Translations under genes and position numbers: made by a program
Source: Malacoraja senta
Lineage: Eukaryota
Length of the DNA: 64,000 nt
NCBI GenBank assembly: GCA_038087875.1
Contig: CM075989.1
Coordinates: forward strand, 15,936,001 to 16,000,000
Direction: 5' to 3'
The notes under the pieces: model-generated
The model's input: the letters and a program-made list of their open reading frames with translations, nothing else
The model's database searches: none
What the model was told of the DNA's origin: nothing
In this document: one piece after another, positions 1 to 64,000 of the stretch
How positions within the stretch are numbered: position 1 is the stretch's first letter
Layout of the letters: each line of letters begins with the position of its first letter

Positions 1-443
1 GACTGAGAGTCAAGAGAAAGAGAAACGAGAGACATAGACGGCGATGCAGAGAGATATCGAACAAATGAATGAAAGATGTGCAAAATGTAACGATGATAAA
101 GGCAACAGGCCGTTGTTAGCTGTGGCCCAGGTGAGAACACGTTACAATGAGACTCAACAAGACGGCTTTGAAGCGTGACAAGTGATATTATTTATTGAAC
201 GCTAGCAACTCCAACGAAACTCAGATCTACCTTGACTGCACCAGGAAGTTTGGGATTTGCTTTTTTTTTTACACAATATTGTTTTTTTTTAATATATTCA
301 ACCTTTTTTTCTGTTGGTTTTATTATATTATATATTGGGTATTGTGTCTACAAACCTGTTGTGCTGCTGTAAGTAATAATTTAATTGTTTCTTTTCGGTA
401 TATACAACAATAAAACACTCTTGACTTAAGTCTTGAAATTGAG

Positions 444-625
444 TAGGAAGGAACTGCAGATGCTGGTTTACACTGAAGATAAACACAAAAAGCTGGAGTA
501 ACTCAGCGGGTCAGGCAGCATTTCTGGAGAGAAGGAATCGGTGACGCTTCGGGTCGAGATCCTTCATCAGACCTTTCGCCAGAGATGCTGTCTGACCCGC
601 TGAGTTACTCCAGCTTTTGTGTCTA
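444..625. mobile_element. Fold-back Penelope-like pLTR mini-element
   Basis: Inverted pLTR arms with a degenerate hammerhead at 543-570 (-). 13-bp TSD TCTTGAAATTGAG at 431-443 and 626-638. Confidence 0.8.
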
Positions 626-929
626 TCTTGAAATTGAGACCTTTCAACCGTTTGTCCGCTGAATATCATAATATTTTTTCACAATATTCTTATTTGAAGA
701 TTTACTTTATACGCATTTATCAGTTGGCGAGTGTACCAAAAGTGTACAGTCATTTCTGCAATTACTGTTACTTTATTCCGAGTAAGGATGACTGCACCAC
801 TGACTCAGTTCGAACAGTCAGTCCCATTGTGTATCGCCGCAGGACCTTCCACAGTTGGGGTCTTGAACCTTGTACCTTCCGAAGAGTCCACCAGGGACTA
901 TACTGAATGTTGGACAATTTTATACTGGA

Positions 930-1110
930 CATTTTTTACATTTATCAAGCCATTTAATCAAGCCAATTAACCTATAAACTCGCGCGTCTTTGGAATGTGG
1001 GAGGAAACCGAAAATCTCGGAGAAAACCTACGCAGGTCACGGGAGAATGTACAAACTCCGTACAGACAGCGCCCGGTAGTCTGGATCAACTGCGCCCCCA
1101 TGACTGCCCT
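930..1110 (-). mobile_element. V-SINE fragment
   Basis: Central domain GTGGGAGGAAACCG..GGAGAAAACC..TACAAACTCCGTACAGACAGC. Confidence 0.7.
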
Positions 1111-1291
1111 CTGTGTCCACAACGGTTGACAACGGTCTGACTACAGTTATGTGGACACACGCTGACAGAATAACCCGGGGTCAGCTCGATCTCTTTCACA
1201 CTTCAGATGCCAGAGCGTCGTTCTCGGTCTGAAGATCAGCGCCGTGGATGGTCGACAACTCAAATTTGTAACTGTATAATTTAGACTATGG

Positions 1292-1481
1292 CGTGTAGGA
1301 AAGAACTGCAGATGCTGGTTTACATCGAAGATATACACAAAATGCTGGAGTAACTCAGCGGGACAGGCAGCATCTCTGGCATCAGTCTGAAGAAGGGTCT
1401 CGACTCGAAATGTCACCCATTCCTTCTCTCCGGAGATGCTGCCTGTCCCGCTGTGTTACTCCAGCATTTTGTGTCCATCTT
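1292..1481. mobile_element. Fold-back Penelope-like pLTR mini-element
   Basis: Inverted arms; hammerhead-like core starting at 1387 with CpG decay (GAAATGTC). Confidence 0.75.
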
Positions 1482-4400
1482 TAATCTTAGCTATCTGTGT
1501 GTTGGAGATCCGACTTCAGAGAGCGCAGTCCAATTTCGACACACGAGGAATAGCTGGCGATTGTGTATTTGTAAACAACAACTGAACAGGTATCGGAGGA
1601 AAAAACCCAACATGTGTTGAAATCAAGATGCCCCGAAAGTTAATTCCATAACTGGAATTAAGTCTGTAACATCAATCGTTCTCGTTTAGAAAATAAAACC
1701 TCATATATATTGTCAAGGCAATCCTTGATCCCTGGAGGACATCAAATTATTTCCTCAAAATCGTACATACTTACAGCAGGCAGGAAGGTGTGGTTGGAAA
1801 ATTCGTGTTTGGCAGGTTGGCTGCAAGTGCATATGGACCTGTGAGTGGAAGATGCAGTGGGTCAGGAGCCTGGGCTTTCCAGTCCCCTCCGCCCACCGTG
1901 GACTGGGAGCATTTACTGGAGATGAGCTTAACATGGAGGCTTGGGTTCAATGGGAAATAATTACACTGAAGAGTCAGTGGATGATGCTCCAATCTGATTC
2001 AGCCACTTCAACTGGTTTGCCTCTTTATCTTTGCTCTTAATATCAATGGCCCGGGTCTTCCACAGAGCAGCCTGCCATTCATTTGCACGCATCACCTCTC
2101 ACTAAACCCGTACTTAGCTGATGGTGACCTTCATCTGATGGAGACCTCTTAGATCTTTCCTACAAAAGCAACACAGTGGTCAGCTTCCCTGTTTCCTGTC
2201 AGGTGTGGGAATACTGTGCAGCTCTTCTCCCAGGTCTAGACCTTGAGATGTATAAACCAAAATCTCCAAGTCTATGAAGTTGGAGATTTGCCATAGTTTG
2301 ACTGCCCAAAATGCAACAACTCGCACTTATCTGCATTAAAATCCATCAACCATTCCTCAGCTCACTTGCCCAGCTGATCACGATCTTGCTGTAATTTCTG
2401 ATAATGATAACCATTTTCGCTTTCTACGATACCACCCACTTCAGTGTCATCCGCAAACGTACTAATCATGCATCGTACATTTTCACCTAAATGTTCCCAT
2501 TTTCACCCTTATTATTCCCTCTTTATTGTCCTCGTGACAAGACCCACAGTCCCTATAGTTGTTAACCCTTTTCAATTATATTTATGTTTGATGATCTATT
2601 TTCTTCTTTTAAAATTTCCTTTAAATCAGATTTTATAACAAGGTCTTAGTTCCTCATCGTACTTTTCTACTACAGTTGCGAGAAATACTTTGGAATGGCG
2701 TATTATTTCTGCTGACTTAAAAGTGAGATTCAAATAGCGATAAAATAAATGGCATTTAGGATCAGCTGTGCAAAGTGTTATCCTGGAGTCCAAGATCATT
2801 ATTGGTGCAATCAAGGCATTGGATGTAACCAGAAGCTCATCTGGTTAACAAACTAAATTATGTTAGGCAGGAGACGCCAGTAAGCTCATTGGGTCAAGCA
2901 GCCTCTATTGGGGGGAAAGGCAATGTATATGGTGGAATAGATATATACAGAAGACTAAATATCTCTAGCTGATCAAATTAGTGTTAATTATAACTATGAA
3001 GTTAGATTTTCAGATTTTTTTCATCATGAGAACAACATTCAACGAATAATAAAAGACACAAGCTGCTGGAAAAAGGCACATAGTTCCTTGTTTCTACAAA
3101 GTGCTGGAGTGGCTCGGCAGGTCAGGCAGAATCTCAGGGCTCCATGTTTTCCTGAAATGCTGACTGTCCCTCTGAGCTACTCCAGCACTTTCTGTCCTTT
3201 TTTTTGTAAACCAGCATCTGCAGTTCCTTGTTTCCACATTCAACTAATAATGCTTTGCTTTTTTTCTTGAACATCGGCAACGTTTGGAATCTGGGTCTCT
3301 TATTTTCTCATGGTTAATGATTGCTACATGATCTGTATCATCAGATGCCTTACATCATCCAGATTTTGTTGATAAGGCATAGGGGAAAGCAAATAGGATG
3401 AGTTTGTAGGCAGATTAGTGAGGTGTATATTTATGGCAGAGTTATAATTGTGGGTGGTTTCAGGTTAAAAATAGACTGCAATGAAGAAAGCATAAGTGAT
3501 AAGTTATTTATGCAGTATAAATCAACCACCCATCAATCTGTTGCTGCTTCATCAAGGAGTTTTTGGCTTGTTTTGGGATACAAGAACAAAGGGGCCTCTG
3601 TAAAGTAGGAAACAGATAAGTAGACACCACAACAGAATTAGGTTTAGTGCAAGTACAGAAACAAAGAAATATTAACTGCGGACATGGCTCCTTTACTGAA
3701 AAAAAAACAATGCAAGTGCACATAAATGGGAGTGACTGTGCAAAGATGAAATCTTTGGAAAAAAATATCAAATTCATTAGCAGCGGGAATTGTTAAAGAA
3801 GTTACAATTCAAATATATGCCAAATAAGGAATTCAGGGTTTCTGGAAATTCATAAATTACTTACGACAATAGAAAATTGATCAAAAATATATTTTTGCTG
3901 TGCACCAAGGCTACAGTGAGATCAGAGACAAGAGGTCCCAGCAGGACCTACACTGTGGACTGTGAGCGGGTTATTGGAAAGTAAGAGCAACTCGATGACA
4001 CTGCTGACACTGCATCACCTTGATGATCACCTCGAACATGTTGGTGGTAAATCACTGGCTAAATTTGATCTCCTTTTATTAATGGGATATTCTGAGGACA
4101 CTTTTCACATTGTCGGGTAGATGGCAGTGTTGCAGCTCTGTTGGAACATGACGAAATCCAGAGCACGTCTCCATGACACAGGCAAGAGGGTATTGAGATA
4201 TTCAATGTGTCCAGTCATTTCCCAACATCTTCTTCTTGCGTATGGCTTGCACAGCCTAAAGTTGTAGGACAACTTGTTCTATTTGATCTTATTTGATTGT
4301 GCACGCCAGGTTGATTGCATTCGTTGAAACGCGACGGTTGCAATCTCCCACCCCATCAGTTGGGATGAATCGAATTGGCTGAAAGCCGACTTTTGTGATG

Positions 4401-5239
4401 CTGGGAATCTCAAGAACAGCTCAGAGATAGTCTTTAATAGGCACTTCAAGCTGATGATATTGCAATAAGTACAGCCTTTTGTTCTTTAGCTTTCAATGTT
4501 TTTCCATTATTCACCAGTGAATGTGACAGGATAACCAGGCTTCGATGTGATCCTTTAGTTTTTAAGATTGCTTGGCCCATAAAAACAGCCGGATCCATTT
4601 GGTGTTGTGCACATGTGTACTTCTATGTTGTAGCTTCACTAGCTTGATTTTTCATTTACATTCCTCATGGAATCTGACTGGATGGAATATGGGATAAGAC
4701 AGTCCATGCTCGAGTGCAAATTGGCATCTGTCGATTGCCCAGACTAACTCATGGGTACCTAGTATTGAGCTGGTGACCTGTTCTGAATCTATCCTCTTTA
4801 ACACTGTGGAGAGTATTTGTAAAAGGGATACTTTCATCCCCAAAAGGACTGCTTGTTGATCATCCCAATCAATTCTTTCCATGTGTGGCAGGTAAGTTGG
4901 TGAGGACATGGTTTTCTCATTTTCCGCTCACCACTCACCAATAAGCCAGTCTGGTAACCTTGCCCTTTTGTTGAGTTAATGGTAATGATGCTAAGCCACA
5001 CTTGGTGTTGGACTTTGTGGTTTTTCACTTGTTGTTTTCAGTGCTCCTTCCAAAGCACGGTTGCTTCAATCATTGAGTAGCACTTGTTCATCAGTCTAGT
5101 CAAGACAGTTCAAGTTCAAGTTCAAGTTACACTTATTGTCACACGCTCCAATTGGTACAGTGATATTTGAGATACCACACAGCCGTACGAATAAAAAAGA
5201 ACACAATACACGATAGGTATAGGTATAGAAGATATAGAT

Positions 5240-6107
5240 AAAAAGCCGGTAGGCAGCGCGACCCACGTCGCAGCGGCCTCTGCAGTCCGTCTGTCTTTTT
5301 TTATTTTTTTGTCTCGTTTGAGTGTCGTGTGTAGTGTATAGTGTTTTTTTTTTTAACTGGGTACGTGTGGGGGGTGGGTGGGGAAATTAAAAAAAAATCC
5401 TTTCCCTGTATGGAGGACCCGACCTTTCTCTGTCAGGTCTCCGTTGTCGTTGGGGCCTAGCACCGTGAAGAGGCCTCCAACCAGAACGACCTGGGGCTCC
5501 AGTCGCGGAGCCTGCGGGCTACTCACCATCATGGAGCTGGCCGAGTTCGGAGCATGGAGAGCTGTGGTGGCGCGCTGCTGCGGCCCGACCCCGGAGATTC
5601 GGAGGCTCCAGCCGCAGGTCTGGTGGACGGTGACATCGGGAGCTCGCGGGTCCCTGGTGGGAGACCGCTTTTCGGAGCTCCCGCAACGGCAGCTACTCCC
5701 GCCCGAGTTGCGGGGTTGAAGATGACCTGGAGCGGGGTCTTACATCGCCCGGCGCGGCTTTAATGGCCGCAGGACTTGCTAGCGCCCGCCGGGGGCTCCA
5801 ACATCAAGACCCGGAGCGCGCCCTTGCATCACCCGGCGCGGCCTGAATGGCCGCGGGACTTACTTACCATCGCCCGCTGGGGGCTTTGACTTTGACATCG
5901 GGAGGAGAATGGGGAGTGCAGGGGAGAGACAAGACTTTGCCTTCCATCACAGTGAGGAGGAGATTCACTGTGATGGATGTTTGTGTAAATTGTGTTGTGT
6001 CTTGGTTCTTTTCTTGTTGTATGACTGCAGAAACCAAATTTCGTTTGAACTTCATTTGAGGTCCAAATGATAATAAACGGTATTGTATTGTATTGTATTG
6101 TATTGTA
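5240..6107 (+). mobile_element. GC-rich non-autonomous retroelement with AATAAA and (TATTG)n tail
   Basis: Shares the 5' GCCTCTGC..CAGTC.GT.TGT..poly-T motif and the 3' CCTTCC.TCACAGTG..GGATGT.TGTGT..AATAAA motif with 30686-31539. Internal duplication of about 85 bp. Nested in an antiparallel relative (5100-5217 plus 6108-6140). Confidence 0.7.
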
Positions 6108-8199
6108 TAGAGTTTAACATAAACATCCCCACAGCAGGTGGTAAACACCACCTTTACCTTGTCCACATGGATTCTAGTGTCTACACTGATGACTTCCAAG
6201 GCCACTGTCTACCCAGTGCAACCAACTGGGCTGTCAGCTGCTTTCTCTGTCCTGCTGAAGGATCAGGACACGGCCAGCAAAAGTGATGGGACATTGGCCA
6301 AAAGATATTGGTGAGGTTGTTACTTGCCTGTTGCCCCGTTGAATGATGGCACAAATCACTGACGTTCATGAGGGGGATTTTGCAGGTCAGTTGGACAGAA
6401 TATCTTTTTGTCTCAGTTAAATCCAGACCCTAACCAATGCAGGGTTGCCAGGTGAGTTTATTCTGACTAATTGAAGCTGCAGAAGCTGGTTTACCAAAGA
6501 AGACCCGGAATGCTGGAGAACCTCAGCGGGTCAGGCATCATTTCAGGAGAACATGGATAGATGATGTTTCACATTGGGACCCTTCTTCAGTTGCCTATTA
6601 TTGTTCTCCTGAGATGCTCTCTGACCCACTGTGCTGTTCCAACACTCTGTATCGAATCTTTAGTAGCTTGATACAATTCAATGGTCATTTCACCATGTCC
6701 CCCGATCATACTAGTCCAGTAACATTACCACTACACTACTGTACGTAACGTTGTAGCATCTTTTTCGTTATCATTCTCTACCAGCATTGAGCTATCTCAC
6801 TGCATCACCATATTTCACCAATATCGCTACATTTTACAACATAAAGCCTATTTCTTCTTTCCACTGTTGCCTTGTGTGGTTCTAACTCATGCTTTCCAAC
6901 CTACTTCAACTCCCACCACTGTTTTTGCAGATAGAAATCTTCAGACATAATCAAAGCTGGGGAGGGCGACATTACATGACATAAAGAGAGGAGTGTTACA
7001 ACATTGCGATCATAGCAATCTGTTGTAAAACAGTCGTTCGATAGCAAGGGAAGGTTTTACAAGGAAATACCACTTGATTTGTAGCTTTATGATATTGTCT
7101 TGTAAAGATGTCCGAAGCAGGTTTCTCCAAATATAGTGAATTGCTTTTCTGTATGTATTGTAATAACATCATTTCTATATATACAAAAGGTGGAATTACA
7201 GCCAACATTTGGAAAGTTGCACTAATAAAAGGTAATCCTCCAAGTTTTCCACATGCAATTAGTGTACAGTCCAAGGTAGAGTTCAAGCGAGCAGTCGCTT
7301 GTCTCAATAGTAATGGCACATGCTGGAAGTTAATGTGTCTGTTGAGTTATCACTGGAATGTTTTTCAAACCATTGTGAGTTTCCAAGCACCAGTTGCATT
7401 GCATAAAAAATGCCATAAGCACCAATCCTTTACTATAAAAAGGTTTGATTCTAATTGAATTTGTTACTTGATTTATTTTAATGTTAATAATGTGACCTCC
7501 CACATAAAACCGACAGTTTTATGAAACTTCCTCTTTGACCTTGCTCTTGGGCCAGAACCATGCCACATAATTGATATCATGCTACAGCTTAATTCTATAG
7601 CCGCCGTGAATCTAAAAATCCCACTGACCGTGGCGAAAATTAAGCTGAATTATGGCCGAATATAAAATGGAAAAATGACTTTCTGGAAGTTTCTACATAA
7701 GAATAGACACCAAGGGCTGGATATATGTTTTAAAACTAATTTACAGTGCAATAGTGGAACTCATATTTGTTTCCCTTGCATCCTCTACACTCTGCGACTT
7801 GTTTTGGATAAATTACCATCCCCAGTCTCTGTCATTTAAATCAGCTGAAGTAGGCAGTTACTAGAATATAGCAATCTGCAATTAATAAAACAATTGCATT
7901 AATATTAGCCAGCACGGTGAGATTGTAGAGTAGTCAGTGAAATTCTTACCTCCATCATAATACAAGTTTAGACTCAACAATGCTGTGTTCATTTACAACG
8001 TATAAAACCTATTACTCTGAATCTGAATTTCAAATTGTCAATTGATTATGATCCTATCAATTGATTGATCAGGTGTTACATGGTTGCTTCTATTTCTGAA
8101 GCTAAATTCACACCTACATGGCATATAGTCTGAACCTGGTGTATTGAGACCATAAGGATAGACAGAATATGGAATATAAAACATAGAATTTAGAAAACA

Positions 8200-8665
8200 A
8201 AGGTAGAAACATAGAAAACATTGATCAATATCCCTCCTGGGATAAATAAAGTTCTATCGTATTGTATCAAATAGAACAGAAAGACTCCCTTCAGCCCACC
8301 ATGTCTGTGCTATTCAGGATGCCAATTTAAACGTATCCCATCTGCCTGTACATGGTCCATGGCCCTCTATTCTCTCCCTGTTCATGTGCTGTTCTAAATG
8401 ACACTTAAATGTTGCTATGGTATCTGCTTCCACCACCTCCCCTGGCTCTGCATTCCAGACACCTACCATGCTCTGTGTAAAAACTTGTCTCGTAAATCTC
8501 CCTTAAACTTCCCCCCTCTCATTGAAAATCTATGTCCTCTAGTATTCGACATTTCCACCCTGGGAAAAAAAACCTCCGACTGTCTATGCTGTATATGCCT
8601 CTCATAATTTTATAAACTTCTACCAGCTCACCCCTCAGCCTCTGACACTCCAAAGAAAAGCACCC
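8200..8665 (-). mobile_element. CR1-clade LINE 3' fragment (old)
   Basis: RLRGELVEVYKIMRG remnant and CR1 3'UTR. Confidence 0.8.
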
Positions 8666-8798
8666 GTAATAGAATAGAGTTTTACCGGCTCTCCCACTTG
8701 GTACATTACACATGCTGAGTAAGCAATTGCAGCAGTGATGTGCACAACATTTATGTGAATACGAAGGCATGAACACATCTGAAAAGCCAATTTTGCAA

Positions 8799-9118
8799 GT
8801 TTAGTTTGGTTTAAATTAGAGATACAGCACAGAAACAGACCCTTTGACTCACCGAATCCGCACCGATCAGCGATCCCCGCATATTAATACTACCATACAC
8901 ACACTCAGGACAATTGTTTACATTTATACCAAGCCAATTAACCTACAAACCTGTACGTCTGTGGAATGTGGGAGGAAACTGAAGATCTTGGAGAAAACCC
9001 ACGCAGGTCAGGAGGAGAACGTACAAACTCCATACAGACAAGCAGCCGTAGTCAGGATCCAACCCGGGTCCCTGGCACTGTAAGGCAGTCGGTCCACCGC
9101 TATGCCACCGTGCCGCCA
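8799..9118 (-). mobile_element. tRNA-derived V-SINE (HE1-like)
   Basis: tRNA-like head with A/B boxes, central GGTTTTCTCC..TTTCCTCCCAC domain, CR1-like tail with (TAAAC)n. Confidence 0.85.
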
Positions 9119-9254
9119 CATGAATTCCACAAATTCAATAGATTTCTACATTTACACTTCAACCCAAAAAGCTTAAGTTAGAAATGGACTGTGAAAAAAA
9201 AAAATCACTGTTCTGACACAACACATTCTACCAACATGCCTGAATTCAGAGTGA

Positions 9255-10560
9255 AACATAGAAACATAGAAAATAGGTGCAGGGGTAGGGGTAGGCCATT
9301 CGGCCCTTTGAGCCTGCACCGCCATTCAATATGATCATGGCTGATCATCCAACTCAGTATCCTGTACCTGCCTTCTCTCCATACCCGCAAGGGCCACATC
9401 TAACTCTTAAATATAGCCAATGAACTGGCCTCAACTACCTTCTGTGGCAGTGAATTCCAGAGATTCACCACTCTCTGTGTGAAAAATGTTTTTCTCATCT
9501 CGGTCCTAAAAGATTTTCCCCTTATCTTAAACTGTGACCCCTTGTTCTGGACTTCCCCAACATCGGGAACAATCTTCCTGCATCTAGCCTGTCCAACCCC
9601 TTAAGAATTTTGTAAGTTTCTATAAGATCCCCCCTCAATCTTCTAAATTCTAGCGAGTACAAGCCAAGTCTATCCAGTCTTTCTTCATATGAAAGTCCTG
9701 ACATCCCAGGAATCAGTTTGGTGAACCTTCTCTGTACTCCCTCTATGGCAAGAATGTCTTACCTCAGATTAGGAGACCAAAACTGTACGCAATACTCCAG
9801 GTGTGGTCTCACCAAGACCCTGTACAACTGCAGTAGAACCTCCCTGCTCTTATACTCAAATCCTTTTGCTATGAATGCTAACATACCATTTGCTTTCTTC
9901 ACTGCCTGCTGCACCTGCATGCCTACTTTCAATGACTGGTGTACCACGACACCCAGGCCTCGTTACATCTCCCCTTTTCCTAATCGTCCACCATTCAGAT
10001 AATAGTCTACTTTCCTGTTTTTGCCACCAAAGTGGATAACCTCACATTTATCCACATTATACTGCATCTGCCATGCATTTGCCCACTCACCCAGCCTATC
10101 CAAGTCACCTTGCAGCCTCCTAGCATCCTCCTCACAGCTAACACTGCACCCCAGCTTCGTGTCATCCGCAAACTTGGAGATGTTGCATTCAATTCCCTCG
10201 TCCAAATCATTAATATATATTGTAAATAGCTGGGGTCCCAGCACTGAGCCTTGCGGTACCCCACTAGTCACTGCCTGCCATTCTGAAAAGGACCTGTTTA
10301 CTCCTACTCTTTGCTTCCTGTCTGCCAGCCAGTTCTCTATCCACATCAATACTGAACCCCCAATACCATGTGATTTAAGTTTGTATACTAATGTCTTATG
10401 TGGGACCTTGTCGAAAGCCTTCTGAAAGTCCAGATATAACACATCCACTGGTTCTCCCTTATCCACTCTACTAGTTACATCCTCGAAAAATTCTATAAGA
10501 TTCGTCAGACATGATTTACCTTTCATAAATCCATGCTGACTTTATCCAATGATTTCACCA
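9255..10560 (-). mobile_element. CR1-clade LINE, 5'-truncated
   Basis: RT motifs YLDFQKAFDKVPH, GVPQGSVLGP, KFADDTK and [13 protein letters not shown]; (TTTCTATG)n tail. Confidence 0.95.
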
Positions 10561-10829
10561 GAATGAATGAAGATGTACTGTGCCTGCCTATGCCAGAATG
10601 TATGCAAGCCCAGCCAATGGAGCAGTTTTTATTCCCGTACCTAAAATCACATGACATTCGGAGCACTAACGTGACTCTGCGGCTAACTTTGGGAGAAACC
10701 GTTTGTATTTCAATGAGAAGGTGCCAGTTAAACTAGGTACACAATGGCTGTCTGGGAGCAGAAGCTATGTATTTATATAGCATCATTCCTGGCCCCAAAG
10801 CATTTCAAAGGTGCTCTACAGCCGATCCA

Positions 10830-12792
10830 TAGCTGGGATCAAGTGTAACCCTGGAGGAGTTTCGGGAACTAAGGAGTAAACTAAAAAAGGAGATCAGAAG
10901 GGTAAAAAGGGGCCAGGAGATAGCTCTGGCAGGTAGCATTAAGGCCAATCCCAAAAGATTTAATAAGTACATAAGGGGCAAATGGATAACTAGAGAGAGA
11001 GTGGGACATCTCAGGAATCAAAGCTGTCACTGTGTGGAGCTACAGGAGATGGGCAAGGTCCTAAATGAGTATTTCTTCTCTGTATTTACCGAGGAGAAAG
11101 ACAGTAGGACGGAGGAAATTGGAGCAGTCACTGGAAGTGTCTTGAGAGCAGTCAGGGTTACTGTCGAAGAAGTACTGAGGGTACTGTCGTGTTTGAAGAT
11201 AACAAATCTCCAGGGCCTGATCAGATATATCCGAGGAAATTGCGGAAACTAGAGAGGAAATTGCGGGAGACTTGGTTGAAATTTACGAGTCGTCCTCAAA
11301 TACAGGAGAGGTGCTGGAAGACTGGAGGGTGGCAAATGTTGTGCCTCTTTTCAAGAAGGGCTGCAGGGAAAATTCTGGTGAGCTTAACATCTGTAGTTGG
11401 TAAGTTACTGGAGAGTATTCTGAGGGATAGGATATACAGGCATTTGGATGGGCAAGGGCTGATTAGGGACATTCAGCATGGTTTTGTACGTGGGAGGTCG
11501 TGTCTCATAAATCTGATGGCTTTTTTTGAAGACGTGGCCAAATAGGTTGATGAGGGCAGAGCTGTAGATGTTGTGTACATGGACTTCAGTAAGGCATTCA
11601 ACAAGGTTCTGCATGGTAGGCTGCTCTGGATTCAAGATTCAAGATTCAAGAGAGGTTACATCACATGGGATCCAAGGAGAGATAGCTGAATGGATAGCAA
11701 ATTGGCTCCATGGAAGGAAGCAGAGGGTGATGGTGGAAGGTTGCTTCTCAGACTGGAGGCCTGTGACTAGTGGTGTGCCTCAGGATTCGGTGCTGGGCCC
11801 GTTACTGTTTGTCACCTACATCAATGATTTGGATGAGAACATACAGGGCAAGATTAGTAAGTTTGTTGATGATACAAAAGTGAGTGGTTTTGCAGATAGT
11901 GAAGATGGTTGTGAACAATTGCAGCAGGATCTGGATCAATTTGCCATGTGGTCGGAGGAATGGATGATGGAATTTAATACAGAGAAGTGTGAGGTGTTGC
12001 ATTTTGGGATGTCGAACAAGGGCAGGACCTACACAATAAATGGTAGGCCTCTGGGTAGTGTTGTAGAGCGGAGGGATCTAGGAGTAAAGGTGCATGGTTC
12101 ATTGAAGGTCGAGTCGCAGGTAGATAAGGTGGTCAAAAAGGCTTTTGGCATTTTGGCTTTCATCAGTCAGAGTATTGAGTACAGAAGTTGGGAGGACATT
12201 TTGCGGTTGTATAAGAAGTTGGTGAGACAGCATTTAGAATATTGTGTTCAGTTCTGGGCACCATGTTATAGGAAAGATATTGTCAAGCTTGAAAGGGTTC
12301 AGAAAAGATTTACGAGGATGTTGCCAGGACTAGAGGGTGTGAGCTATAGGGAAAGGTTGAGTAGGCTGGGGCTCTATTCCATGGAGCGCAGGAGGATGAG
12401 GGGAGATCTTATAGAGGTGTACAAAATCATGAGAGGAATTGATTGGGTAGATGCACAGTCTTTTGCCCAGAGTAGGGGAATCGAGGACCAGAGGACATAG
12501 GTTTAAGGTGAAGGGGAAAAGATTTAATGGGAATCCGAGGGGTAACCTTTTCACACAAAGGGTGGTGGGTGTATGGAACAAGCTGCCAGATGAGGTAGTT
12601 GGGGCTGGGACTATCCCATTGTTTGAGAAACAGTTAGTCAGGTACATGGATAGGACAGATTTGGAGGGATATGGACCAAGTGCAGACAAGTGGGACTAGG
12701 GTAGCTGGGACACTGTTGGCCGGTGTGGGCGAGTTGGGCCAAAGGGCCTGTTTCCACACAGTATCACTCTATGACTCCCTAAGACTCTATGA
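10830..12792 (+). mobile_element. CR1-clade LINE, 5'-truncated
   Basis: KSPGPDQIYPR, QHGFV.GRSCL, GVPQDSVLGP, KFVDDTK and HLEYCVQFW; frameshifted; (ACTCTATG)n tail. Confidence 0.95.
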
Positions 12793-13153
12793 TAAGCAGC
12801 CACTACAGACGTGGCCCTGACTAATGTAACGGTTGTGTCCCGCAGAGCCTTGCAAAAGTCGGATGTTAGGTAACTCAGAAAGGAAGTGCCACTGTGCACA
12901 CGTAGATTTTCTACCCGAAGACTATGTGGGAGCTCTGACGCAGGGACCACGGGGAGCTCTGATGTGGAGATCATGGGCGAGCTCCGACACCAAGATGATG
13001 TGGTCATCAGTGGGCTTAAAGAATTGCCACAAAAGTGTGAATTTATGTGAGTCGCCTATTACGTAAGTCGGGGAATGCCTGAATAATAGAATGTAAATAG
13101 AAGCAGGAGTGACTTATTTGCCCCCTCATGCCTGCTCCACCATTCACTAAGAT

Positions 13154-13309
13154 AGACGCGAAAAGCTGGAGTAACTCAGCGGGGCAGGCAGCATTTCTGT
13201 AGAGAAGAAACGTCACCCATTCCTTTTCTCCAGAGATGCTGTTGTCCCGCTGAGTTACTCGAGCTTTTAGTGTCTATCTTCGATTTAAACCAACATCTGC
13301 AGTTCCTTC
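13154..13309. mobile_element. Fold-back Penelope-like pLTR mini-element inside a CR1 tail
   Basis: Inverted arms; 17-bp TSD CCACCATTCACTAAGAT at 13137-13153 and 13310-13326. Confidence 0.82.
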
Positions 13310-14504
13310 CCACCATTCACTAAGATCACAGCTGATTTACCTCGGCACTAACCTCGTACACTAACCCCATACCCCTTGCCTTCATACCAAAAATATCCAC
13401 TGTTGTTGTGTTGGCTTTGCCATTTCATGCAGATGCAACTTGGGAGAAACATGCTCACGCTTACTCATCAGCACCAAGGTTTGTTCTGTTATAGCGCGTA
13501 AATCTGCAGGAAAACAAAAGATGAAGCTCATACAAGTTTCGGTTTCTTCTTTTATATATTTTGCTGAGTAAGATATTCATCTACTTTTCCATCCTATTCC
13601 TAAGCCAGCTTCAGACAGGATGCATAAAAACGAGACAGAGAGTAACGGGCCATTTCTGGCTTCTAAACAGCACACATTATAAAAACACAGACAGCATTAA
13701 GTGATTTTAATGCTGGACAGGTGTTAAGGCATTTCCAATGCTTGCATTCAGGCAAAGAGATTCGGTTACCACTCAGGCAAGAACACTGAAAATCCCAGCA
13801 CCCAGCATTTTCACTTAACACTTGTATGAGATAAAACAAATGTTGATCCTTTTACATCCCAAACACAGTGTCTAATTTTGTCAGATAGGGGTATGGACCT
13901 GTTAAGTAAAACTACTGATAACATCAATGCTGGCAACTCTCAGATGTACACTGGCACAGTAACAATTCCTATTGTCACATAATGGTTTACACTCAACAAA
14001 ACAGATTGTGTCTCTGGTCAATCTGGTCAATACATTAGTGCAAAAATCAACAACCCTTCTCCAACCAGTTGAGAATATTGTTATTCGGAATTCTCTTGAG
14101 TCCTGTTAAAGCTTTTCCACACAATGCTAAGGATAGAATCTATTTCTACTGTAGAAGTTTTCTATTGGCTCAAAAACCCCTAAATCCTCACACGAATACC
14201 TCAATAGTTTTTCAACTTCTGTAAATCTGTAAATAGAAGAATGTCATTTAATTTCAGAGGTCAGATTAGTTAACGGGCACACACTCCTGAACTGATGTTT
14301 CTTCTGCAGTGTCTGTGGCCCATTTTCTTGTGCACAAAAGAAAAGAATTGCCATGGCAATGCATCATTCCACAGACATACTAGTCATTTATTGTAAGGTA
14401 CTGCATTCAGTTACACTTTCCACCTAAACATGCAACAGTTAGACTTTAAAATATAGAATTATATTCAACCTAACAGTAACATTTTTATTCTTGAAGTGAA
14501 TACA

Positions 14505-14765
14505 TATGAGGGTGATCGTGTAGAGGCGTACAAAATCATGAGAGGAATAGATTTGGGTAAATGCACAGTTGCCCAGAGTAGGGGAATTGAGAACTAGAGG
14601 ACATAGGTTTAAGGTGAGGGGGAAAAGATTTAATGGGGACCTGAGGGGTAACTTTTTTTACACAAAGGGTGGTGGGTGCATGGAACAAGCTGCCGGAGGA
14701 GATAGTTGAGGCAGGTACAATCGCAATGTTTAAGAAACATTTAGACAGGTACATGGATAGGGTAA
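14505..14765 (+). mobile_element. CR1-clade LINE fragment
   Basis: Closely matches 12397-12650. Confidence 0.85.
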
Positions 14766-15845
14766 CCTTGTAATCTTAAGGCTTTGTGATCTTTCTGGAA
14801 ACTTATCTTTCGGAAGTAAAGTTAGTCTGATATAGAGAAAACTGTGGACAAAGATCAACCAAACTAGGGCTCAGAGGCAAAGGTCTCCACTGAGAATCAT
14901 CCTAGGCATTGTGCAGTGCTCCACGTTCTCCCACCTTTGTGGAGCACAGGGACTGAGATGGGAAAGGATTGCACCATGAGGAGAGGTTTACTCAGAAAGA
15001 GGATCCCTTGGGGAGATAATGTGGGATGCAGGGGTGGGTCAGAGAGAGAATCACAGGAGTGAGAAGGAGTCAGGTTTAGGCAGATGAAATACACATAGAT
15101 TCCTTTATACCTCTCCTTGCCCTTCACCGCCATTCCCGCAAGTGAACAGGCTCACTATTCCTGCTTGAGCAGCAGTCAGCAGATCCAAACTAACAGGTTT
15201 TGACTTCCACACCCACACGCCATCAAAACCTGCCAGCGCTTACAGGGAATAACGATCAACAATTCATCATGGAGCCGACAGCATTTCCGAGCAACGTCTG
15301 GGCCAATGCTTTGTTTGTTCCTCATCATGCATCTTTAGTGTATTGACGATTCCAAGTCTTAGTCCTGGCAGAATATCACAGAACTGGGTTTATTTTAACA
15401 GAGTTTAAAATAACGACAGAGCTTGAAAATGTGCACATAACCAGAAACATTTGCTACCATCATCTGTCAGAAGTGTGGAGAAGGTTATCCATCTTGGCCT
15501 CCTCCTGGAGCTCTGCTGCCACAGAAGCCTGCCTGCAGCCAACTCCGATCACTCTGCAGGATGTTATGACATGACTGGGAGCATTAAACTGGAAACGCTT
15601 GGAAATATTTCCAGTTGGGGCACTGAGGATTAGCTGTGCCTCTAGCCAAATTGTTCCAGTGCAACTTAAACAATGACATCTTCCTAAACAATGGAAGATT
15701 ACCCAGCTATCTCCTTGAGTTTGAGTTTAGTTTATTGTCACAAGTACAGTACAGTGAAAAGCTTTTGTTGCGTGCTAAACCAGTCAGCAGAAAGACAACA
15801 CATGATTACAATCAAGCCATCCACAGTGTATACTGTAGATACATG

Positions 15846-16165
15846 ATAGATGCACAGAGTCTCTTGCCCAGAGTAGGTGAATCGAGGACCAGAGGACATA
15901 GGTTTAAGGTGAAGGGGAAAAGATTTAATAGGAATCTGAGAGGTAACTTTTGGTGGGTGGGTGTATGGAACAAGTTGCCAGAGGAGGTAGTTGAGGCAGG
16001 AACTATCCCAACATTTAAGAAACAGTTAGACTGGTACATGGATAGGACAGGTTTGGAGGGATATGGACCAAACACGGGCAGGTGGTACTACTGTAGCTGG
16101 GATATGTTGGCCGGTGTGGGCAAGATGGGCTGAAGGGCCTGTTCCCACATTGTATCACTCTATGA
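15846..16165 (+). mobile_element. CR1-clade LINE 3' fragment
   Basis: SRTRGHRFKVKG..VWNKLP; matches 12450-12775. Confidence 0.88.
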
Positions 16166-16286
16166 ATAATGTGAATAACTTTTAGTGCAAGATAAAGCCA
16201 GTAAAAAGCCAGGTGGGATGGTGATGATGAAATAGTGTTGTATTCCATGCACTAAAAGCAGGGCAAACCAAATCTGTCTAATTACC

Positions 16287-16782
16287 AGTGTGTAGGAAGG
16301 AACTACAAATGCTAGTTTATACCAAAGATAGATACAAAATGCTGGAGTAACTCAATGGATCAGGCAGCATCTCTGGACGAAAGGAATAGGTGACTCCTTC
16401 GGAGTCTGAAGAGGAGTTCCTACCCGAAACATTACCAATTCCTCGTCGCCAGAGATGCTGCCTGACCCGCTGAGTTACTCCAGTACTTTGTGTCTATCTT
16501 CAGTATAAATCAGCATCTGCAGTTCCTTTCTACACAATATGCTTAAGGAATCTGGCCCACTCCAAGTTGGAAGCCAGTGCTCCATTGCTTGGATTATTAA
16601 ATCTATGCTTTTGGATCCAAATGCCACAGGCAAAAATAATATGACAGAAGTGATTTTGGAACACATGCTGAAGGGAAGCCACCTTGAAGATGTGAAAAGC
16701 TGCAGACTTGTCCACCTAGTTGTTCTCACCTTGAAGTGGCCCATACCAGGGGTCCCCATGTTCCTCTAGTTTGTGTCGATCT
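16287..16782 (+). mobile_element. Fold-back Penelope-like insertion carrying a ~230-bp transduced tail
   Basis: Inverted plus direct pLTR, then about 230 bp highly similar to 39218-39449. 14-bp TSD TCTG(T/C)CTAATTACC at 16273-16286 and 16783-16796. Confidence 0.8.
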
Positions 16783-19134
16783 TCTGCCTAATTACCGCCC
16801 GTCCGCCCCCAATCAACCCACCCTCAGTTATCAGCCAAGGGCTGGAAGGTGTGGTCAACAAAGCTATTCATGTCTTTTATAACAATAACATGCTCACCAA
16901 CGCTTGCTTGGATTCCACAAGCATCATAGTTTCTGATTGCAATACAGCCCGTTCCAAACAGGGACAAGCATCTAAGTTCCAGTGGAAAGCTGGGAATGGC
17001 TGCCTTTGAGACCCTTGTGGAATTGTTGTCAACAAGAAATAGGGGGAATTTACCATTGACTGGAATAATCTCAGCCTCAGCCGCAGGTGGTCTTGGTCCC
17101 AGGCCCAAACCTCTCTAGCAACTCTCACAACTTCCCAGTGTGTGTATATTTGCTGATACCTGTTCATTGTTAGTTCTATTCACAACTCTTCATGCAAAGA
17201 AGCAATCTGTGTTTGTACGGATCAAAACTTAGCAAATACACTTGCCTGGTGTGAGGTGAAAGAAATTCTTTAATGGTGATATGCATGTGTTGGACAATGA
17301 CCATTTTCAGCAGCAGAGAGTCTAACCGTCATTCCATTGTCTGGACAACCTGCATTAACATTCTGGAGCTGACCGATTACATTTACCATTGAGTCTTTAT
17401 GTTGATATATGTCCCTAAATCTAAATGTTGTTTAATCAAGATATGTACAGTACGTGTTGGTCATTCAGACGATCATTATTGCATTGTTCGCATCTAAATG
17501 CAGTTCAAACAAATTCTTGATAATTTTGCTCAAAAATAACAACATTATTATTGTTCATTTTAAGTGTTTTATGCAATAACATGTTCACATAATGGCTGTA
17601 TTTACAGCAGTACACAACTCCCTCGGTTATGAATGACCTGATTTACAAAAACCAACTTACACAATTACACAAATGCTTCCAGACATTTTTAAAAGTACTT
17701 CTCAAACTAATAATAATAATAAAATGTTTCATTTTATTGATGAATTAGATACAGGCTATATATTCCATGTTTAATTATGTTACGGTGATTATTCAATGAA
17801 ATGAAATAATTATAGCAAGTGTATCTAAGTCATGGTTTCATGGTCAGTTTATTGTCACATGTACCAATTAACGTACGGTATAATTCCACAGTAACCCATA
17901 CCTAGAGCAATAAGACATGGGTTACTGTGGAAAATGGATGCTTCTGACTTAAGGAGAAACCAGCTTGTGTGCAGTTGGCAAGAATGGAACCCAGACATAA
18001 CCTGGAGTTACGTGTGCCTTGTTTCATATATTATAGACCCAACACAGCAGAATAACATAACAGTGGTAGCAATCTTTTAATTAAACTAGGGTTGAAATGT
18101 AGGATTTACAGTATGTCTGACCGATTCTACTTTGAGAAAACATACTGGCACATTAGTGACAATGTTAAGAGGTCTACACATGCAGAGCCATGTTCAATGA
18201 GTTTGAAGCTTTGCCGCCGGACATGGAGCATATGACAACTTCATGAATATCAGCAACATGGAGTTGAGATCCTGATTGCTGCCAGGATGTCCCAAGGAAC
18301 CAGATTGGAGATGGTTTCCTCACCTAACCAGGATGTGAGTGGAACTGGGTATCTTACAAGGCTCACTGATATCAGTGAATCAATGATAGATAAAAATGCT
18401 GGTGAAACTCAACGGGTGAGGCAGCATCTATGGAGCGATGGAATAGGTGACGTTTCGGGTCTGTTTCCACGCAGGATTGCGTACATCCTGAGGCATTGCT
18501 TACAGCAGCATGGTGATATGCACCCCTATACAGAGAGGAAGATAAATCGTGCTACCCACACTAAAAGGGTGCTGTTCCCATGACATGGGACTTATTTCAC
18601 ACCTTGAAGCCTCTAGTAAGCGTCAGCTATCTCAGACTTCCAAGCTCAGAGGTTACCCCCAAAAGCAGTACCAGGTGAGGTGCCCTTGGATCCATCCTGC
18701 ACTGGCACCAAGACTACATTGGCTACAAGAACCACACACATTTGTCTCAGCAGTTTTCCCCACAGTTATGGTGGCATGAAAGTTGTTGTGAGCACAGACA
18801 TTATTCTTGGCAAGATTTGGAAGATTCTCTCAACATTTGCCGAATGGGGTGTATTCGTCGCTGTCTGAAGATGCGAGTGTGCAGCTATGGAGGGGTAGTC
18901 ATTTCATTATCAGTCTGATTTTTCCTGATCCGTTTCTTGCTCATCTATTTATTTTCCAACAGAGGGTTTGCCAAGGGAATATCCAATGGTGCAACAGCAA
19001 GAATTGATTATGAAATGGCACCAGACTTGAAGAGAACCTAAATATGCCTCAACTAAAAAAATCTAACTTGTAGAATTTAATTAGTTTAGGACTAAGGATT
19101 AGGTTAACATTGTGATGAATGTTTCATCACATCG

Positions 19135-19552
19135 GGCCCTTTACTCGCTGGAGTTTAGAAGGATGTGAGGGGAACTCATTGAAACTTAAAGAATAGTGAA
19201 AGGCTGGATAGAGTGGATGTGGAGAGGATGTTTCCACTAGTCGGAGAGTCTTGGAGCAGAGGCCATAGCCTCAGAATAAAATGACATACCTTTAGAAAGG
19301 AGATAAAGAGGAATTTCTTTAGTCAGAGGGTAATGAATCTGTTGAATTCATTGTCACAGAAGGCTGTGGAGGCCACATCAATGGATATTTTTTAGGCAGA
19401 GATGAACAGATTCTTGATTGGTAAGGGTGTCAGCAGTTATGGGCAGAAGACAGGAGAATGGGGTTGAGAGAAAAGATAGATCAGCCATGATTGAATGGCG
19501 GAGTAGACTTGATGGGCCGAATGGGCTAAATCTGATCCTATATCTTATGGAC
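19135..19552 (+). mobile_element. CR1-clade LINE 3' fragment
   Basis: Degenerate GLYSLEFRR..RGHSLRI..FFSQRV and CR1 3'UTR. Confidence 0.85.
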
Positions 19553-21084
19553 ATGATTAACATCGCTGAAAGTGAAAAGCTCAAGGGAACCAAGAAGAAT
19601 GTATTTGATACTTTTCGAGAAGGTGACGTACTATTATTATTGAGGATAGTGGTACAATTCTTTCCGTTGGTTGCTTATATCCCGCCACCATTTGATATGA
19701 CAAGACAGCAGAGATTGCCTTGACCTGTTGCGGGATGATTTGGCTCCATCTAGAACATGTTGCTTTTGCATGTTAGCATGCTTAAGTTGCAGCTTCACCA
19801 GGTTACATCCGTTTCTTAGGCATGCTTCTGTCCTATGGCAGCGAACCTCAGCTGCTCAAATGGCTTAACGTTGATGGAGGAGTGAGAAAGAGATCAGACT
19901 ATGAGGTTGTGGACTATGAGGGGTCCCCTTATGTTTCATGAATGCCCATTTTGGACTACAGGATTCTGAGCTTAAACTATCTCAGCCCTGCTTCCTACAG
20001 TCATGGACAATGCCATTAAGAACACATGTGGTAGGAAGATTGGCAGTGGGTATCAGCCAAGAACTTTTCAGCAGACACCGAGGCTTGCTGGAACTGCGGT
20101 TGCGAACCACTCTAACTCGGCTTCCCATTGCCAAATTAACCTTTCTGCCCTCAGTCAGACTGAGGCCACACACAAACTGGAAATGTGTGTATCCTACAAC
20201 CTGACGGTACACACAATGAATTCTGCAATTTCAAGTAAAACCTTCTGACCCCCTCTCTCTTCTTCTCTCTCTCTCTCACTCCCCCCCGCCCCCCCCCCGT
20301 CACTGTTCCAATTTGTCTAGGTTGGGCAGGCGGGAAGGTTCTCCCTGCAGGCAGACAGGACACCCACTGAAAGGGGAAGGGGGCTCTGGCCGAGGTGAGG
20401 TGGGTCACCCTGTATCCTCTGTCTTTGCTCCTTTTGCCACCACCATCTCCCCCTTCCTGCTGCTCTTCCCTTCACTAGCGCTGCCTCCTCTCCCGTTGCC
20501 AAGCTAACCTTTCTGTCATCAGTCAGACTGAGGCCACACACAAACTGGAAACGTGTGTATCCTACAACGCAACCTGAACTGCTGACGAGGCCACCCAGCC
20601 CTAGAGGAGGCCGCACTTCGTGAGGCAGGACTGCTCTGTCCAATATAGGTCATCACCCTATCTCCTCCTATTGGCCCTGTACCTCAGTTTCAGAGAATGA
20701 CAATGGCCTCCAATTCTGTTCTGTGCAAAACATTGGCTCCTCACCCCCATGGTAGAAGCTTCTTCAGTTTCAATGCAATGTAATCTAACCCATCTCACTC
20801 CCCACACATTCCTCAATATCCCACCCAATCTAATCCCAGTTTTCATCCTCCCTCCGAACGATTGGAGAGTTTTGCAGGTAGTTCCTCCACCTTACTACCA
20901 ATCCCAGTTTCCCCTTTCCCGCCACTGTAGCTGAAACTCACTCCCCTCAATGCCCCCTCCGGGATCCCACTCTTTGTTGCAGCCAATTCTGGAGGGCTGG
21001 GGAGCTGTGGGACTGTCATAGAACATTGGACAGAACAAGAACCCACGATGATTACATGCGAGATCAATACAATGAATGGTACGT

Positions 21085-21147
21085 AGACAAAAGTGCTGGA
21101 GAAACTCAGCGGGTGCAGCAGCATCTATGGAGCGAAGGAAATAGGCA
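21085..21147 (-). mobile_element. Very short Penelope-like pLTR fragment
   Basis: 16-bp TSD ACAATGAATGGTACGT at 21069-21084 and 21148-21163. Confidence 0.75.
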
Positions 21148-21169
21148 ACAATGAATGGTACGTTGGGAC

Positions 21170-21812
21170 TTTCAGAGCAAAAGGATTTGAGTATAGGAGC
21201 AGGGAGGTTCTACTGCAGTTGTACAGGGTCTTGGTGAGACCACACCTGGAGTATTGCGTACAGTTTTGGTCTCCAAATCTGAGGAAGGACATTATTGCCA
21301 TAGAGGGAGTGCAGAGAAGGTTCGCCAGACTGATTCCTGGGATGTCATGACTGTCTTATGAAGAAAGACTGGATAGACTTGGTTTATACTCTCTAGAATT
21401 TAGGAGATTGAGAGGGGATCTTATAGAAACTTACAAAATTCTTAAGGGGTTGGACAGCCTAGATGCAGGAAGATTGCTCCCGATGTTGGGGAAGTCCAGG
21501 ACAAGGGGTCACAGCTTAAGGATAAGGGGGAAATCCTTTAAAACCGAGATGAGAAGAACTTTTTTCACACAGAGAGTGGTGAATCTCTGGAACTCTCTGC
21601 CACAGAGGGTAGTCGAGGCCAGTTCATTGGCTATATTTAAGAGGGAGCTAGATGTGGCCCTTGTGGCTAAAGGGATCAGAGGGTATGGAGAGAAGGCAGG
21701 TACGGGATACTGAGTTGGATGATCAGCCATGATCATATTGAATGGCGGTGCAGGCTCGAAGGGCCGAATGGCCTACTCCTGCACCTAATTTCTATGTTTC
21801 TATGTTTCTATG
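21170..21812 (+). mobile_element. CR1-clade LINE 3' fragment
   Basis: [19 protein letters not shown] and RGDLIETYKI; same subfamily as 9255-10560; (TTTCTATG)n tail. Confidence 0.93.
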
Positions 21813-21921
21813 ACTGTCCCGATTGAAATACCCATGTAGATACAGACCAAACCATGGCATGTCCTGTAGAAGTGTGACCCCGCCAACCACACAGCGCCAG
21901 GCTGCAGCCGGAACAAGTAAC

Positions 21922-22235
21922 CCAGTCTGAAGAAGAGTCTCGACCCGAAACGCCACCTATTCCTTTTCTCCAGAGATGCTGTGTGACCCGCTGAGTTACT
22001 CCAGCTTTTTTTGGGGTCTATCTTCACTATAAGGACTCAGCTTTGAATGGATGCAGACCATAGATAAATAGACGTGTAGGAAGGAACTGCAGATAATGGT
22101 TTACACCGAAGATAGACACATAATACTGGAGTAACTCAGCGGGTCAGTCAGCATCTCTGGAGAGAAGGAATAGGTGGCGTTTCGGGGCGAGACCCTTCTT
22201 CAGACTGAGGGTCAGGGGAAAGGGGAAACTAGATG
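21922..22235. mobile_element. Two opposed Penelope-like pLTR copies
   Basis: A + copy (about 21922-22025) and a - copy (about 22073-22235), each with a degenerate hammerhead core. Confidence 0.7.
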
Positions 22236-22619
22236 TATTTAGTCTCTAAATAAATAGGTGTTCCTTCCTGTAGAAGGCATTATTTGTTTTCTGACAGTGA
22301 ATGAAGAAGAGTTCAGCATGATTACAAATCCCACCCGGCCACCCCCCGGCCCTGGTTTCCATGGGAGCAACTGTCTGAGTGTGGAGAGTCCACGTTCACA
22401 TCAGCCGCCAACTTTCCAAAGGCTCCAAGCCATCCATGTTACATTGGAATGGGATTGCACGCCTGGTCTCTCTGCTGTGTCACGTTTTTTTTACACACAG
22501 TCTGAAACATTATATAAAATTATTATTATTATTATTTGGAATGAAACTTGGTAAATGTCCCACAGACATTTACCTACTTTCTAAAGGTGGTCAGTGGGAG
22601 TCTTCCCCTCACCTAGACT

Positions 22620-23495
22620 TTCCTCGCAGTGGCTCCTTCTGACGAGGGCGGGCGATGGGTTTGCACAGAGATATATCTACCTCACGGTTCACCCCCTTAT
22701 ACAGCGCCGGGACCACAGTCTATGACAAGCAGCGAGCGGGGCGACCTGAGCTACTTTGGAGACAGATTAAAAATCAGCTGGTTGCAATGTAACGATGAAA
22801 TCCGTGGCTTCCAACCAGCCAGCTGAATAATTTTGCCAGCCAACCACACCAGCTGCTGCAGTTGTGATCAAAACTTACTTTTAATAAAGTCGCCGTTTGT
22901 TTTGTGCCGACGATAACTGCCTTCCACAACGCCCCAATACGATTGCTTTCCCCACTCGCCAGAACTTCTTTCCCCATTCAAATCCCCCCCAAATAAATAT
23001 AGTGTCTTTGAAACATGTTCTCAACCTAGCGAGGTACATACTCTGAAAACTGTGCTGAATCTCTATTCTACCACTGGGACTCTGATTAACCTGGCGGGCT
23101 GGTTCATAATGGTTGCACTGTGTGCTTTGCTAATCATTAACAGGGAGAGCTCGGATTTCGGGAATCGTGCAACCGTTTCTTTCCCTCCAATGTCACGAAG
23201 TTTCTGAGTTATTGGGGAACGGGTTAGACGTGTTTTTTTTTGTGGAAATGCGGGGAGGAAAAGATCGAAGCGGGAGGGCGAGGATAGCGGCCAAGCTGAG
23301 AGCGGGCCGAATGGTCCCCGCGTTGACAATGTTGATCTGATCGCCATTCGCGGCGGGGCACCGTTATCAGTCGGCGGACAGACAGACAGACAGACCTGCA
23401 CAGTCCGCAGTGACGAAGTTCAGAGCCTTGTGTTGAGAAACCAAACAGATCGCGGCTCCAGCACGGGGCTAGAAACACCAACTCGCCCACAAGCC
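22620..23495 (+). promoter_or_regulatory. CpG-enriched putative promoter / 5'UTR region of aqp9
   Basis: Non-repetitive, CpG-rich stretch directly upstream of the ATG, with GC-box-like GGGCGG near 22646. Transcription start not determinable from sequence. Confidence 0.55.
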
Positions 23496-23600
23496 ATGGA
23501 ACCTCTGGTCCAGAGGAAGACTTTGGTGGATAAATGCAAACTGAAGAACAGCTGGATAAAAGAAGGGCTCGCCGAATTTCTGGGGACATTTATTCTAATT
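23496..23600 (+). CDS. aqp9: Aquaglyceroporin (AQP9-like) coding exon 1
   Basis: Strong Kozak context GCCATGG. Encodes MEPLVQRKTLVDKCKLKNSWIKEGLAEFLGTFILI, including the MIP TM1 motif AEFLGTF. GTGAGT donor at 23601, phase 0. Confidence 0.92.
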
Positions 23601-24699
23601 GTGAGTTTTTGTTTTACACAACTTTATTGTCACAATCCAGGAGATTTAACTCCAAATTAATTGTAAGAATTACTAACATCAGCAATCAAACCCCAATTGT
23701 TCCCAAACGTTTTGTCCGAGTGTACACCCGTTAGTGTGAGAATAGCTCAGATAATCGAGTGAATCCCTTCCCCAACACTAGTGCGAATGGCCATAATTGC
23801 GAGTATTGGCGAGGATGCGTTTCCATGTAATGTCAGAAGTAACTGCATCCGTTATCCGTTACCTCTCGACCTGGATTCCTTGTCCTGGTCCATTCCAGTA
23901 TCTGTGGAGTGAATTGAGATGCGATGGTTCGAGACGGGACCCTTCTGTAGAAACACCCTCTGCCCATCTCCCTCCACGGATGTTGCCTGACCCGCTGAGT
24001 TCCTCCAGCACTTTGTGTTTTGCTCAAGATTCCTGCATCTGCGTTCCGGGCTGTTTAAAGACAAACAGACCATGTGTCCGTTTGTCTTTACATGGTCACA
24101 CGGGCCCTATTCACTGCCAAATGCCGATGAACTTAAAATTGAAATGTCAAATTACGGCTTTTGGGGGGGGGGGAGAATCGAAATGACAAAAGCAAAACAA
24201 AGGCAATCTGCAAACAAACTCTGTAAAGGTCACATCGTGTACCCCGTTCTGTCCAGATGCTATAAAATGAATCTCATTCATTCCATGTTATTCCCGAGTA
24301 AATTCATAGTAGTAATTATCCGTGGTAAAACTTCCCATGCGTTGGATCAACGGTACATTGATAGATTGTGAAATAAACTTTAAATGTATTGTAATCTGTC
24401 ACAAGTAATCAGAGATAGGGGACAACTTTCAGCATGGTTCAGTTGGAGAGATAGTTCTTCCTTATGTCTCTCATCTCCCCTGGACGTCCTGGCCACCTCA
24501 GAGCTTCAGAAGTACTCCTGAACGGTAGGGGAGTATTACTTACAGCTTAGTTAGATATCATTGGGCCCATTCCCCCAATGCTCGCTCTTTGAAAGAGCTA
24601 AAAAACGCACAAAGTGCTGGAGTAACTAACGGGTCTGGCAGCATCTCTGGAGAACATGATTTTGGGTGGCAACCCTTCTGAAAGAGTTAAATCCTCACG

Positions 24700-24912
24700 T
24701 TCATAAGTTCATAAGTCATCGGAGCAGAATTAGGCCACTCGGCCCATCGAGTCTACTCCGCCATTCAATCATGGCTGATCCATCTCTCCCTCCCAACCCT
24801 ATTCTCTTGCCTTCTCCCTTGACACCCTTACTAATCAAGAATCTGTCAATCTCCGCCTTATAAATACCCAATGACTTGGCCTCCACAGCCGTCTGTGGCA
24901 ATGAATCCCAAC
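24700..24912 (-). mobile_element. CR1-clade LINE 3' fragment
   Basis: CR1 3'UTR with (CATAAGTT)n tail. Confidence 0.8.
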
Positions 24913-25770
24913 AATCCCTGTTTCCACTTTTCAACAATAATCAACATGTTTAAAAGTTGCCTTTGAACCATCTTCACATGGCCTTGAATAAAACAAATGT
25001 TCATCTCCTCACTGCTTCATTTGTAGCCACATTTGGGGTCAGCAAGTTCCCACCAACAGGCTGGTGCAGAACATCCAATGGTGGGAAGGTCCCTGGAATG
25101 CATTGGTACACGTACATCGGCCCATCGGTACACGTTTGGTCAAAACTCCAATTACCCCTGAAGTTTCTGGTAAACCTGCTCTAGTTATAGCCACAGAAAG
25201 CCAGAAGTCCCAACAGATTGCCAGTGGAGAGGTATATGAATATGACAGGTTTGGAGGGATATGAACCAACAATAGGCAGGTGAGACTAGTGTAGCTGTGA
25301 CATGTTGGCCGGTGTGGGCAAGTTGGGCCGAAGGGCCTGTTTCCACACTGTATCACTCAATGACTCTATGAGAGCTGGTAGTGATGATTGTTGGGATAGA
25401 AAGTTACCAACATGCAGGAGCACTGCAACAATCCTTCGGGATAAACACTTGGATTATCCTATTAACCACTGCATTTCCACAATGCAGCACTCCCTTCAGT
25501 AACTAACAAGCTTAAACTATACAAGATTGAAACATATCCTGAGATCGGCATTATACCTAAGTAGGGTCTTTATTTCTTGCACAGTTGAGATGTGAACTCA
25601 TTGACTAGAAGTGTGCTTATTCCGGCATTAAAATTTGTAGCAAAGGCATATTCACATTAACATGTCCCGGTGATTATTGTTAAGCATTTCAAATTAAAGA
25701 CGTGATGTTGAATGTGTTATATGTCTTTTGAAAGAACTGTGAATATTGTTGAATTGTTTGTATTTTGCAG

Positions 25771-25897
25771 CTGTTTGGTTGTGGTTCTATTGCCCAGTCA
25801 GTGCTGAGCAGAGGAGCGAGTGGCAATATGTTGACATCTTCTATTGGCTTTCCATTTGGAGTTACCATCGGTGTTTATGCGACAATAGGGGTGTCAG
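25771..25897 (+). CDS. aqp9: Aquaglyceroporin (AQP9-like) coding exon 2
   Basis: TTTTGCAG acceptor. 127 nt encoding LFGCGSIAQSVLSRGASGNMLTSSIGFPFGVTIGVYATIGVS(G). GTACGT donor. In frame with exon 1; too short to appear in the ORF track. Confidence 0.93.
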
Positions 25898-26645
25898 GTA
25901 CGTGGAGATATGATTCTGAAAGTGGAAGATTTAAGAGATTTTAAATGTTGAACCAGAAAGTGAGTACCCGGTTTTAACTAACCCAAGTGTACTATTACAT
26001 TATGGCACTAATGCTTCTTTGACTGTTAACTTTAATAAAGGTAGCTGGGATATTTCTTCACTATTTGGACCCAGCCTTCAACTGCAAGTAGATCCAGGAA
26101 ACATACTGTCCCTGGCCAGTCAACTCTTCATAGTTTTCAATTAATAAACAATGAGACTCAAACAATCTTTAATATTTTAATCATAAAATAAGATGTAAAT
26201 CTCGATTACCTCTTTGGAATCTTTAAGTAATTCCAAATTGAATCTGCATTTGTAATATTAATTTTTAAACGTTTTATGCAATTTGAATGAAAAGTTTTAA
26301 AAAATTACAGATGTTCAAAGTCCAAAATCAGAACAGAAAATGCAGGAAACAATTGAAAGTAGAGGCAGCGTCTGTTTCAGGTCAAAAATCTGATGAAGCA
26401 ATTTTTAATTCATTTTCTGATCTAAGTGCCATTTTCATCATCATAGTTGCCCATGTGCTGCTCTGAAGAGTACTCTTATACTTTTTCTTGTGAGAGTTTG
26501 TTAAGTTGCAGTTATCAGGAGAGCGACACTATATTGTACTCTCTGCAAGACAACTTGTACCTCTGTACACTTGGTGTGTAATATTCGCTTCAAAGCAAAA
26601 TGCAGCACGATAGTTTAATATTCATTCCATTCTCAACATATTCTA

Positions 26646-26869
26646 ACTTAAGAAAGACACAAAAAGCTGGAGTAACTCAGCGGGACAGGCAGCATCTCTG
26701 GAGAGAAGGAATGGATGGCGTTTCGGGTTGCGACCCTTCTTCAGAAGAAGAGTCTCGACCCGAGACATCACCCATTCCTTCTCTCCAGAGATGCTGCCTG
26801 TCCCGCTAAGTCAGTCTAGCTTTTTGTGTCTATCTTTGGTTTAAACCAGCATCTGCAGTTCCTTCCTAC
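26646..26869. mobile_element. Fold-back Penelope-like pLTR mini-element
   Basis: Inverted arms; 10-bp TSD ACATATTCTA at 26636-26645 and 26870-26879. Confidence 0.78.
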
Positions 26870-29284
26870 ACATATTCTATCCTAAACCTAATCCAACAAG
26901 CTGAGAGGTCTTGTTCTTTGCAACTATGTCCCTATCCATACTAACAAAATTCATAAAATAATTTATCATCTAAAATATACTTCATGGGTTGAGTACCATG
27001 CTATATCAATTGTTTATTGCTTGAAGCATGGAGTAGCAATGATGTCTCCTATCTATTATTGTGTCCAGCAGTAAAGTCAAGGGAATGGCAGAGCAGGGAG
27101 TTAAGGAGATTGAGGGTGAGCTGGAAGCAGGTAGGGCGATATTGAGGACATTGTTTTAATATTGGTGAAGGGGAGCTCAAGAATGGACACAAGTAAATCG
27201 ACTCTCATTGCAGGACTTCAAAGTTGGTGCAATGGGATCAGATCATGTTGCCCTGGGAGTGCCCAACAGTGGATGAGCCCTGGGACATCATGGACCACGT
27301 TCCCCAGTAATGGAACAAATGGAGAATGATCCTGTGTGGCGTCAGCCTCGTTATGGTTACTCATGACAAAAGATATTTGGACATATTTTCAGAGTGGTGC
27401 AAAACAACTCAGAAATATTCCTTTCTGTATTTCACTCGTGAAGAAACAGATTTCCTAATTGTTAAACACTGAAGTAGATAGCTATATGCAATCAAATTAC
27501 CAGATAGTAATATTTCCCATCAGAAACGCATCAGTTATAAAACTCAACACCTCCACACCCATCAGATAAGTTATACAACGTAAAACCCACAAAAATTATC
27601 ACTAATGAGTCACCTATCATGTGTATAAATACTCTTGCAGAGGCTGGATGCTGTAATAGCTTGGCTCTCTGTTCATTTACCTCTGGAGTTTATATTCTAC
27701 CTTTGAAGGTGGGATGAAAGTCTCTTCAGTCTATTGGTTGGAAGGCTCTTAAATGTTTACTGATCTTTATATATCCAAGTTGAAATAAGCAACAGATATC
27801 ATCAGAGTCACCTGAGTCAAAAGTACATTTTATTGCCTAATAATTAAAAATAACAAACGCTCTGTGTTACCAGACTTTAGTTGATGCCTTTTCTATGTAA
27901 AATAATTTTTTCATAACTTTTGTGTTACATGAATGTAGATCTTTGTTCTCTTGCTTTCCTTCACCAGAGCAAGTTTACCATCGGGTTCTGACTTCGCCCC
28001 ATGCCTGGGAATTAACTAGCCAAAAGATTAACTTATCTACCTGACCAGATCCCTTTAGAAATATTTTCAAACATTCCTCTTTCAGGAATCTTCAGTCCTT
28101 GAAGAATGAATGTTTAATGGGAGCTCCTGGGATGAGCGAACAATTCTGCTGTTGTTTCTGTCTATCCTGAGTAACAGCATTAAAGTACAGCCGCAATCTT
28201 ATGCATTCTGCAACTGCCTAAGGTTATGGACTTTTAAAAAAAACCTGTGCAAGCTCTCTTTGTTCATGAAACCTAAAAATCAATGGTATTTCTCTTCCCA
28301 AATCCATTTGGTGGAAACATTTCCCTCTAGTTCCATGGGTTCTGAGGTGGCTGTTGACACCAATGCAGGGACTGTAGTCTCGGGTAAGGTACGGTCCTTC
28401 AATGAGAAGGGGGTAGATCATTTATGAGATTTTGTGTGTCTTCCACTATGTACACAGGACATCCTGGTGCTTCTAATGCATGGCTTCAAGGTTCTCAATA
28501 AGACCTTGGAAGCTCCTTTGCCATTTTTTAGCAGTCATGGACCAGGGAATGCCAGCAGTTAGCAGGGATGCCTTAAAGATGTCAAAGACACCATTCAGTC
28601 AAGGTGTCTTTGGGTACAACCTTGAATCTTTTCCCTTTTCCACATATTATCAAGTTTGGAAAAGGGAGTCTGTTTTGGGAATTGAATGTTGGACATTCAA
28701 ACAATGTGGCCTGCCCAACATAGTCCCTCAATATCAGTGATACTTGTCCGGGAGCGGACACTGATATTGGTTTGTTTATCCTTGAATTTGAAAGCTTTTG
28801 CATGGACAATGTTAGTGCTAATTTTCAGTACCATGAGATGGTGCTTAAGTTAGTCCAAGTCTCAGATAGAGGAGGATAACTGGTGGCCCATGTCTCAAGC
28901 ATGGTCTAAGACCTGGATCTTTAAATACCTTTTTCTCAATTGACCAAATGCAGCACTAGCTCTACTGACTCATTGTTGTCCTTTCATTATTTAACAGTAT
29001 CTGATAAATAGAGCCAGGATTTTGCCATAAATGCCATAAGTGCCAAGATAATGCCCTTTTCACGATCGAGTGCCTAAATCAGCCTTTTTTTTGCCGTTTT
29101 GCTATGTCATGCTATTTTCTCTAGTTGTACCGTGATTACAATGATGTTTTCTATGTTAACACATTAATATTAATATTATTATGAACATATTAACATAGTA
29201 TAACTTACAAGAAAATTTCCACCATGTCGGTCGTTCATTCGTTCGTGCCTCTGCCCTCTGGTTCAGTCTTCTCCAAGATCTATT

Positions 29285-29575
29285 TAAGAAAGAACTGCAG
29301 ATGCTGGAAAAATCAAAGGTAGACAAAAAATGCTGGAGAAACTCAGCGGGTGAGGCAGCATCTATGGAGAGAAGGAATAGGCGACGTTTCGAGTCGACAC
29401 CCTTCTTCAGACTGATGTGGGGGGAGGGTGGGGGGGAAGAAAGGAAGATGCAGAGACAGTTGGACTAGAAGCAGAGCTGGGAAGGGGGAGAGGAGGAGGG
29501 CGAAGACAAGGGCTATCTAAAATTAGAGAAGTCAATGTTGATACCGCTGGGGTGCAGACTACACAAGCAAAATAC
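29285..29575 (-). mobile_element. Penelope-like element 3' fragment nested in the hAT
   Basis: Minus-strand GIY-YIG C-terminal-like remnant (FCLCSLHPSGINIDFSNFR), a pyrimidine tract, and a pLTR with hammerhead core at 29383-29410. Confidence 0.75.
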
Positions 29576-29579
29576 CCAA

Positions 29580-31710
29580 GCTTGTCTCCTCACTACATTT
29601 ACTGCTGGCTGCAGTCGCAAATCGGAGTTTTCGAGTGATCTGTGCAAGGCATTCATTGATGCTGGAATTCCACTGTGGAAATTGGAAAACAAAACTCTCA
29701 GAGTTTTTTTAGAGAAATACACAGTGGAGCATATACTAAGCGAGTCGTCATTACGGAAAAATCATGTTGACAGCAACTTCAACAAAATTAGAGATGAAGT
29801 TGCATGCAACAAAATATGGATCTCAATAGACGAGACAAATGATGCCATGGGGGATATATTGCCAATGTGGTCATCGGTACACTGGAGGCAGGCCAACCAT
29901 CAAAGGAGTATTTGTTGACATGGGAAGTATTGGAGAAGTCAAACAACTCAACTATTGCTCAGTTGTTTACAACTTCACTTGTTGTACTTTGACCAGAAGG
30001 TCTAAAACACAAGAATGTTCTTCTGTTTGTGACTGATGCAGCTCCCTACATGAAAAAAGCTGCTTGTGCCCTTAAAGTTTCATTCTCCAAAATGTTGCAT
30101 TTGACATGCTTAGCTCAAGGACTTCATAGAATTGCCAAGCACATACGTAGCTTGTTTCCAAATGTCGATCGCCTAGTTTCCAATGTCAAGAAAATCTTCC
30201 TCAAAGCACCGTCACGTGTGCAGTTGTTCAAGGAAATGGCACCCGAGATTCCACTACCTCCTCAGCCCATTTTGACTAGGTGGGGTACATGGGTCTCTGC
30301 TGTACTCTACAATGCTGCACATTTTCAAAAGATAAAATAAATCGCCAACTGTTTTGAAGAAGAAGAATCTGCTGCAGTCAGGATTGTCAGTGAAATCATG
30401 CAGAAAAAGTCCGTCCACCACGATCTTGTGTTTATTGCTTCCAATTTTGCAAACTTCCCACAAGTTATCATTTCCCTTGAGCAACGTGGCGAAACATTAG
30501 TGAATAACTTGCAGGTTTTCAACAAAGTAACTAACGATATTTGTAAAATTCCTGGCGATGTAGGTAAAGACATACAAGGAAAATGTGAGAGAATGATTTT
30601 AGTGAACAAAGATCTTGAAGAAATACAAAACATAGCTAAAGTTCTCAAAAGTAGTTGTAATGCACAAGATATCAACATGAATATACAAGATACATTTATT
30701 TGTCACATGTACCAATTGTCACATGTACCAATGTGTGGTCGCCATACAGCCATACGAACAATAAAGAGCACAGATCACGATAGTTTTTAAACACAGACAT
30801 CCCCACACAGCGAGATCAAAGTTTCCCACTGTGAGGGAAGGCTCCAAAATGCAGTCATCCTCCTCTGTTGTCCTCCCGTGGTAGGGGGACTCCCGAACCC
30901 CCGCTGTCCCCGGTACGGGCGGCCCGATGTTCAGGCCCGCTTGCCGGGATAATGGAAGTCCGACGTCGGGACTGGGGGACATCCTCAGCGGCTTGGACAT
31001 CCGAATTGGCCACTTCCTACGTCGGCTCCCGACGTCCACAGGCCGCGCTGGGTGGAGACTCAACGCTGGTGGCCCTCGGCAAAGGGCCCCAGGACTCCGC
31101 GATGTTGGTCAGCGCCGGCCGTGCTGGGAGCTCTAAGAAACGCAGCTCCGCGATATTGGTCAGCGCCGGCCGTGCTGGGAGCTCTAAGAACCGCAGCTCC
31201 GCGATGTTGAAGCAACAGGCCCAGCTTCATCGGCGATCCAGGTAAGGCATCGCCCGCTCCGAGATGTATCCAGCACAGCACCGCCACTGCTGAAGCTTTG
31301 GTTCGGTCCCCGGCTGCGCCAATCCAGGTGGTAGGCCGCGAGGAGGGGGGCGAGGACGCGACTCGGTGAATAGTCGCCAGGAAGTGACTGGGAAACGGTT
31401 TCCCCCTTACCCTACCCCCCTCCCCCACATAGAAAAGCTAGAGAAACTAAAGAAACATACTTTTAAAACGAGCTAAAAAGGAAAAAAAGGAAAAACAAAC
31501 AGACTGTAGGCAGAGGCTGCCTTCAACGCGGCGCCCCACATATAGAGTCTGTAGCTTGTTTCAGGTATGCACCAGTGACATCAGCTGAGGTAGAAAGAAG
31601 TTTTTCACAACTGAAGCATATTCTGTCTGACAGACGGCATAGTTTAACACCTGATAATTTGAAAATAATGCTCGTAATTATGTGTGACCAGGCAGCTTTG
31701 GTCATTTAAT
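29580..31710 (+). pseudogene. hAT transposase remnant, interrupted at 30686-31539
   Basis: ORF pieces at 29535-29918, 30029-30340 and 30398-30685. The frame resumes at 31545 as ESVACFRYAPVTSAEVERSFSQLKHILSDRRHSLTPDNLKIMLVIMC (dimerisation domain). Confidence 0.88.
30686..31539 (-). mobile_element. GC-rich non-autonomous retroelement with LINE-like tail, nested in the hAT transposase
   Basis: ATATA on both sides (30681-30685, 31540-31544); removing the insert restores the transposase frame DINMNI|ESVACFRYAP. Minus-strand 3' end has AATAAA. 51-bp tandem repeat at 31095-31210. Confidence 0.8.
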
Positions 31711-34700
31711 GTAGTATACCTTCATATTATCATTTTTAACCATATTTTGGTGGTAAATATGTCTTTTTATGCCTTTTTTGCCAATAAATGCCTTTTTCGT
31801 GCCTTTTTTGTAATTTTATTATGCCTTTTTGCCTGCCTATTTCAGAGTTTTTTAGTGCCTAAATATCCTGGCTCTACTGATAAATGTCCTCCTTAAAAAA
31901 GCACCTTCTGTGCATCAACCACTCTTGAGTGCAATGCAGCATAAACGGATGAACGTATTAAGTAGAAATTATGGCAATGTATGGTCCTTAATGGATTGAT
32001 AATGATTCTGCAACATTACACTAGATATATACTTCAGTTCTGCACTTGGTGCGATGCATTCTAATTGTGTTGCATATAAATCTGAGTATTGCTTCTCCAA
32101 GAAAGAAAAAGGATACCAGCCCAAAATGTGCCAGTGCAGCACCTGTTGTTTTGGCACTTTGGGTGTTGAATTAGTTCCAATACGATGGACAATGTCCATG
32201 GGCTTATTTGTACCATAAACACACCAGCTGCACTGGCAAGTAAGTGAGTGCATTCAGTGTTACTTCCCGTCTCAGAAGCCTGGTGCAGACTGAACCTGTT
32301 TTCACTCAACGTGCAACTTTAAAATGAAGCAGCCACACTCAGTTTGAGTTCAATACCATGGCTAGATCATATGTTAGGGATGCTCTAACATCAACCTAGG
32401 GAGATCAAATGTGAAACAAGGAAGTAGAAACTTCCTCAGTACTGTTTAAATGGGTCACCATCACCTGCAGGTCTGTTGCTGACTGCTATCTGTTGGCTGT
32501 TGCTTTGATTGAAGGATGGTTTCCAGACTTGTTCAAAACTGCTGAAGTCTATGGTTGCCATTCATGGCTTTGACTTTCCAATAATTGGTTGGAAATAGGT
32601 GTATTATTAGGGAGGAGGGTGTGGCAGAGAGAACGATCAGATAATTCACCCGTACAAGATAAGCAGCCAAATGAGACAGGAGAGAAAGCAGGGACAAGGC
32701 ACAACCCATGCCTTAACGTGAAGCTCAAACCTTGAGAAGGAACACGAGTCAGTCACCTGCGCTTTGGGAAGGACATTCCACATGAAACATACTACAAGGG
32801 GCACATCACCATGGAGGGACATCATGTAGTGGTTACTCTCCAAGCTGGGGAATTAGAGGTATCTGTAATATAGAACATACCAGAGTATAGAAACAAGCCT
32901 TTTGGCCCACAATGTTCATGCTGAACACAATGCCAAATGACATGAATCTCCTCTGCCTGCACGTGATCCATATCTCTCCATTTCTTGCATATCCATGCGT
33001 ATATCCAAAAGCCTCTTAAATGCCAGATCACAAAGAACACATTGCAGGCTATATTACAGTGATCAGCAATGATCTCTATTCCCAGAGAACTGTACGCATT
33101 TCATCCAATTTTGTCTTGCCAACCTGGCAGGCAGAGCAAGCACACAAATTTGCAAAGAGTGTAGGGGGTGACCATAATACAGGGCATTTCTGACTGCACA
33201 TCACTTGGTAGGCATCGTATGCCAACACCAAGATGTATCGAAACTGGAAGGGGTTCCATCCCCTTGGTGCCCCCTCTTGTGAGAGCACAATTGGTGTCAC
33301 ATGCAGGTCAGTGATCAGTAACTGAACTTTGAAAACTACAGATTCTGAAAATCTGAAATAAAAAGAGAAAAGCATTGGAAGCACTCATCACCTGATACGT
33401 GTTTCCAGCATTTTCTGTATTTAGATCAGTCCCAGTGACAGGGCAGCAGTCAAAGTGATCCTGTTCTGCAGTAGATCATTTAATCAGCATTGCATACAAA
33501 ACGTGCCTGCAATGGTCTTCACAGCAATGACCTGGCCCTCTCTCTAGTGTATATCTTGCACAAACACATATGGGCAACCTACATACAAGAAGTGCCACCA
33601 TGCCACCTGGAATTTGGTGCAATCCATTGCATTGTACATACGAATGTTCTGCTCAGATTACTCTGAAGCTGCCCTCAGTATGCAGAAATAAAACTTGGTT
33701 TCAAGATGTTCTGACTATGTTGCCCAGCATTGCCTTGCTGGTTGGACACAGTGAACAGCTTCAGAGACAGTGAGTAGCTCCAGAGGAGAAATTCAAGGCC
33801 TGGAGACAACTTCGACAGTCTCTTGGAGACACAAGAGACTGCATGTGCTGAAATCTGGAGCAATAGACTCAATGGGTCAGGCAGCATCTGTAGGGGGAAA
33901 TAGACAGTTGACCTTCCAGTTCAGGACCCTTCAACTGGACTCAAACATTCAAATGTCAAACATTAACCAGTTCATTCCTGATGCTGAGATGCCGGGTCTC
34001 AAGCCGAAACATCGTCCCAACCCTTTGGCCACCACAGATGCTGCTCGACCCACTGAATTGTCCCAGCAGTTTTTTTTACCAATGCATTCCCATAGATATT
34101 GTCATCTGGCTGCCATGGTCTTTTTTGAGTGGAAAACAAAGTGCTGGAAGATTAGGCAGCATCTCCAGTGGGAAATATGCATTTAATGTTTCGGGTTGGG
34201 AATCTTTTGCAGAATGATGGAGTGGAGTGGGGGGGGGGGGGGGGGTTTGGAGAGAGATGGTCAAACCCTTCCACACCATGTCTTCCGAATGACATAATTT
34301 TTTCCAAAAAAATGAAAAGCAAGTACATAAAAGCAGGAATGGAGCAGGCTTTGCACTGTCATTCTCTAACAACCAGAACACAACATTATGTCCCTCTCCT
34401 AAATTCTGTATGGGACCTTGCAATATTATATCAATTACAAAATCGCTAACAAATGGTGAACTCTGAGCTTTGGAAATGATTGCATATAATTCACAAGAGC
34501 ATAAAGACTTTGCTTTATGGAGATTATCAGAGATTATCAGAGAAAGTTGTACACCAGTAAGCATTTGTTCTTCTAAAAAACATTTCTAAAAATAAAATCC
34601 ATTTAATTCCAAGGTACATTAATCCATGCCTCTGACTCCTTGTCATAGATTACATGGAGCCATCAATTAGCCATGAAACAAAGTGCCAGATTACTGCAAT

Positions 34701-34841
34701 CCAGTTTATATTGTTTTAAATAATGACTGAAGTATTCCCAATATGCTTAACTGCTGATCAATGTCTCTGAGATATTACCCTTCAACATCTGGAGTTGTAT
34801 ATTATGGACAAGGGATTTTCAGCAGGTGGTGGTCTTTAACC

Positions 34842-34877
34842 TGTGTGTGTGTGTGTGTGTGTCCGTGTGCGTGTGTG
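34842..34877. repeat. (TG)n microsatellite, imperfect
   Basis: Visible directly in the sequence. Confidence 0.9.
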
Positions 34878-35422
34878 GTGATTTCCTGTAAGGGCATTCA
34901 TTATCCATTAGCAGGTGGTGGGACTAAATCAGATGTCCCATAACAACAGAAAAGGGCAGGTGATGCACAATTAATTGGTGTCATTTCAACCAGATGTAAT
35001 CAGCACACCAGTGCCATGTTGCCTACACCTTGCTGGTTCAGTGTCATCAGAGCACCCACTACACCTGTGAGTGAGCCACTCACTCTCTCACTAGAGTGAC
35101 CATTTCATGTGTAGCCAGAAACAGTTCAAGTCAGAAGGTTTGCTGGTCCTGCACCGTGGTTGAGCCAGCCAGCCAGCCTGCATGGCTTAATTTGACTTAA
35201 AGAGAAAGGATTCTGTTGCCTCTGCAGATAATGGAAGTTAGGGAGGACTGCAATGTGCTTTCTCCCAACCACTGCACCACCGGCCTCCTACACTGCACCA
35301 CACTGCCATTCTTCATCAACTAGCAGAAGGGTTGTTTCTAATGGGCATGATTCATTGCTTTTACCAAAATTCAGTACAATCCATTACTGTAAAGGTTTCT
35401 TATGTTCGAATTTATATACAAA

Positions 35423-35776
35423 CTAGACTAAGTGGGACCCGTTGGGTCCCAGCTTCACACGGGAGGGCTGGTCCCCCAACACAATATTCCACCTCTCCAC
35501 CAATTAAAATATTGACGGCCAGTGGGGGGGCTTTCTGGAGCACTAGTATGGGTGTTGTGGGCTGAAGGGACTGGTTTCCAGACCACATAAAAGCACATAA
35601 ACCCACATAAAGCACATAAAGGGCACTCACAGTTCAGTAGACAGTGTTGTGTAGATTCTCAGCTCAGGCTGAGAGTCGTGGCCTCTCCCTCGCCATCTTG
35701 CAGCAACTGAGCCACATCCAGACTTCCGGGTTTTATAGTCCCTCCCCCGGAAGGGGCGTGGCCTTCATCATGGTGA
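35423..35776 (-). mobile_element. Helitron-like non-autonomous element
   Basis: Minus-strand 3' end is an 8-bp hairpin (35433-35451) followed by ..CTAG|T. Candidate 5' A|TC at 35776. The 5' boundary is less certain. Confidence 0.6.
35691..35763 (-). promoter_or_regulatory. Compact Pol II core-promoter-like module inside the Helitron-like element
   Basis: Read on the minus strand: GC/KLF box GCCACGCCCC, ETS core, TATAAAA starting at 35737, CCGGAAGT, Inr-like TCAGTT (A at 35708, 29 nt from the TATA), and YY1-like CAAGATGGCG. Confidence 0.5.
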
Positions 35777-38681
35777 TAAGTCTACTCTGCCATTCAATCA
35801 TGGCCCATAAGTCTACTCTGCCATTCAATCATGGCTGTTCTATCTTTCCCTCTCAACATTCTCTTGCCTTCCCATAACCCCTGACACCCTTGCTAATCAA
35901 GGATCTGTCAATCTCTGCCTTAAAAATATCCACTGACTTGTCCTCCACAGCCGTCTGTAACTCCTTAGATTTCTGTTTGTTTGATATGAGGTCAGCCACG
36001 TGCAAAAGCATAAATGCTCTGGTTCATGTTACCCTGCATGTCCCCTTAGTCCATATGCTGCAATTTATAATTGCTCTACTAAATTTAGGAGAAGGGCAAA
36101 AGAAGCCACAGGGAACCGAGAGAAGAAACTGTGTGACTATCACAAGTCATGGGCTAGTTCCGATGGGATAGTTAAAATTAACAGCCAAGGGGAGAAAGCC
36201 AATGACTTATATGTAGAAGTGTTTCATTGGATGTTCCCAGTGCCCATCCATGCACCTCAACATGCTTCTTCTTTTAAGATTTTTGATTATCTTTCTGCAA
36301 ACAACAAACCTTAATCCTTTCATTTGAGATTATCGATGACTGGGCAGAACATGTATTTTAAATCCCAAGAAATTAAATTAATGTTCATTTAAAAAATATT
36401 AAATTGCAAACTGATGTGTTCATCCAGATGGTCTCTTACATGAACAGAAGTCTAACGCCATAGATGATACTCACTTATCCTATTAGCTGCAGTTATTTTG
36501 TACATTAGTAATTGGGTGTGATGTTTAGAAAATTTATTATGTGCTTTTTTAAGAATTCCTCAGTGAAGCAGTATCTATATGAGAGGAATCCATTACTAGC
36601 TACAATGCTCAGATGTTCAGTGATGTTCAGATCACTACCATATATATATATGGCCTTCCAGACAGCGTATATAACTAGGAGTACCCAGGTTTGGAACTAC
36701 TGAGATGCTGACTAGGACTTAGTTCAAATGTTATAGTTTCAGAACTTGCTTTATTCTTTATTTTGTTGTTGTAAAGTAATCTGTTTTGTTTTAAAGATTA
36801 AGTGCCATATTTTATTTTTTCTGGTGTGAGCCATTTGGATTTGGAGGACACTTAGTCCTGGCCATTTGTAAAATTTGAGCCTTTGTCCTGCATGGCCACC
36901 CAGTCCATTAGCAGCATAAGATGGGACAACTGGCTGCAAATGGGAGAGGAGAGAATGGGCAATTTGGCAGTAGTTCCATTGCTGGAAACACGGCCACTCT
37001 TTGGCCTCCTCTGCCTGTATGCAAGACCATCTGCCTTCCAGACTTGTTCCAGAAATTTACTAACGCCCTTTAATAAAGAAGCTTCGTTCGTGCCTTTCTT
37101 TTCCCCAACCCTTCTTTTCACTTACGTCCACATTCTGGTAATGCTTTTTCAAATTGATGTAAGACCATTATATATTTCCTGGGATCAACAATTCCATGTG
37201 GTTTTATTTACATCATATTGTAAAGGCATATAGTGGATTTGTCAAAACCATACACTTTGGCAAGGGGCTTTTTTCCATTTAATATAATTTTCAACAACGG
37301 GACAAGACTTATTTAATAAATTGTATTCACTCGCTAAAGCATGTGGAGATTATTGTCTTGTTTCCACATTTATAATGAAAATATTGGTATTGGAAATATT
37401 ATATTGGAAGATCTACATAATTTCCTCTCCCTGTACAAGATCATGTTAATCTGAATCCTGGTTTTAACCAGTATCAATTCTGTCTCTCAGAGAAATTTAC
37501 TTTGTGATTGATGATCCTACGAATCCCAAGTCAGATTTCCAATTCAGATGTTGGCACTATAGAAAACATCTGATCATAACACAATTTACATCAATTGAAA
37601 ATGAGCAAACCCCAATTTCTGATTCAATTTCTAATTTCTCACTTGGTGGAGATAGAGCAAAGGTTTTCTAAAGACCGGGATTAAATCTTTTAACAATAAT
37701 AGAAAATTGCACAGACTGTCGTCAGCAGTCTAAAGTTTCACCATTCCACAAGATTTACATTGAGAGCATTTCTCATCTATTTCTCAGACATTTTCTTGGA
37801 GACTGTTTGGCCCATAAAGTCGATGCCAGGTCTCAAAACACACGCATCAGACCCATCCCCCATTCATTCCCTTGCAATCTTCTCTGTCTCAACCATCCAT
37901 CAGATTTATGTATGGATGATAAAATGTGCAATAGGCCTGCAGGTTTGATTCAAAGAGCCACATAATGCAATGGTTGCATGTGCATGTGCTGCAGCAGTTG
38001 GCAGGTAATGGGAAGGGCTGCGATGCTTATCCCAATACCAAATCTCACAATGCAAAGAATTCTGTAACTCCACCACCAGGAGACAATTTTAAATTGCCTC
38101 CAAAATGCATAATTCCCAGACAGACTGGCTAGATCTACCTGAATCTGTTTCTTCTGCCGAATGTGTCCCTTAGCTGAGGTCTTTGCAGTTTGATTGCGTC
38201 TGATGCAGTATTATCAATATATCAGAAGCCATTTTACATCATTATCTGGATAAACTGGACAATGTTTGTAATATGTGCTTTTCTGACTGAATTAATTTTT
38301 AACAGATTGAAATGATTATGAAAAATGTAAAAACAAATCCAATGGTCTTTGGATTAGAACACATTGTATTGTTCTTGTTAGAGATCAACCATTCTCATGT
38401 TGCAACAGAAAATTGACCTTTGCTGTGTTTCAGAATGTTTGTTGATGAGGAGTTTTGTTTGTGGTTTGATCAAACTATCACTTGCATTGATCTGTTGACA
38501 GTTTGTTGTGAGGACATGGTGCTGAAGGCCACTGTCCCTGTGGTTACTGACATTGAAACTCAGTAAAGAGGGGCCTCCGAGCAAAAAGTAAAGCCCAGTT
38601 GTCAAGTACTATGTCTCATTGTAAAATGTACCGCTCTGAAAAACACACGGAGCGAACAAGGAGCCATGCCAAGCACCTGAT

Positions 38682-39006
38682 GTTTAGTTTAGTTTAGTTT
38701 AGTTTAGTTTAGAGAAACAGCATGGAAACAGGACCTGCAGCCCACCGAGTCTGTGCCGGCCAGCGTTCTCCATACACCAGCACTATCCTACACACACTAG
38801 GGACAATTTACATTTATACCAAGCCAATTAGCCTACAAACCTGTACATCTTTGGAGTGTGGGGGGAAACCGAAGCTACTGGAGAAAACCCACACAGTCAT
38901 GTGGAGAACGTACAAACTCTGTACAGACAGCACCTGTAGTCAGGATCGAACCCAGGTCTCTGGTTCTGTAAGGCAGCAACTTTACCGCTGAGCCACCATG
39001 TCACCC
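38682..39006 (-). mobile_element. tRNA-derived V-SINE (HE1-like)
   Basis: Full-length copy; (TTTAG)n at 38683-38710. Confidence 0.85.
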
Positions 39007-39063
39007 ATGATGGGGTCGCTGGAAAGCTGCATTGGAGGCATCAGGTTGACAATATGCTTAAGG

Positions 39064-39217
39064 TGATATTTTGGGTCGGGTGTCGAGTCTGAAGAAGGGT
39101 CCTGACCCGAAACGTCACCCATCCTTTTTCGCCAGAGATGTTGACTGACCCGCTGAGTTAATCCAGCACTTTATGTCTATCTTCAGTATAAACCTGCATC
39201 TGCAGTTCCTTTCTACG
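39064..39217 (+). mobile_element. Penelope-like pLTR insertion (putative donor of the transduction)
   Basis: 14-bp TSD CA(A/G)TATGCTTAAGG at 39050-39063 and 39218-39231; intact hammerhead core. Confidence 0.78.
39089..39116 (+). ncRNA. Minimal hammerhead ribozyme motif (Penelope-like pLTR)
   Basis: CTGAAGAA-GGGTC(CT)GACCC-GAAACGTC; core intact. Confidence 0.68.
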
Positions 39218-39483
39218 CAGTATGCTTAAGGAATCTGGCATACTCCAAGTTGGAAGCCAGTGCTCCATTGCTTGGATTATTAAATCTATGCATTTGGATC
39301 CAAATGCCACAGGCACAAATAATATGGCAGGTGATTTTTGGAACACATGCTGAAGGGAAGCCACCTTGAAGATGTGAAAAGCTGCAGACTTGTCCACCTA
39401 GTTGTTCTCACCTTAATGTGGCCCATACAAGGGGTCCCCATGTTCCTCTGTGCTCCAACCCTAAGCCCAAACCAAAGAGCTGT

Positions 39484-39795
39484 GGGCAGCACGATGGTGC
39501 AGTGGTAGAGTTGCTGTCTTGCAGCGCCAGAGAGCCAGGGTTCGATCCTGACTACAGGTACTGTCTGTAGGGAGTTTAAGTACATTCCTCCCATGACCTG
39601 CATGGGTTTTCTCCGAGATTTTCAGTTTCCTCCCACACTCGATAGACATGCAGGTTTGTAGGTTAATTTGGTTTTGATAAAAATTGCAAATTGTCCCTAA
39701 TGTGTAGGATAGTGCTAAAGTGCGGGGATCACCGGTCAGCATGGACTAGGTGGGCCAAAGGGCCTATTTCTGCACTGTATCTCTAAACTAAACTA
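39484..39795 (+). mobile_element. tRNA-derived V-SINE (HE1-like)
   Basis: A-box TGGTGCAGTGG, B-box GGTTCGATCC, V-domain, CTAAACTAAAC tail. Confidence 0.87.
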
Positions 39796-41014
39796 TCCTG
39801 GGTTCAGCATGCAGCCAGTAACTCCTCACTGCCTGCTTTCACACAAATCACATGCTAGCTCAGGAGATGTTTATTCAGCAAAGCTAGAGATGAAAAACAG
39901 ACATTGCCCCATTCTGTGGAAACCAGAGTTGAAGTTAAGAGGCCGGTGCAAAGCATGACTTTTCATTTAATGCAAACCTTCATATCAGATACAGCATGGA
40001 TTGTGATCTAACCGGCAATCGTTTCATAGTGGAAGCTCGTGGCTTCATGAACTTTCCAAAGAGTTCAAGTAAAAACAAAGTCCGCACCTTGACCACTGAA
40101 ACTCATGAAAAGTACACAGCAGCTTACAGAATTGATTGAAATAAATTGTAAATGCAGAGGAGCTTATTTTAAAGATGTAGTTTACAATGGTTTAAAAATA
40201 GTTTTCCATTCCTAGCAGCTTTAAATAAAAACTTGATGTGAGCTACATATGTACCGGCTTATCGCCTTGATTAAGCATGATCCAAGCAACTAGCATAGTA
40301 TTCACAAGGTGAAACTTTGCTAAAGATGAGGGTCCATTCCATACCTCATACATTCATTAGTTGTTATCTTCTGGGTTTTTCTCCTAAACACTTATATTTT
40401 TCCCTCAGGAATGTGTGCGGTATGTACTTCATTCATTGTACAAGCTTCCTGATTTCTCATTCCTGAACCCCTGATGTTACTAGAATTAAAATAACTCTTT
40501 GTTCTGCTTTTGTCTACAATTTTGCATGGCCAGAAGGCTCCATTTCTCCTTTGATCCTTTTAAAAAGTATGATCCCCTGTAACATGTTTTCACAATGCGT
40601 TAGTTATCTTCACCTCTTTTGCTGCATACTTTCAGGGATAATCTTTTTCCTGTCCACATCAGACCCAATCTGTTTGTCTACAGATGGCCATGGCTACTTG
40701 GCCATCCAGGAAATCTATGTGCTCTGCATTGTCTGCGCAGCACATCTTTAAAAAACGTTATGGAATGTGGACATCACTGGCAAAGCCAGTATTTACTGCC
40801 CATCCCTAACTTCCCTTGAAAAACTGGTGGTGGCCACCTTCTTGAACCAAGGCAGTTCTTCTGGTGAAGATGTTCCCAGCACACTGCTGCGAAGGAAGTC
40901 TCATGATTTAGACCCCGTGGAGATGAAGGGCTGTCACAGAAAAGTGTTGTATTTGTTCTCTGTTGTGATGTTGTTAGTAATACTTTCTTCCAAAACAAAA
41001 GATGACACTTTTAT

Positions 41015-41348
41015 GTTTAGTTTAGTTTAATTTAGTTTAGAGATACAGCGTGGAAACAGGCCCTCAGCCCACCGGGTCCGCAACGACCAGCGATCCCCGC
41101 ACATTAACGCTTTACTACACACACTAGGGACAATTTACACTTATTGTATACCAAGCCAATTAACTTACAAACCTGTACATCTTTGGAGAGTGGGAGGAAA
41201 CCGAGGATCTCGGAGGAAACCCACGCGGTCACGGGGAGATTGTACAAACTCTGTACAGGCAGCACCCTTGGTCGGCATCGAACCCGGGTCTACGGCCCTG
41301 CAACCACTGTAAGGCAGCAACGCTACCCAGGCGCCACTCTGCCGCCCG
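41015..41348 (-). mobile_element. tRNA-derived V-SINE (HE1-like)
   Basis: Full-length copy of the same family. Confidence 0.85.
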
Positions 41349-41902
41349 TCCTTGAAATGAATTCTTTACAAATTCTGTGGTAGAATTTCAACTTTGGCCC
41401 TCATCATAAAATATGCTGTTTTCTAATGTGAAGTTTCCGTTCAAGTTTCTTTTTAAGGTTATTGCATATCAACAGAGAATTGCTCCTGAAAATCAAAAAG
41501 AAAATTGCAGCTGCTGAAAATCCAAAATAAAATCAGAAAATGACAGCATCTGTAGAAAACAGAATCATATTTTAGGTTGAAGACCATTCGTTAGAAACAA
41601 TTCGTTAAAACCAGTCAGTTTTCAGTCACAGAGATTGTGGATTGATGGAACAAAGAGAATATCTCTAATACAGTGATGCCAGGTTTATCATAGGTTAATC
41701 TGGAGATGAAGTCACCTGGATCATTGGTTAATGAGGGAGGTAGAGATAGAGAACATGAATAAAGGAACATAAAAGTTTTAAAAAACCCATAAAGGAACAC
41801 ATAAAAAAACGTAATATCTGCTAGAATGGAGAGCAATAGATAACCAGCAGGTTAGGTCATGTTAATGGAGAGTAAAATACTGAGCTGATATCAAATGAAT
41901 GA

Positions 41903-42030
41903 ATAGGAAGGAAGTGCAGATACTGGTTTATACCAAAGATAGATACAAAATGCTGGAGTAACTCAACAGGTCACGCAGCATCTCTGGAGAAAAGGAATAG
42001 GTGACGTTTCCGGTTGAGACCCTTCTTCAG
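41903..42030 (-). mobile_element. Penelope-like pLTR copy
   Basis: Same pLTR consensus; hammerhead core at 42003-42030 with a mutated stem II. Confidence 0.7.
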
Positions 42031-42519
42031 ATGAATGATCTGTGGACGAACTCTGATGCATGATGAGAAGGTGACATTGACAAGAAAGACAACCTGATCT
42101 CATAGAGCTCAGCACTGGTTCCAGAAGGTGCACCAGCCCAAAAGAAAGATGAGGTGTTGTCCCTGAAGCTTACGTTGAACCTTGGTATAACAGTGCAGAA
42201 GGCCAACCATGGATAGGACAGAGGGGAGGCAGGATGGACAATTGAAGAATCTTTCCTGAAGCAGTACAACCATTATAGATTGTATAATTCTATTGTATAA
42301 CCATAATATAATGAGCACCTCTGCATTTGCAAATACTTGTCCATAAAAATGGAACTAGCAGTCATATTAATGAAGTGAAAATGAATTTAGCACAAAATAT
42401 AAACATTATGTTCAATGGTTGTTAGTGACTTTAAAAACGGGATTGTTTGTCAGAACACACTAGGCAGTATTTCTCAGTATTTGATACATTTGTTAATATA
42501 CGTTAATATATATATATAT

Positions 42520-42752
42520 AGGAAATGGGTGGTGAATCTATGGAATTCATTGCCACAGAAGGCTGTGAAAGCCAAATCAATTAATATTTTTATGGCCGAG
42601 ATAGATAGATTCTTGATTAGTATAGGTGTCAGGGGTTATGGGGTGAAGGCAGGAGAATGGGGTTAGGAGGGAGAAATAGATCAGCCATGATTGAATGACG
42701 GGGTAGACTTGATGGGCCAAATGGCTTAATTCTGCTCCTATCACTTATGAAC
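42520..42752 (+). mobile_element. CR1-clade LINE 3' fragment
   Basis: VVNLWNSLPQKAV..FMAEIDRFL and 3'UTR. Confidence 0.85.
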
Positions 42753-43579
42753 TACATTTTACAAATGTGCTTAGTAATATCCCATTGTCTAATATTTAGT
42801 ATAATATTAATCCCCACTAATATCACAGCAAATGGGCAAACAGCAAAAACTGTCCACACTCACCATTCTGTGCTGAGGTCAGTTTATTGACACAGGTAGA
42901 TTAAACCAACGTTAAAGATTGTGTAAGATTGGTGTCATTTTGTTTACATTTCTGTGATTTTTGTGTAATTTTGTTTTGCTTTTGTGAAACCAGCATAAAC
43001 TAGTGAAAACTTTTCATCTATGTGTTTGAGTTCAGCCTTCTGGTGACTATAAATCCTAGAACATGTTAAACATCATCATTCAGTGCTAAAGTTCAATTCT
43101 CTTCACATAATGTGGGTTATTCAGTTTAGTTTAGTGATACAGCGCGGAAACAGGCCCTTCGGCCCACGGAGTCCGCACCGACCAGCGATCCCCGCACATT
43201 AACCTATCCTACGCACACTAGGGACAATTTTACTTCGGAGTCACGTGAGTGACTACGTGAAGAACCCCGTCAGGGCGCATGCGCGTCATTACGTCTGACG
43301 CATTGGCGACAATGGCAGAAGGAGCACGGAGCTCCTGCTGCAGGTGAGTAATTACAGCTCCACCAAAGTCGGGGAGACTTTGGAGGAGTTAGAGAAAAAG
43401 CGAGGAGACTGGTCCGGGCAAGGGACGAGTCCAGCTACGATGCAGCGCAGTTGGCGTTCGGCTGTAGCAGCGCCAGGGAAGGTGAGATATCCAGCTCGAG
43501 GCCGGGGAAGAATGCCAGGGGGTAAGGAGGTAAGTGGGTCTGGTTCTCATGTAGACAGATCTAATGTGATACCTCAGAT

Positions 43580-44920
43580 ATGTTTATATTGAAGGTTATA
43601 GAAGGATATAGAACAAAGCTTAATGCAAATTCTGATTTACCCATGCAACATGTTCCAAAAAAGCAGTTTGACTTCAGTATCACTGAACAATTGGAAGTTC
43701 AGTTGGAACTTGCAAGGTTATGTAATAAAGGTGTAATTGCTAAGGCAGTTTACCAAAGCCATTAGTTTGTGTCCAATATCTTTCCCAGACCAAGCAAGGA
43801 TGGGGGATGCAGAATTATACTGGACCTGAATAGTCTTAACCCTTTTGTAGGGTATAGACATTTTAAGATGGAAATGTTTGTGAAGGAGATCTTAAAGAAA
43901 CGGATTCAGTGTCTGTTCATTTGCAGGATAGAAGATTTAAAATTCAGCTGGATGGGGCAATTATTGCAATACCATGCATTGCCTAATAGTTTGTCTTCAG
44001 CTCCTAGAGGGATTACAAAGTGGTTAAAACCTATTCTAGGCATGATGAGAAGTCAAGGACATGTGCTCATGGCTTAACTAGATAATATCTTGATTGTAGA
44101 ACAATCAAAGGAAACAGCTGAAGTGGCAGTTGGGAAAAAAAAAAACAAGGAATAAAAACACACAATTTTTAAATTGGGTTTCATAAGCTATCCAGAGAAA
44201 TCTAAATTTATACCTGTGACACAAATTGACTAGTTGGGTTCACAATAGACTTAATCAACATGATTGTGATCTTGCCCAGGCAAAAAAGGGTAGAGCTAAT
44301 TAAGAGCTGTATCAAGTTAATTGCTGACACACAGCCTTCAATTAGCCAGGTGACAGGTCTGCTGTGGTAATTGCTGGCAGCATTTCCAGCAGTTCAATAT
44401 GGCCACTTTATTATCTACAATTACAAAGGTCAAAGGAACAAGCATTGAGGATACATTGGGGTTATTATAACAGACCTATGCTTCTATCAATAGAGGCTGT
44501 TGCTGATGTACAATGGTAGATTCAGCATGTGTCCACTAGTAGTTCCAAAGTGTTATTGGACCAAGCTTCCATGATTTGCAGACAGATGTCAGAGCACTTG
44601 GGTAGGGTGCTACTGATACAAGATCCAGCTGTGGAGACAGATGAACATTGCTTCTGCAAACATGGGGATAACCAAGAGTATTTTATGGACTCAAGGCTTA
44701 TGGCACAAACTAAACTACTTTGCATGTGCAGTGCAAAATAGACAGCACTATAGCAGTTGCTGATATGAATCACATGGGTGGAATAAAATCGTTATCATGT
44801 GACAGGTTGGCAAATACAATTGGACCTGGAGTAGGGATAGAGAGATTTGGATTGGAGCTATCTATCTGCCAGGTAAACTTAATGTAGTACCAGATGGCAG
44901 GTCACGAAAATTACGTGATA
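43580..44920 (+). pseudogene. DIRS reverse transcriptase / RNase H remnant
   Basis: SNIFPRPSKDGGCRIILDLNSLN..FKME; LPNSLSSAPR; the YLDD box has decayed to *LDN near 44075; RNase H-like IDSTIAVADMNHMGG and YLPGKLNVVPD. Many stops and frameshifts. Confidence 0.85.
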
Positions 44921-44931
44921 ATACAGACTGG

Positions 44932-45290
44932 ATGTTCAACCAGGATGTGTTCAAGAACATAGTACTTCTATATCGAAGGCCAAAATATGTTTCATGGGAA
45001 CCAGATTCAGGGGCAGTGGCAATTGATGCTTTTTCACTAAATTGGGATGATATGTTTGTGTACATTTTCCCACCATTCTGCCTCATGGTGTTTGAGAAAA
45101 TCAAGCAGGATGCCGCTTCAGGGGTTTAGGTGATACCAAATTGCCCGATTCAACCATGGTTCCTTTTCAGGTTACAGATAGCGATCCAACCTCCTTTTGA
45201 TGATTCCAAACAGTAGGAATTTGCTGGAGCATCCAGGAACGCGTTAAGTTCATCTGTTATGTGATCGTATTGATCTGTTAATTTGCAGGT
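44932..45290 (+). pseudogene. DIRS methyltransferase-like domain remnant
   Basis: AIDAFSLNWDDMFVYIFPPFCL..KIKQD matches the DAF..W...Y.FPP motif of the Dam-like domain found after RNase H in DIRS elements. Confidence 0.7.
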
Positions 45291-45298
45291 TTGTAAGA

Positions 45299-46254
45299 AT
45301 GCCTTACATTGGTCGAGGACTTTCTAGGCCAACGGTGGATATACTCACTGCAGCCTGGAGAAAGAGTACTCAAAAGCAGTATTTGACTTATGTAAAAAAA
45401 AAAATTAAAAAATGGGAACAATATTGTGTTCAAAAGAATATGCAATATGAAATTGTAATTATTGAAAATGTGTTAGAGGTTTATCTACACTTTATTATGA
45501 TGAGGGTCATAGCTATAGTGCTATCAATACAGCTAGAAGTGCTTTGTCGGCATATCTTGTAATAGGTACACGGACACAAAGTATAGGATCTCACCCTCTC
45601 ATATCTAGGTTGATGAAAGGAATCTTTAATTCCAAAACGCCTAAGCCTAGGTATATGGTAATCTACGATGTAAGCGTTGTTCTTAACATGCTTCGTCATT
45701 GGGTCCCTGTCACGTCTATAACTTTGCTGAATTGGCTATGCTAATGGCATTGGTGTCAGTACAGAGAGTGCAGACTTTGCAAAAACTTCAGATCGAGAGA
45801 ATGGAAGTGAATACAGAGAATGTTCTGTTTTATATTTCTGACCTGCTCAAACAAAGCAGGCCAGGTGTGACAGGATTTAAGATTGTGTTCTCAGCATATC
45901 CTACAGCTCCATGTTTATGTGTAAGGACACATTTGTTACATTACATTGAAGCCACAAGGGCTTTAAGACAAGAAGAAACAGGATTATTTGTCAGTTACAA
46001 GAAGCCAACATAAAAGAGTGGCAGTTCAGACTATCTCAAGGTGGTTAAAGCAAGAGTTGGTTCAGGCAGGAATTAACACTTATGTGTTTACATCTCATCC
46101 CACTAGTGCAGTAGCAACATCCGCGGTCAGGGCGATGGACGTTCCCATCGACCATATATTAAAAGCCGCAGGTTGGAAAAATGAACTTGTGTTTCAGCAA
46201 TACTACCATCGGGCGATTGCCAACTCAATATTGAGTGCTGTTGCTATTGTTTAA
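45299..46254 (+). pseudogene. DIRS tyrosine recombinase remnant
   Basis: AWRKSTQKQY; LALVSVQRVQTLQKL-like box I; TISRWLK; H-S-T-R box decayed to HPTS; ILKAAGW..F..YY. Split by frameshifts over four ORF-track entries. Confidence 0.88.
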
Positions 46255-47547
46255 AGTCTGTTTTCAATACTGTTTCATTCTGTTTCGTTTGTTGCCCCTA
46301 CATTAAGAGGGTTTATTGGTTGTTTTATGACCAAAAATAAAACTGTTTTGTTTTGGCATGATATGCAATGTCATGTTTACAGCATTATTGATGATACTCA
46401 GAGTCAATTGATGCAGTGAGAAGCCGGGATTTTGATCTGCGGCATAAAAATCACAGAGCTTTAAAATCTTCACGTAGTCACTCACGTGACTCCGAAGTAA
46501 AATAGTAAGATTAAACGAGAACTTACCAGTTTGAAGTTTGATCTTTATTTTATGAGGAGTTACGTTGGTGATTACGTGCCCGCCACGCCCAACCCTCTCT
46601 CATATAAAAAGGGTCATAATGGTAGTTCTCATGTTGATCATCTTAATATGTTACTTCAATTATGGTGTTGTCTGTGATTTCATACCGCTGCTTTGAAGAT
46701 TGACGCGCATGCGCCCTGACGGGGTTCTTCACGTAATCACCAACGTAACTCCTCATAAAATAAAGATCAAACTTCAAACTGGTAAGTTCTCGTTTAATCT
46801 TACTATTCATATTTACACCAAGCCAATCAGCCTACAAACCAGTACGTCTTTGGAGAGTGGGAGGAAACTGAAGATCTCGGAGAAAACCCATGCGGTCATG
46901 GGGAGAACGTACAAACTCTGTACACACAGCGCCCGTAGTCGGGATCGAACCCGGGTCTCCGACGCTGTAAGGCAGCAACTTTACCACTGCGCCACCATGT
47001 TGCCCACTGCTATCTGATCCAGATGTGAGTTCTTTACACAGCAGGTCACCATCGAAGACAATGCGTTTACCATCTGCAACACTGAGCTTCTTGGATAGTC
47101 CCAGTTTAATTTGGTTGATTGAAGGAGAAACTAGCAATGAAATGGTATTTCTTAATGTGTTTCATGACCCTAGTTCCAGAACAATTCCCCAGCTTGCTCA
47201 ATGTGATCGCTCTTTGCAGTTTGCAGTAACCAATCATTCACTTCACATAGAAACATTGGGTGCAATGTTATTTGTTCACATCACTTAAAGTTAACCTGCA
47301 CTGTTTAAAGTTCCCTTTCACTGCAATAAGCTACCCTGCACCTGTTAAATCTGAGGAAGGGTCTCGATCCGAAATGTCACCCATTACCTCTATCTGCCTG
47401 TCCCGCTGTGTTACTTCATCATTTTGTGTGTATCTTAGTTTAGTTTAGTTTAGATTAGAGATACACTGTGGAAACAGGTTCTTTGGCCCACCATGTCCGT
47501 GGCGACCACAATCACCTGTACCTGTACACTACACTAGTCCTATCTTA

Positions 47548-48062
47548 AGGGCCTGTCCCACGAGCATGCGACTGCATGCGGCAAGCGTGATCTAACGTGG
47601 TCGCTTGAGCCGTACGGCCTCGCAGGGCCGGTCCCACTTCGATCGCCGGAGCCGCATGGAGTTGTGCGGAGCTGGTCCCGACATCGCGTGGGGCTCCGAA
47701 AAACTGACAGTGTTCAAAAATTCCGCGTGGCAACGGCCTGCCGGCCCGCAGCCGCATTGAGGCCGTGCGCACCGCCTTGCGGGCGTGTGCAGCGTCTCGA
47801 CGCCGTATGCAGTGTCTTGACGCCGTGCGCAGCGTCTTGACGCCGTACGTCACGCGCGAACTTCCCGCGGACTTCGCTCGAACTTCACGTCAATCACTCG
47901 ACCTCCGCGCGGCCCCCGCTTCCGGTTTGGTCACGCTCGCCGCATGCAGTCGCATGCTGGTGGGACCGGCCCCGTACAAGGATCACTCGACCTCCGCGCG
48001 GCCCCCGCTTCAGGTTTGGTCGCGCTTGCCGCATACAGTCGCATGCTCGTGGGACAGGCCCT
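47548..48062. mobile_element. PIF/Harbinger-like MITE
   Basis: TIR AGGGCCTGTCCCACGAGCATGCGACTG(C/T)ATGCGGCAAGCG of about 40 bp with 1 mismatch. TTA TSD at 47545-47547 and 48063-48065. No transposase ORF. Inserted into a SINE tail. Confidence 0.85.
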
Positions 48063-49491
48063 TTACACACCAGGGACAATTTACGCAAGCTAATTAATCT
48101 TTGGCTTTGAGGAAGACCAAGAGGGCAGTGCAGGTCAAATTGTATAATTACTTGACTTTGCATCACAGCCATGAGCTCCGATACTGAGGAGGCATAAACA
48201 TAGTAAATACCGTGTTGGCACGATCCACACACTGTAAGAGACGCTGGAGCTGGAGTGGGGGTGCATTTACTTTTGTTGCCCCTTATCAGAGGGTAAGACT
48301 TAAGTTTGTGGTGCCACGCAGGATTTTGATGGGAAAGTCAGCGAGTCAGCCGACAATGGCAGGTTGGTAGCTGAACACAACATAATGCAGGCATCGAGGC
48401 TGCTGCCAGAAAGCTCACGCTCGCTGTCAAGCAGTTTGGAGGAGGTTGCCGCCAACTTGGCCCAGGGCTTTGCACAATGCTTGGAGCCCATCCTTTCCAG
48501 CCTGGCAGAGGTGGCCAACTCCATCAGCAACCCCCACGATGGCATGGTGTGAGAGCCACTGCCTCAGCTTTCACCTCGGAAAAGCAGGCACCACTGAAAG
48601 ACTGAACGCTGGGCTGCAGGCTCAGACCCAGCCCTCTCTGGTCAAGGAAGATCAGATCAGAAGTGCGGGCATTCACAAATTATTGCATTTCAACAGCAAT
48701 AACGCAGTGCATACTTGCGTGCAGCAACCGTGGACAATATTTAGGCATGAACCAATAAGTAGCAAGAATATTAGTGTGACAAAACTTTCAAACAATGATC
48801 GTTTCCATCAAGAGAGTGTCTAACCATCATCTTCCGACAATCATTGGCATTATCACCACCACCGATTCCTCCAGCATCAAAGTTCTGGTGGTCACCAAGG
48901 ACCAGAGCCTCATTGGCATCAGCCACATAAACATTGTAGGCGCAAGGAAGGTGAGAGACTGGGTTTGTTGTGGCAAGTGACACACCTTCTAAACCCAATT
49001 CCTTGCCACCAATCTACAAGATATAACTCAGCAACATGAGTTCTGGTCTGAATGACTGCAGCACAGAAAACTCACTAGAAGGTCATCATCATCCAAGTTA
49101 AAAGAGCCTGCTGGTTGCTATCTCCTGCACTACCCTAAACCCTCATTCCCTCTGCTACCACTATGTATGTAGTGGCCGCAGCCTGTCCTATCTACTAAAT
49201 ACACTGCAATTCCTTACCTGGGCTACTTTCAGCAATTGTTAAAGCTTTGATCTCTATTGGCAAGCGTGCCAAGCAAGGGAACACAGCACCTGCGGGATTC
49301 CCTCTAAGTCACGTGGCAGCCTGACTTGGAAGTATATCGTCCTTCAAGGGTCTAAATCCTGGGACTTCCCACCCAACAGCACTGTGAAGCACCTTCAGCT
49401 GAAGGACCACTGCAGTTCAAGGAGGCATTCTCCACCACTCACCACCACTCACCACCACCCTCACCAAAAGGCAGCCAGGAAACAGACGATA

Positions 49492-49757
49492 AATAGCCTC
49501 AGATTAAATGAAAATATCTCCAGAAAGGAGATGGGGAGGAATTTATTTAGTCAGAGGGTGGTGAATCTGTAGAATTCATTGCCACAGATGGCTGTGGAGG
49601 TCAATGGATATTTTTAAGGCAGAGATTCTTGATTGGTACGGGTGTCAGGGGTTATGGGGAGAATGAAGGCAGGAGAATGGGATTGAGAGGTAAAGGTAGA
49701 GTGGACTTGATGGGCCCAAATGACCTAATTCTGCTCGTGGAACTTAAGAACCTATGA
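49492..49757 (+). mobile_element. CR1-clade LINE 3' fragment
   Basis: RKEMGRNLFSQRVVNL remnant and 3'UTR. Confidence 0.8.
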
Positions 49758-50124
49758 AATGCTGGAAATGCAAGCATCACCCAGATCCCCAAAGTGAATT
49801 TGAAAAGTTGCTAATAAGTATGTTTAACCCTAACACAAGGGTTGAAATTACTTGTCAGCATTCATTCTCTTGATGATTTGGAAGTGATAATGGAGGATTG
49901 TTAGCGTCTACTGATGTGAAGAAAAAAATAAGTGTATGCATTAATATAAATATATAGTGTGGTGTAACAATGTGGCACTCCAGGGAACCTATTATTCATT
50001 TGAGGTCTGGAGAGCAAATGTGAATAACCCTTACTGCATCTGAACCCATTTCACAAACAATGCTGCAACTTTGCTAAATTCAACATTCAATCTTTGTATC
50101 CACAAAGAGAATTGATCTACACTA

Positions 50125-50752
50125 GTGGCCAAGGCCTACTGGATCACCCGGTTGCTAACCATTTAAACTCCCATTACCATTCCCATACTGACCTCTCTGT
50201 CCTGGCCACCTCCATTGCCAGACTGAGGCCACACCCAAACTGAAGGAACAGCACCTCATATTCCACTTGGGTCATTTACAACCTAACGGTATAAACATTG
50301 AATTCTCCAATTTTAGGTAACCCCTACAAACCGCACCCTCTCCCTCCCCTCCCCCCCCCCCTCCCTCCCCTTCCCCCCCTCCCTCCACCTCCCTCCCCTA
50401 TGCCCCACTTGGACTTGCACCTATTTCTCCAATCCCCCTCCCCCCACATTCCTTCCTCTGGCTTCACAATTCGCAATGCCTCAATCCTTTTGTCTCACAC
50501 CTTCGGTTTTAATCTCTGGCCTTTGTTTCAACCATATGCTTAACTATCCCCCCCCCCCTCCATCATCTGTGTCTACTTGCCATGCTTTGTCCTGCCTCTC
50601 CTCTCTCCCAGCTTTCCTTCCCCCACCCCCACCCCCACCCCACCACAAACAAGGGTCACTTATCCAAGTTCTACAGAGATGGTGGCTGTGTTATTGCAGC
50701 ACTTTGTGTCCTTTTTTTTGTAAACCAGCATCTGCAGTTCCTTGTTTCTACA
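50125..50752 (+). mobile_element. Penelope-like element 3' fragment
   Basis: GIY-YIG C-terminal-like PVANHLNSHYHSHTDLSVL..HCQTEATPKLKEQHLIFHLGHLQPNGINIEFSNFR, followed by a C-rich tract and a pLTR tail. Confidence 0.75.
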
Positions 50753-51974
50753 ACCCTGGCTTAACTGCTTGTGTTTGAAACATGGTGCAGTTGTATTTGA
50801 TCTGAATATCTCTACCTTCCAAAGAAATATTGATTTAAAATGGTGCGCTGGATGCACTGGGATGGGCTTATCCCTTGCTAAATCTGGGCTCAAAGGGCAG
50901 CACACGGAAGAAGGTCAACTGGACTCAGGAACTCGGCTTCACTTGAAGCAAGAGCAAATCCTTTTACTTCTGCTTTCAACTTGAAAACAGATACGTTCAA
51001 GTGCAATGGCTTTCAGGGCACCAGCTATAGACTGCGAAGGTTTCAGCTGTGCATTAACTAGAGTTGCACATTAAGCATATATTTTACGAGCGGTTGATGG
51101 CCCAATAACATCCATTCACCTAAGTCTGCTATCAGAAGATCAGGCTGATAAGAGCATTTACAAGGCAATTTAAAAGGATTGAAGTCAAGCCTTTGCTGAA
51201 GAATGTTTTTATAGTTCATTGTGAGATTTGAGACCAGTGGATCTTAGCTAATAATGCATAAAGAAGAAAATGTATTTATATTGTACGAAAGCAGTAAAAA
51301 TAAAAGACATCTGTAAACAGAATAGATCCTTCCAGACAAAGCAGTAGCATTTAGCTTTTAAGTGATGCCTTTTGTCTGATAACATGGCCAAAGGCACCTC
51401 ACGAGCGAGCGTACTACCACACAGGCTTGAGGCAGGGCTAAAGGGGCAAGCATCAGGAGAGGTAAATTTGGTTTAAAAAAGACAGTTTTAAACGTCAACT
51501 TAAAAGAGTAGGAACAATGAAACTTGGAATTAGAATTCCAGAGCTTGGTCCTCAATGTTAGGGGATGGAAGAGAGGTTAGAGATGGAGGAATGCAGAGGT
51601 CTAGGGGAGAATACATGGGTTTGTTGAGACCATGCAGGGATTCCAAAGTAAACATAAGAACTGAATATGGTGATATTGGTGAACAGAGACCTGAGGTAGC
51701 ACAGATGTATGAGATGAATGAGATAGTACACGTTAGGACACAGACAGCAGATGACTAGTGTGTGAACATTGGTAAATGAAAGGCCAGTTTATTGCAAAGT
51801 TGCAACTGGAGGTTTCAGAAGCATGGATACACGACTCCACTGCTGTTTTGACTGAGGTGGAGGGGGAGATAGAAACAGAGATGGAAGCAGACAGTTTTTG
51901 CAAAGGAGAGCATTGCAATGAGGAGGTTATTGGGAACCAAAGCTGTTATCAGGCAAATGAACTATTTGACCAAA

Positions 51975-52500
51975 ACTAGAGAGCAGGCCTGAACTACTAT
52001 CTACCTCAGTGGGAGACCCTTGGACTATCTTTGATCGGACTTTACTGGCTTTATCTTGCACTAAACATTATCCACATTATTCTCTTTATCTTGTTTCTGT
52101 ACACTATGGACGGCTCAATTGTAATCATATATTTGTCTTTCCGCTGACTGGTTAGCACGCGACTAAAGCTTTTCACTGTACCTGAAAATTGAACATGTAT
52201 ACCTCCCAATTCAGGAACAGTGTCTTTTAGCTATTATTAGGCAACTGAACAGTCCTCTCACCAGCAAGAGTGTGGTCCTGAGCTGCCATCTACCTCATTG
52301 GAGACCTACAAACTATCCTTAATCGGTAGTTAAAGAACTGGACTTTATCTTGCACTAAACATTAAACCCTTTATCCTGTATCCGTACACTGTGGACGGCT
52401 TGTTTGCAATCATGTATAGTCTTTTCACTGACTGGATAGCACGCAAAAAAAAAGCTTTTCACTGTTCCTCAGCACTCATGACAATAATAAATTAAACTAT
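51975..52500 (+). mobile_element. Two tandem LINE 3'UTR copies (Rex1-like tail)
   Basis: About 51975-52185 and 52200-52500 are diverged copies of one unit; an antisense copy lies at about 15715-15845. Confidence 0.6.
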
Positions 52501-53654
52501 GCTAAACCAGAATGAGAACTGTGAGGAAGGGCAGGGTCGAGCCAAAATTGACAAGGAAATCTGTAAAAGCAGAACCTGTTTATTACAAAGGAACAGGATT
52601 TGTGTAAAAAGTGTTGGAGGAACTCAGCGAGTCAGGCAGCATCTGCGGAAGGAAGTCACACAGTTGCACATCACAGACATAAGATACCAACTCTGTCAAA
52701 TGTGTGTGATGCAGCTTACTATAAATTGAGCACAACATTTATTAACACCTAGTCTTCCATGATTCAAAGTCTAAGCTGTAGTTGTCTCTCAAGAAAAAAA
52801 TGGACAGAATTCATCAGTGCCCTCAGCACTACTTTTGCTGGAATGACTGCAGCAAAAATCACATTTTGGGAATTTAGAATATATTGTCCACACACCCTTT
52901 GCATAAATAATAAAGCAAACGGCTGAAGGGAGTTAACCTGGCATGCATCTCGAAAGATAAGGAATTGGAAGCATTTTGGACTAAAATTAGTAAGGACGAT
53001 TGCACAACAAAGATGATATTACAAAGGAAGAAATGTGGGTGAAACAATGTGACTTTAAAAAGCCATCACCGAACTACATGGCAGCTTCTATAAAGTTACA
53101 GGTGTGGGTTTTCCAAAAGGTAGCAAATCAGACCAGTTAGCTTGGCATCCGTAGTAGGGAAACACTGAAATCTGCTCCGAAAATAATGATCGGTCAGACA
53201 CAACATGGATTTATGAGAGGGAAATTAGTTAGGCAAATCTGATCGAGTTTTAATGATTTTGTAATTATCTAAAGAGATAAGGAAGAACCAAGAGATACGA
53301 TGTCCTTGGCTTGCTGAGGTGCTTAAGCTGTAAAGCAAAATCAGAATGTACAGGGTTGGGGGTGTAATTACTGTTCACAACTTATCTAAAAGATTCTTCT
53401 TCCAATGATTAAATTAAGTTCACGAATAGTTTTTTCCTTTGCCAACTTGGTTTATAATCTGTCCCTTTTTAGGGCATTGACTTTGTTTTCTCCTGTGACC
53501 ACTTTCATCGCTGCAGCACTCTGAGATCCCCCTTTCCTGCTCTCTTATCTGTCTTTGATTTTCACGATGCCTTCATTGGTGGCTGAATTATTGCTTGCTG
53601 AGATCTAAGGCTTTGGACATTAACCTTTCACCAGCTTCTCCAGTTTCCCCAGTT

Positions 53655-54230
53655 TGAGAGTCAAGTCAAGAGTGAAAACTGCTTCATTGTCATATATACT
53701 GATAACGAAATAATGAATTTCTTATTTGCAGCAGCACAACAGGCCTGTAAACAAAATATTGCATGCTAGCATATAATAATGCTTTAAAAATTAAATAAAT
53801 TAATAGCCCCAATACTACTGCAAAAAAGCCCAAAATCCTTAGTCCAAAGGCCTTAGATCTGAAGAAGAGTTCCGACCCGAAACATCACCTATTCTTTCTC
53901 TCCAGAGGTACAGCCTGGCCCCGCTGAATTACTCCAGCATTTTGTGTCTATCTCCTAAGTTCAAAGTTTAGTTAGTGTTGTGCAGTGTTGTTGTTGTTGG
54001 GAAGAAGCCATTCTTAAAGCAGTTTGCAGACCCCTACACCTTCTTCCCAATGGTAGGAGTGAAATGAGAGCTTGGCCAGGATGGTGTGGGTCCCTGATGA
54101 TGCTGGCTACCTCGTTCAGGGAGCGCCTCCTGTAGATCCGTTCGATGGTAGAGAGATCAGTATTCATGATGGACCAGGTTGTGATCGCCACTTTCTCATT
54201 CTTCCATTCCCGGGGGTTCAAGCTGTCAAA
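53655..54230 (-). mobile_element. Rex1/Babar-like LINE 3' fragment, interrupted by a pLTR
   Basis: IYRRRSLNEVASIIRDPHHPGQALISLLPLGRR resembles the Rex1 ORF C-terminus. 3'UTR similar to 330-430. pLTR at about 53857-53953. Confidence 0.65.
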
Positions 54231-55698
54231 ACCAGTTCCTTCTCCTTCCTTAAGCCCTTGGGAAGATCTACCTTTTAAAATTGTTCCATTCCTTGCACCC
54301 AAATCTTAGTCAGACTTATCTCATGGTTGTGGAATCAAGGTTTGATTACTGGGTGATCATAGCAATATTGTCAAAGCAGTTTTTGGATGATATGATGAAC
54401 AACCTCTCACACGCAATCAACCCAAATAGTTTCCCCTCAATCTAGGTCATATTGATGTTTCTGGAAACTTGCAGCGTGCAAATTGGTGCTGTTTTTCCCA
54501 CATTACAAGTATAATTACACTTCAAACTTCTCACAGGAGTTGCAAAGCACTTTGAAACGATCTGAAAGGACATGATACATTAAAAAAATTTATTGGCTAT
54601 GCCACAATATCAGTTTCTGTTTCGGATTGACTAACAGCGGGCAAAATCTCCCGAGTCTTGAGTGCTGGGGAATATGCCAGGTCGGAAGTAATTCAGTTGT
54701 CACAGCAGAGCCAAGCAGGAGAGGCCGGGATCACATCAGTGACTGCCAGAGAGAGAGGGAATACGTGAAAAGATTAAAGTGGAAACTTAAAGAGAATAAA
54801 GAAAATAATTAATGGGTGTGGAGAGAAGAGATGGGTGGCCAAAAGAGAAAATATATTTCTCTCCTTGTAATTAATACCCCAGGAGGGCTGCTTCAGGCTT
54901 GTATGAACCTCTCTGAAAAGCCAGTAATGGATTCCATTGAATCTGAAGCACTAAATGATTTTGTTTCTATGGTTAAAATTCAGTCCTGGATTCCTTCAGA
55001 CAACAGCATGCTGTTTAATTGCAGTATGACTACATTCAGTTCAACACCCCAACTCTCGTCTCTTTCAATAAGCAGCTTTCGCCATCATTCAGGTGCAGAC
55101 ATTATTGGGGCTGTCAGCGCGGGGAACAGATGAGCAGAACCCAGTCGGAGGAGAGTCACTATCCTTGTTCCCACGATTCAAACCATTTCAGTTAAGCATT
55201 TACCACCGCGCCACAGTCCCGTGGGTTCATTAACTTGACTTGCCAGAGATGCCGTATTCATCTTGTGTACCAGGCACTGTTTTCCAATCAAGACACTCAG
55301 TACAATTTATAACCTGTGTGTTGCTACATCAGAAACAGGCATCGTGAACAATGAGCTGGATCCTCAGTGTTATGTGAAATGGCCCACATTGTTTTAATTC
55401 CATCAATTATTATTTGTTGTTGTTTCTTGAAGCCTTTGTTACTTCTTGCTTACAATTAAAATAAGTTAGATGGATCTAGTTAAATAAGTTAAAAGAGCGT
55501 TATTTAACACGGCCATTTAAAATCATTTACAACTTAAATGTTTTACTATGAGGTCAGATCCTCTGACATTTAGTGTGGGTCCATGACAATATGTGGAAAT
55601 ATTGGCATTATATTCCTTGGTAAAAAATTAAAGTACACTGTTCTCTCGCTGGAGTAACTCTGCGGGTCAGGCAGCATCTTTTTATTTTGAAGAAGGGT

Positions 55699-55726
55699 CT
55701 GAAGAAGGGTCTTGACCCGAAACGTC
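55699..55726 (+). ncRNA. Minimal hammerhead ribozyme motif (Penelope-like pLTR)
   Basis: CTGAAGAA-GGGTC(TT)GACCC-GAAACGTC, preceded by GGGT that can pair with downstream ATCT (two G-U wobbles). Confidence 0.68.
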
Positions 55727-55854
55727 ATCTATTCCTTTTCTCCAGAGATGCTGTCTGACCCGCTGAGTTACCCCAGCTTTTTTTGTCTATCTTCGGTTTA
55801 AACCAGCATCTGCAATTCCTTCCCACACATCTTGCTATCCATGTTCTCCAGAGC

Positions 55855-56330
55855 TGAGGTACTGCAGTGTTCTTTCTCCAGAATGTTGCCTGGGATGGAG
55901 CAGTTCAGCTGTGAGGAGAGGCTGGACAAGCTGGGTCTGTTCTCCCTGGAGCGGAGGATGTTAAGATGGGACATGATTGAGATATATACAGTTATGATGG
56001 GTTTAGATAAGATATACCACAAGAAATGTTTCCCATTAACAGAGGTAGATAAAACAAGAGGACGTAGATGTAGCAGATATTAGGTCAAGAGATTCAGAAG
56101 GGATTTGAGGGGGGATTTCCGCATCCAGAGAGTGGTGAGTACCTGGAATGCACTGCCTGAAACTGGTTGGAGTTGGGTCACTGGCAGCATTTATGAAGTG
56201 TTAAGACAAGCACTCAAATCACTGATGCACATAGGGATATGGAGCAAGTGCTGGGAGCAGGGGTTACTATGGAATGTGCCCTGTGGTTAATGTGGATGAG
56301 TTGGGCGGAATGGCCTGTTTCTCTGCTGTA
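55855..56330 (+). mobile_element. CR1-clade LINE 3' fragment (old)
   Basis: RMLPGMEQFSCEERLDKLGLFSLERR and QRVVSTWNALP. Confidence 0.8.
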
Positions 56331-56571
56331 CGGAGTTTGGTTACCGCATGGGTTTTCTCAGATGGTCCGGTTTCCTCCCACATTCCAAAGGTGTGGATGT
56401 TTGTAGGTTAAATGGCTTCTGTAAATTGTCTCTAGTGCTTAGGGGGTGAATGAGAAAGTAGGATAATATAAAACTAGTGTGAATGAATGATTGTTGGTAG
56501 GCATGGACTCGGTGGGTCGAAGGGTCTGCTTTCCATGCTGTGTCTCTAAACCATACTAAACAAAACTAAGC

Positions 56572-58172
56572 TGGGCGGCACGGTGCATTAGAGTTGCTGC
56601 CTTAGAGCGCCAGAGAGACCCGGGTTCGATCCTGAGTACGGGTGCTGTCTGTACGGAGTTTGTACGTCCTTCCCGTGACCTGAATGGGTTTTCTCCGGTT
56701 TCCTCCCAAAATCCAAAGGGGCGAGAGAGAAAACGGGGAATTATAGGCCAGTTAGCCTGACATGGGCGGTGGGGAAGATGCTGGAGTCAATTATTAAAGA
56801 AGTAATAACGGCGCATTTGGATAGCAGTAAAAGGATTGGTCCAAGTCAGTATGGATTTATGAAGGGGAAATCCTGCTTGACCAATCTTCTGGAATTTTTT
56901 GAAGATGTGACAAGTAAAATGGATGAAGAAGAGCCAGTGGAGGTAGTGTATCTGGACTTTCAGAAAGCCTTAGATAAGTTCCCACACAGGAGATTAGTGG
57001 GCAAAATTAGAGCACATGGTATTGGGGGTAGGGTATTGACATGGATAGAGAATTGGTTGGCAGACAGGAAGCAAAAAGTAGGAATAAACGGGTCCCTGTC
57101 AGTGGTGAGTGGAGTGCTGCAAGGCTCGGTGCTGGGGCCACAACTATTTACAATATATATTAATGATTTAGATGATGGAATTAAAAGTAACACCAGCAAA
57201 TTTGCAGATGACACAAAGCTGAGTGGTAGTGTGAACTGCGAAGAGGATGCTAGGAGGTTGCAGGGTGACTTGAACAGGTTGAGTGAGTGGGCAGATGCAT
57301 GGCAGATGCAGTATAATGTAGATAAATGTGAGGTTTGGTGGCAAGAACAAGGAGGCAGATTATTATCTCAATGGTATCAGATTAGGAAAAAGGGAAATGC
57401 AACGAGACCTGGGTGTCCTTGTACACCAGTCACTGAAAGTAAACTGCAGCTACAGCAGGCAGTGAAGAAAGCTAGTGGCATGTTGGCCTTCATAACGAGA
57501 GGATTTGAGTATAGGAGTAAAGAGGTCCTTCTGCAGTTGTGCAGGGCCCTAGTGAGACTACATGTGGAGTATTGTGTGCCGTTTTGGTCTTCTAATTTGA
57601 GGGAGAACATCCTTGCTATTGAGGCAGTTCAGCGTAGGTTCACGAAGTTAATCCCCGGGATGGCGGGACTGTCATATGAGTAAAGATTGGAAAGACTGGG
57701 CTTGTATTCAGTGGAATTTAGAAGGATGAGAGGGAATCTTATAGAAACATATACAATTATAAAAGGACTAGGCAAGCTAGTTGCAGGAAAAAATGTTCCC
57801 AATGAGTCCAGAACCAGGGGCCACAGTCTAAGAATAAAGGGGCCATTTAAAACTGAGATGAGAAAAAACATTTTCACCCAGAGAGTTATGGATTTGTGGA
57901 ATTCTTTGCCACAGAAGGCAGTAGAGGCCAATTCACTGGATGAATTTAAAAGAGAGTTAGATAGAGCTCTTAGGGCAAGCGGAATCAAGGGATATGGGGA
58001 GAAGGCAGGAACGGGGTAATGATAGTGGATGTTCAGCTCCTGCACCTATTTTCTATGTTTCTATGAACAGGTTTGTAGGTTAAATGGCTTCGGTAAAATT
58101 GTAAATTGTCCCTAGCATGTAGGATAGTGCTAGTGTCCAGGGATCGCCGGTCTAAACTAAACTAAACTGAAC
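56572..58172 (+). mobile_element. V-SINE split by the CR1 insertion (56572-56718 plus 58066-58172)
   Basis: Head with GGTTCGATCC; tail resumes as CAGGTTTGTAGGTTAA and ends in CTAAACTAAAC. Confidence 0.8.
56719..58065 (+). mobile_element. CR1-clade LINE, 5'-truncated, inserted into a V-SINE
   Basis: NYRPVSLT, GFMKGKSCLTNL and KFADDTK; SINE head at 56572-56718 and SINE tail at 58066-58172 flank it. Confidence 0.93.
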
Positions 58173-58273
58173 ATGGCTAATTCATTAAGTGCAATAATGA
58201 TCGCAGGAAAATGTGCAGAGAATATTTCATTTTTTTCTCTCGCAATCTGACAGAATGTTTCTAACTCTTTCAG

Positions 58274-58411
58274 GGGCACACCTGAATCCCGCAATTTCGC
58301 TGTCAATGTGTGTACTGGGGCGGCTTCAGTGGTTGAAACTTCCCATCTACTGCACTGCTCAGCTCATAGGAGCTTTTTTTGGTTCCGCAGCAGTTTTTGG
58401 CCTTTATTATG
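58274..58411 (+). CDS. aqp9: Aquaglyceroporin (AQP9-like) coding exon 3, containing the first NPA
   Basis: CTAAC branch-like motif and TCTTTCAG acceptor. 138 nt encoding (G)[51 protein letters not shown] donor. Phase matches exon 2. Confidence 0.95.
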
Positions 58412-58484
58412 GTAAGGCTGTTGTTTTTATATTTGCATTGAAGTAATGAAAACTGCTGCTACTAAATGTTTGTATACTTTATAG

Positions 58485-58603
58485 ATGCCTTCATGAGTTT
58501 TGATGGTGGGAACTTGACAATAACCGGTCAAAATGCAACTGCACACATCTTCTCCTCTTATCCTGCGCCACATCTTTCCTTTACAAATGGATTTGCAGAC
58601 CAG
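58485..58603 (+). CDS. aqp9: Aquaglyceroporin (AQP9-like) coding exon 4
   Basis: TTTATAG acceptor. 119 nt encoding (D)AFMSFDGGNLTITGQNATAHIFSSYPAPHLSFTNGFADQ; the NATAHIF..YPAP.LS..N.FADQ pattern is AQP9-like. GTAAAC donor. Confidence 0.93.
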
Positions 58604-59039
58604 GTAAACATAAATGCTTCCAAACTCATTTTACAGCATGATTTTTCTCAACTGGTTTTGATATGTTGTGCCTGGAACACATTTAAATTATTGGCAACAA
58701 ATCTGTTAAACCTCCTGAAATTGTTGTGGGATTTCATTTTTTTCCTTGCGGATAATGGTTTGCTCAGTCTTCCTGCACTCTTGTGATCAGTCTTCAGAAG
58801 TTGCAGGATAGCACCCTCGGTGAATGCACTCTTCTCCAGGGAAACACTTCACCTTCATTGCCTTCTCTACAATGGCGAAGAGGTGTGGAATTACTGCTGA
58901 TTTGTGACTCAGTTCATTGAGACACCATCGCAGTGCACCCGCCTGTAATCTTTCCACTTGTTCAATATTCTGCATTACAGATCTTCACCCTATCATTAAA
59001 AAAAGCCCAGGCTTTTGTTGCCATTTTGGTTTGAAATTA

Positions 59040-59530
59040 ATCATCAAGTGTAGACTCGGCGACTGTTTCGCTGAACCCTTGTGCTCGGTCCACCAGGGCC
59101 TGCTACATCTCCTGTTTTAACTCCCCATCCCATTCCCACACTGACCTCTCTGTCCTAGGTCTCCTCCATTGCCAGAGTAAGGCCACACGCAAACTGGAAG
59201 AACAGTACTTCATCTGCTGCTTGGCTAGCTTACAACCTTGAATTCTTTCATTTTAGGTGACGAACCTACAAACACCCCCCTTTCTTTTATTTTTTCATCT
59301 TCTCCCCTATTCCCTGTGCCATACCTGGACATGTCCATTTTCCCCCCTGCCCCTCTCCTTCCACCTATATTAATTCTTCTGGCTGTAAATTCACACCTCA
59401 TGTATCCTTATCTCACACTTTTTGTCTTTTCATAATGTACGGCCTTTATCCATCCGTCTGCCTATCCAAAATCCCCCTCACCTGTATCCACCTATCACTC
59501 ACCAAGCTATGTCCTGCCCCTCCTCTACTC
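59040..59530 (+). mobile_element. Penelope-like element 3' fragment
   Basis: RLGDCFAE..SV.QG..FNSPSHSHTDLSVLGLLHCQS.ATRKLEEQ remnant plus pyrimidine-rich 3' region. Confidence 0.72.
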
Positions 59531-60429
59531 GATCTCTGGGTTGAATCCAACTCAGGGACTTGACACACTTCAACATGGACTGAAGAGCCAGAGTCATATC
59601 GGATGTCCTTTAAACTATCCATCAATTGAATTTAAAAAAAGACGAGTTTGTAATCTGTTCCACGCTGGTTCCTGCCTGACAGTGAAGATAAAAAATTGCC
59701 CCATAATTATAAAGGTCTATCTGCCTGTTAAATAGAGTAAGAAAAATGATAACCTTGGCACCATTTGCAAGGTACCAAAAGATTCTCCCAAAAGGCTGAC
59801 CAATGCTAATGTACATACAATGGATTAACTCATCATTTCTCTTGTGAGATCCCCATAAATATAAATTAGCTGTCATATTTCCCACTCAGCAGTGACTCAA
59901 CTCGAGTGCAACTCGTTATGAAATACTTTAGCACGGTCAGGACTGAGACTCTGATATCTTCATCAGTGACAATGAACTATAAAGGTTAACGCTCCTGGCT
60001 GATTGAAAATTCCACTTGTGTAAAGGAACAGTTATCGAACAAGGAACCGTGCCAAGGAACAATGCATGGCAATTTTACTTAGAAAACATTAGTCTTTTAG
60101 TTGAGAAACCCTTGCATGAAAGAAAGATAAAATTAAAATTAAATAATTATATTAGTAGATTGTCACATGGTGTGCATGGAGAAATGCTTGGACTGGTAGG
60201 TGGATAGGAACGATTTAGAGGAGCCAAATGAGAGCAAATGGGATTTGTTCAAATGGGGCATCTTGGGCAACAAAGAAAAAGGAGCAGGCTATGGAAGTAC
60301 ATTAGTTCTTCCCTCAACAATTCATCCTGATATAAATGGCAACTCACATGGACTTGGAAGATCAGATGTTCCCTTATCTGTACTTCAAGATGGAAAGGAT
60401 TGAATCTCTACATGGAAAGGACTCAAAGT

Positions 60430-60920
60430 GATGGAGTAACTCAGCAAGTCAGGAAGCATCTCTGGAGGACATGGATAGTTGGATCATTGGAGAACCTGTC
60501 CATCTTCTCCAGAGATGCGGCGTGACCTGCAGAAAGGGAAACAAGAGATACAGACGGTGATGTAGGGAGATATAGAACAAAGAAAGGCACAGAGGGGGAG
60601 CAGCAGGACTCTCGTCGTGGAGACGAGGAGAACTTCTTCAAACTAGACATACCTTGAGGAGATTACGCAGTGGAGCAAACAAAATGTGCAGGCAGGAACT
60701 GCAGATGCTGGTTTAAACCAAAGATAGACACAAAAAATGTTTGTGCATTCTGTGCATTGATTTATTTTATATCTCTCTATATCACCATCTATCTCTCGTT
60801 TCCCTTTCCACTGACTCTCAGTCTGAAGAAGGGTCTCGACCCGAAACGTCACCCATTCCTTCTCTCCAGAGATGCTGCCTGTCCAGCTGAGTTACTCCAG
60901 CATTTTGAGTCTATCTTCTG
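60430..60920. mobile_element. Composite, rearranged Penelope-like pLTR cluster
   Basis: Several direct and inverted pLTR pieces; intact hammerhead core at 60823-60850. Confidence 0.7.
60823..60850 (+). ncRNA. Minimal type I hammerhead ribozyme motif (Penelope-like pLTR)
   Basis: CTGAAGA-A-GGGTC(TC)GACCC-GAAA-CGTC. Stem III is the palindrome ACGT; predicted cleavage after C60850. Stem I is short. Confidence 0.7.
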
Positions 60921-61643
60921 ATTTGTTTCTTAATTGGTATAAAACAGTGTAAAGTTCTCTTGAATCAAATACTCGGTTTTATTATTTCATTATCATTTTG
61001 AATTGTAATTAGAGCGTTTTCATTCACAGTCTATAAAATTTCTAGATGCATCACAATTCGGCACAGAGTAATTGAAGAAATGTTTGGAATCAACAGCCCC
61101 ATATGGTCTTACTTTTACTTAAGGTCCTGCTTTCACTTAGTAATGCGATATGTGGTTTGGATTATATCATTTCACAAATACTTGTGTGCCATATCTATAA
61201 ATTTTCACTGCAGTTTTCAATGACGCTTGTTTCTCTTTTCCTACATGCGGTCTCTTGGGTAGATTTTCTTCTGCTGGGCTAGAATGCAAAGCGATCGTTA
61301 GGACAGAAACACTTATCACAAAAATCAAACACAAGCTGCTCCCAATTTGAGAGGGTGGAACATTTGGCCAATTTTGCACAGAAGGTTCCACCCCATCATG
61401 CCTCTACATGGGTTCATTTAGTTCACCAGGGATCAGGCTGGGGACCGTTCCCATCAGCTTGGCTCGGACACAATTGTGGAGATGCATTCACCAACTGAAT
61501 TTCCCTATTGGGGAAACATGGGAGAGGGCACTTTCTCCTCATGTCTTGCACTGATGTTAGACCAAGAAATAAAATGCATTTTGCCAACCGTGGATAAGCA
61601 GATTTCAGGCTAAACGCATGAGTTGCCGTTGGTTGTCAGTACT

Positions 61644-61922
61644 TTAGTATAGTTTAGTTTAGAGATACAGCGCAGATACAGGCCCTTTGGCTCTCCGCAC
61701 CAACCAGCAATCCCCTTTTATTAACACTATCCTATACACACTAGGGACAATTTACAATTACTGTATACCAAGCCAATTAGCCTACAAACCTGTGTGTCTT
61801 TGGAGTGTGGAATGTAACCGGAGCTCCCCAGAGAATAAACCCACACAGGTCACGGAGAGAACGTACAAACTCCATGCGGACAAACACCCATAGCCAGGAT
61901 CGAACCGGGGTCTCTGGCTCTC
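61644..61922 (-). mobile_element. tRNA-derived V-SINE (HE1-like)
   Basis: Same family; head slightly truncated. Confidence 0.8.
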
Positions 61923-62459
61923 CTAGTGAGCCACGAAGCTTGCTTGTCCTCCTTAACTATTGTAACTGCTGCATCTTTCAGCATTCTATTCATTATACCT
62001 CTACCAAGCAGATGGAGGCAAGCAGCCAACTGCACCAGCTCAGAATTCTGTAAGCCTACATTGAAAACAGTGAAATTGAGCTGAATGGCCATCGGGGAGA
62101 GATGCCAGCAAGTTTACTGGGGATTTCATTCAGTCCTCATCAGAAGAAGTGGTATGGACCCTGGGTTTCTGCTGCCTTGCTTTAGCTCTGTAAACCTTTC
62201 CAGGATCTCATCACTGCTATTGCAGCTACTCCTGGTGTAGTCTTTGTATATGAGAGCCAAGTGCTGCCATTTCATACCTAGGAACTATCTACTGATGTGT
62301 GCTTCGCCCCTGTGAGGATCAGTGAAGGCTGGCTTATAGAGGATAACAATATCCTAAGAGCTTTTACAGATAGACACAGACTATCACACGCACATTGTCA
62401 CGCTCAACTCTACATGAGCAAGTGGAAGCATTTCCTGTTGAGCTCTCCCCTGGGAGCTC

Positions 62460-63222
62460 AAAAAACAACAAGCAAACTGTTGGAGGAACTCAGCGGGCCG
62501 GGCAGAATCAGTGGAGGAAAAGGAATAGACAACACTTCGGGTTGATACCCTGCTTCAGGAATGAGAGGTGAGGAGGGAAGCTAGCCAGTATATAGAAGGG
62601 GGAGGGGGGAAGAGACAGGGGCCAGTAGGTGATAGGTGGAACTAGAGGGGGTGAAGGGTGAAGGGGAAGATGGAACAAGTGGAGGGGGGGGGCAAGTGGA
62701 GTTGAGAGACAGAGGAAGGATGGTGATAGATGGAAGCAGACAGGGGGGAATAAATGGCAAATGGAACCTGGTGGGAGGGAGGGGAGGATGAGGGTGAAGA
62801 AAACTGCTGGAAGGTGATAGTCAGGAACAAAAAAGGCTGCAGTGCTGGAGTCTGAGAGGTAATGGGAAACATTAAGGAAGAGATGAAGGGCAGTTGAAAC
62901 CAGATGGGGAAGTGGGAGTGTGAAACGTGTGGGTAGTAAGTTGATGAAACTAGCAGGGGTAGGGTGACAAAATGGCTGATGGAGAGGGAGGAAGGGAAAG
63001 TAATTGACAGGGAACACAACTGGGAGGACCAAAGGTGGATTGGAAGGAGAGAGAGAGGGGGGGAACACAGGAGATACCTGGAATTGGGAAATTCAGTGTT
63101 CATGCTATTGGGGTGCAGACACCCCAGTTGGAATGCTGTGGTCATAGATGCTGCCTGACCCCCTGAGTTCCTCCAGCAGTTTGGGGTTTTTTTGCATCTA
63201 ATTCCAGCGGTATCTTGTGTCT
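62460..63222 (-). mobile_element. Penelope-like 3' fragment with purine tract and inverted pLTR
   Basis: pLTR at about 62470-62560 (-), long purine tract, LGCLHPNSMNTEFPNSR remnant (-), and an inverted pLTR at about 63145-63220. Confidence 0.65.
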
Positions 63223-64000
63223 CAAAAAAGAATCAATGTGCTCTCGGTCACAATGTAATCTTGACCCATATTCCTGCTGTCAAAGGAGACAAATTTGCCA
63301 GCTCTTCTGTAACATGGGGAGTACGAGCCCATTCTTTGAACACTATCTGTGGCTCCACAAAATGATCTGATACCATGAAAGGTGGATGCAATGGCTACAG
63401 TTACAGCTAGAGAGAGTCGTTCAGGTCGATAAGTGTGGCTACAAATCTTCATCTGACAGGTTGGCCTCTCAGATAGTTGAACTGCATTTTTATTATACGT
63501 GCCATCAGAATACGGTTCTGATTGGAACTGTCTGTACATTATACGTGAAGAGGTTAGAGTCAGCTCCAGATCCCCCTTCCTGCCCTGTGCTGTCATATTC
63601 TTCCTCTCTCTAATGGCTTTTCGAGGTATACCCATACATAGAGCTTTGCAGCCTCCCTGGGGAATTAGAGGACTCCTAAATACATATGGACTCCTTGCAA
63701 ACATCTGTTGTTGGCCGTGACATGTCCAGTCTCCTCTTCTCACCGAAACGTCACCTATCCATTTTCGCCAGTGATGCTGTCTGACCCGCTGAGTTACTCC
63801 AGTATTTTGTGTCTATAACCCAGCATCAGTAGTTCCTTGTTGTTACATTTCCACTGGTCTTCAATACATTGGGGTAGAAATACACCTCTGGACAACTTTG
63901 CTAAACTTGAGTTATATTTCCATTTTACGCCTCCTCCTCCTCCAATTTTCAACATATTTCTGTCCATTTAATGGTTGGCACATTGGCACAGCGATAGAGT

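Follow-up and report, generated by a model that had tools for sequence, protein, structure and literature searches.

Aqp9 intron DNA copied into a Penelope-type insertion 23 kb away in Malacoraja senta

In Malacoraja senta, a Penelope-type insertion upstream of the aqp9 gene contains a piece of DNA that is also found in an intron of that gene, next to another copy of the element's terminal repeat (pLTR). How did intron DNA come to lie inside such an insertion? A preliminary description of the locus had proposed a Penelope-mediated 3' transduction. We analyzed the window, a stretch of 64,000 nucleotides (contig CM075989.1, 15,936,001 to 16,000,000); all positions below are those of the window, and papers are cited for the portions of their text that were accessible.

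Donor, daughter and copy number

The near-identity of about 230 bp after both pLTRs was borne out: 16535-16767 and 39218-39449 are 94.9% identical over 234 columns, and no second long match to 16535-16767 exists within the 64-kb window. With the pLTR included, 16402-16767 is homologous to 39085-39449. This homology is bounded on either side, and the sequence left of the 39-kb element is missing at 16 kb. As described earlier, the two loci carry distinct 14-bp TSDs. Both the 16-kb pair (16273-16286 and 16783-16796) and the 39-kb pair (39050-39063 and 39218-39231) are identical at 13 of 14 positions, a score reached by none of 150 random window pairs. The donor TSD encloses the pLTR alone, so the flank is native at 39 kb, and the proposed direction from a 39-kb donor to a 16-kb daughter was thus upheld. 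Furthermore, 16535-16548, which is the 16-kb copy of the donor right TSD, matches the donor left TSD at 14/14, indicating that the single donor TSD mismatch arose later, at 39 kb. Similarity running past the TSDs, as in a segmental duplication, was absent. The duplication is real and directional, with about 230 bases copied 23 kb away.

All 14 protein matches to the gene were named aquaporin-9, the top one being a skate protein at 93%. Mapping of the aqp9 exons by tblastn and splice sites placed the donor in intron 2 in sense orientation, confirming what had been stated; the daughter lies upstream of the gene, 6.7 kb from the ATG. The gene and the donor locus are laid out as follows:

about 23496-23600, 25771-25897, 58274-58411 and 58466-58627, plus strand: aqp9 coding exons 1-4, from protein matches, tblastn and splice sites
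39050..39063, no strand: donor left TSD, 13/14 to 39218-39231
39062..39080, minus strand: short inverted pLTR piece, predicted to pair across the donor hammerhead core in a hairpin
39085..39217, plus strand: donor pLTR with tail, with a minimal-hammerhead core at 39089-39116, from alignment, end positions and motif
39218..39231, no strand: donor right TSD, 13/14 to 39050-39063
39232..39449, plus strand: native intron DNA, source of the 16-kb copy, from alignment to 16 kb

The 16-kb insertion reads from left to right:

16273..16286, no strand: left TSD, 13/14 identical to 16783-16796
16287..16394, minus strand: inverted pLTR arm, truncated 5' and running to the tail end, with an origin other than the donor (81/104 to the donor arm)
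16392..16406, no strand: head-to-head junction hairpin, 6 bp with a 3-base loop
16402..16445, plus strand: forward pLTR, 5' part, unlike the donor (11/45 columns differ) and with a damaged hammerhead core
16446..16534, plus strand: donor-derived 3' part of the pLTR with a 36-base tail (8/89 columns differ; five shared non-majority variants)
16535..16548, plus strand: copied donor right TSD, 14/14 to 39050-39063 and 13/14 to 39218-39231
16549..16767, plus strand: captured host DNA (aqp9 intron 2), low-copy and non-coding, from alignment, depth and exon map
16768..16782, plus strand: pLTR remnant at the tail-less family end, the true right end of the insertion (12/13 match)
16783..16796, no strand: right TSD, 13/14 identical to 16273-16286

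The preliminary description was right that the 16-kb TSD encloses an inverted pLTR, a pLTR and the flank, but it had overlooked the 15 extra bases at 16768-16782. The closest arm to the inverted arm at 16287-16394 is 41904-42031. The captured 230 bp are non-coding, and nothing suggests a function for the segment.

Contigs from 4 of 23 runs, one run each from organisms A, B, C and H, were aligned to 16170-17300. Organism A is the same organism as that of the window, and its run X1 may be the assembly's own sample. The alignment covered the 16-kb site only and misses copies below 88% identity. Flank depth was 1-5x single copy in all four runs versus 10^5-10^7 on the pLTR arms, with two depth bins of organism B (run X7) reaching about 5x. 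The segment is thus not a high-copy repeat, an objection that had been raised beforehand. Contigs of organism A span both 16-kb junctions with 0-1 differences, and in organisms B and H single contigs lead from the flank across the right junction into downstream DNA. In organism C, a contig passes the flank end, follows the remnant as far as 16781 and continues into an additional insertion. The left junction is also visible in organism H and is not among the B and C contigs shown. In organism B, pLTR plus flank was additionally covered by two contigs of full depth, as would be expected from the two loci. The composite, present in all three relatives (B, C and H) at an orthologous divergence of 5-6% (36/720, 29/579 and 25/416), is therefore older than the divergence of these species. 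Neither an empty 16-kb site nor a capture-free element was seen in B, C or H; all of them post-date the capture, so that none is an outgroup to the event.

Two other features of these contigs were recorded. The extra insertion in organism C measures at least about 400 bases and lies at the remnant/TSD boundary (16776-16781), with a 6-base overlap. Organism B has a double-depth contig over 16634-16751 with a 9-base deletion not found in A, C and H, for which gene conversion between both copies or contig collapse are possible explanations. In organism A, letters common to both copies likewise hint at gene conversion. We make no claim of it: collapsed contigs and a CpG at 16727-16728 can account for these hints, and 9 substitutions in 231 fit the 5-6% orthologous divergence.

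The pLTR family and the ends of its insertions

The arms in the window share their architecture with Penelope-like elements (PLE): a terminal repeat with the core of a minimal type I hammerhead, an inverted 5'-truncated pLTR beside a direct pLTR within a TSD, and a 30-40-base tail on a single end. An inverted arm and a tail are standard in PLE insertions (PMC8557442). Scanning the window for hammerhead cores returned eight, all in pLTR arms and including 39089-39116; none was present in 16402-16445. Rfam gave no window match at gathering level and no hammerhead at E values up to 10 around the donor, so the assignment rests on the motif description in PMC4209133. The donor hammerhead had been called intact. 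Its catalytic core indeed is, but helix I has merely 2 bp, compared with 1-4 bp across the copies in the window. Additionally, fold prediction places the core within a hairpin at 39062-39117 (-30.8 kcal/mol for 39060-39140, with 2 of 200 shuffles as good), which would bury it. A single minimal hammerhead motif did not cleave (PMC4209133), and the one PLE studied in vitro could insert without cleavage (PMC11167929). The donor hammerhead marks the family and gives no support to an RNA route.

A link between the pLTR family and a PLE RT or GIY-YIG endonuclease was sought in Pfam, in Atlas and in two protein searches, which returned no match, and the pLTR motifs were not found in metagenome and viral contigs. 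The window holds remnants of one ORF end at 29260-29580 (minus strand), 50162-50743, 59115-59284, 62473-63183 (minus strand) and 20123-20240. These are followed by pyrimidine-rich DNA and, in three cases, then by a pLTR arm, and probably represent the 3' end of the parent elements. The remnants upstream of arms (29500 on the minus strand, 50200, and 63100 on the minus strand, with a related piece at 59115) presumably resemble the C terminus of a GIY-YIG protein.

The window contains 12 head-to-head pairs, with clear TSDs at 4 of the 11 others (scores of 10-17) and at the 16-kb insert. Arms stop mainly at two places 36 bases apart, near ruler positions 97 and 133. When a tailed arm was defined by a ruler end of 118 or more, leaving aside solo arms and one tail-to-tail pair, the other head-to-head pairs (n = 11) had one tailed arm in 8 cases, none in 3 and two in 0. 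The tail reflects two internal RT start sites (PMC11167929).

Against this rule, the 16-kb insertion looks irregular, as both of its large arms are tailed. The exception is lifted by the 13-15 pLTR bases (within 16768-16782) that separate the copied flank from the right TSD. Bases 16770-16782 match a pLTR arm at 12 of 13 positions, a closeness seen in 30 of 58,158 unmasked 13-mers of the background, and the letters of the remnant are identical in organism C. The remnant terminates where tail-less arms terminate, supplying the missing tail-less end and restoring the one-tail rule. Normal element ends are thus present at either side of the insertion, and the host DNA lies inside a palindromic insertion, not at its 3' end.

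Other palindromic pLTR insertions, at 431-638, 3082-3238, 13137-13326 and 26636-26885, have TSDs of 13-17 bp that overlap the pLTR at one or both junctions, which suggests priming by short target-template pairing. At 21924-22206, 1.3 kb upstream of the aqp9 ATG, two pLTR arms stand tail to tail around a short spacer, unlike the usual head-to-head arrangement.

Mechanism of the capture

The forward pLTR at 16 kb is apparently a mosaic, with its 3' 89 bases donor-derived and its 5' 44 bases not, as judged from the distribution of differences. Daughter and donor differ at 11 of 45 columns in 16402-16445, at 8 of 89 in 16446-16534 and at 12 of 234 in the flank, and only 24 of 2000 permutations gave a divergence step as strong as that at 16446. 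Non-majority variants common to both copies number five in the 3' part and one in the 5' part. The daughter carries the family-majority letter at 16440 and 16442, positions where the donor letter is rare, but most 5'-part differences are private to the daughter. The shared variants put forward earlier held in part. T at 16529 is unique to the pair (0 of 9 other arms), but the variants then quoted occur in other arms too (G at 16448 in 3/23, A at 16502 in 4/14, A at 16505 in 3/13). Trees built from 14 arms for the pLTR 3' part and from 15 arms for the 5' part, with shorter arms excluded, did not resolve the 16/39 pair as sisters. Quicker change near the palindrome center could produce a similar divergence step, as could subsequent conversion from a different copy. 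Hammerhead cleavage was considered as its cause and rejected: the cut site maps to 16433/16434, and five of the differences are 3' of the cut.

We give about an even chance to the reading that a resident palindrome broke and was filled in from a nearby pLTR copy, with synthesis running on into the flank of that copy. A palindromic Penelope-type insertion would first have stood at 16 kb, with a TSD, an inverted tailed arm, a forward tail-less arm and a TSD, a layout deduced from the surviving ends. A later break within the forward arm would have been repaired at the DNA level. Near 16446/39129, the left end would have annealed to the homologous pLTR at a distance of 23 kb, and synthesis would have covered about 320 bases, through the donor tail, its TSD and 218 intron bases, before rejoining the resident arm at its final 13-15 bases through a weak microhomology. 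We infer the break, this order of events and the DNA template from several features of the locus. Both 16-kb ends are typical of the family, with the remnant restoring the one-tail rule; the divergence steps at 16446, with majority letters at 16440 and 16442; and there is no A-tract, and PLE RT is reported to start inside the pLTR (PMC11167929). Moreover, a single copy, a donor in cis, breakpoints inside the element with its ends and TSD intact, and junction microhomology, for which there is a weak candidate here, are hallmarks of gap filling as described in PMC8277862. Other observations count against repair of a gap. The element without capture that it predicts was found in 0 of 3 relatives, all of which carry the composite; the return microhomology is weak (6/8, equaled at 70 of 1760 downstream positions); the donor has the orientation that an RNA route needs, sense to aqp9; and multi-template insertions look normal for this pLTR family. 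The proximity of donor and daughter is partly an ascertainment effect of the 64-kb window.

An aqp9 intronic RNA, the template suggested in the preliminary description, could still have served, but only with template jumps. In this tentative alternative, which we consider a serious competitor although we would not bet on it, the composite is the product of a single retrotransposition. A PLE enzyme would nick the 16-kb site, and RT would start at the tail-less pLTR site and make about 15 bases. It would then jump onto aqp9 intron RNA at 39449, copy the flank and the donor pLTR, and finish on, or be joined to, another pLTR RNA, while the inverted arm would come from a second RNA primed on the opposite strand. 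The sense orientation of the donor in intron 2, the canonical pLTR ends within one TSD, the mixed origin of the arms of single insertions and the occurrence of the composite in 3/3 relatives with no intermediate all agree with this, and nascent aqp9 RNA could account for the short distance, although locality then requires an additional assumption. The predicted hairpin of the donor RNA is strong and ends about 12 bases from the apparent switch, but an identical hairpin would form in single-stranded DNA. Published work likewise speaks on both sides. The enzyme PAc cleaves and extends both strands and is a predicted dimer (PMC11167929), and in Adineta host DNA lies between direct pLTRs along with an inverted pLTR and a TSD (PMC3846280); however, the accessible literature offered no comparable jump, and the non-donor 5' part demands two of them.

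A foreign inverted arm might be taken as a sign of two events. This argument does not hold, since the two arms of one insertion were mutually nearest in only 1 of 10 other head-to-head pairs. Arms of single insertions thus generally differ, and the foreign arm does not separate the mechanisms. That arms are seldom nearest would fit the use of two different RNAs in each insertion, or an old age that has blurred the signal.

A more specific version, which we regard as doubtful, is that a Penelope enzyme sits on a solo pLTR of a nascent host pre-mRNA and nicks DNA close by; RT then starts at its usual internal site, jumps downstream on this RNA and so captures flank locally. If true, an RT that is expected to skip 3' flanks would nonetheless capture them. 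Because solo pLTRs are very numerous in the introns of skates and rays, short local duplications could then arise by this route generally in cartilaginous fish.

The plain, LINE-like 3' transduction favored by the preliminary description fared poorly, and we consider it improbable. RT would start from the 3' end of a read-through donor RNA, and the 15 bases would be filler. A pLTR and its downstream flank were indeed copied in sense inside a new TSD, and a faint product primed at the RNA 3' end has been obtained in vitro (PMC11167929). However, in the same study RT starts mostly at internal sites within the pLTR region and largely ignores added 3' sequence. Here, the flank does not directly precede the TSD, since the pLTR remnant stands between them and ends at the family initiation site; the 16-kb insert has no A-tract, its sole poly(A)-like hexamer lying 170 bases upstream of the break; and the daughter pLTR does not resemble the donor over its first 44 bases. 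Finally, it is very improbable that no capture took place and that the locus reflects a pLTR-attached repeat, a segmental duplication, an assembly error or a reversed direction: the identity threshold, the 16-kb-only alignment and the two deeper X7 bins leave it some room, but the low flank depth in 4/4 runs, the organism A contigs across both junctions, the homology bounded at both ends with the donor left flank missing at 16 kb, and the donor TSD around the pLTR alone argue against it.

Known systems and neighboring elements

Host capture between pLTRs is already known from a rotifer. In Adineta vaga, host DNA has been described with two direct pLTRs around it, together with one inverted pLTR and a TSD, and solo pLTRs there have captured non-coding DNA between them (PMC3846280); PLE transduction is restated in PMC6431247. 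Our composite is similar to the Adineta case in its order of inverted pLTR, direct pLTR, host DNA, pLTR end and one TSD, devoid of element coding sequence. It differs in that the 3' pLTR is just 13-15 bases long, the host is a vertebrate and the donor is identified 23 kb away, its own TSD having been copied along. With Pack-TIRs (PMC8277862) it shares the single copy, the cis donor, the internal breakpoints, the kept ends and TSD, and, as a weak candidate, a junction microhomology. However, the element that received the DNA here is the remnant of a retroelement, one junction falls within shared pLTR homology of about 90 bases and not in a microhomology, 23 kb exceeds the under-15-kb majority, and an outgroup element without capture was not found among B, C and H. 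As in L1-type 3' transduction (PMC6431247), an element end and its downstream flank lie inside a new TSD, but poly(A) is lacking and the insert ends in element sequence, not in flank. The head-to-head arms, preferred 3' ends 36 bases apart, junction palindrome, TSDs of 13-17 bp and hammerhead core with a bulged base and a palindromic tetramer are in agreement with PLE architecture (PMC8557442, PMC4209133 and PMC11167929). Differences are the helix I of only 1-4 bp in window copies and that the Pfam, Atlas and protein searches tied no RT or endonuclease gene to the pLTR family.

The literature search, which left most subscription papers and supplements outside its reach, found no vertebrate PLE capture with a traced donor, and the accessible text of PMC9977147 and of bioRxiv 10.64898/2026.07.22.740005 holds nothing on capture. 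The present case is resolved to the base: its donor is traced, both TSDs are known and its right end is marked, a combination missing from the PLE captures in the accessible literature. It shows that what looks like 3' transduction by a Penelope remnant can be a capture within the insertion. The order of host DNA, short pLTR end and TSD is a simple signature for a genome-wide comparison of RT template jumps with palindromes as repair hotspots.

Other elements are present around the two loci. A perfect 78-bp inverted repeat (46501-46578 and 46730-46807) surrounds about 150 bases just after remnants at 43766-46013 that look like a DIRS-type element. In aqp9 intron 2, two adjoining ORFs at 29560-30790 are presumably the remnant of a DNA transposase. 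Fragments of CR1-type LINEs are found at 9253-10558, 10833-12774, 21154-21808 and 56679-58037; the last of these includes a Pfam RVT_1 domain at 56679-57683 and ends about 240 bases before aqp9 exon 3.

Follow-up and report, generated by a model that had tools for sequence, protein, structure and literature searches.

In 2014, Cervera and de la Pena described minimal hammerheads (min-HHR) that metazoan Penelope-like elements (PLEs) carry in their pLTRs; in the parts of their study considered here, these motifs are reported to have low cleavage activity even as dimers and trimers (PMC4209133). For the PLE of Anolis (Poseidon PAc), the relevant sections of Frangieh et al. 2024 state that the hammerhead cuts only with the element's protein, that insertion in vitro does not require it, and that no RNA-seq ends lie at the cut site (PMC11167929). 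Inverted copies and a tail of 30-40 bp are likewise described for PLEs (PMC8557442, in part). The window, i.e., the whole 64-kb stretch of DNA analysed here, adds a batoid genome to those in which this class is known.

Comparison with described hammerheads

The motif of the window shares with the min-HHR of 2014, as far as these are presented in the portion cited, the type I order, CUGANGA, an extra nucleotide between 9 and 10.1, the pair G10.1-C11.1, GAAA, a loopless palindromic 15.2-16.2 and an NUH site, as well as its location at the 3' end of 5'-truncated PLEs that are mostly dispersed singly (PMC4209133). The motif of the Acropora Neptune element in Fig. S3 of that study exhibits the same layout with a G-rich stem II of 4 bp; cartilaginous fish are absent from the 40 species of this figure. 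Concerning stem length, the window motif (stem I 2 bp, stem II 4 bp) is situated at the short end of the 2014 set, and its four intact copies per 64 kb would, if the window is typical, far exceed the 4,000-9,000 per genome given there for coelacanth and Xenopus.

Similarity to the Anolis element comprises the pLTR hammerhead, two internal starts of reverse transcription (RT) that define a tail of 30-40 nt, and insertions made from uncut RNA; the PAc ORF, however, starts inside the hammerhead, whereas the main family of the window has no ATG in the core (PMC11167929, in part). The animal non-LTR retrozymes also possess a type I hammerhead and a PLE-derived unit of about 300 nt, the latter suggested here by one junction (PMC7229834; 10.64898/2026.07.22.740005; both in part), but the window contains no complete tandem array, and its hammerhead is minimal instead of canonical. 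RECK HH9 of amniotes is intronic, sense and type I as well; in the excerpted account, however, hammerheads of the RECK type have the canonical form and tertiary loops, occur as single copies and are conserved between species, whereas the window cores are minimal and high-copy and show no selection signal (PMC6155905).

Hammerhead cores, repeat family and host gene

When both strands were scanned with a descriptor of minimal type I hammerheads in general, exactly four matches were returned in the window (39089+, 55699+, 60823+ and 29410-; mean 0 and maximum 0 in 100 shuffles), the same four cores that the preliminary description had named as intact (Table 1). The 28-nt core pattern is exact at the three plus-strand positions and, with as many as 3 mismatches allowed, has 12 matches (none in 100 shuffles). 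Among the 19 copies spanning the core, CUGANGA...GAAA...UH in type I order is intact in these four, all of which carry the extra nucleotide, G10.1-C11.1 (G-C in 14 of 16 copies) and CG as palindromic 15.2-16.2 without a loop 3. Stem II consists of 4 bp and a 4-nt loop, as a fifth pair would leave a 2-nt loop; at 29383-29410, where the core nucleotides are complete, it includes one G.U pair. Stem I, previously given as 2-4 bp with mismatches, indeed measures 2 bp in three intact copies, the lower limit of the published 2-5 bp, but 55699 reaches 4 bp, of which two are G.U, through a tandem duplication of 12 nt (55688-55712) that arose by chance and repeats the beginning of its own core. With a stem I of 2-4 bp and no loop 3, the motif lacks canonical helices I and III and their loop-loop contacts, and an Rfam search yielded no hammerhead match.

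The cores belong to one repeat of about 135 nt, of which 40 fragments (3681 bases, 5.8% of the window) were found with a profile built from eight window copies, which match it by construction; the reversed window gave 0 matches. All nine decayed cores listed earlier are present (570-, 1387+, 16406+, 22203-, 21927+, 26744-/26742+, 42030-, 47351+ and 53859+), although that inventory had missed divergent cores at 6590-, 33936-, 33987+, 34212- and 62558- as well as core-less or part-core fragments among the 40. Its statement that this is the commonest short repeat agrees with most of the 20 largest families being this element. The copy with core 39089 (39086-39218) is flanked by a 14-nt target duplication (39050-39063 / 39218-39231), and in that with core 60823 some 80 nt of the native upstream sequence, rich in pyrimidines, are preserved.

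The host gene was correctly named as aqp9: exon 2 matches 11 elasmobranch proteins (best 95%), all named aquaporin-9, 9b or 9-like. Exons 3 and 4 are joined in contig 6 of run X1; intron 4 extends beyond the window end, and later exons lie outside.

Table 1. Features of the window; positions refer to the whole 64-kb stretch
Position	Strand	Feature	Remarks
438..632	.	Head-to-head pair, decayed core 570- (A15.1>G)	13-nt target duplication
1292..1491	.	Head-to-head pair, decayed core 1387+	
16288..16538	.	Head-to-head pair, decayed core 16406+	
21924..22233	.	Tail-to-tail copies, decayed cores 21927+ and 22203-	both U16.1>C
23496..23600	+	aqp9 coding exon 1	105 nt, AG/GT ends
25771..25897	+	aqp9 exon 2	127 nt, AG/GT ends; protein matches
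26644..26874	.	Head-to-head pair, aqp9 intron 2, decayed cores 26744- / 26742+	10-12-nt target duplication
29383..29410	-	Intact core, antisense to aqp9, intron 2	106 nt downstream of endonuclease C-terminus
29516..29605	-	Penelope-like GIY-YIG ORF, last 30 codons and stop; then pyrimidine tract, 29410 hammerhead	tblastn P0003 E=0.003
39089..39116	+	Intact core, aqp9 intron 2, predicted cut after C39116	pattern and descriptor scans; stem I 2 bp
41899..42033	-	Copy with decayed core 42030-	10.1-11.1 pair broken
42136..42291	-	GIY-YIG C-terminal remnant	106 nt upstream of decayed 42030 core
47348..47438	+	Copy with decayed core 47351+	CpG decay removed stem III palindrome
50148..50744	+	GIY-YIG C-terminal remnant (50148-50317, frameshifted), pyrimidine tract, decayed hammerhead, 3' end 50651-50744	P0003 E=1e-12
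53856..53955	+	Copy with decayed core 53859+	
55648..55681	-	Inverted short arm of 55699 insertion	head-to-head
55699..55726	+	Intact core, aqp9 intron 2, predicted cut after C55726	pattern and descriptor scans; copy 55697-55831
58274..58411	+	aqp9 exon 3 (first NPA motif)	138 nt, AG/GT ends
58485..58603	+	aqp9 exon 4	119 nt, AG/GT ends
59043..59238	+	GIY-YIG C-terminal remnant, intron 4; then pyrimidine tract, no hammerhead	frameshifted
60525..60740	-	Inverted arm of 60823 insertion	
60823..60850	+	Intact core, aqp9 intron 4, predicted cut after C60850	copy 60745-60920; stem I 2 bp
62473..63135	-	Divergent family: ORF end 63135-63069, ~500-nt pyrimidine tract, decayed hammerhead 62558	
63143-63199	+	Inverted arm of 62473-63135 divergent copy	

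Relationship to Penelope-like elements

Four ORF ends of the window (29605-29516, 42291-42136, 50148-50317 and 59043-59238) match shark proteins that combine RT and GIY-YIG with E-values between 3e-3 and 1e-12, the shark protein P0003 containing the Pfam domains RVT_1 and GIY-YIG, and downstream of three of these ends, as well as of 63135-63069, a core or core remnant is found on the same strand. The zebra-shark protein P0004 reads through the same ORF end and finishes 129 codons later, with a terminal peptide that resembles the translation of the window's hammerhead repeat. The segment 29516-29605 is also similar to the remnant at 50.1 kb (tblastx E=1e-6), whose hammerhead is strongly decayed, and the short 42030 copy has its own target duplication and may therefore be a nested insertion. 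Since GIY-YIG ends lie upstream of some copies, and head-to-head inversions and target duplications occur, the repeat is a Penelope-like terminal repeat; both this assignment and that of the motif to the minimal type I hammerheads of the Penelope class, proposed at the outset, are supported.

Endonuclease C-terminal remnants are all that the window holds of the protein, no RT part and no intact ORF being present in it, and a full-length element with two pLTRs flanking one ORF was not recovered, scans of viral and metagenome collections being empty. A CX2-5CxxC linker exists in four of five homologous proteins, this region being missing from the window remnants. The Neptune clade is marked by this linker between RT and EN and by a CCHH motif in EN; Nematis also carries the linker. 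The source element likely belonged to the Neptune clade. The linker of the shark relatives is absent in Poseidon according to the section consulted (PMC11167929).

Anatomy of the copies

Twelve head-to-head pairs comprise 24 of the 40 fragments. The 3' ends fall at model positions 102-111 in 11 fragments and at 134-139, the model edge, in 12, such that two classes about 30-35 nt apart exist, and target duplications of at least 10 nt are found at 6 of 15 loci (5 credible) versus 5 of 210 mismatched pairs. In their inverted copies and two 3' ends, which match the 30-40-bp tail, the fragments are like the PLEs treated in the cited part of PMC8557442, and the hallmarks of EN+ Penelope-like elements (5' truncation, inverted 5' copy, optional 30-40-bp tail) are all observed. 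Most copies start 0-7 nt before the core, the cut site being the starting point of only three fragments out of 40. As the copies carry both sides of this site, they were presumably made by the RT/endonuclease of the element from RNA uncut at the hammerhead. Reverse transcription would begin inside the terminal repeat and run to the transcript start or to a stall point before the core, with which the observed copy starts are consistent. Starts just before the core, two 3' ends, inversions and target duplications provide a clean anatomy of the origin of short copies.

Selection and decay

Sense copies show no sign of having been selected for or against. The gene contains 12 plus and 12 minus fragments, at 0.59/kb versus 0.68/kb upstream of it. 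Although sense copies in introns account for three of the four intact cores, and the region upstream of the gene, with its six core-bearing copies, has no intact one, the proportion of intact cores among in-gene sense copies (3/7) differs significantly neither from that among in-gene antisense copies (1/6; p=0.56) nor from that elsewhere (1/12; p=0.12). With dimorphic columns dropped, non-CpG mismatches amount to 9/149 in the core versus 49/774 downstream (p=1.0); with these columns kept, the core looks better preserved (9/149 versus 99/953 in the rest, p=0.10; p=0.07 in all 19 copies). Four of 15 copies are intact, compared to about 3.5 (3.4-3.7) expected under neutral decay with CpG rates taken from the same copies; these tests, resting on 15-19 copies, have low power.

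At C11.1-G12 the CpG has decayed in 1 of 15 copies, whereas the two remaining CpGs of the hammerhead have done so in 5 of 15 and a downstream CpG in the same CCCG context in 2 of 15; a CpG-type change removed the palindrome in 5 of 15 main-family copies. Covariation in stem II, by which the fold was to be judged, is lacking: none of the four pairs exhibits a two-sided (compensatory) change in 16 window copies, with a score below that of shuffles, which says little on the identity of the motif, as it is expected for decay after insertion from one source. The intact four differ by 2-8% from the family majority at non-CpG sites, so that the burst is old. The 55699 and 60823 insertions appear to be common to two relatives with intron sequence about 4% apart, and would thus be old yet intact, the relatives' contigs breaking about 30 nt inside the repeat and not covering the orthologous cores.

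Cleavage and alternative explanations

The repeats are very probably short 5'-truncated Penelope end pieces with a minimal hammerhead, likely in neutral decay and without useful cutting of aqp9 pre-mRNA. The preliminary description had instead proposed that two copies in one nascent transcript could form a dimeric ribozyme and cut the intron during transcription. In this model, two sense copies in the aqp9 transcript would pair through the palindromic 4-nt stem III into a double hammerhead, and aqp9 output would be affected; such cleavage, if shown, would be a new route for transposon action on host RNA. All three sense copies do possess every core nucleotide and a self-complementary stem III, two of them lie within intron 2, 55699 and 60823 are 5.1 kb apart, and action as a dimer is what the published model assumes for the class, as outlined in PMC4209133. 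In ViennaRNA folds at 37 C, a model that leaves the tertiary core outside and was run with no known active minimal hammerhead as control, stem I nevertheless has a predicted probability of at most 0.014 in all four intact copies, and stem II one of at most 0.01 at 39089 and 29410, 0.4 at 60823 and 0.8 at 55699, where the predicted fold keeps it inside a hairpin made by the inverted arm. The core is predicted to be buried in three of the four copies, and in all four the element's own downstream pyrimidine tract pairs with it. The stem III kiss of 4 bp is weak (predicted -1.7 to -3.1 kcal/mol), cofolding prefers a swapped stem II duplex, and an assumed random-coil model gives paired fractions of 5e-6 to 5e-3 at 16.6 kb and 3e-5 to 3e-2 at 5.1 kb, versus 2e-3 to 0.67 for a 305-nt tandem. 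Furthermore, introns cut by slow hammerheads are reported to be spliced normally (PMC2995048, in the part citing Dye 2006 and Fong 2009). With cores predicted to be buried, scarce predicted pairing and no selection signal, the dimer cut of the intron is poorly supported and, overall, highly improbable. Real cleavage would occur in the transcript of the source element, with repeats about 0.3-3 kb apart, where the element's protein may aid folding. That such protein (e.g., in the germ line) or partner RNAs acting in trans might also release latent cores in the gene, with occasional unselected breaks, seems only slightly less doubtful: the Anolis hammerhead is protein-assisted (PMC11167929, in part), a protein could unfold the pairing of the pyrimidine tract, and, by summed contig depth instead of copy number, both the genome and a relative's putative RNA run are very rich in the family, but the window has no intact ORF and the burst is old.

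Two further explanations concern the source instead of the host gene. The dominant family might possibly be a non-autonomous tandem unit of about 305 nt of the non-LTR retrozyme type, derived from a Penelope terminus, with hammerheads acting between adjacent units and the dispersed copies as its truncated products; this is the less favoured option, though a serious one, and would leave the verdict on the host gene unchanged. It draws on 60525-60740(-), where the repeat 3' end is followed by a spacer and then by native sequence from upstream of a hammerhead, implying, on the order of these segments, a head-to-tail unit of about 305 nt; the spacer itself is high-copy in the genome. Such tandem units (mean 363 bp), derived from pLTRs, are reported for a chondrichthyan in the available part of a preprint (10.64898/2026.07.22.740005). 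However, this partial junction is the only one, a complete two-hammerhead tandem is absent, and TRF found no head-to-tail hammerhead array of 150-450-nt units in the window. Partial tandems are normal for PLEs. Moreover, the 29410 core is tied directly to an ORF end, and retrozymes as described in the cited section mostly have canonical hammerheads with a stem I of 6 bp (PMC7229834). Somewhat less probable again is a hammerhead-like fossil, dead already in the source element. The family-wide stem I of 2 bp with A.C at the third position, shorter than in most of the 56 motifs aligned in 2014 (3-5 bp, few with 2 bp; PMC4209133, in part), would agree with this, as would copies from uncut RNA and the dispensable hammerheads of Naiad PLEs (PMC8557442, in part). 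On the other hand, the motif has every conserved position together with the extra nucleotide, G10.1-C11.1 and the palindrome, divergent families of the window still exhibit recognisable cores, and a 2-bp stem I has a precedent in the Penelope of Drosophila virilis (PMC4209133, in part).

If the window is typical, elasmobranchs carry among the heaviest vertebrate loads of ribozyme-like motifs per megabase. It is highly improbable that, extrapolated from the four per 64 kb seen here, roughly 100,000 intact but folded-shut hammerheads reside in their introns, at which the element's protein or abundant partner RNAs trigger transposon-controlled cuts at fixed sites in nascent transcripts, aqp9 among them, throughout the transcriptome; under the same premise, the motifs are tolerated in introns in either orientation, which argues that they are silent outside their own element.

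Hammerhead motif and its repeat

A descriptor of minimal type I hammerheads, independent of our 28-nt motif pattern and run on both strands, matched exactly four sites in the window (the intact cores starting at 39089, 55699 and 60823 on the plus strand and at 29410 on the minus strand) and none in 100 shuffles, and the 28-nt pattern had 12 matches at up to three mismatches vs. none in 100 shuffles, which bears out the motif positions of the preliminary description. The motif opens a repeat of around 135 nt, of which a profile built from eight copies of the window itself recovered 40 fragments that make up 5.8% of the window, and none when the window was reversed. The core is spanned by 19 of these fragments and is intact in four. 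An Rfam scan of the window with E-values up to 1 matched no hammerhead family; four weak matches to unrelated hairpin families, each sitting on a head-to-head inversion, were rejected. Exact-pattern scans of viral and of metagenome contigs gave zero matches each, and none of 74 pattern matches from a protein-based scan of metagenome contigs was confirmed.

Every sequence feature of the minimal hammerheads (min-HHRs) of Penelope-like retroelements (PLEs) is present, i.e., the core, the extra nucleotide, G10.1-C11.1 and the loopless palindrome, and the motif is an example of this known class in a new host lineage. Helix I, with 2 bp, lies at the lower limit of the published set as far as given in the accessible part of Cervera and de la Pena (PMC4209133), whereas at 55699 it has 4 bp, the product of a 12-nt duplication. 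The covariation in stem II that had been looked for was not found, no compensatory change being present among 16 window copies, a result that decay from one source would equally give. Our literature searches, with subscription papers and Repbase and Dfam entries beyond reach, found no description of this PLE hammerhead family in cartilaginous fishes; one chondrichthyan is covered in the accessible part of a preprint (10.64898/2026.07.22.740005).

Relationship to Penelope-like elements

Four remnants of open reading frames (ORFs) in the window resemble the C-terminus of shark proteins bearing RVT_1 and GIY-YIG domains (see table). At 29.5, 50.3 and 63.1 kb, a pyrimidine tract comes after the stop codon and leads, on the same strand, to a hammerhead or what is left of one. 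The short copy at 42 kb, flanked by a target duplication of its own, may be a nested insertion, and the ORF end at 59 kb is followed by no hammerhead. A zebra-shark protein reading through the same ORF end terminates in a peptide resembling the translated hammerhead repeat, and among genome-wide contigs a C-rich tract directly precedes the core in 878-1198 contigs per DNA run. The insertions share the PLE build described in the available text of PMC8557442: there are 12 head-to-head pairs among the fragments, 3' ends in two classes around 30-35 nt apart (11/40 and 12/40, the second at the edge of the repeat model), and target duplications of 10-17 nt (5 credible among 15 loci vs. 5/210 controls). 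What looked like a target duplication at 3096/3230 is the tail of the element, present on each arm, and was discounted. With ORF ends upstream on the same strand and an insertion structure of PLE type, the consensus can be retained as part of a Penelope terminal repeat. The CX2-5CxxC linker, a mark of Neptune and Nematis (PMC8557442, accessible part), occurs in four of five homologous proteins and would place the family with this linker type, a clade that we only infer since the window remnants are without the linker region.

The arm 60525-60740 (minus strand) passes from the 3' end of the repeat through a high-copy spacer into the native upstream sequence of the next core. This sequence junction suggests a tandem unit of around 305 nt for the family, near the 363-bp mean of chondrichthyan retrozymes (10.64898/2026.07.22.740005, available part). 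A splice-donor-like site lies within the spacer, at 60653, and the native upstream sequence terminates in a pyrimidine tract and CAG directly before stem I, a layout recalling the Drosophila virilis Penelope 5' UTR intron, which ends at helix I (PMC4209133, accessible part).

Features of the window by position
Feature	Position	Strand	Remarks
Native upstream of another hammerhead copy	1-120	-	C3 (first core nucleotide) at position 1, remainder outside window
C-terminal remnants of GIY-YIG ORF	29605-29516 (-), 42291-42136 (-), 50148-50317 (+), 59043-59238 (+)		E 3e-3 to 1e-12
Fifth ORF-end remnant	63135-63069	-	Match to 50.1-kb remnant
Weak decayed endonuclease-end remnants	20033-20243, 20507-20570	+	E=0.008; no hammerhead
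aqp9 exons (four)	23496-23600, 25771-25897, 58274-58411, 58485-58603		Canonical splice ends
Flank-to-repeat contig passages	55648-55676, 60889-60919		Contigs of two relatives
Broken element containing pieces similar to RT and to tyrosine recombinase	43766-46254	+	Intron 2; Pfam Phage_integrase E=2e-4 at 45967-46251
LINE relics with RT	9281-10558, 10833-12500, 21171-21786, 55798-58045		Pfam RVT_1 at 11568-12497, 56679-57680
Broken DNA-transposon-like ORF	29469-30790	+	Pfam DUF659 E=3e-7; adjoins 29410 Penelope remnant
Second dispersed repeat (~300 nt, SINE-like)	38683-39010, 39478-39799, 41010-41339, 46802-47006, 8798-9123, 61640-61934		

Host gene and proposed cleavage of its RNA

Exon 2 of aqp9 gave matches to 11 elasmobranch proteins, each annotated as aquaporin-9 or 9b; the best, at 95%, are from a sawfish and a skate, which makes a batoid the likely source. 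Residues past around 163 of 299 found no match within the window. In a 1628-nt contig of run X1 (X1 and X2 being sequencing runs represented by contigs), exons 3 and 4 are joined and followed by 1020 nt without a listed match on 58604-61100. From the exon positions, the cores at 39089 and 55699, 16.6 kb apart, therefore lie in intron 2 (32 kb), and the core at 60823, 5.1 kb past 55699, in intron 4.

Two sense intronic copies had been proposed to dimerise and cut the aqp9 pre-mRNA co-transcriptionally. Three of the four intact cores are indeed sense and intronic, and the CpG at G12 is decayed in 1/15 copies vs. 5/15 at each of two other hammerhead CpGs, though this resembles a control CpG in the same context (2/15). 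Sequence comparison and folding models nevertheless provide evidence against hammerhead cleavage of aqp9 RNA, and the proposal is not upheld: there is neither strand bias nor a selection signal, the core is predicted to be buried and pairing of copies to be rare. Within the gene, 12 fragments lie on each strand (0.59 per kb vs. 0.68 per kb upstream). On a small sample of copies, intact cores in the gene amount to 3/7 in sense and 1/6 in antisense orientation (p=0.56), and those in sense orientation in the gene compare with 1/12 elsewhere (p=0.12). Mismatches to the family majority number 9/149 in the core vs. 49/774 downstream (p=1.0) with columns of at least 25% variation dropped, or vs. 99/953 (p=0.10) with variable columns kept, and four intact cores among 15 compare with 3.4-3.7 expected at neutral rates, the CpG terms of which derive from the same copies. 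One contig joint in run X2, with its start at 60850, was left out of the evidence.

Folding was predicted at 37 C, without tertiary terms or a positive control. In short contexts, the element's downstream pyrimidine tract is predicted to pair with the purine run of the core in all four intact copies; in longer contexts, the predicted probability of stem II is at most 0.01 at 39089, 0.4 at 60823 and 0.8 at 55699, and that of stem I at most 0.014. Between copies, a 4-bp stem III kiss is predicted to yield -1.7 to -3.1 kcal/mol, cofolding favours a swapped stem II, and at intronic copy distances the fraction paired comes to 5e-6 to 3e-2 in a rough coil model. For small PLE hammerheads, a paper of 2017 in RNA Biology reportedly found cleavage of dimers. 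Published min-HHRs cut weakly even in tandem dimers (PMC4209133, accessible part), and introns cut by slow hammerheads still splice, according to a second-hand report in the available part of PMC2995048. Any cleavage might be assisted by protein or occur in trans. The pyrimidine tract lies 5-20 nt past the cut site family-wide, and its predicted pairing with the core GAAGAAGGG run would shut the hammerhead; according to these models, it could be a built-in off switch.

Origin and age of the copies

The 5' boundary of the family is sharp, both in the window and genome-wide, and in most copies falls 3 nt before C3 (at 60820, for instance). Twelve of 16 core-bearing copies start 0-7 nt upstream of C3, and in two relatives 971-1046 contigs start 3 nt upstream of it, with AT-rich flanks. 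The boundary, at which the sequence resembles an initiator, could be a transcript start, a splice acceptor or a stall of reverse transcription (RT). An origin of genomic copies at the hammerhead cut site was rejected, as only 3/40 fragments start there, and this scarcity points to copies that would have been made from element RNA uncut at the hammerhead. Such an origin agrees with the Anolis element, for which the accessible part of PMC11167929 describes RT beginning internally at two tail-defining sites and a hammerhead that is dispensable for insertion, cuts only with protein and has no RNA-seq ends.

In the two relatives, around 4% apart in intron sequence, contigs lead out of unique flank and reach 29-31 nt into the repeat, an overlap at or below the 31-letter bridging rule that stops short of the orthologous cores; these sequences suggest that the insertions at 55699 and 60823 are shared with both relatives. 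Summed contig depth over the repeat in X2 is 2.5e7 vs. around 22-30 for single-copy contigs, which gives no copy number. For a genome of a few Gb, the density of four intact cores per 64 kb, extrapolated from this one window, would mean around 1e5 intact cores if the window is typical. In coelacanth and Xenopus, by comparison, min-HHRs number 4,000-9,000 (PMC4209133, accessible part); for axolotl, 126,247 canonical hammerhead motifs are given in the available part of PMC7229834.

The 39089 copy and 230 nt of downstream intron flank form a same-strand duplication of 367 nt (16402-16767 and 39085-39449). Its repeat part differs at 21/137 sites vs. around 11/230 in the flank (p=0.0009). The target duplication sits at 39 kb, and the 16-kb flank is therefore the derived one, which suggests either 3' transduction with template switch or break repair from a paralogous copy. 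That the 16.4-kb duplicate was made from cut RNA was rejected, as differences are equally dense after and before the cut site.

Other elements in the window

The broken element in intron 2 is likely a relic of a DIRS-type retrotransposon. The LINE relics, which we take to be CR1-like, include two stretches that are 94% alike (9526-9875 and 21171-21520). The SINE-like repeat is present in about 10 copies; two of these, oppositely oriented, lie on either side of the 39089 copy.
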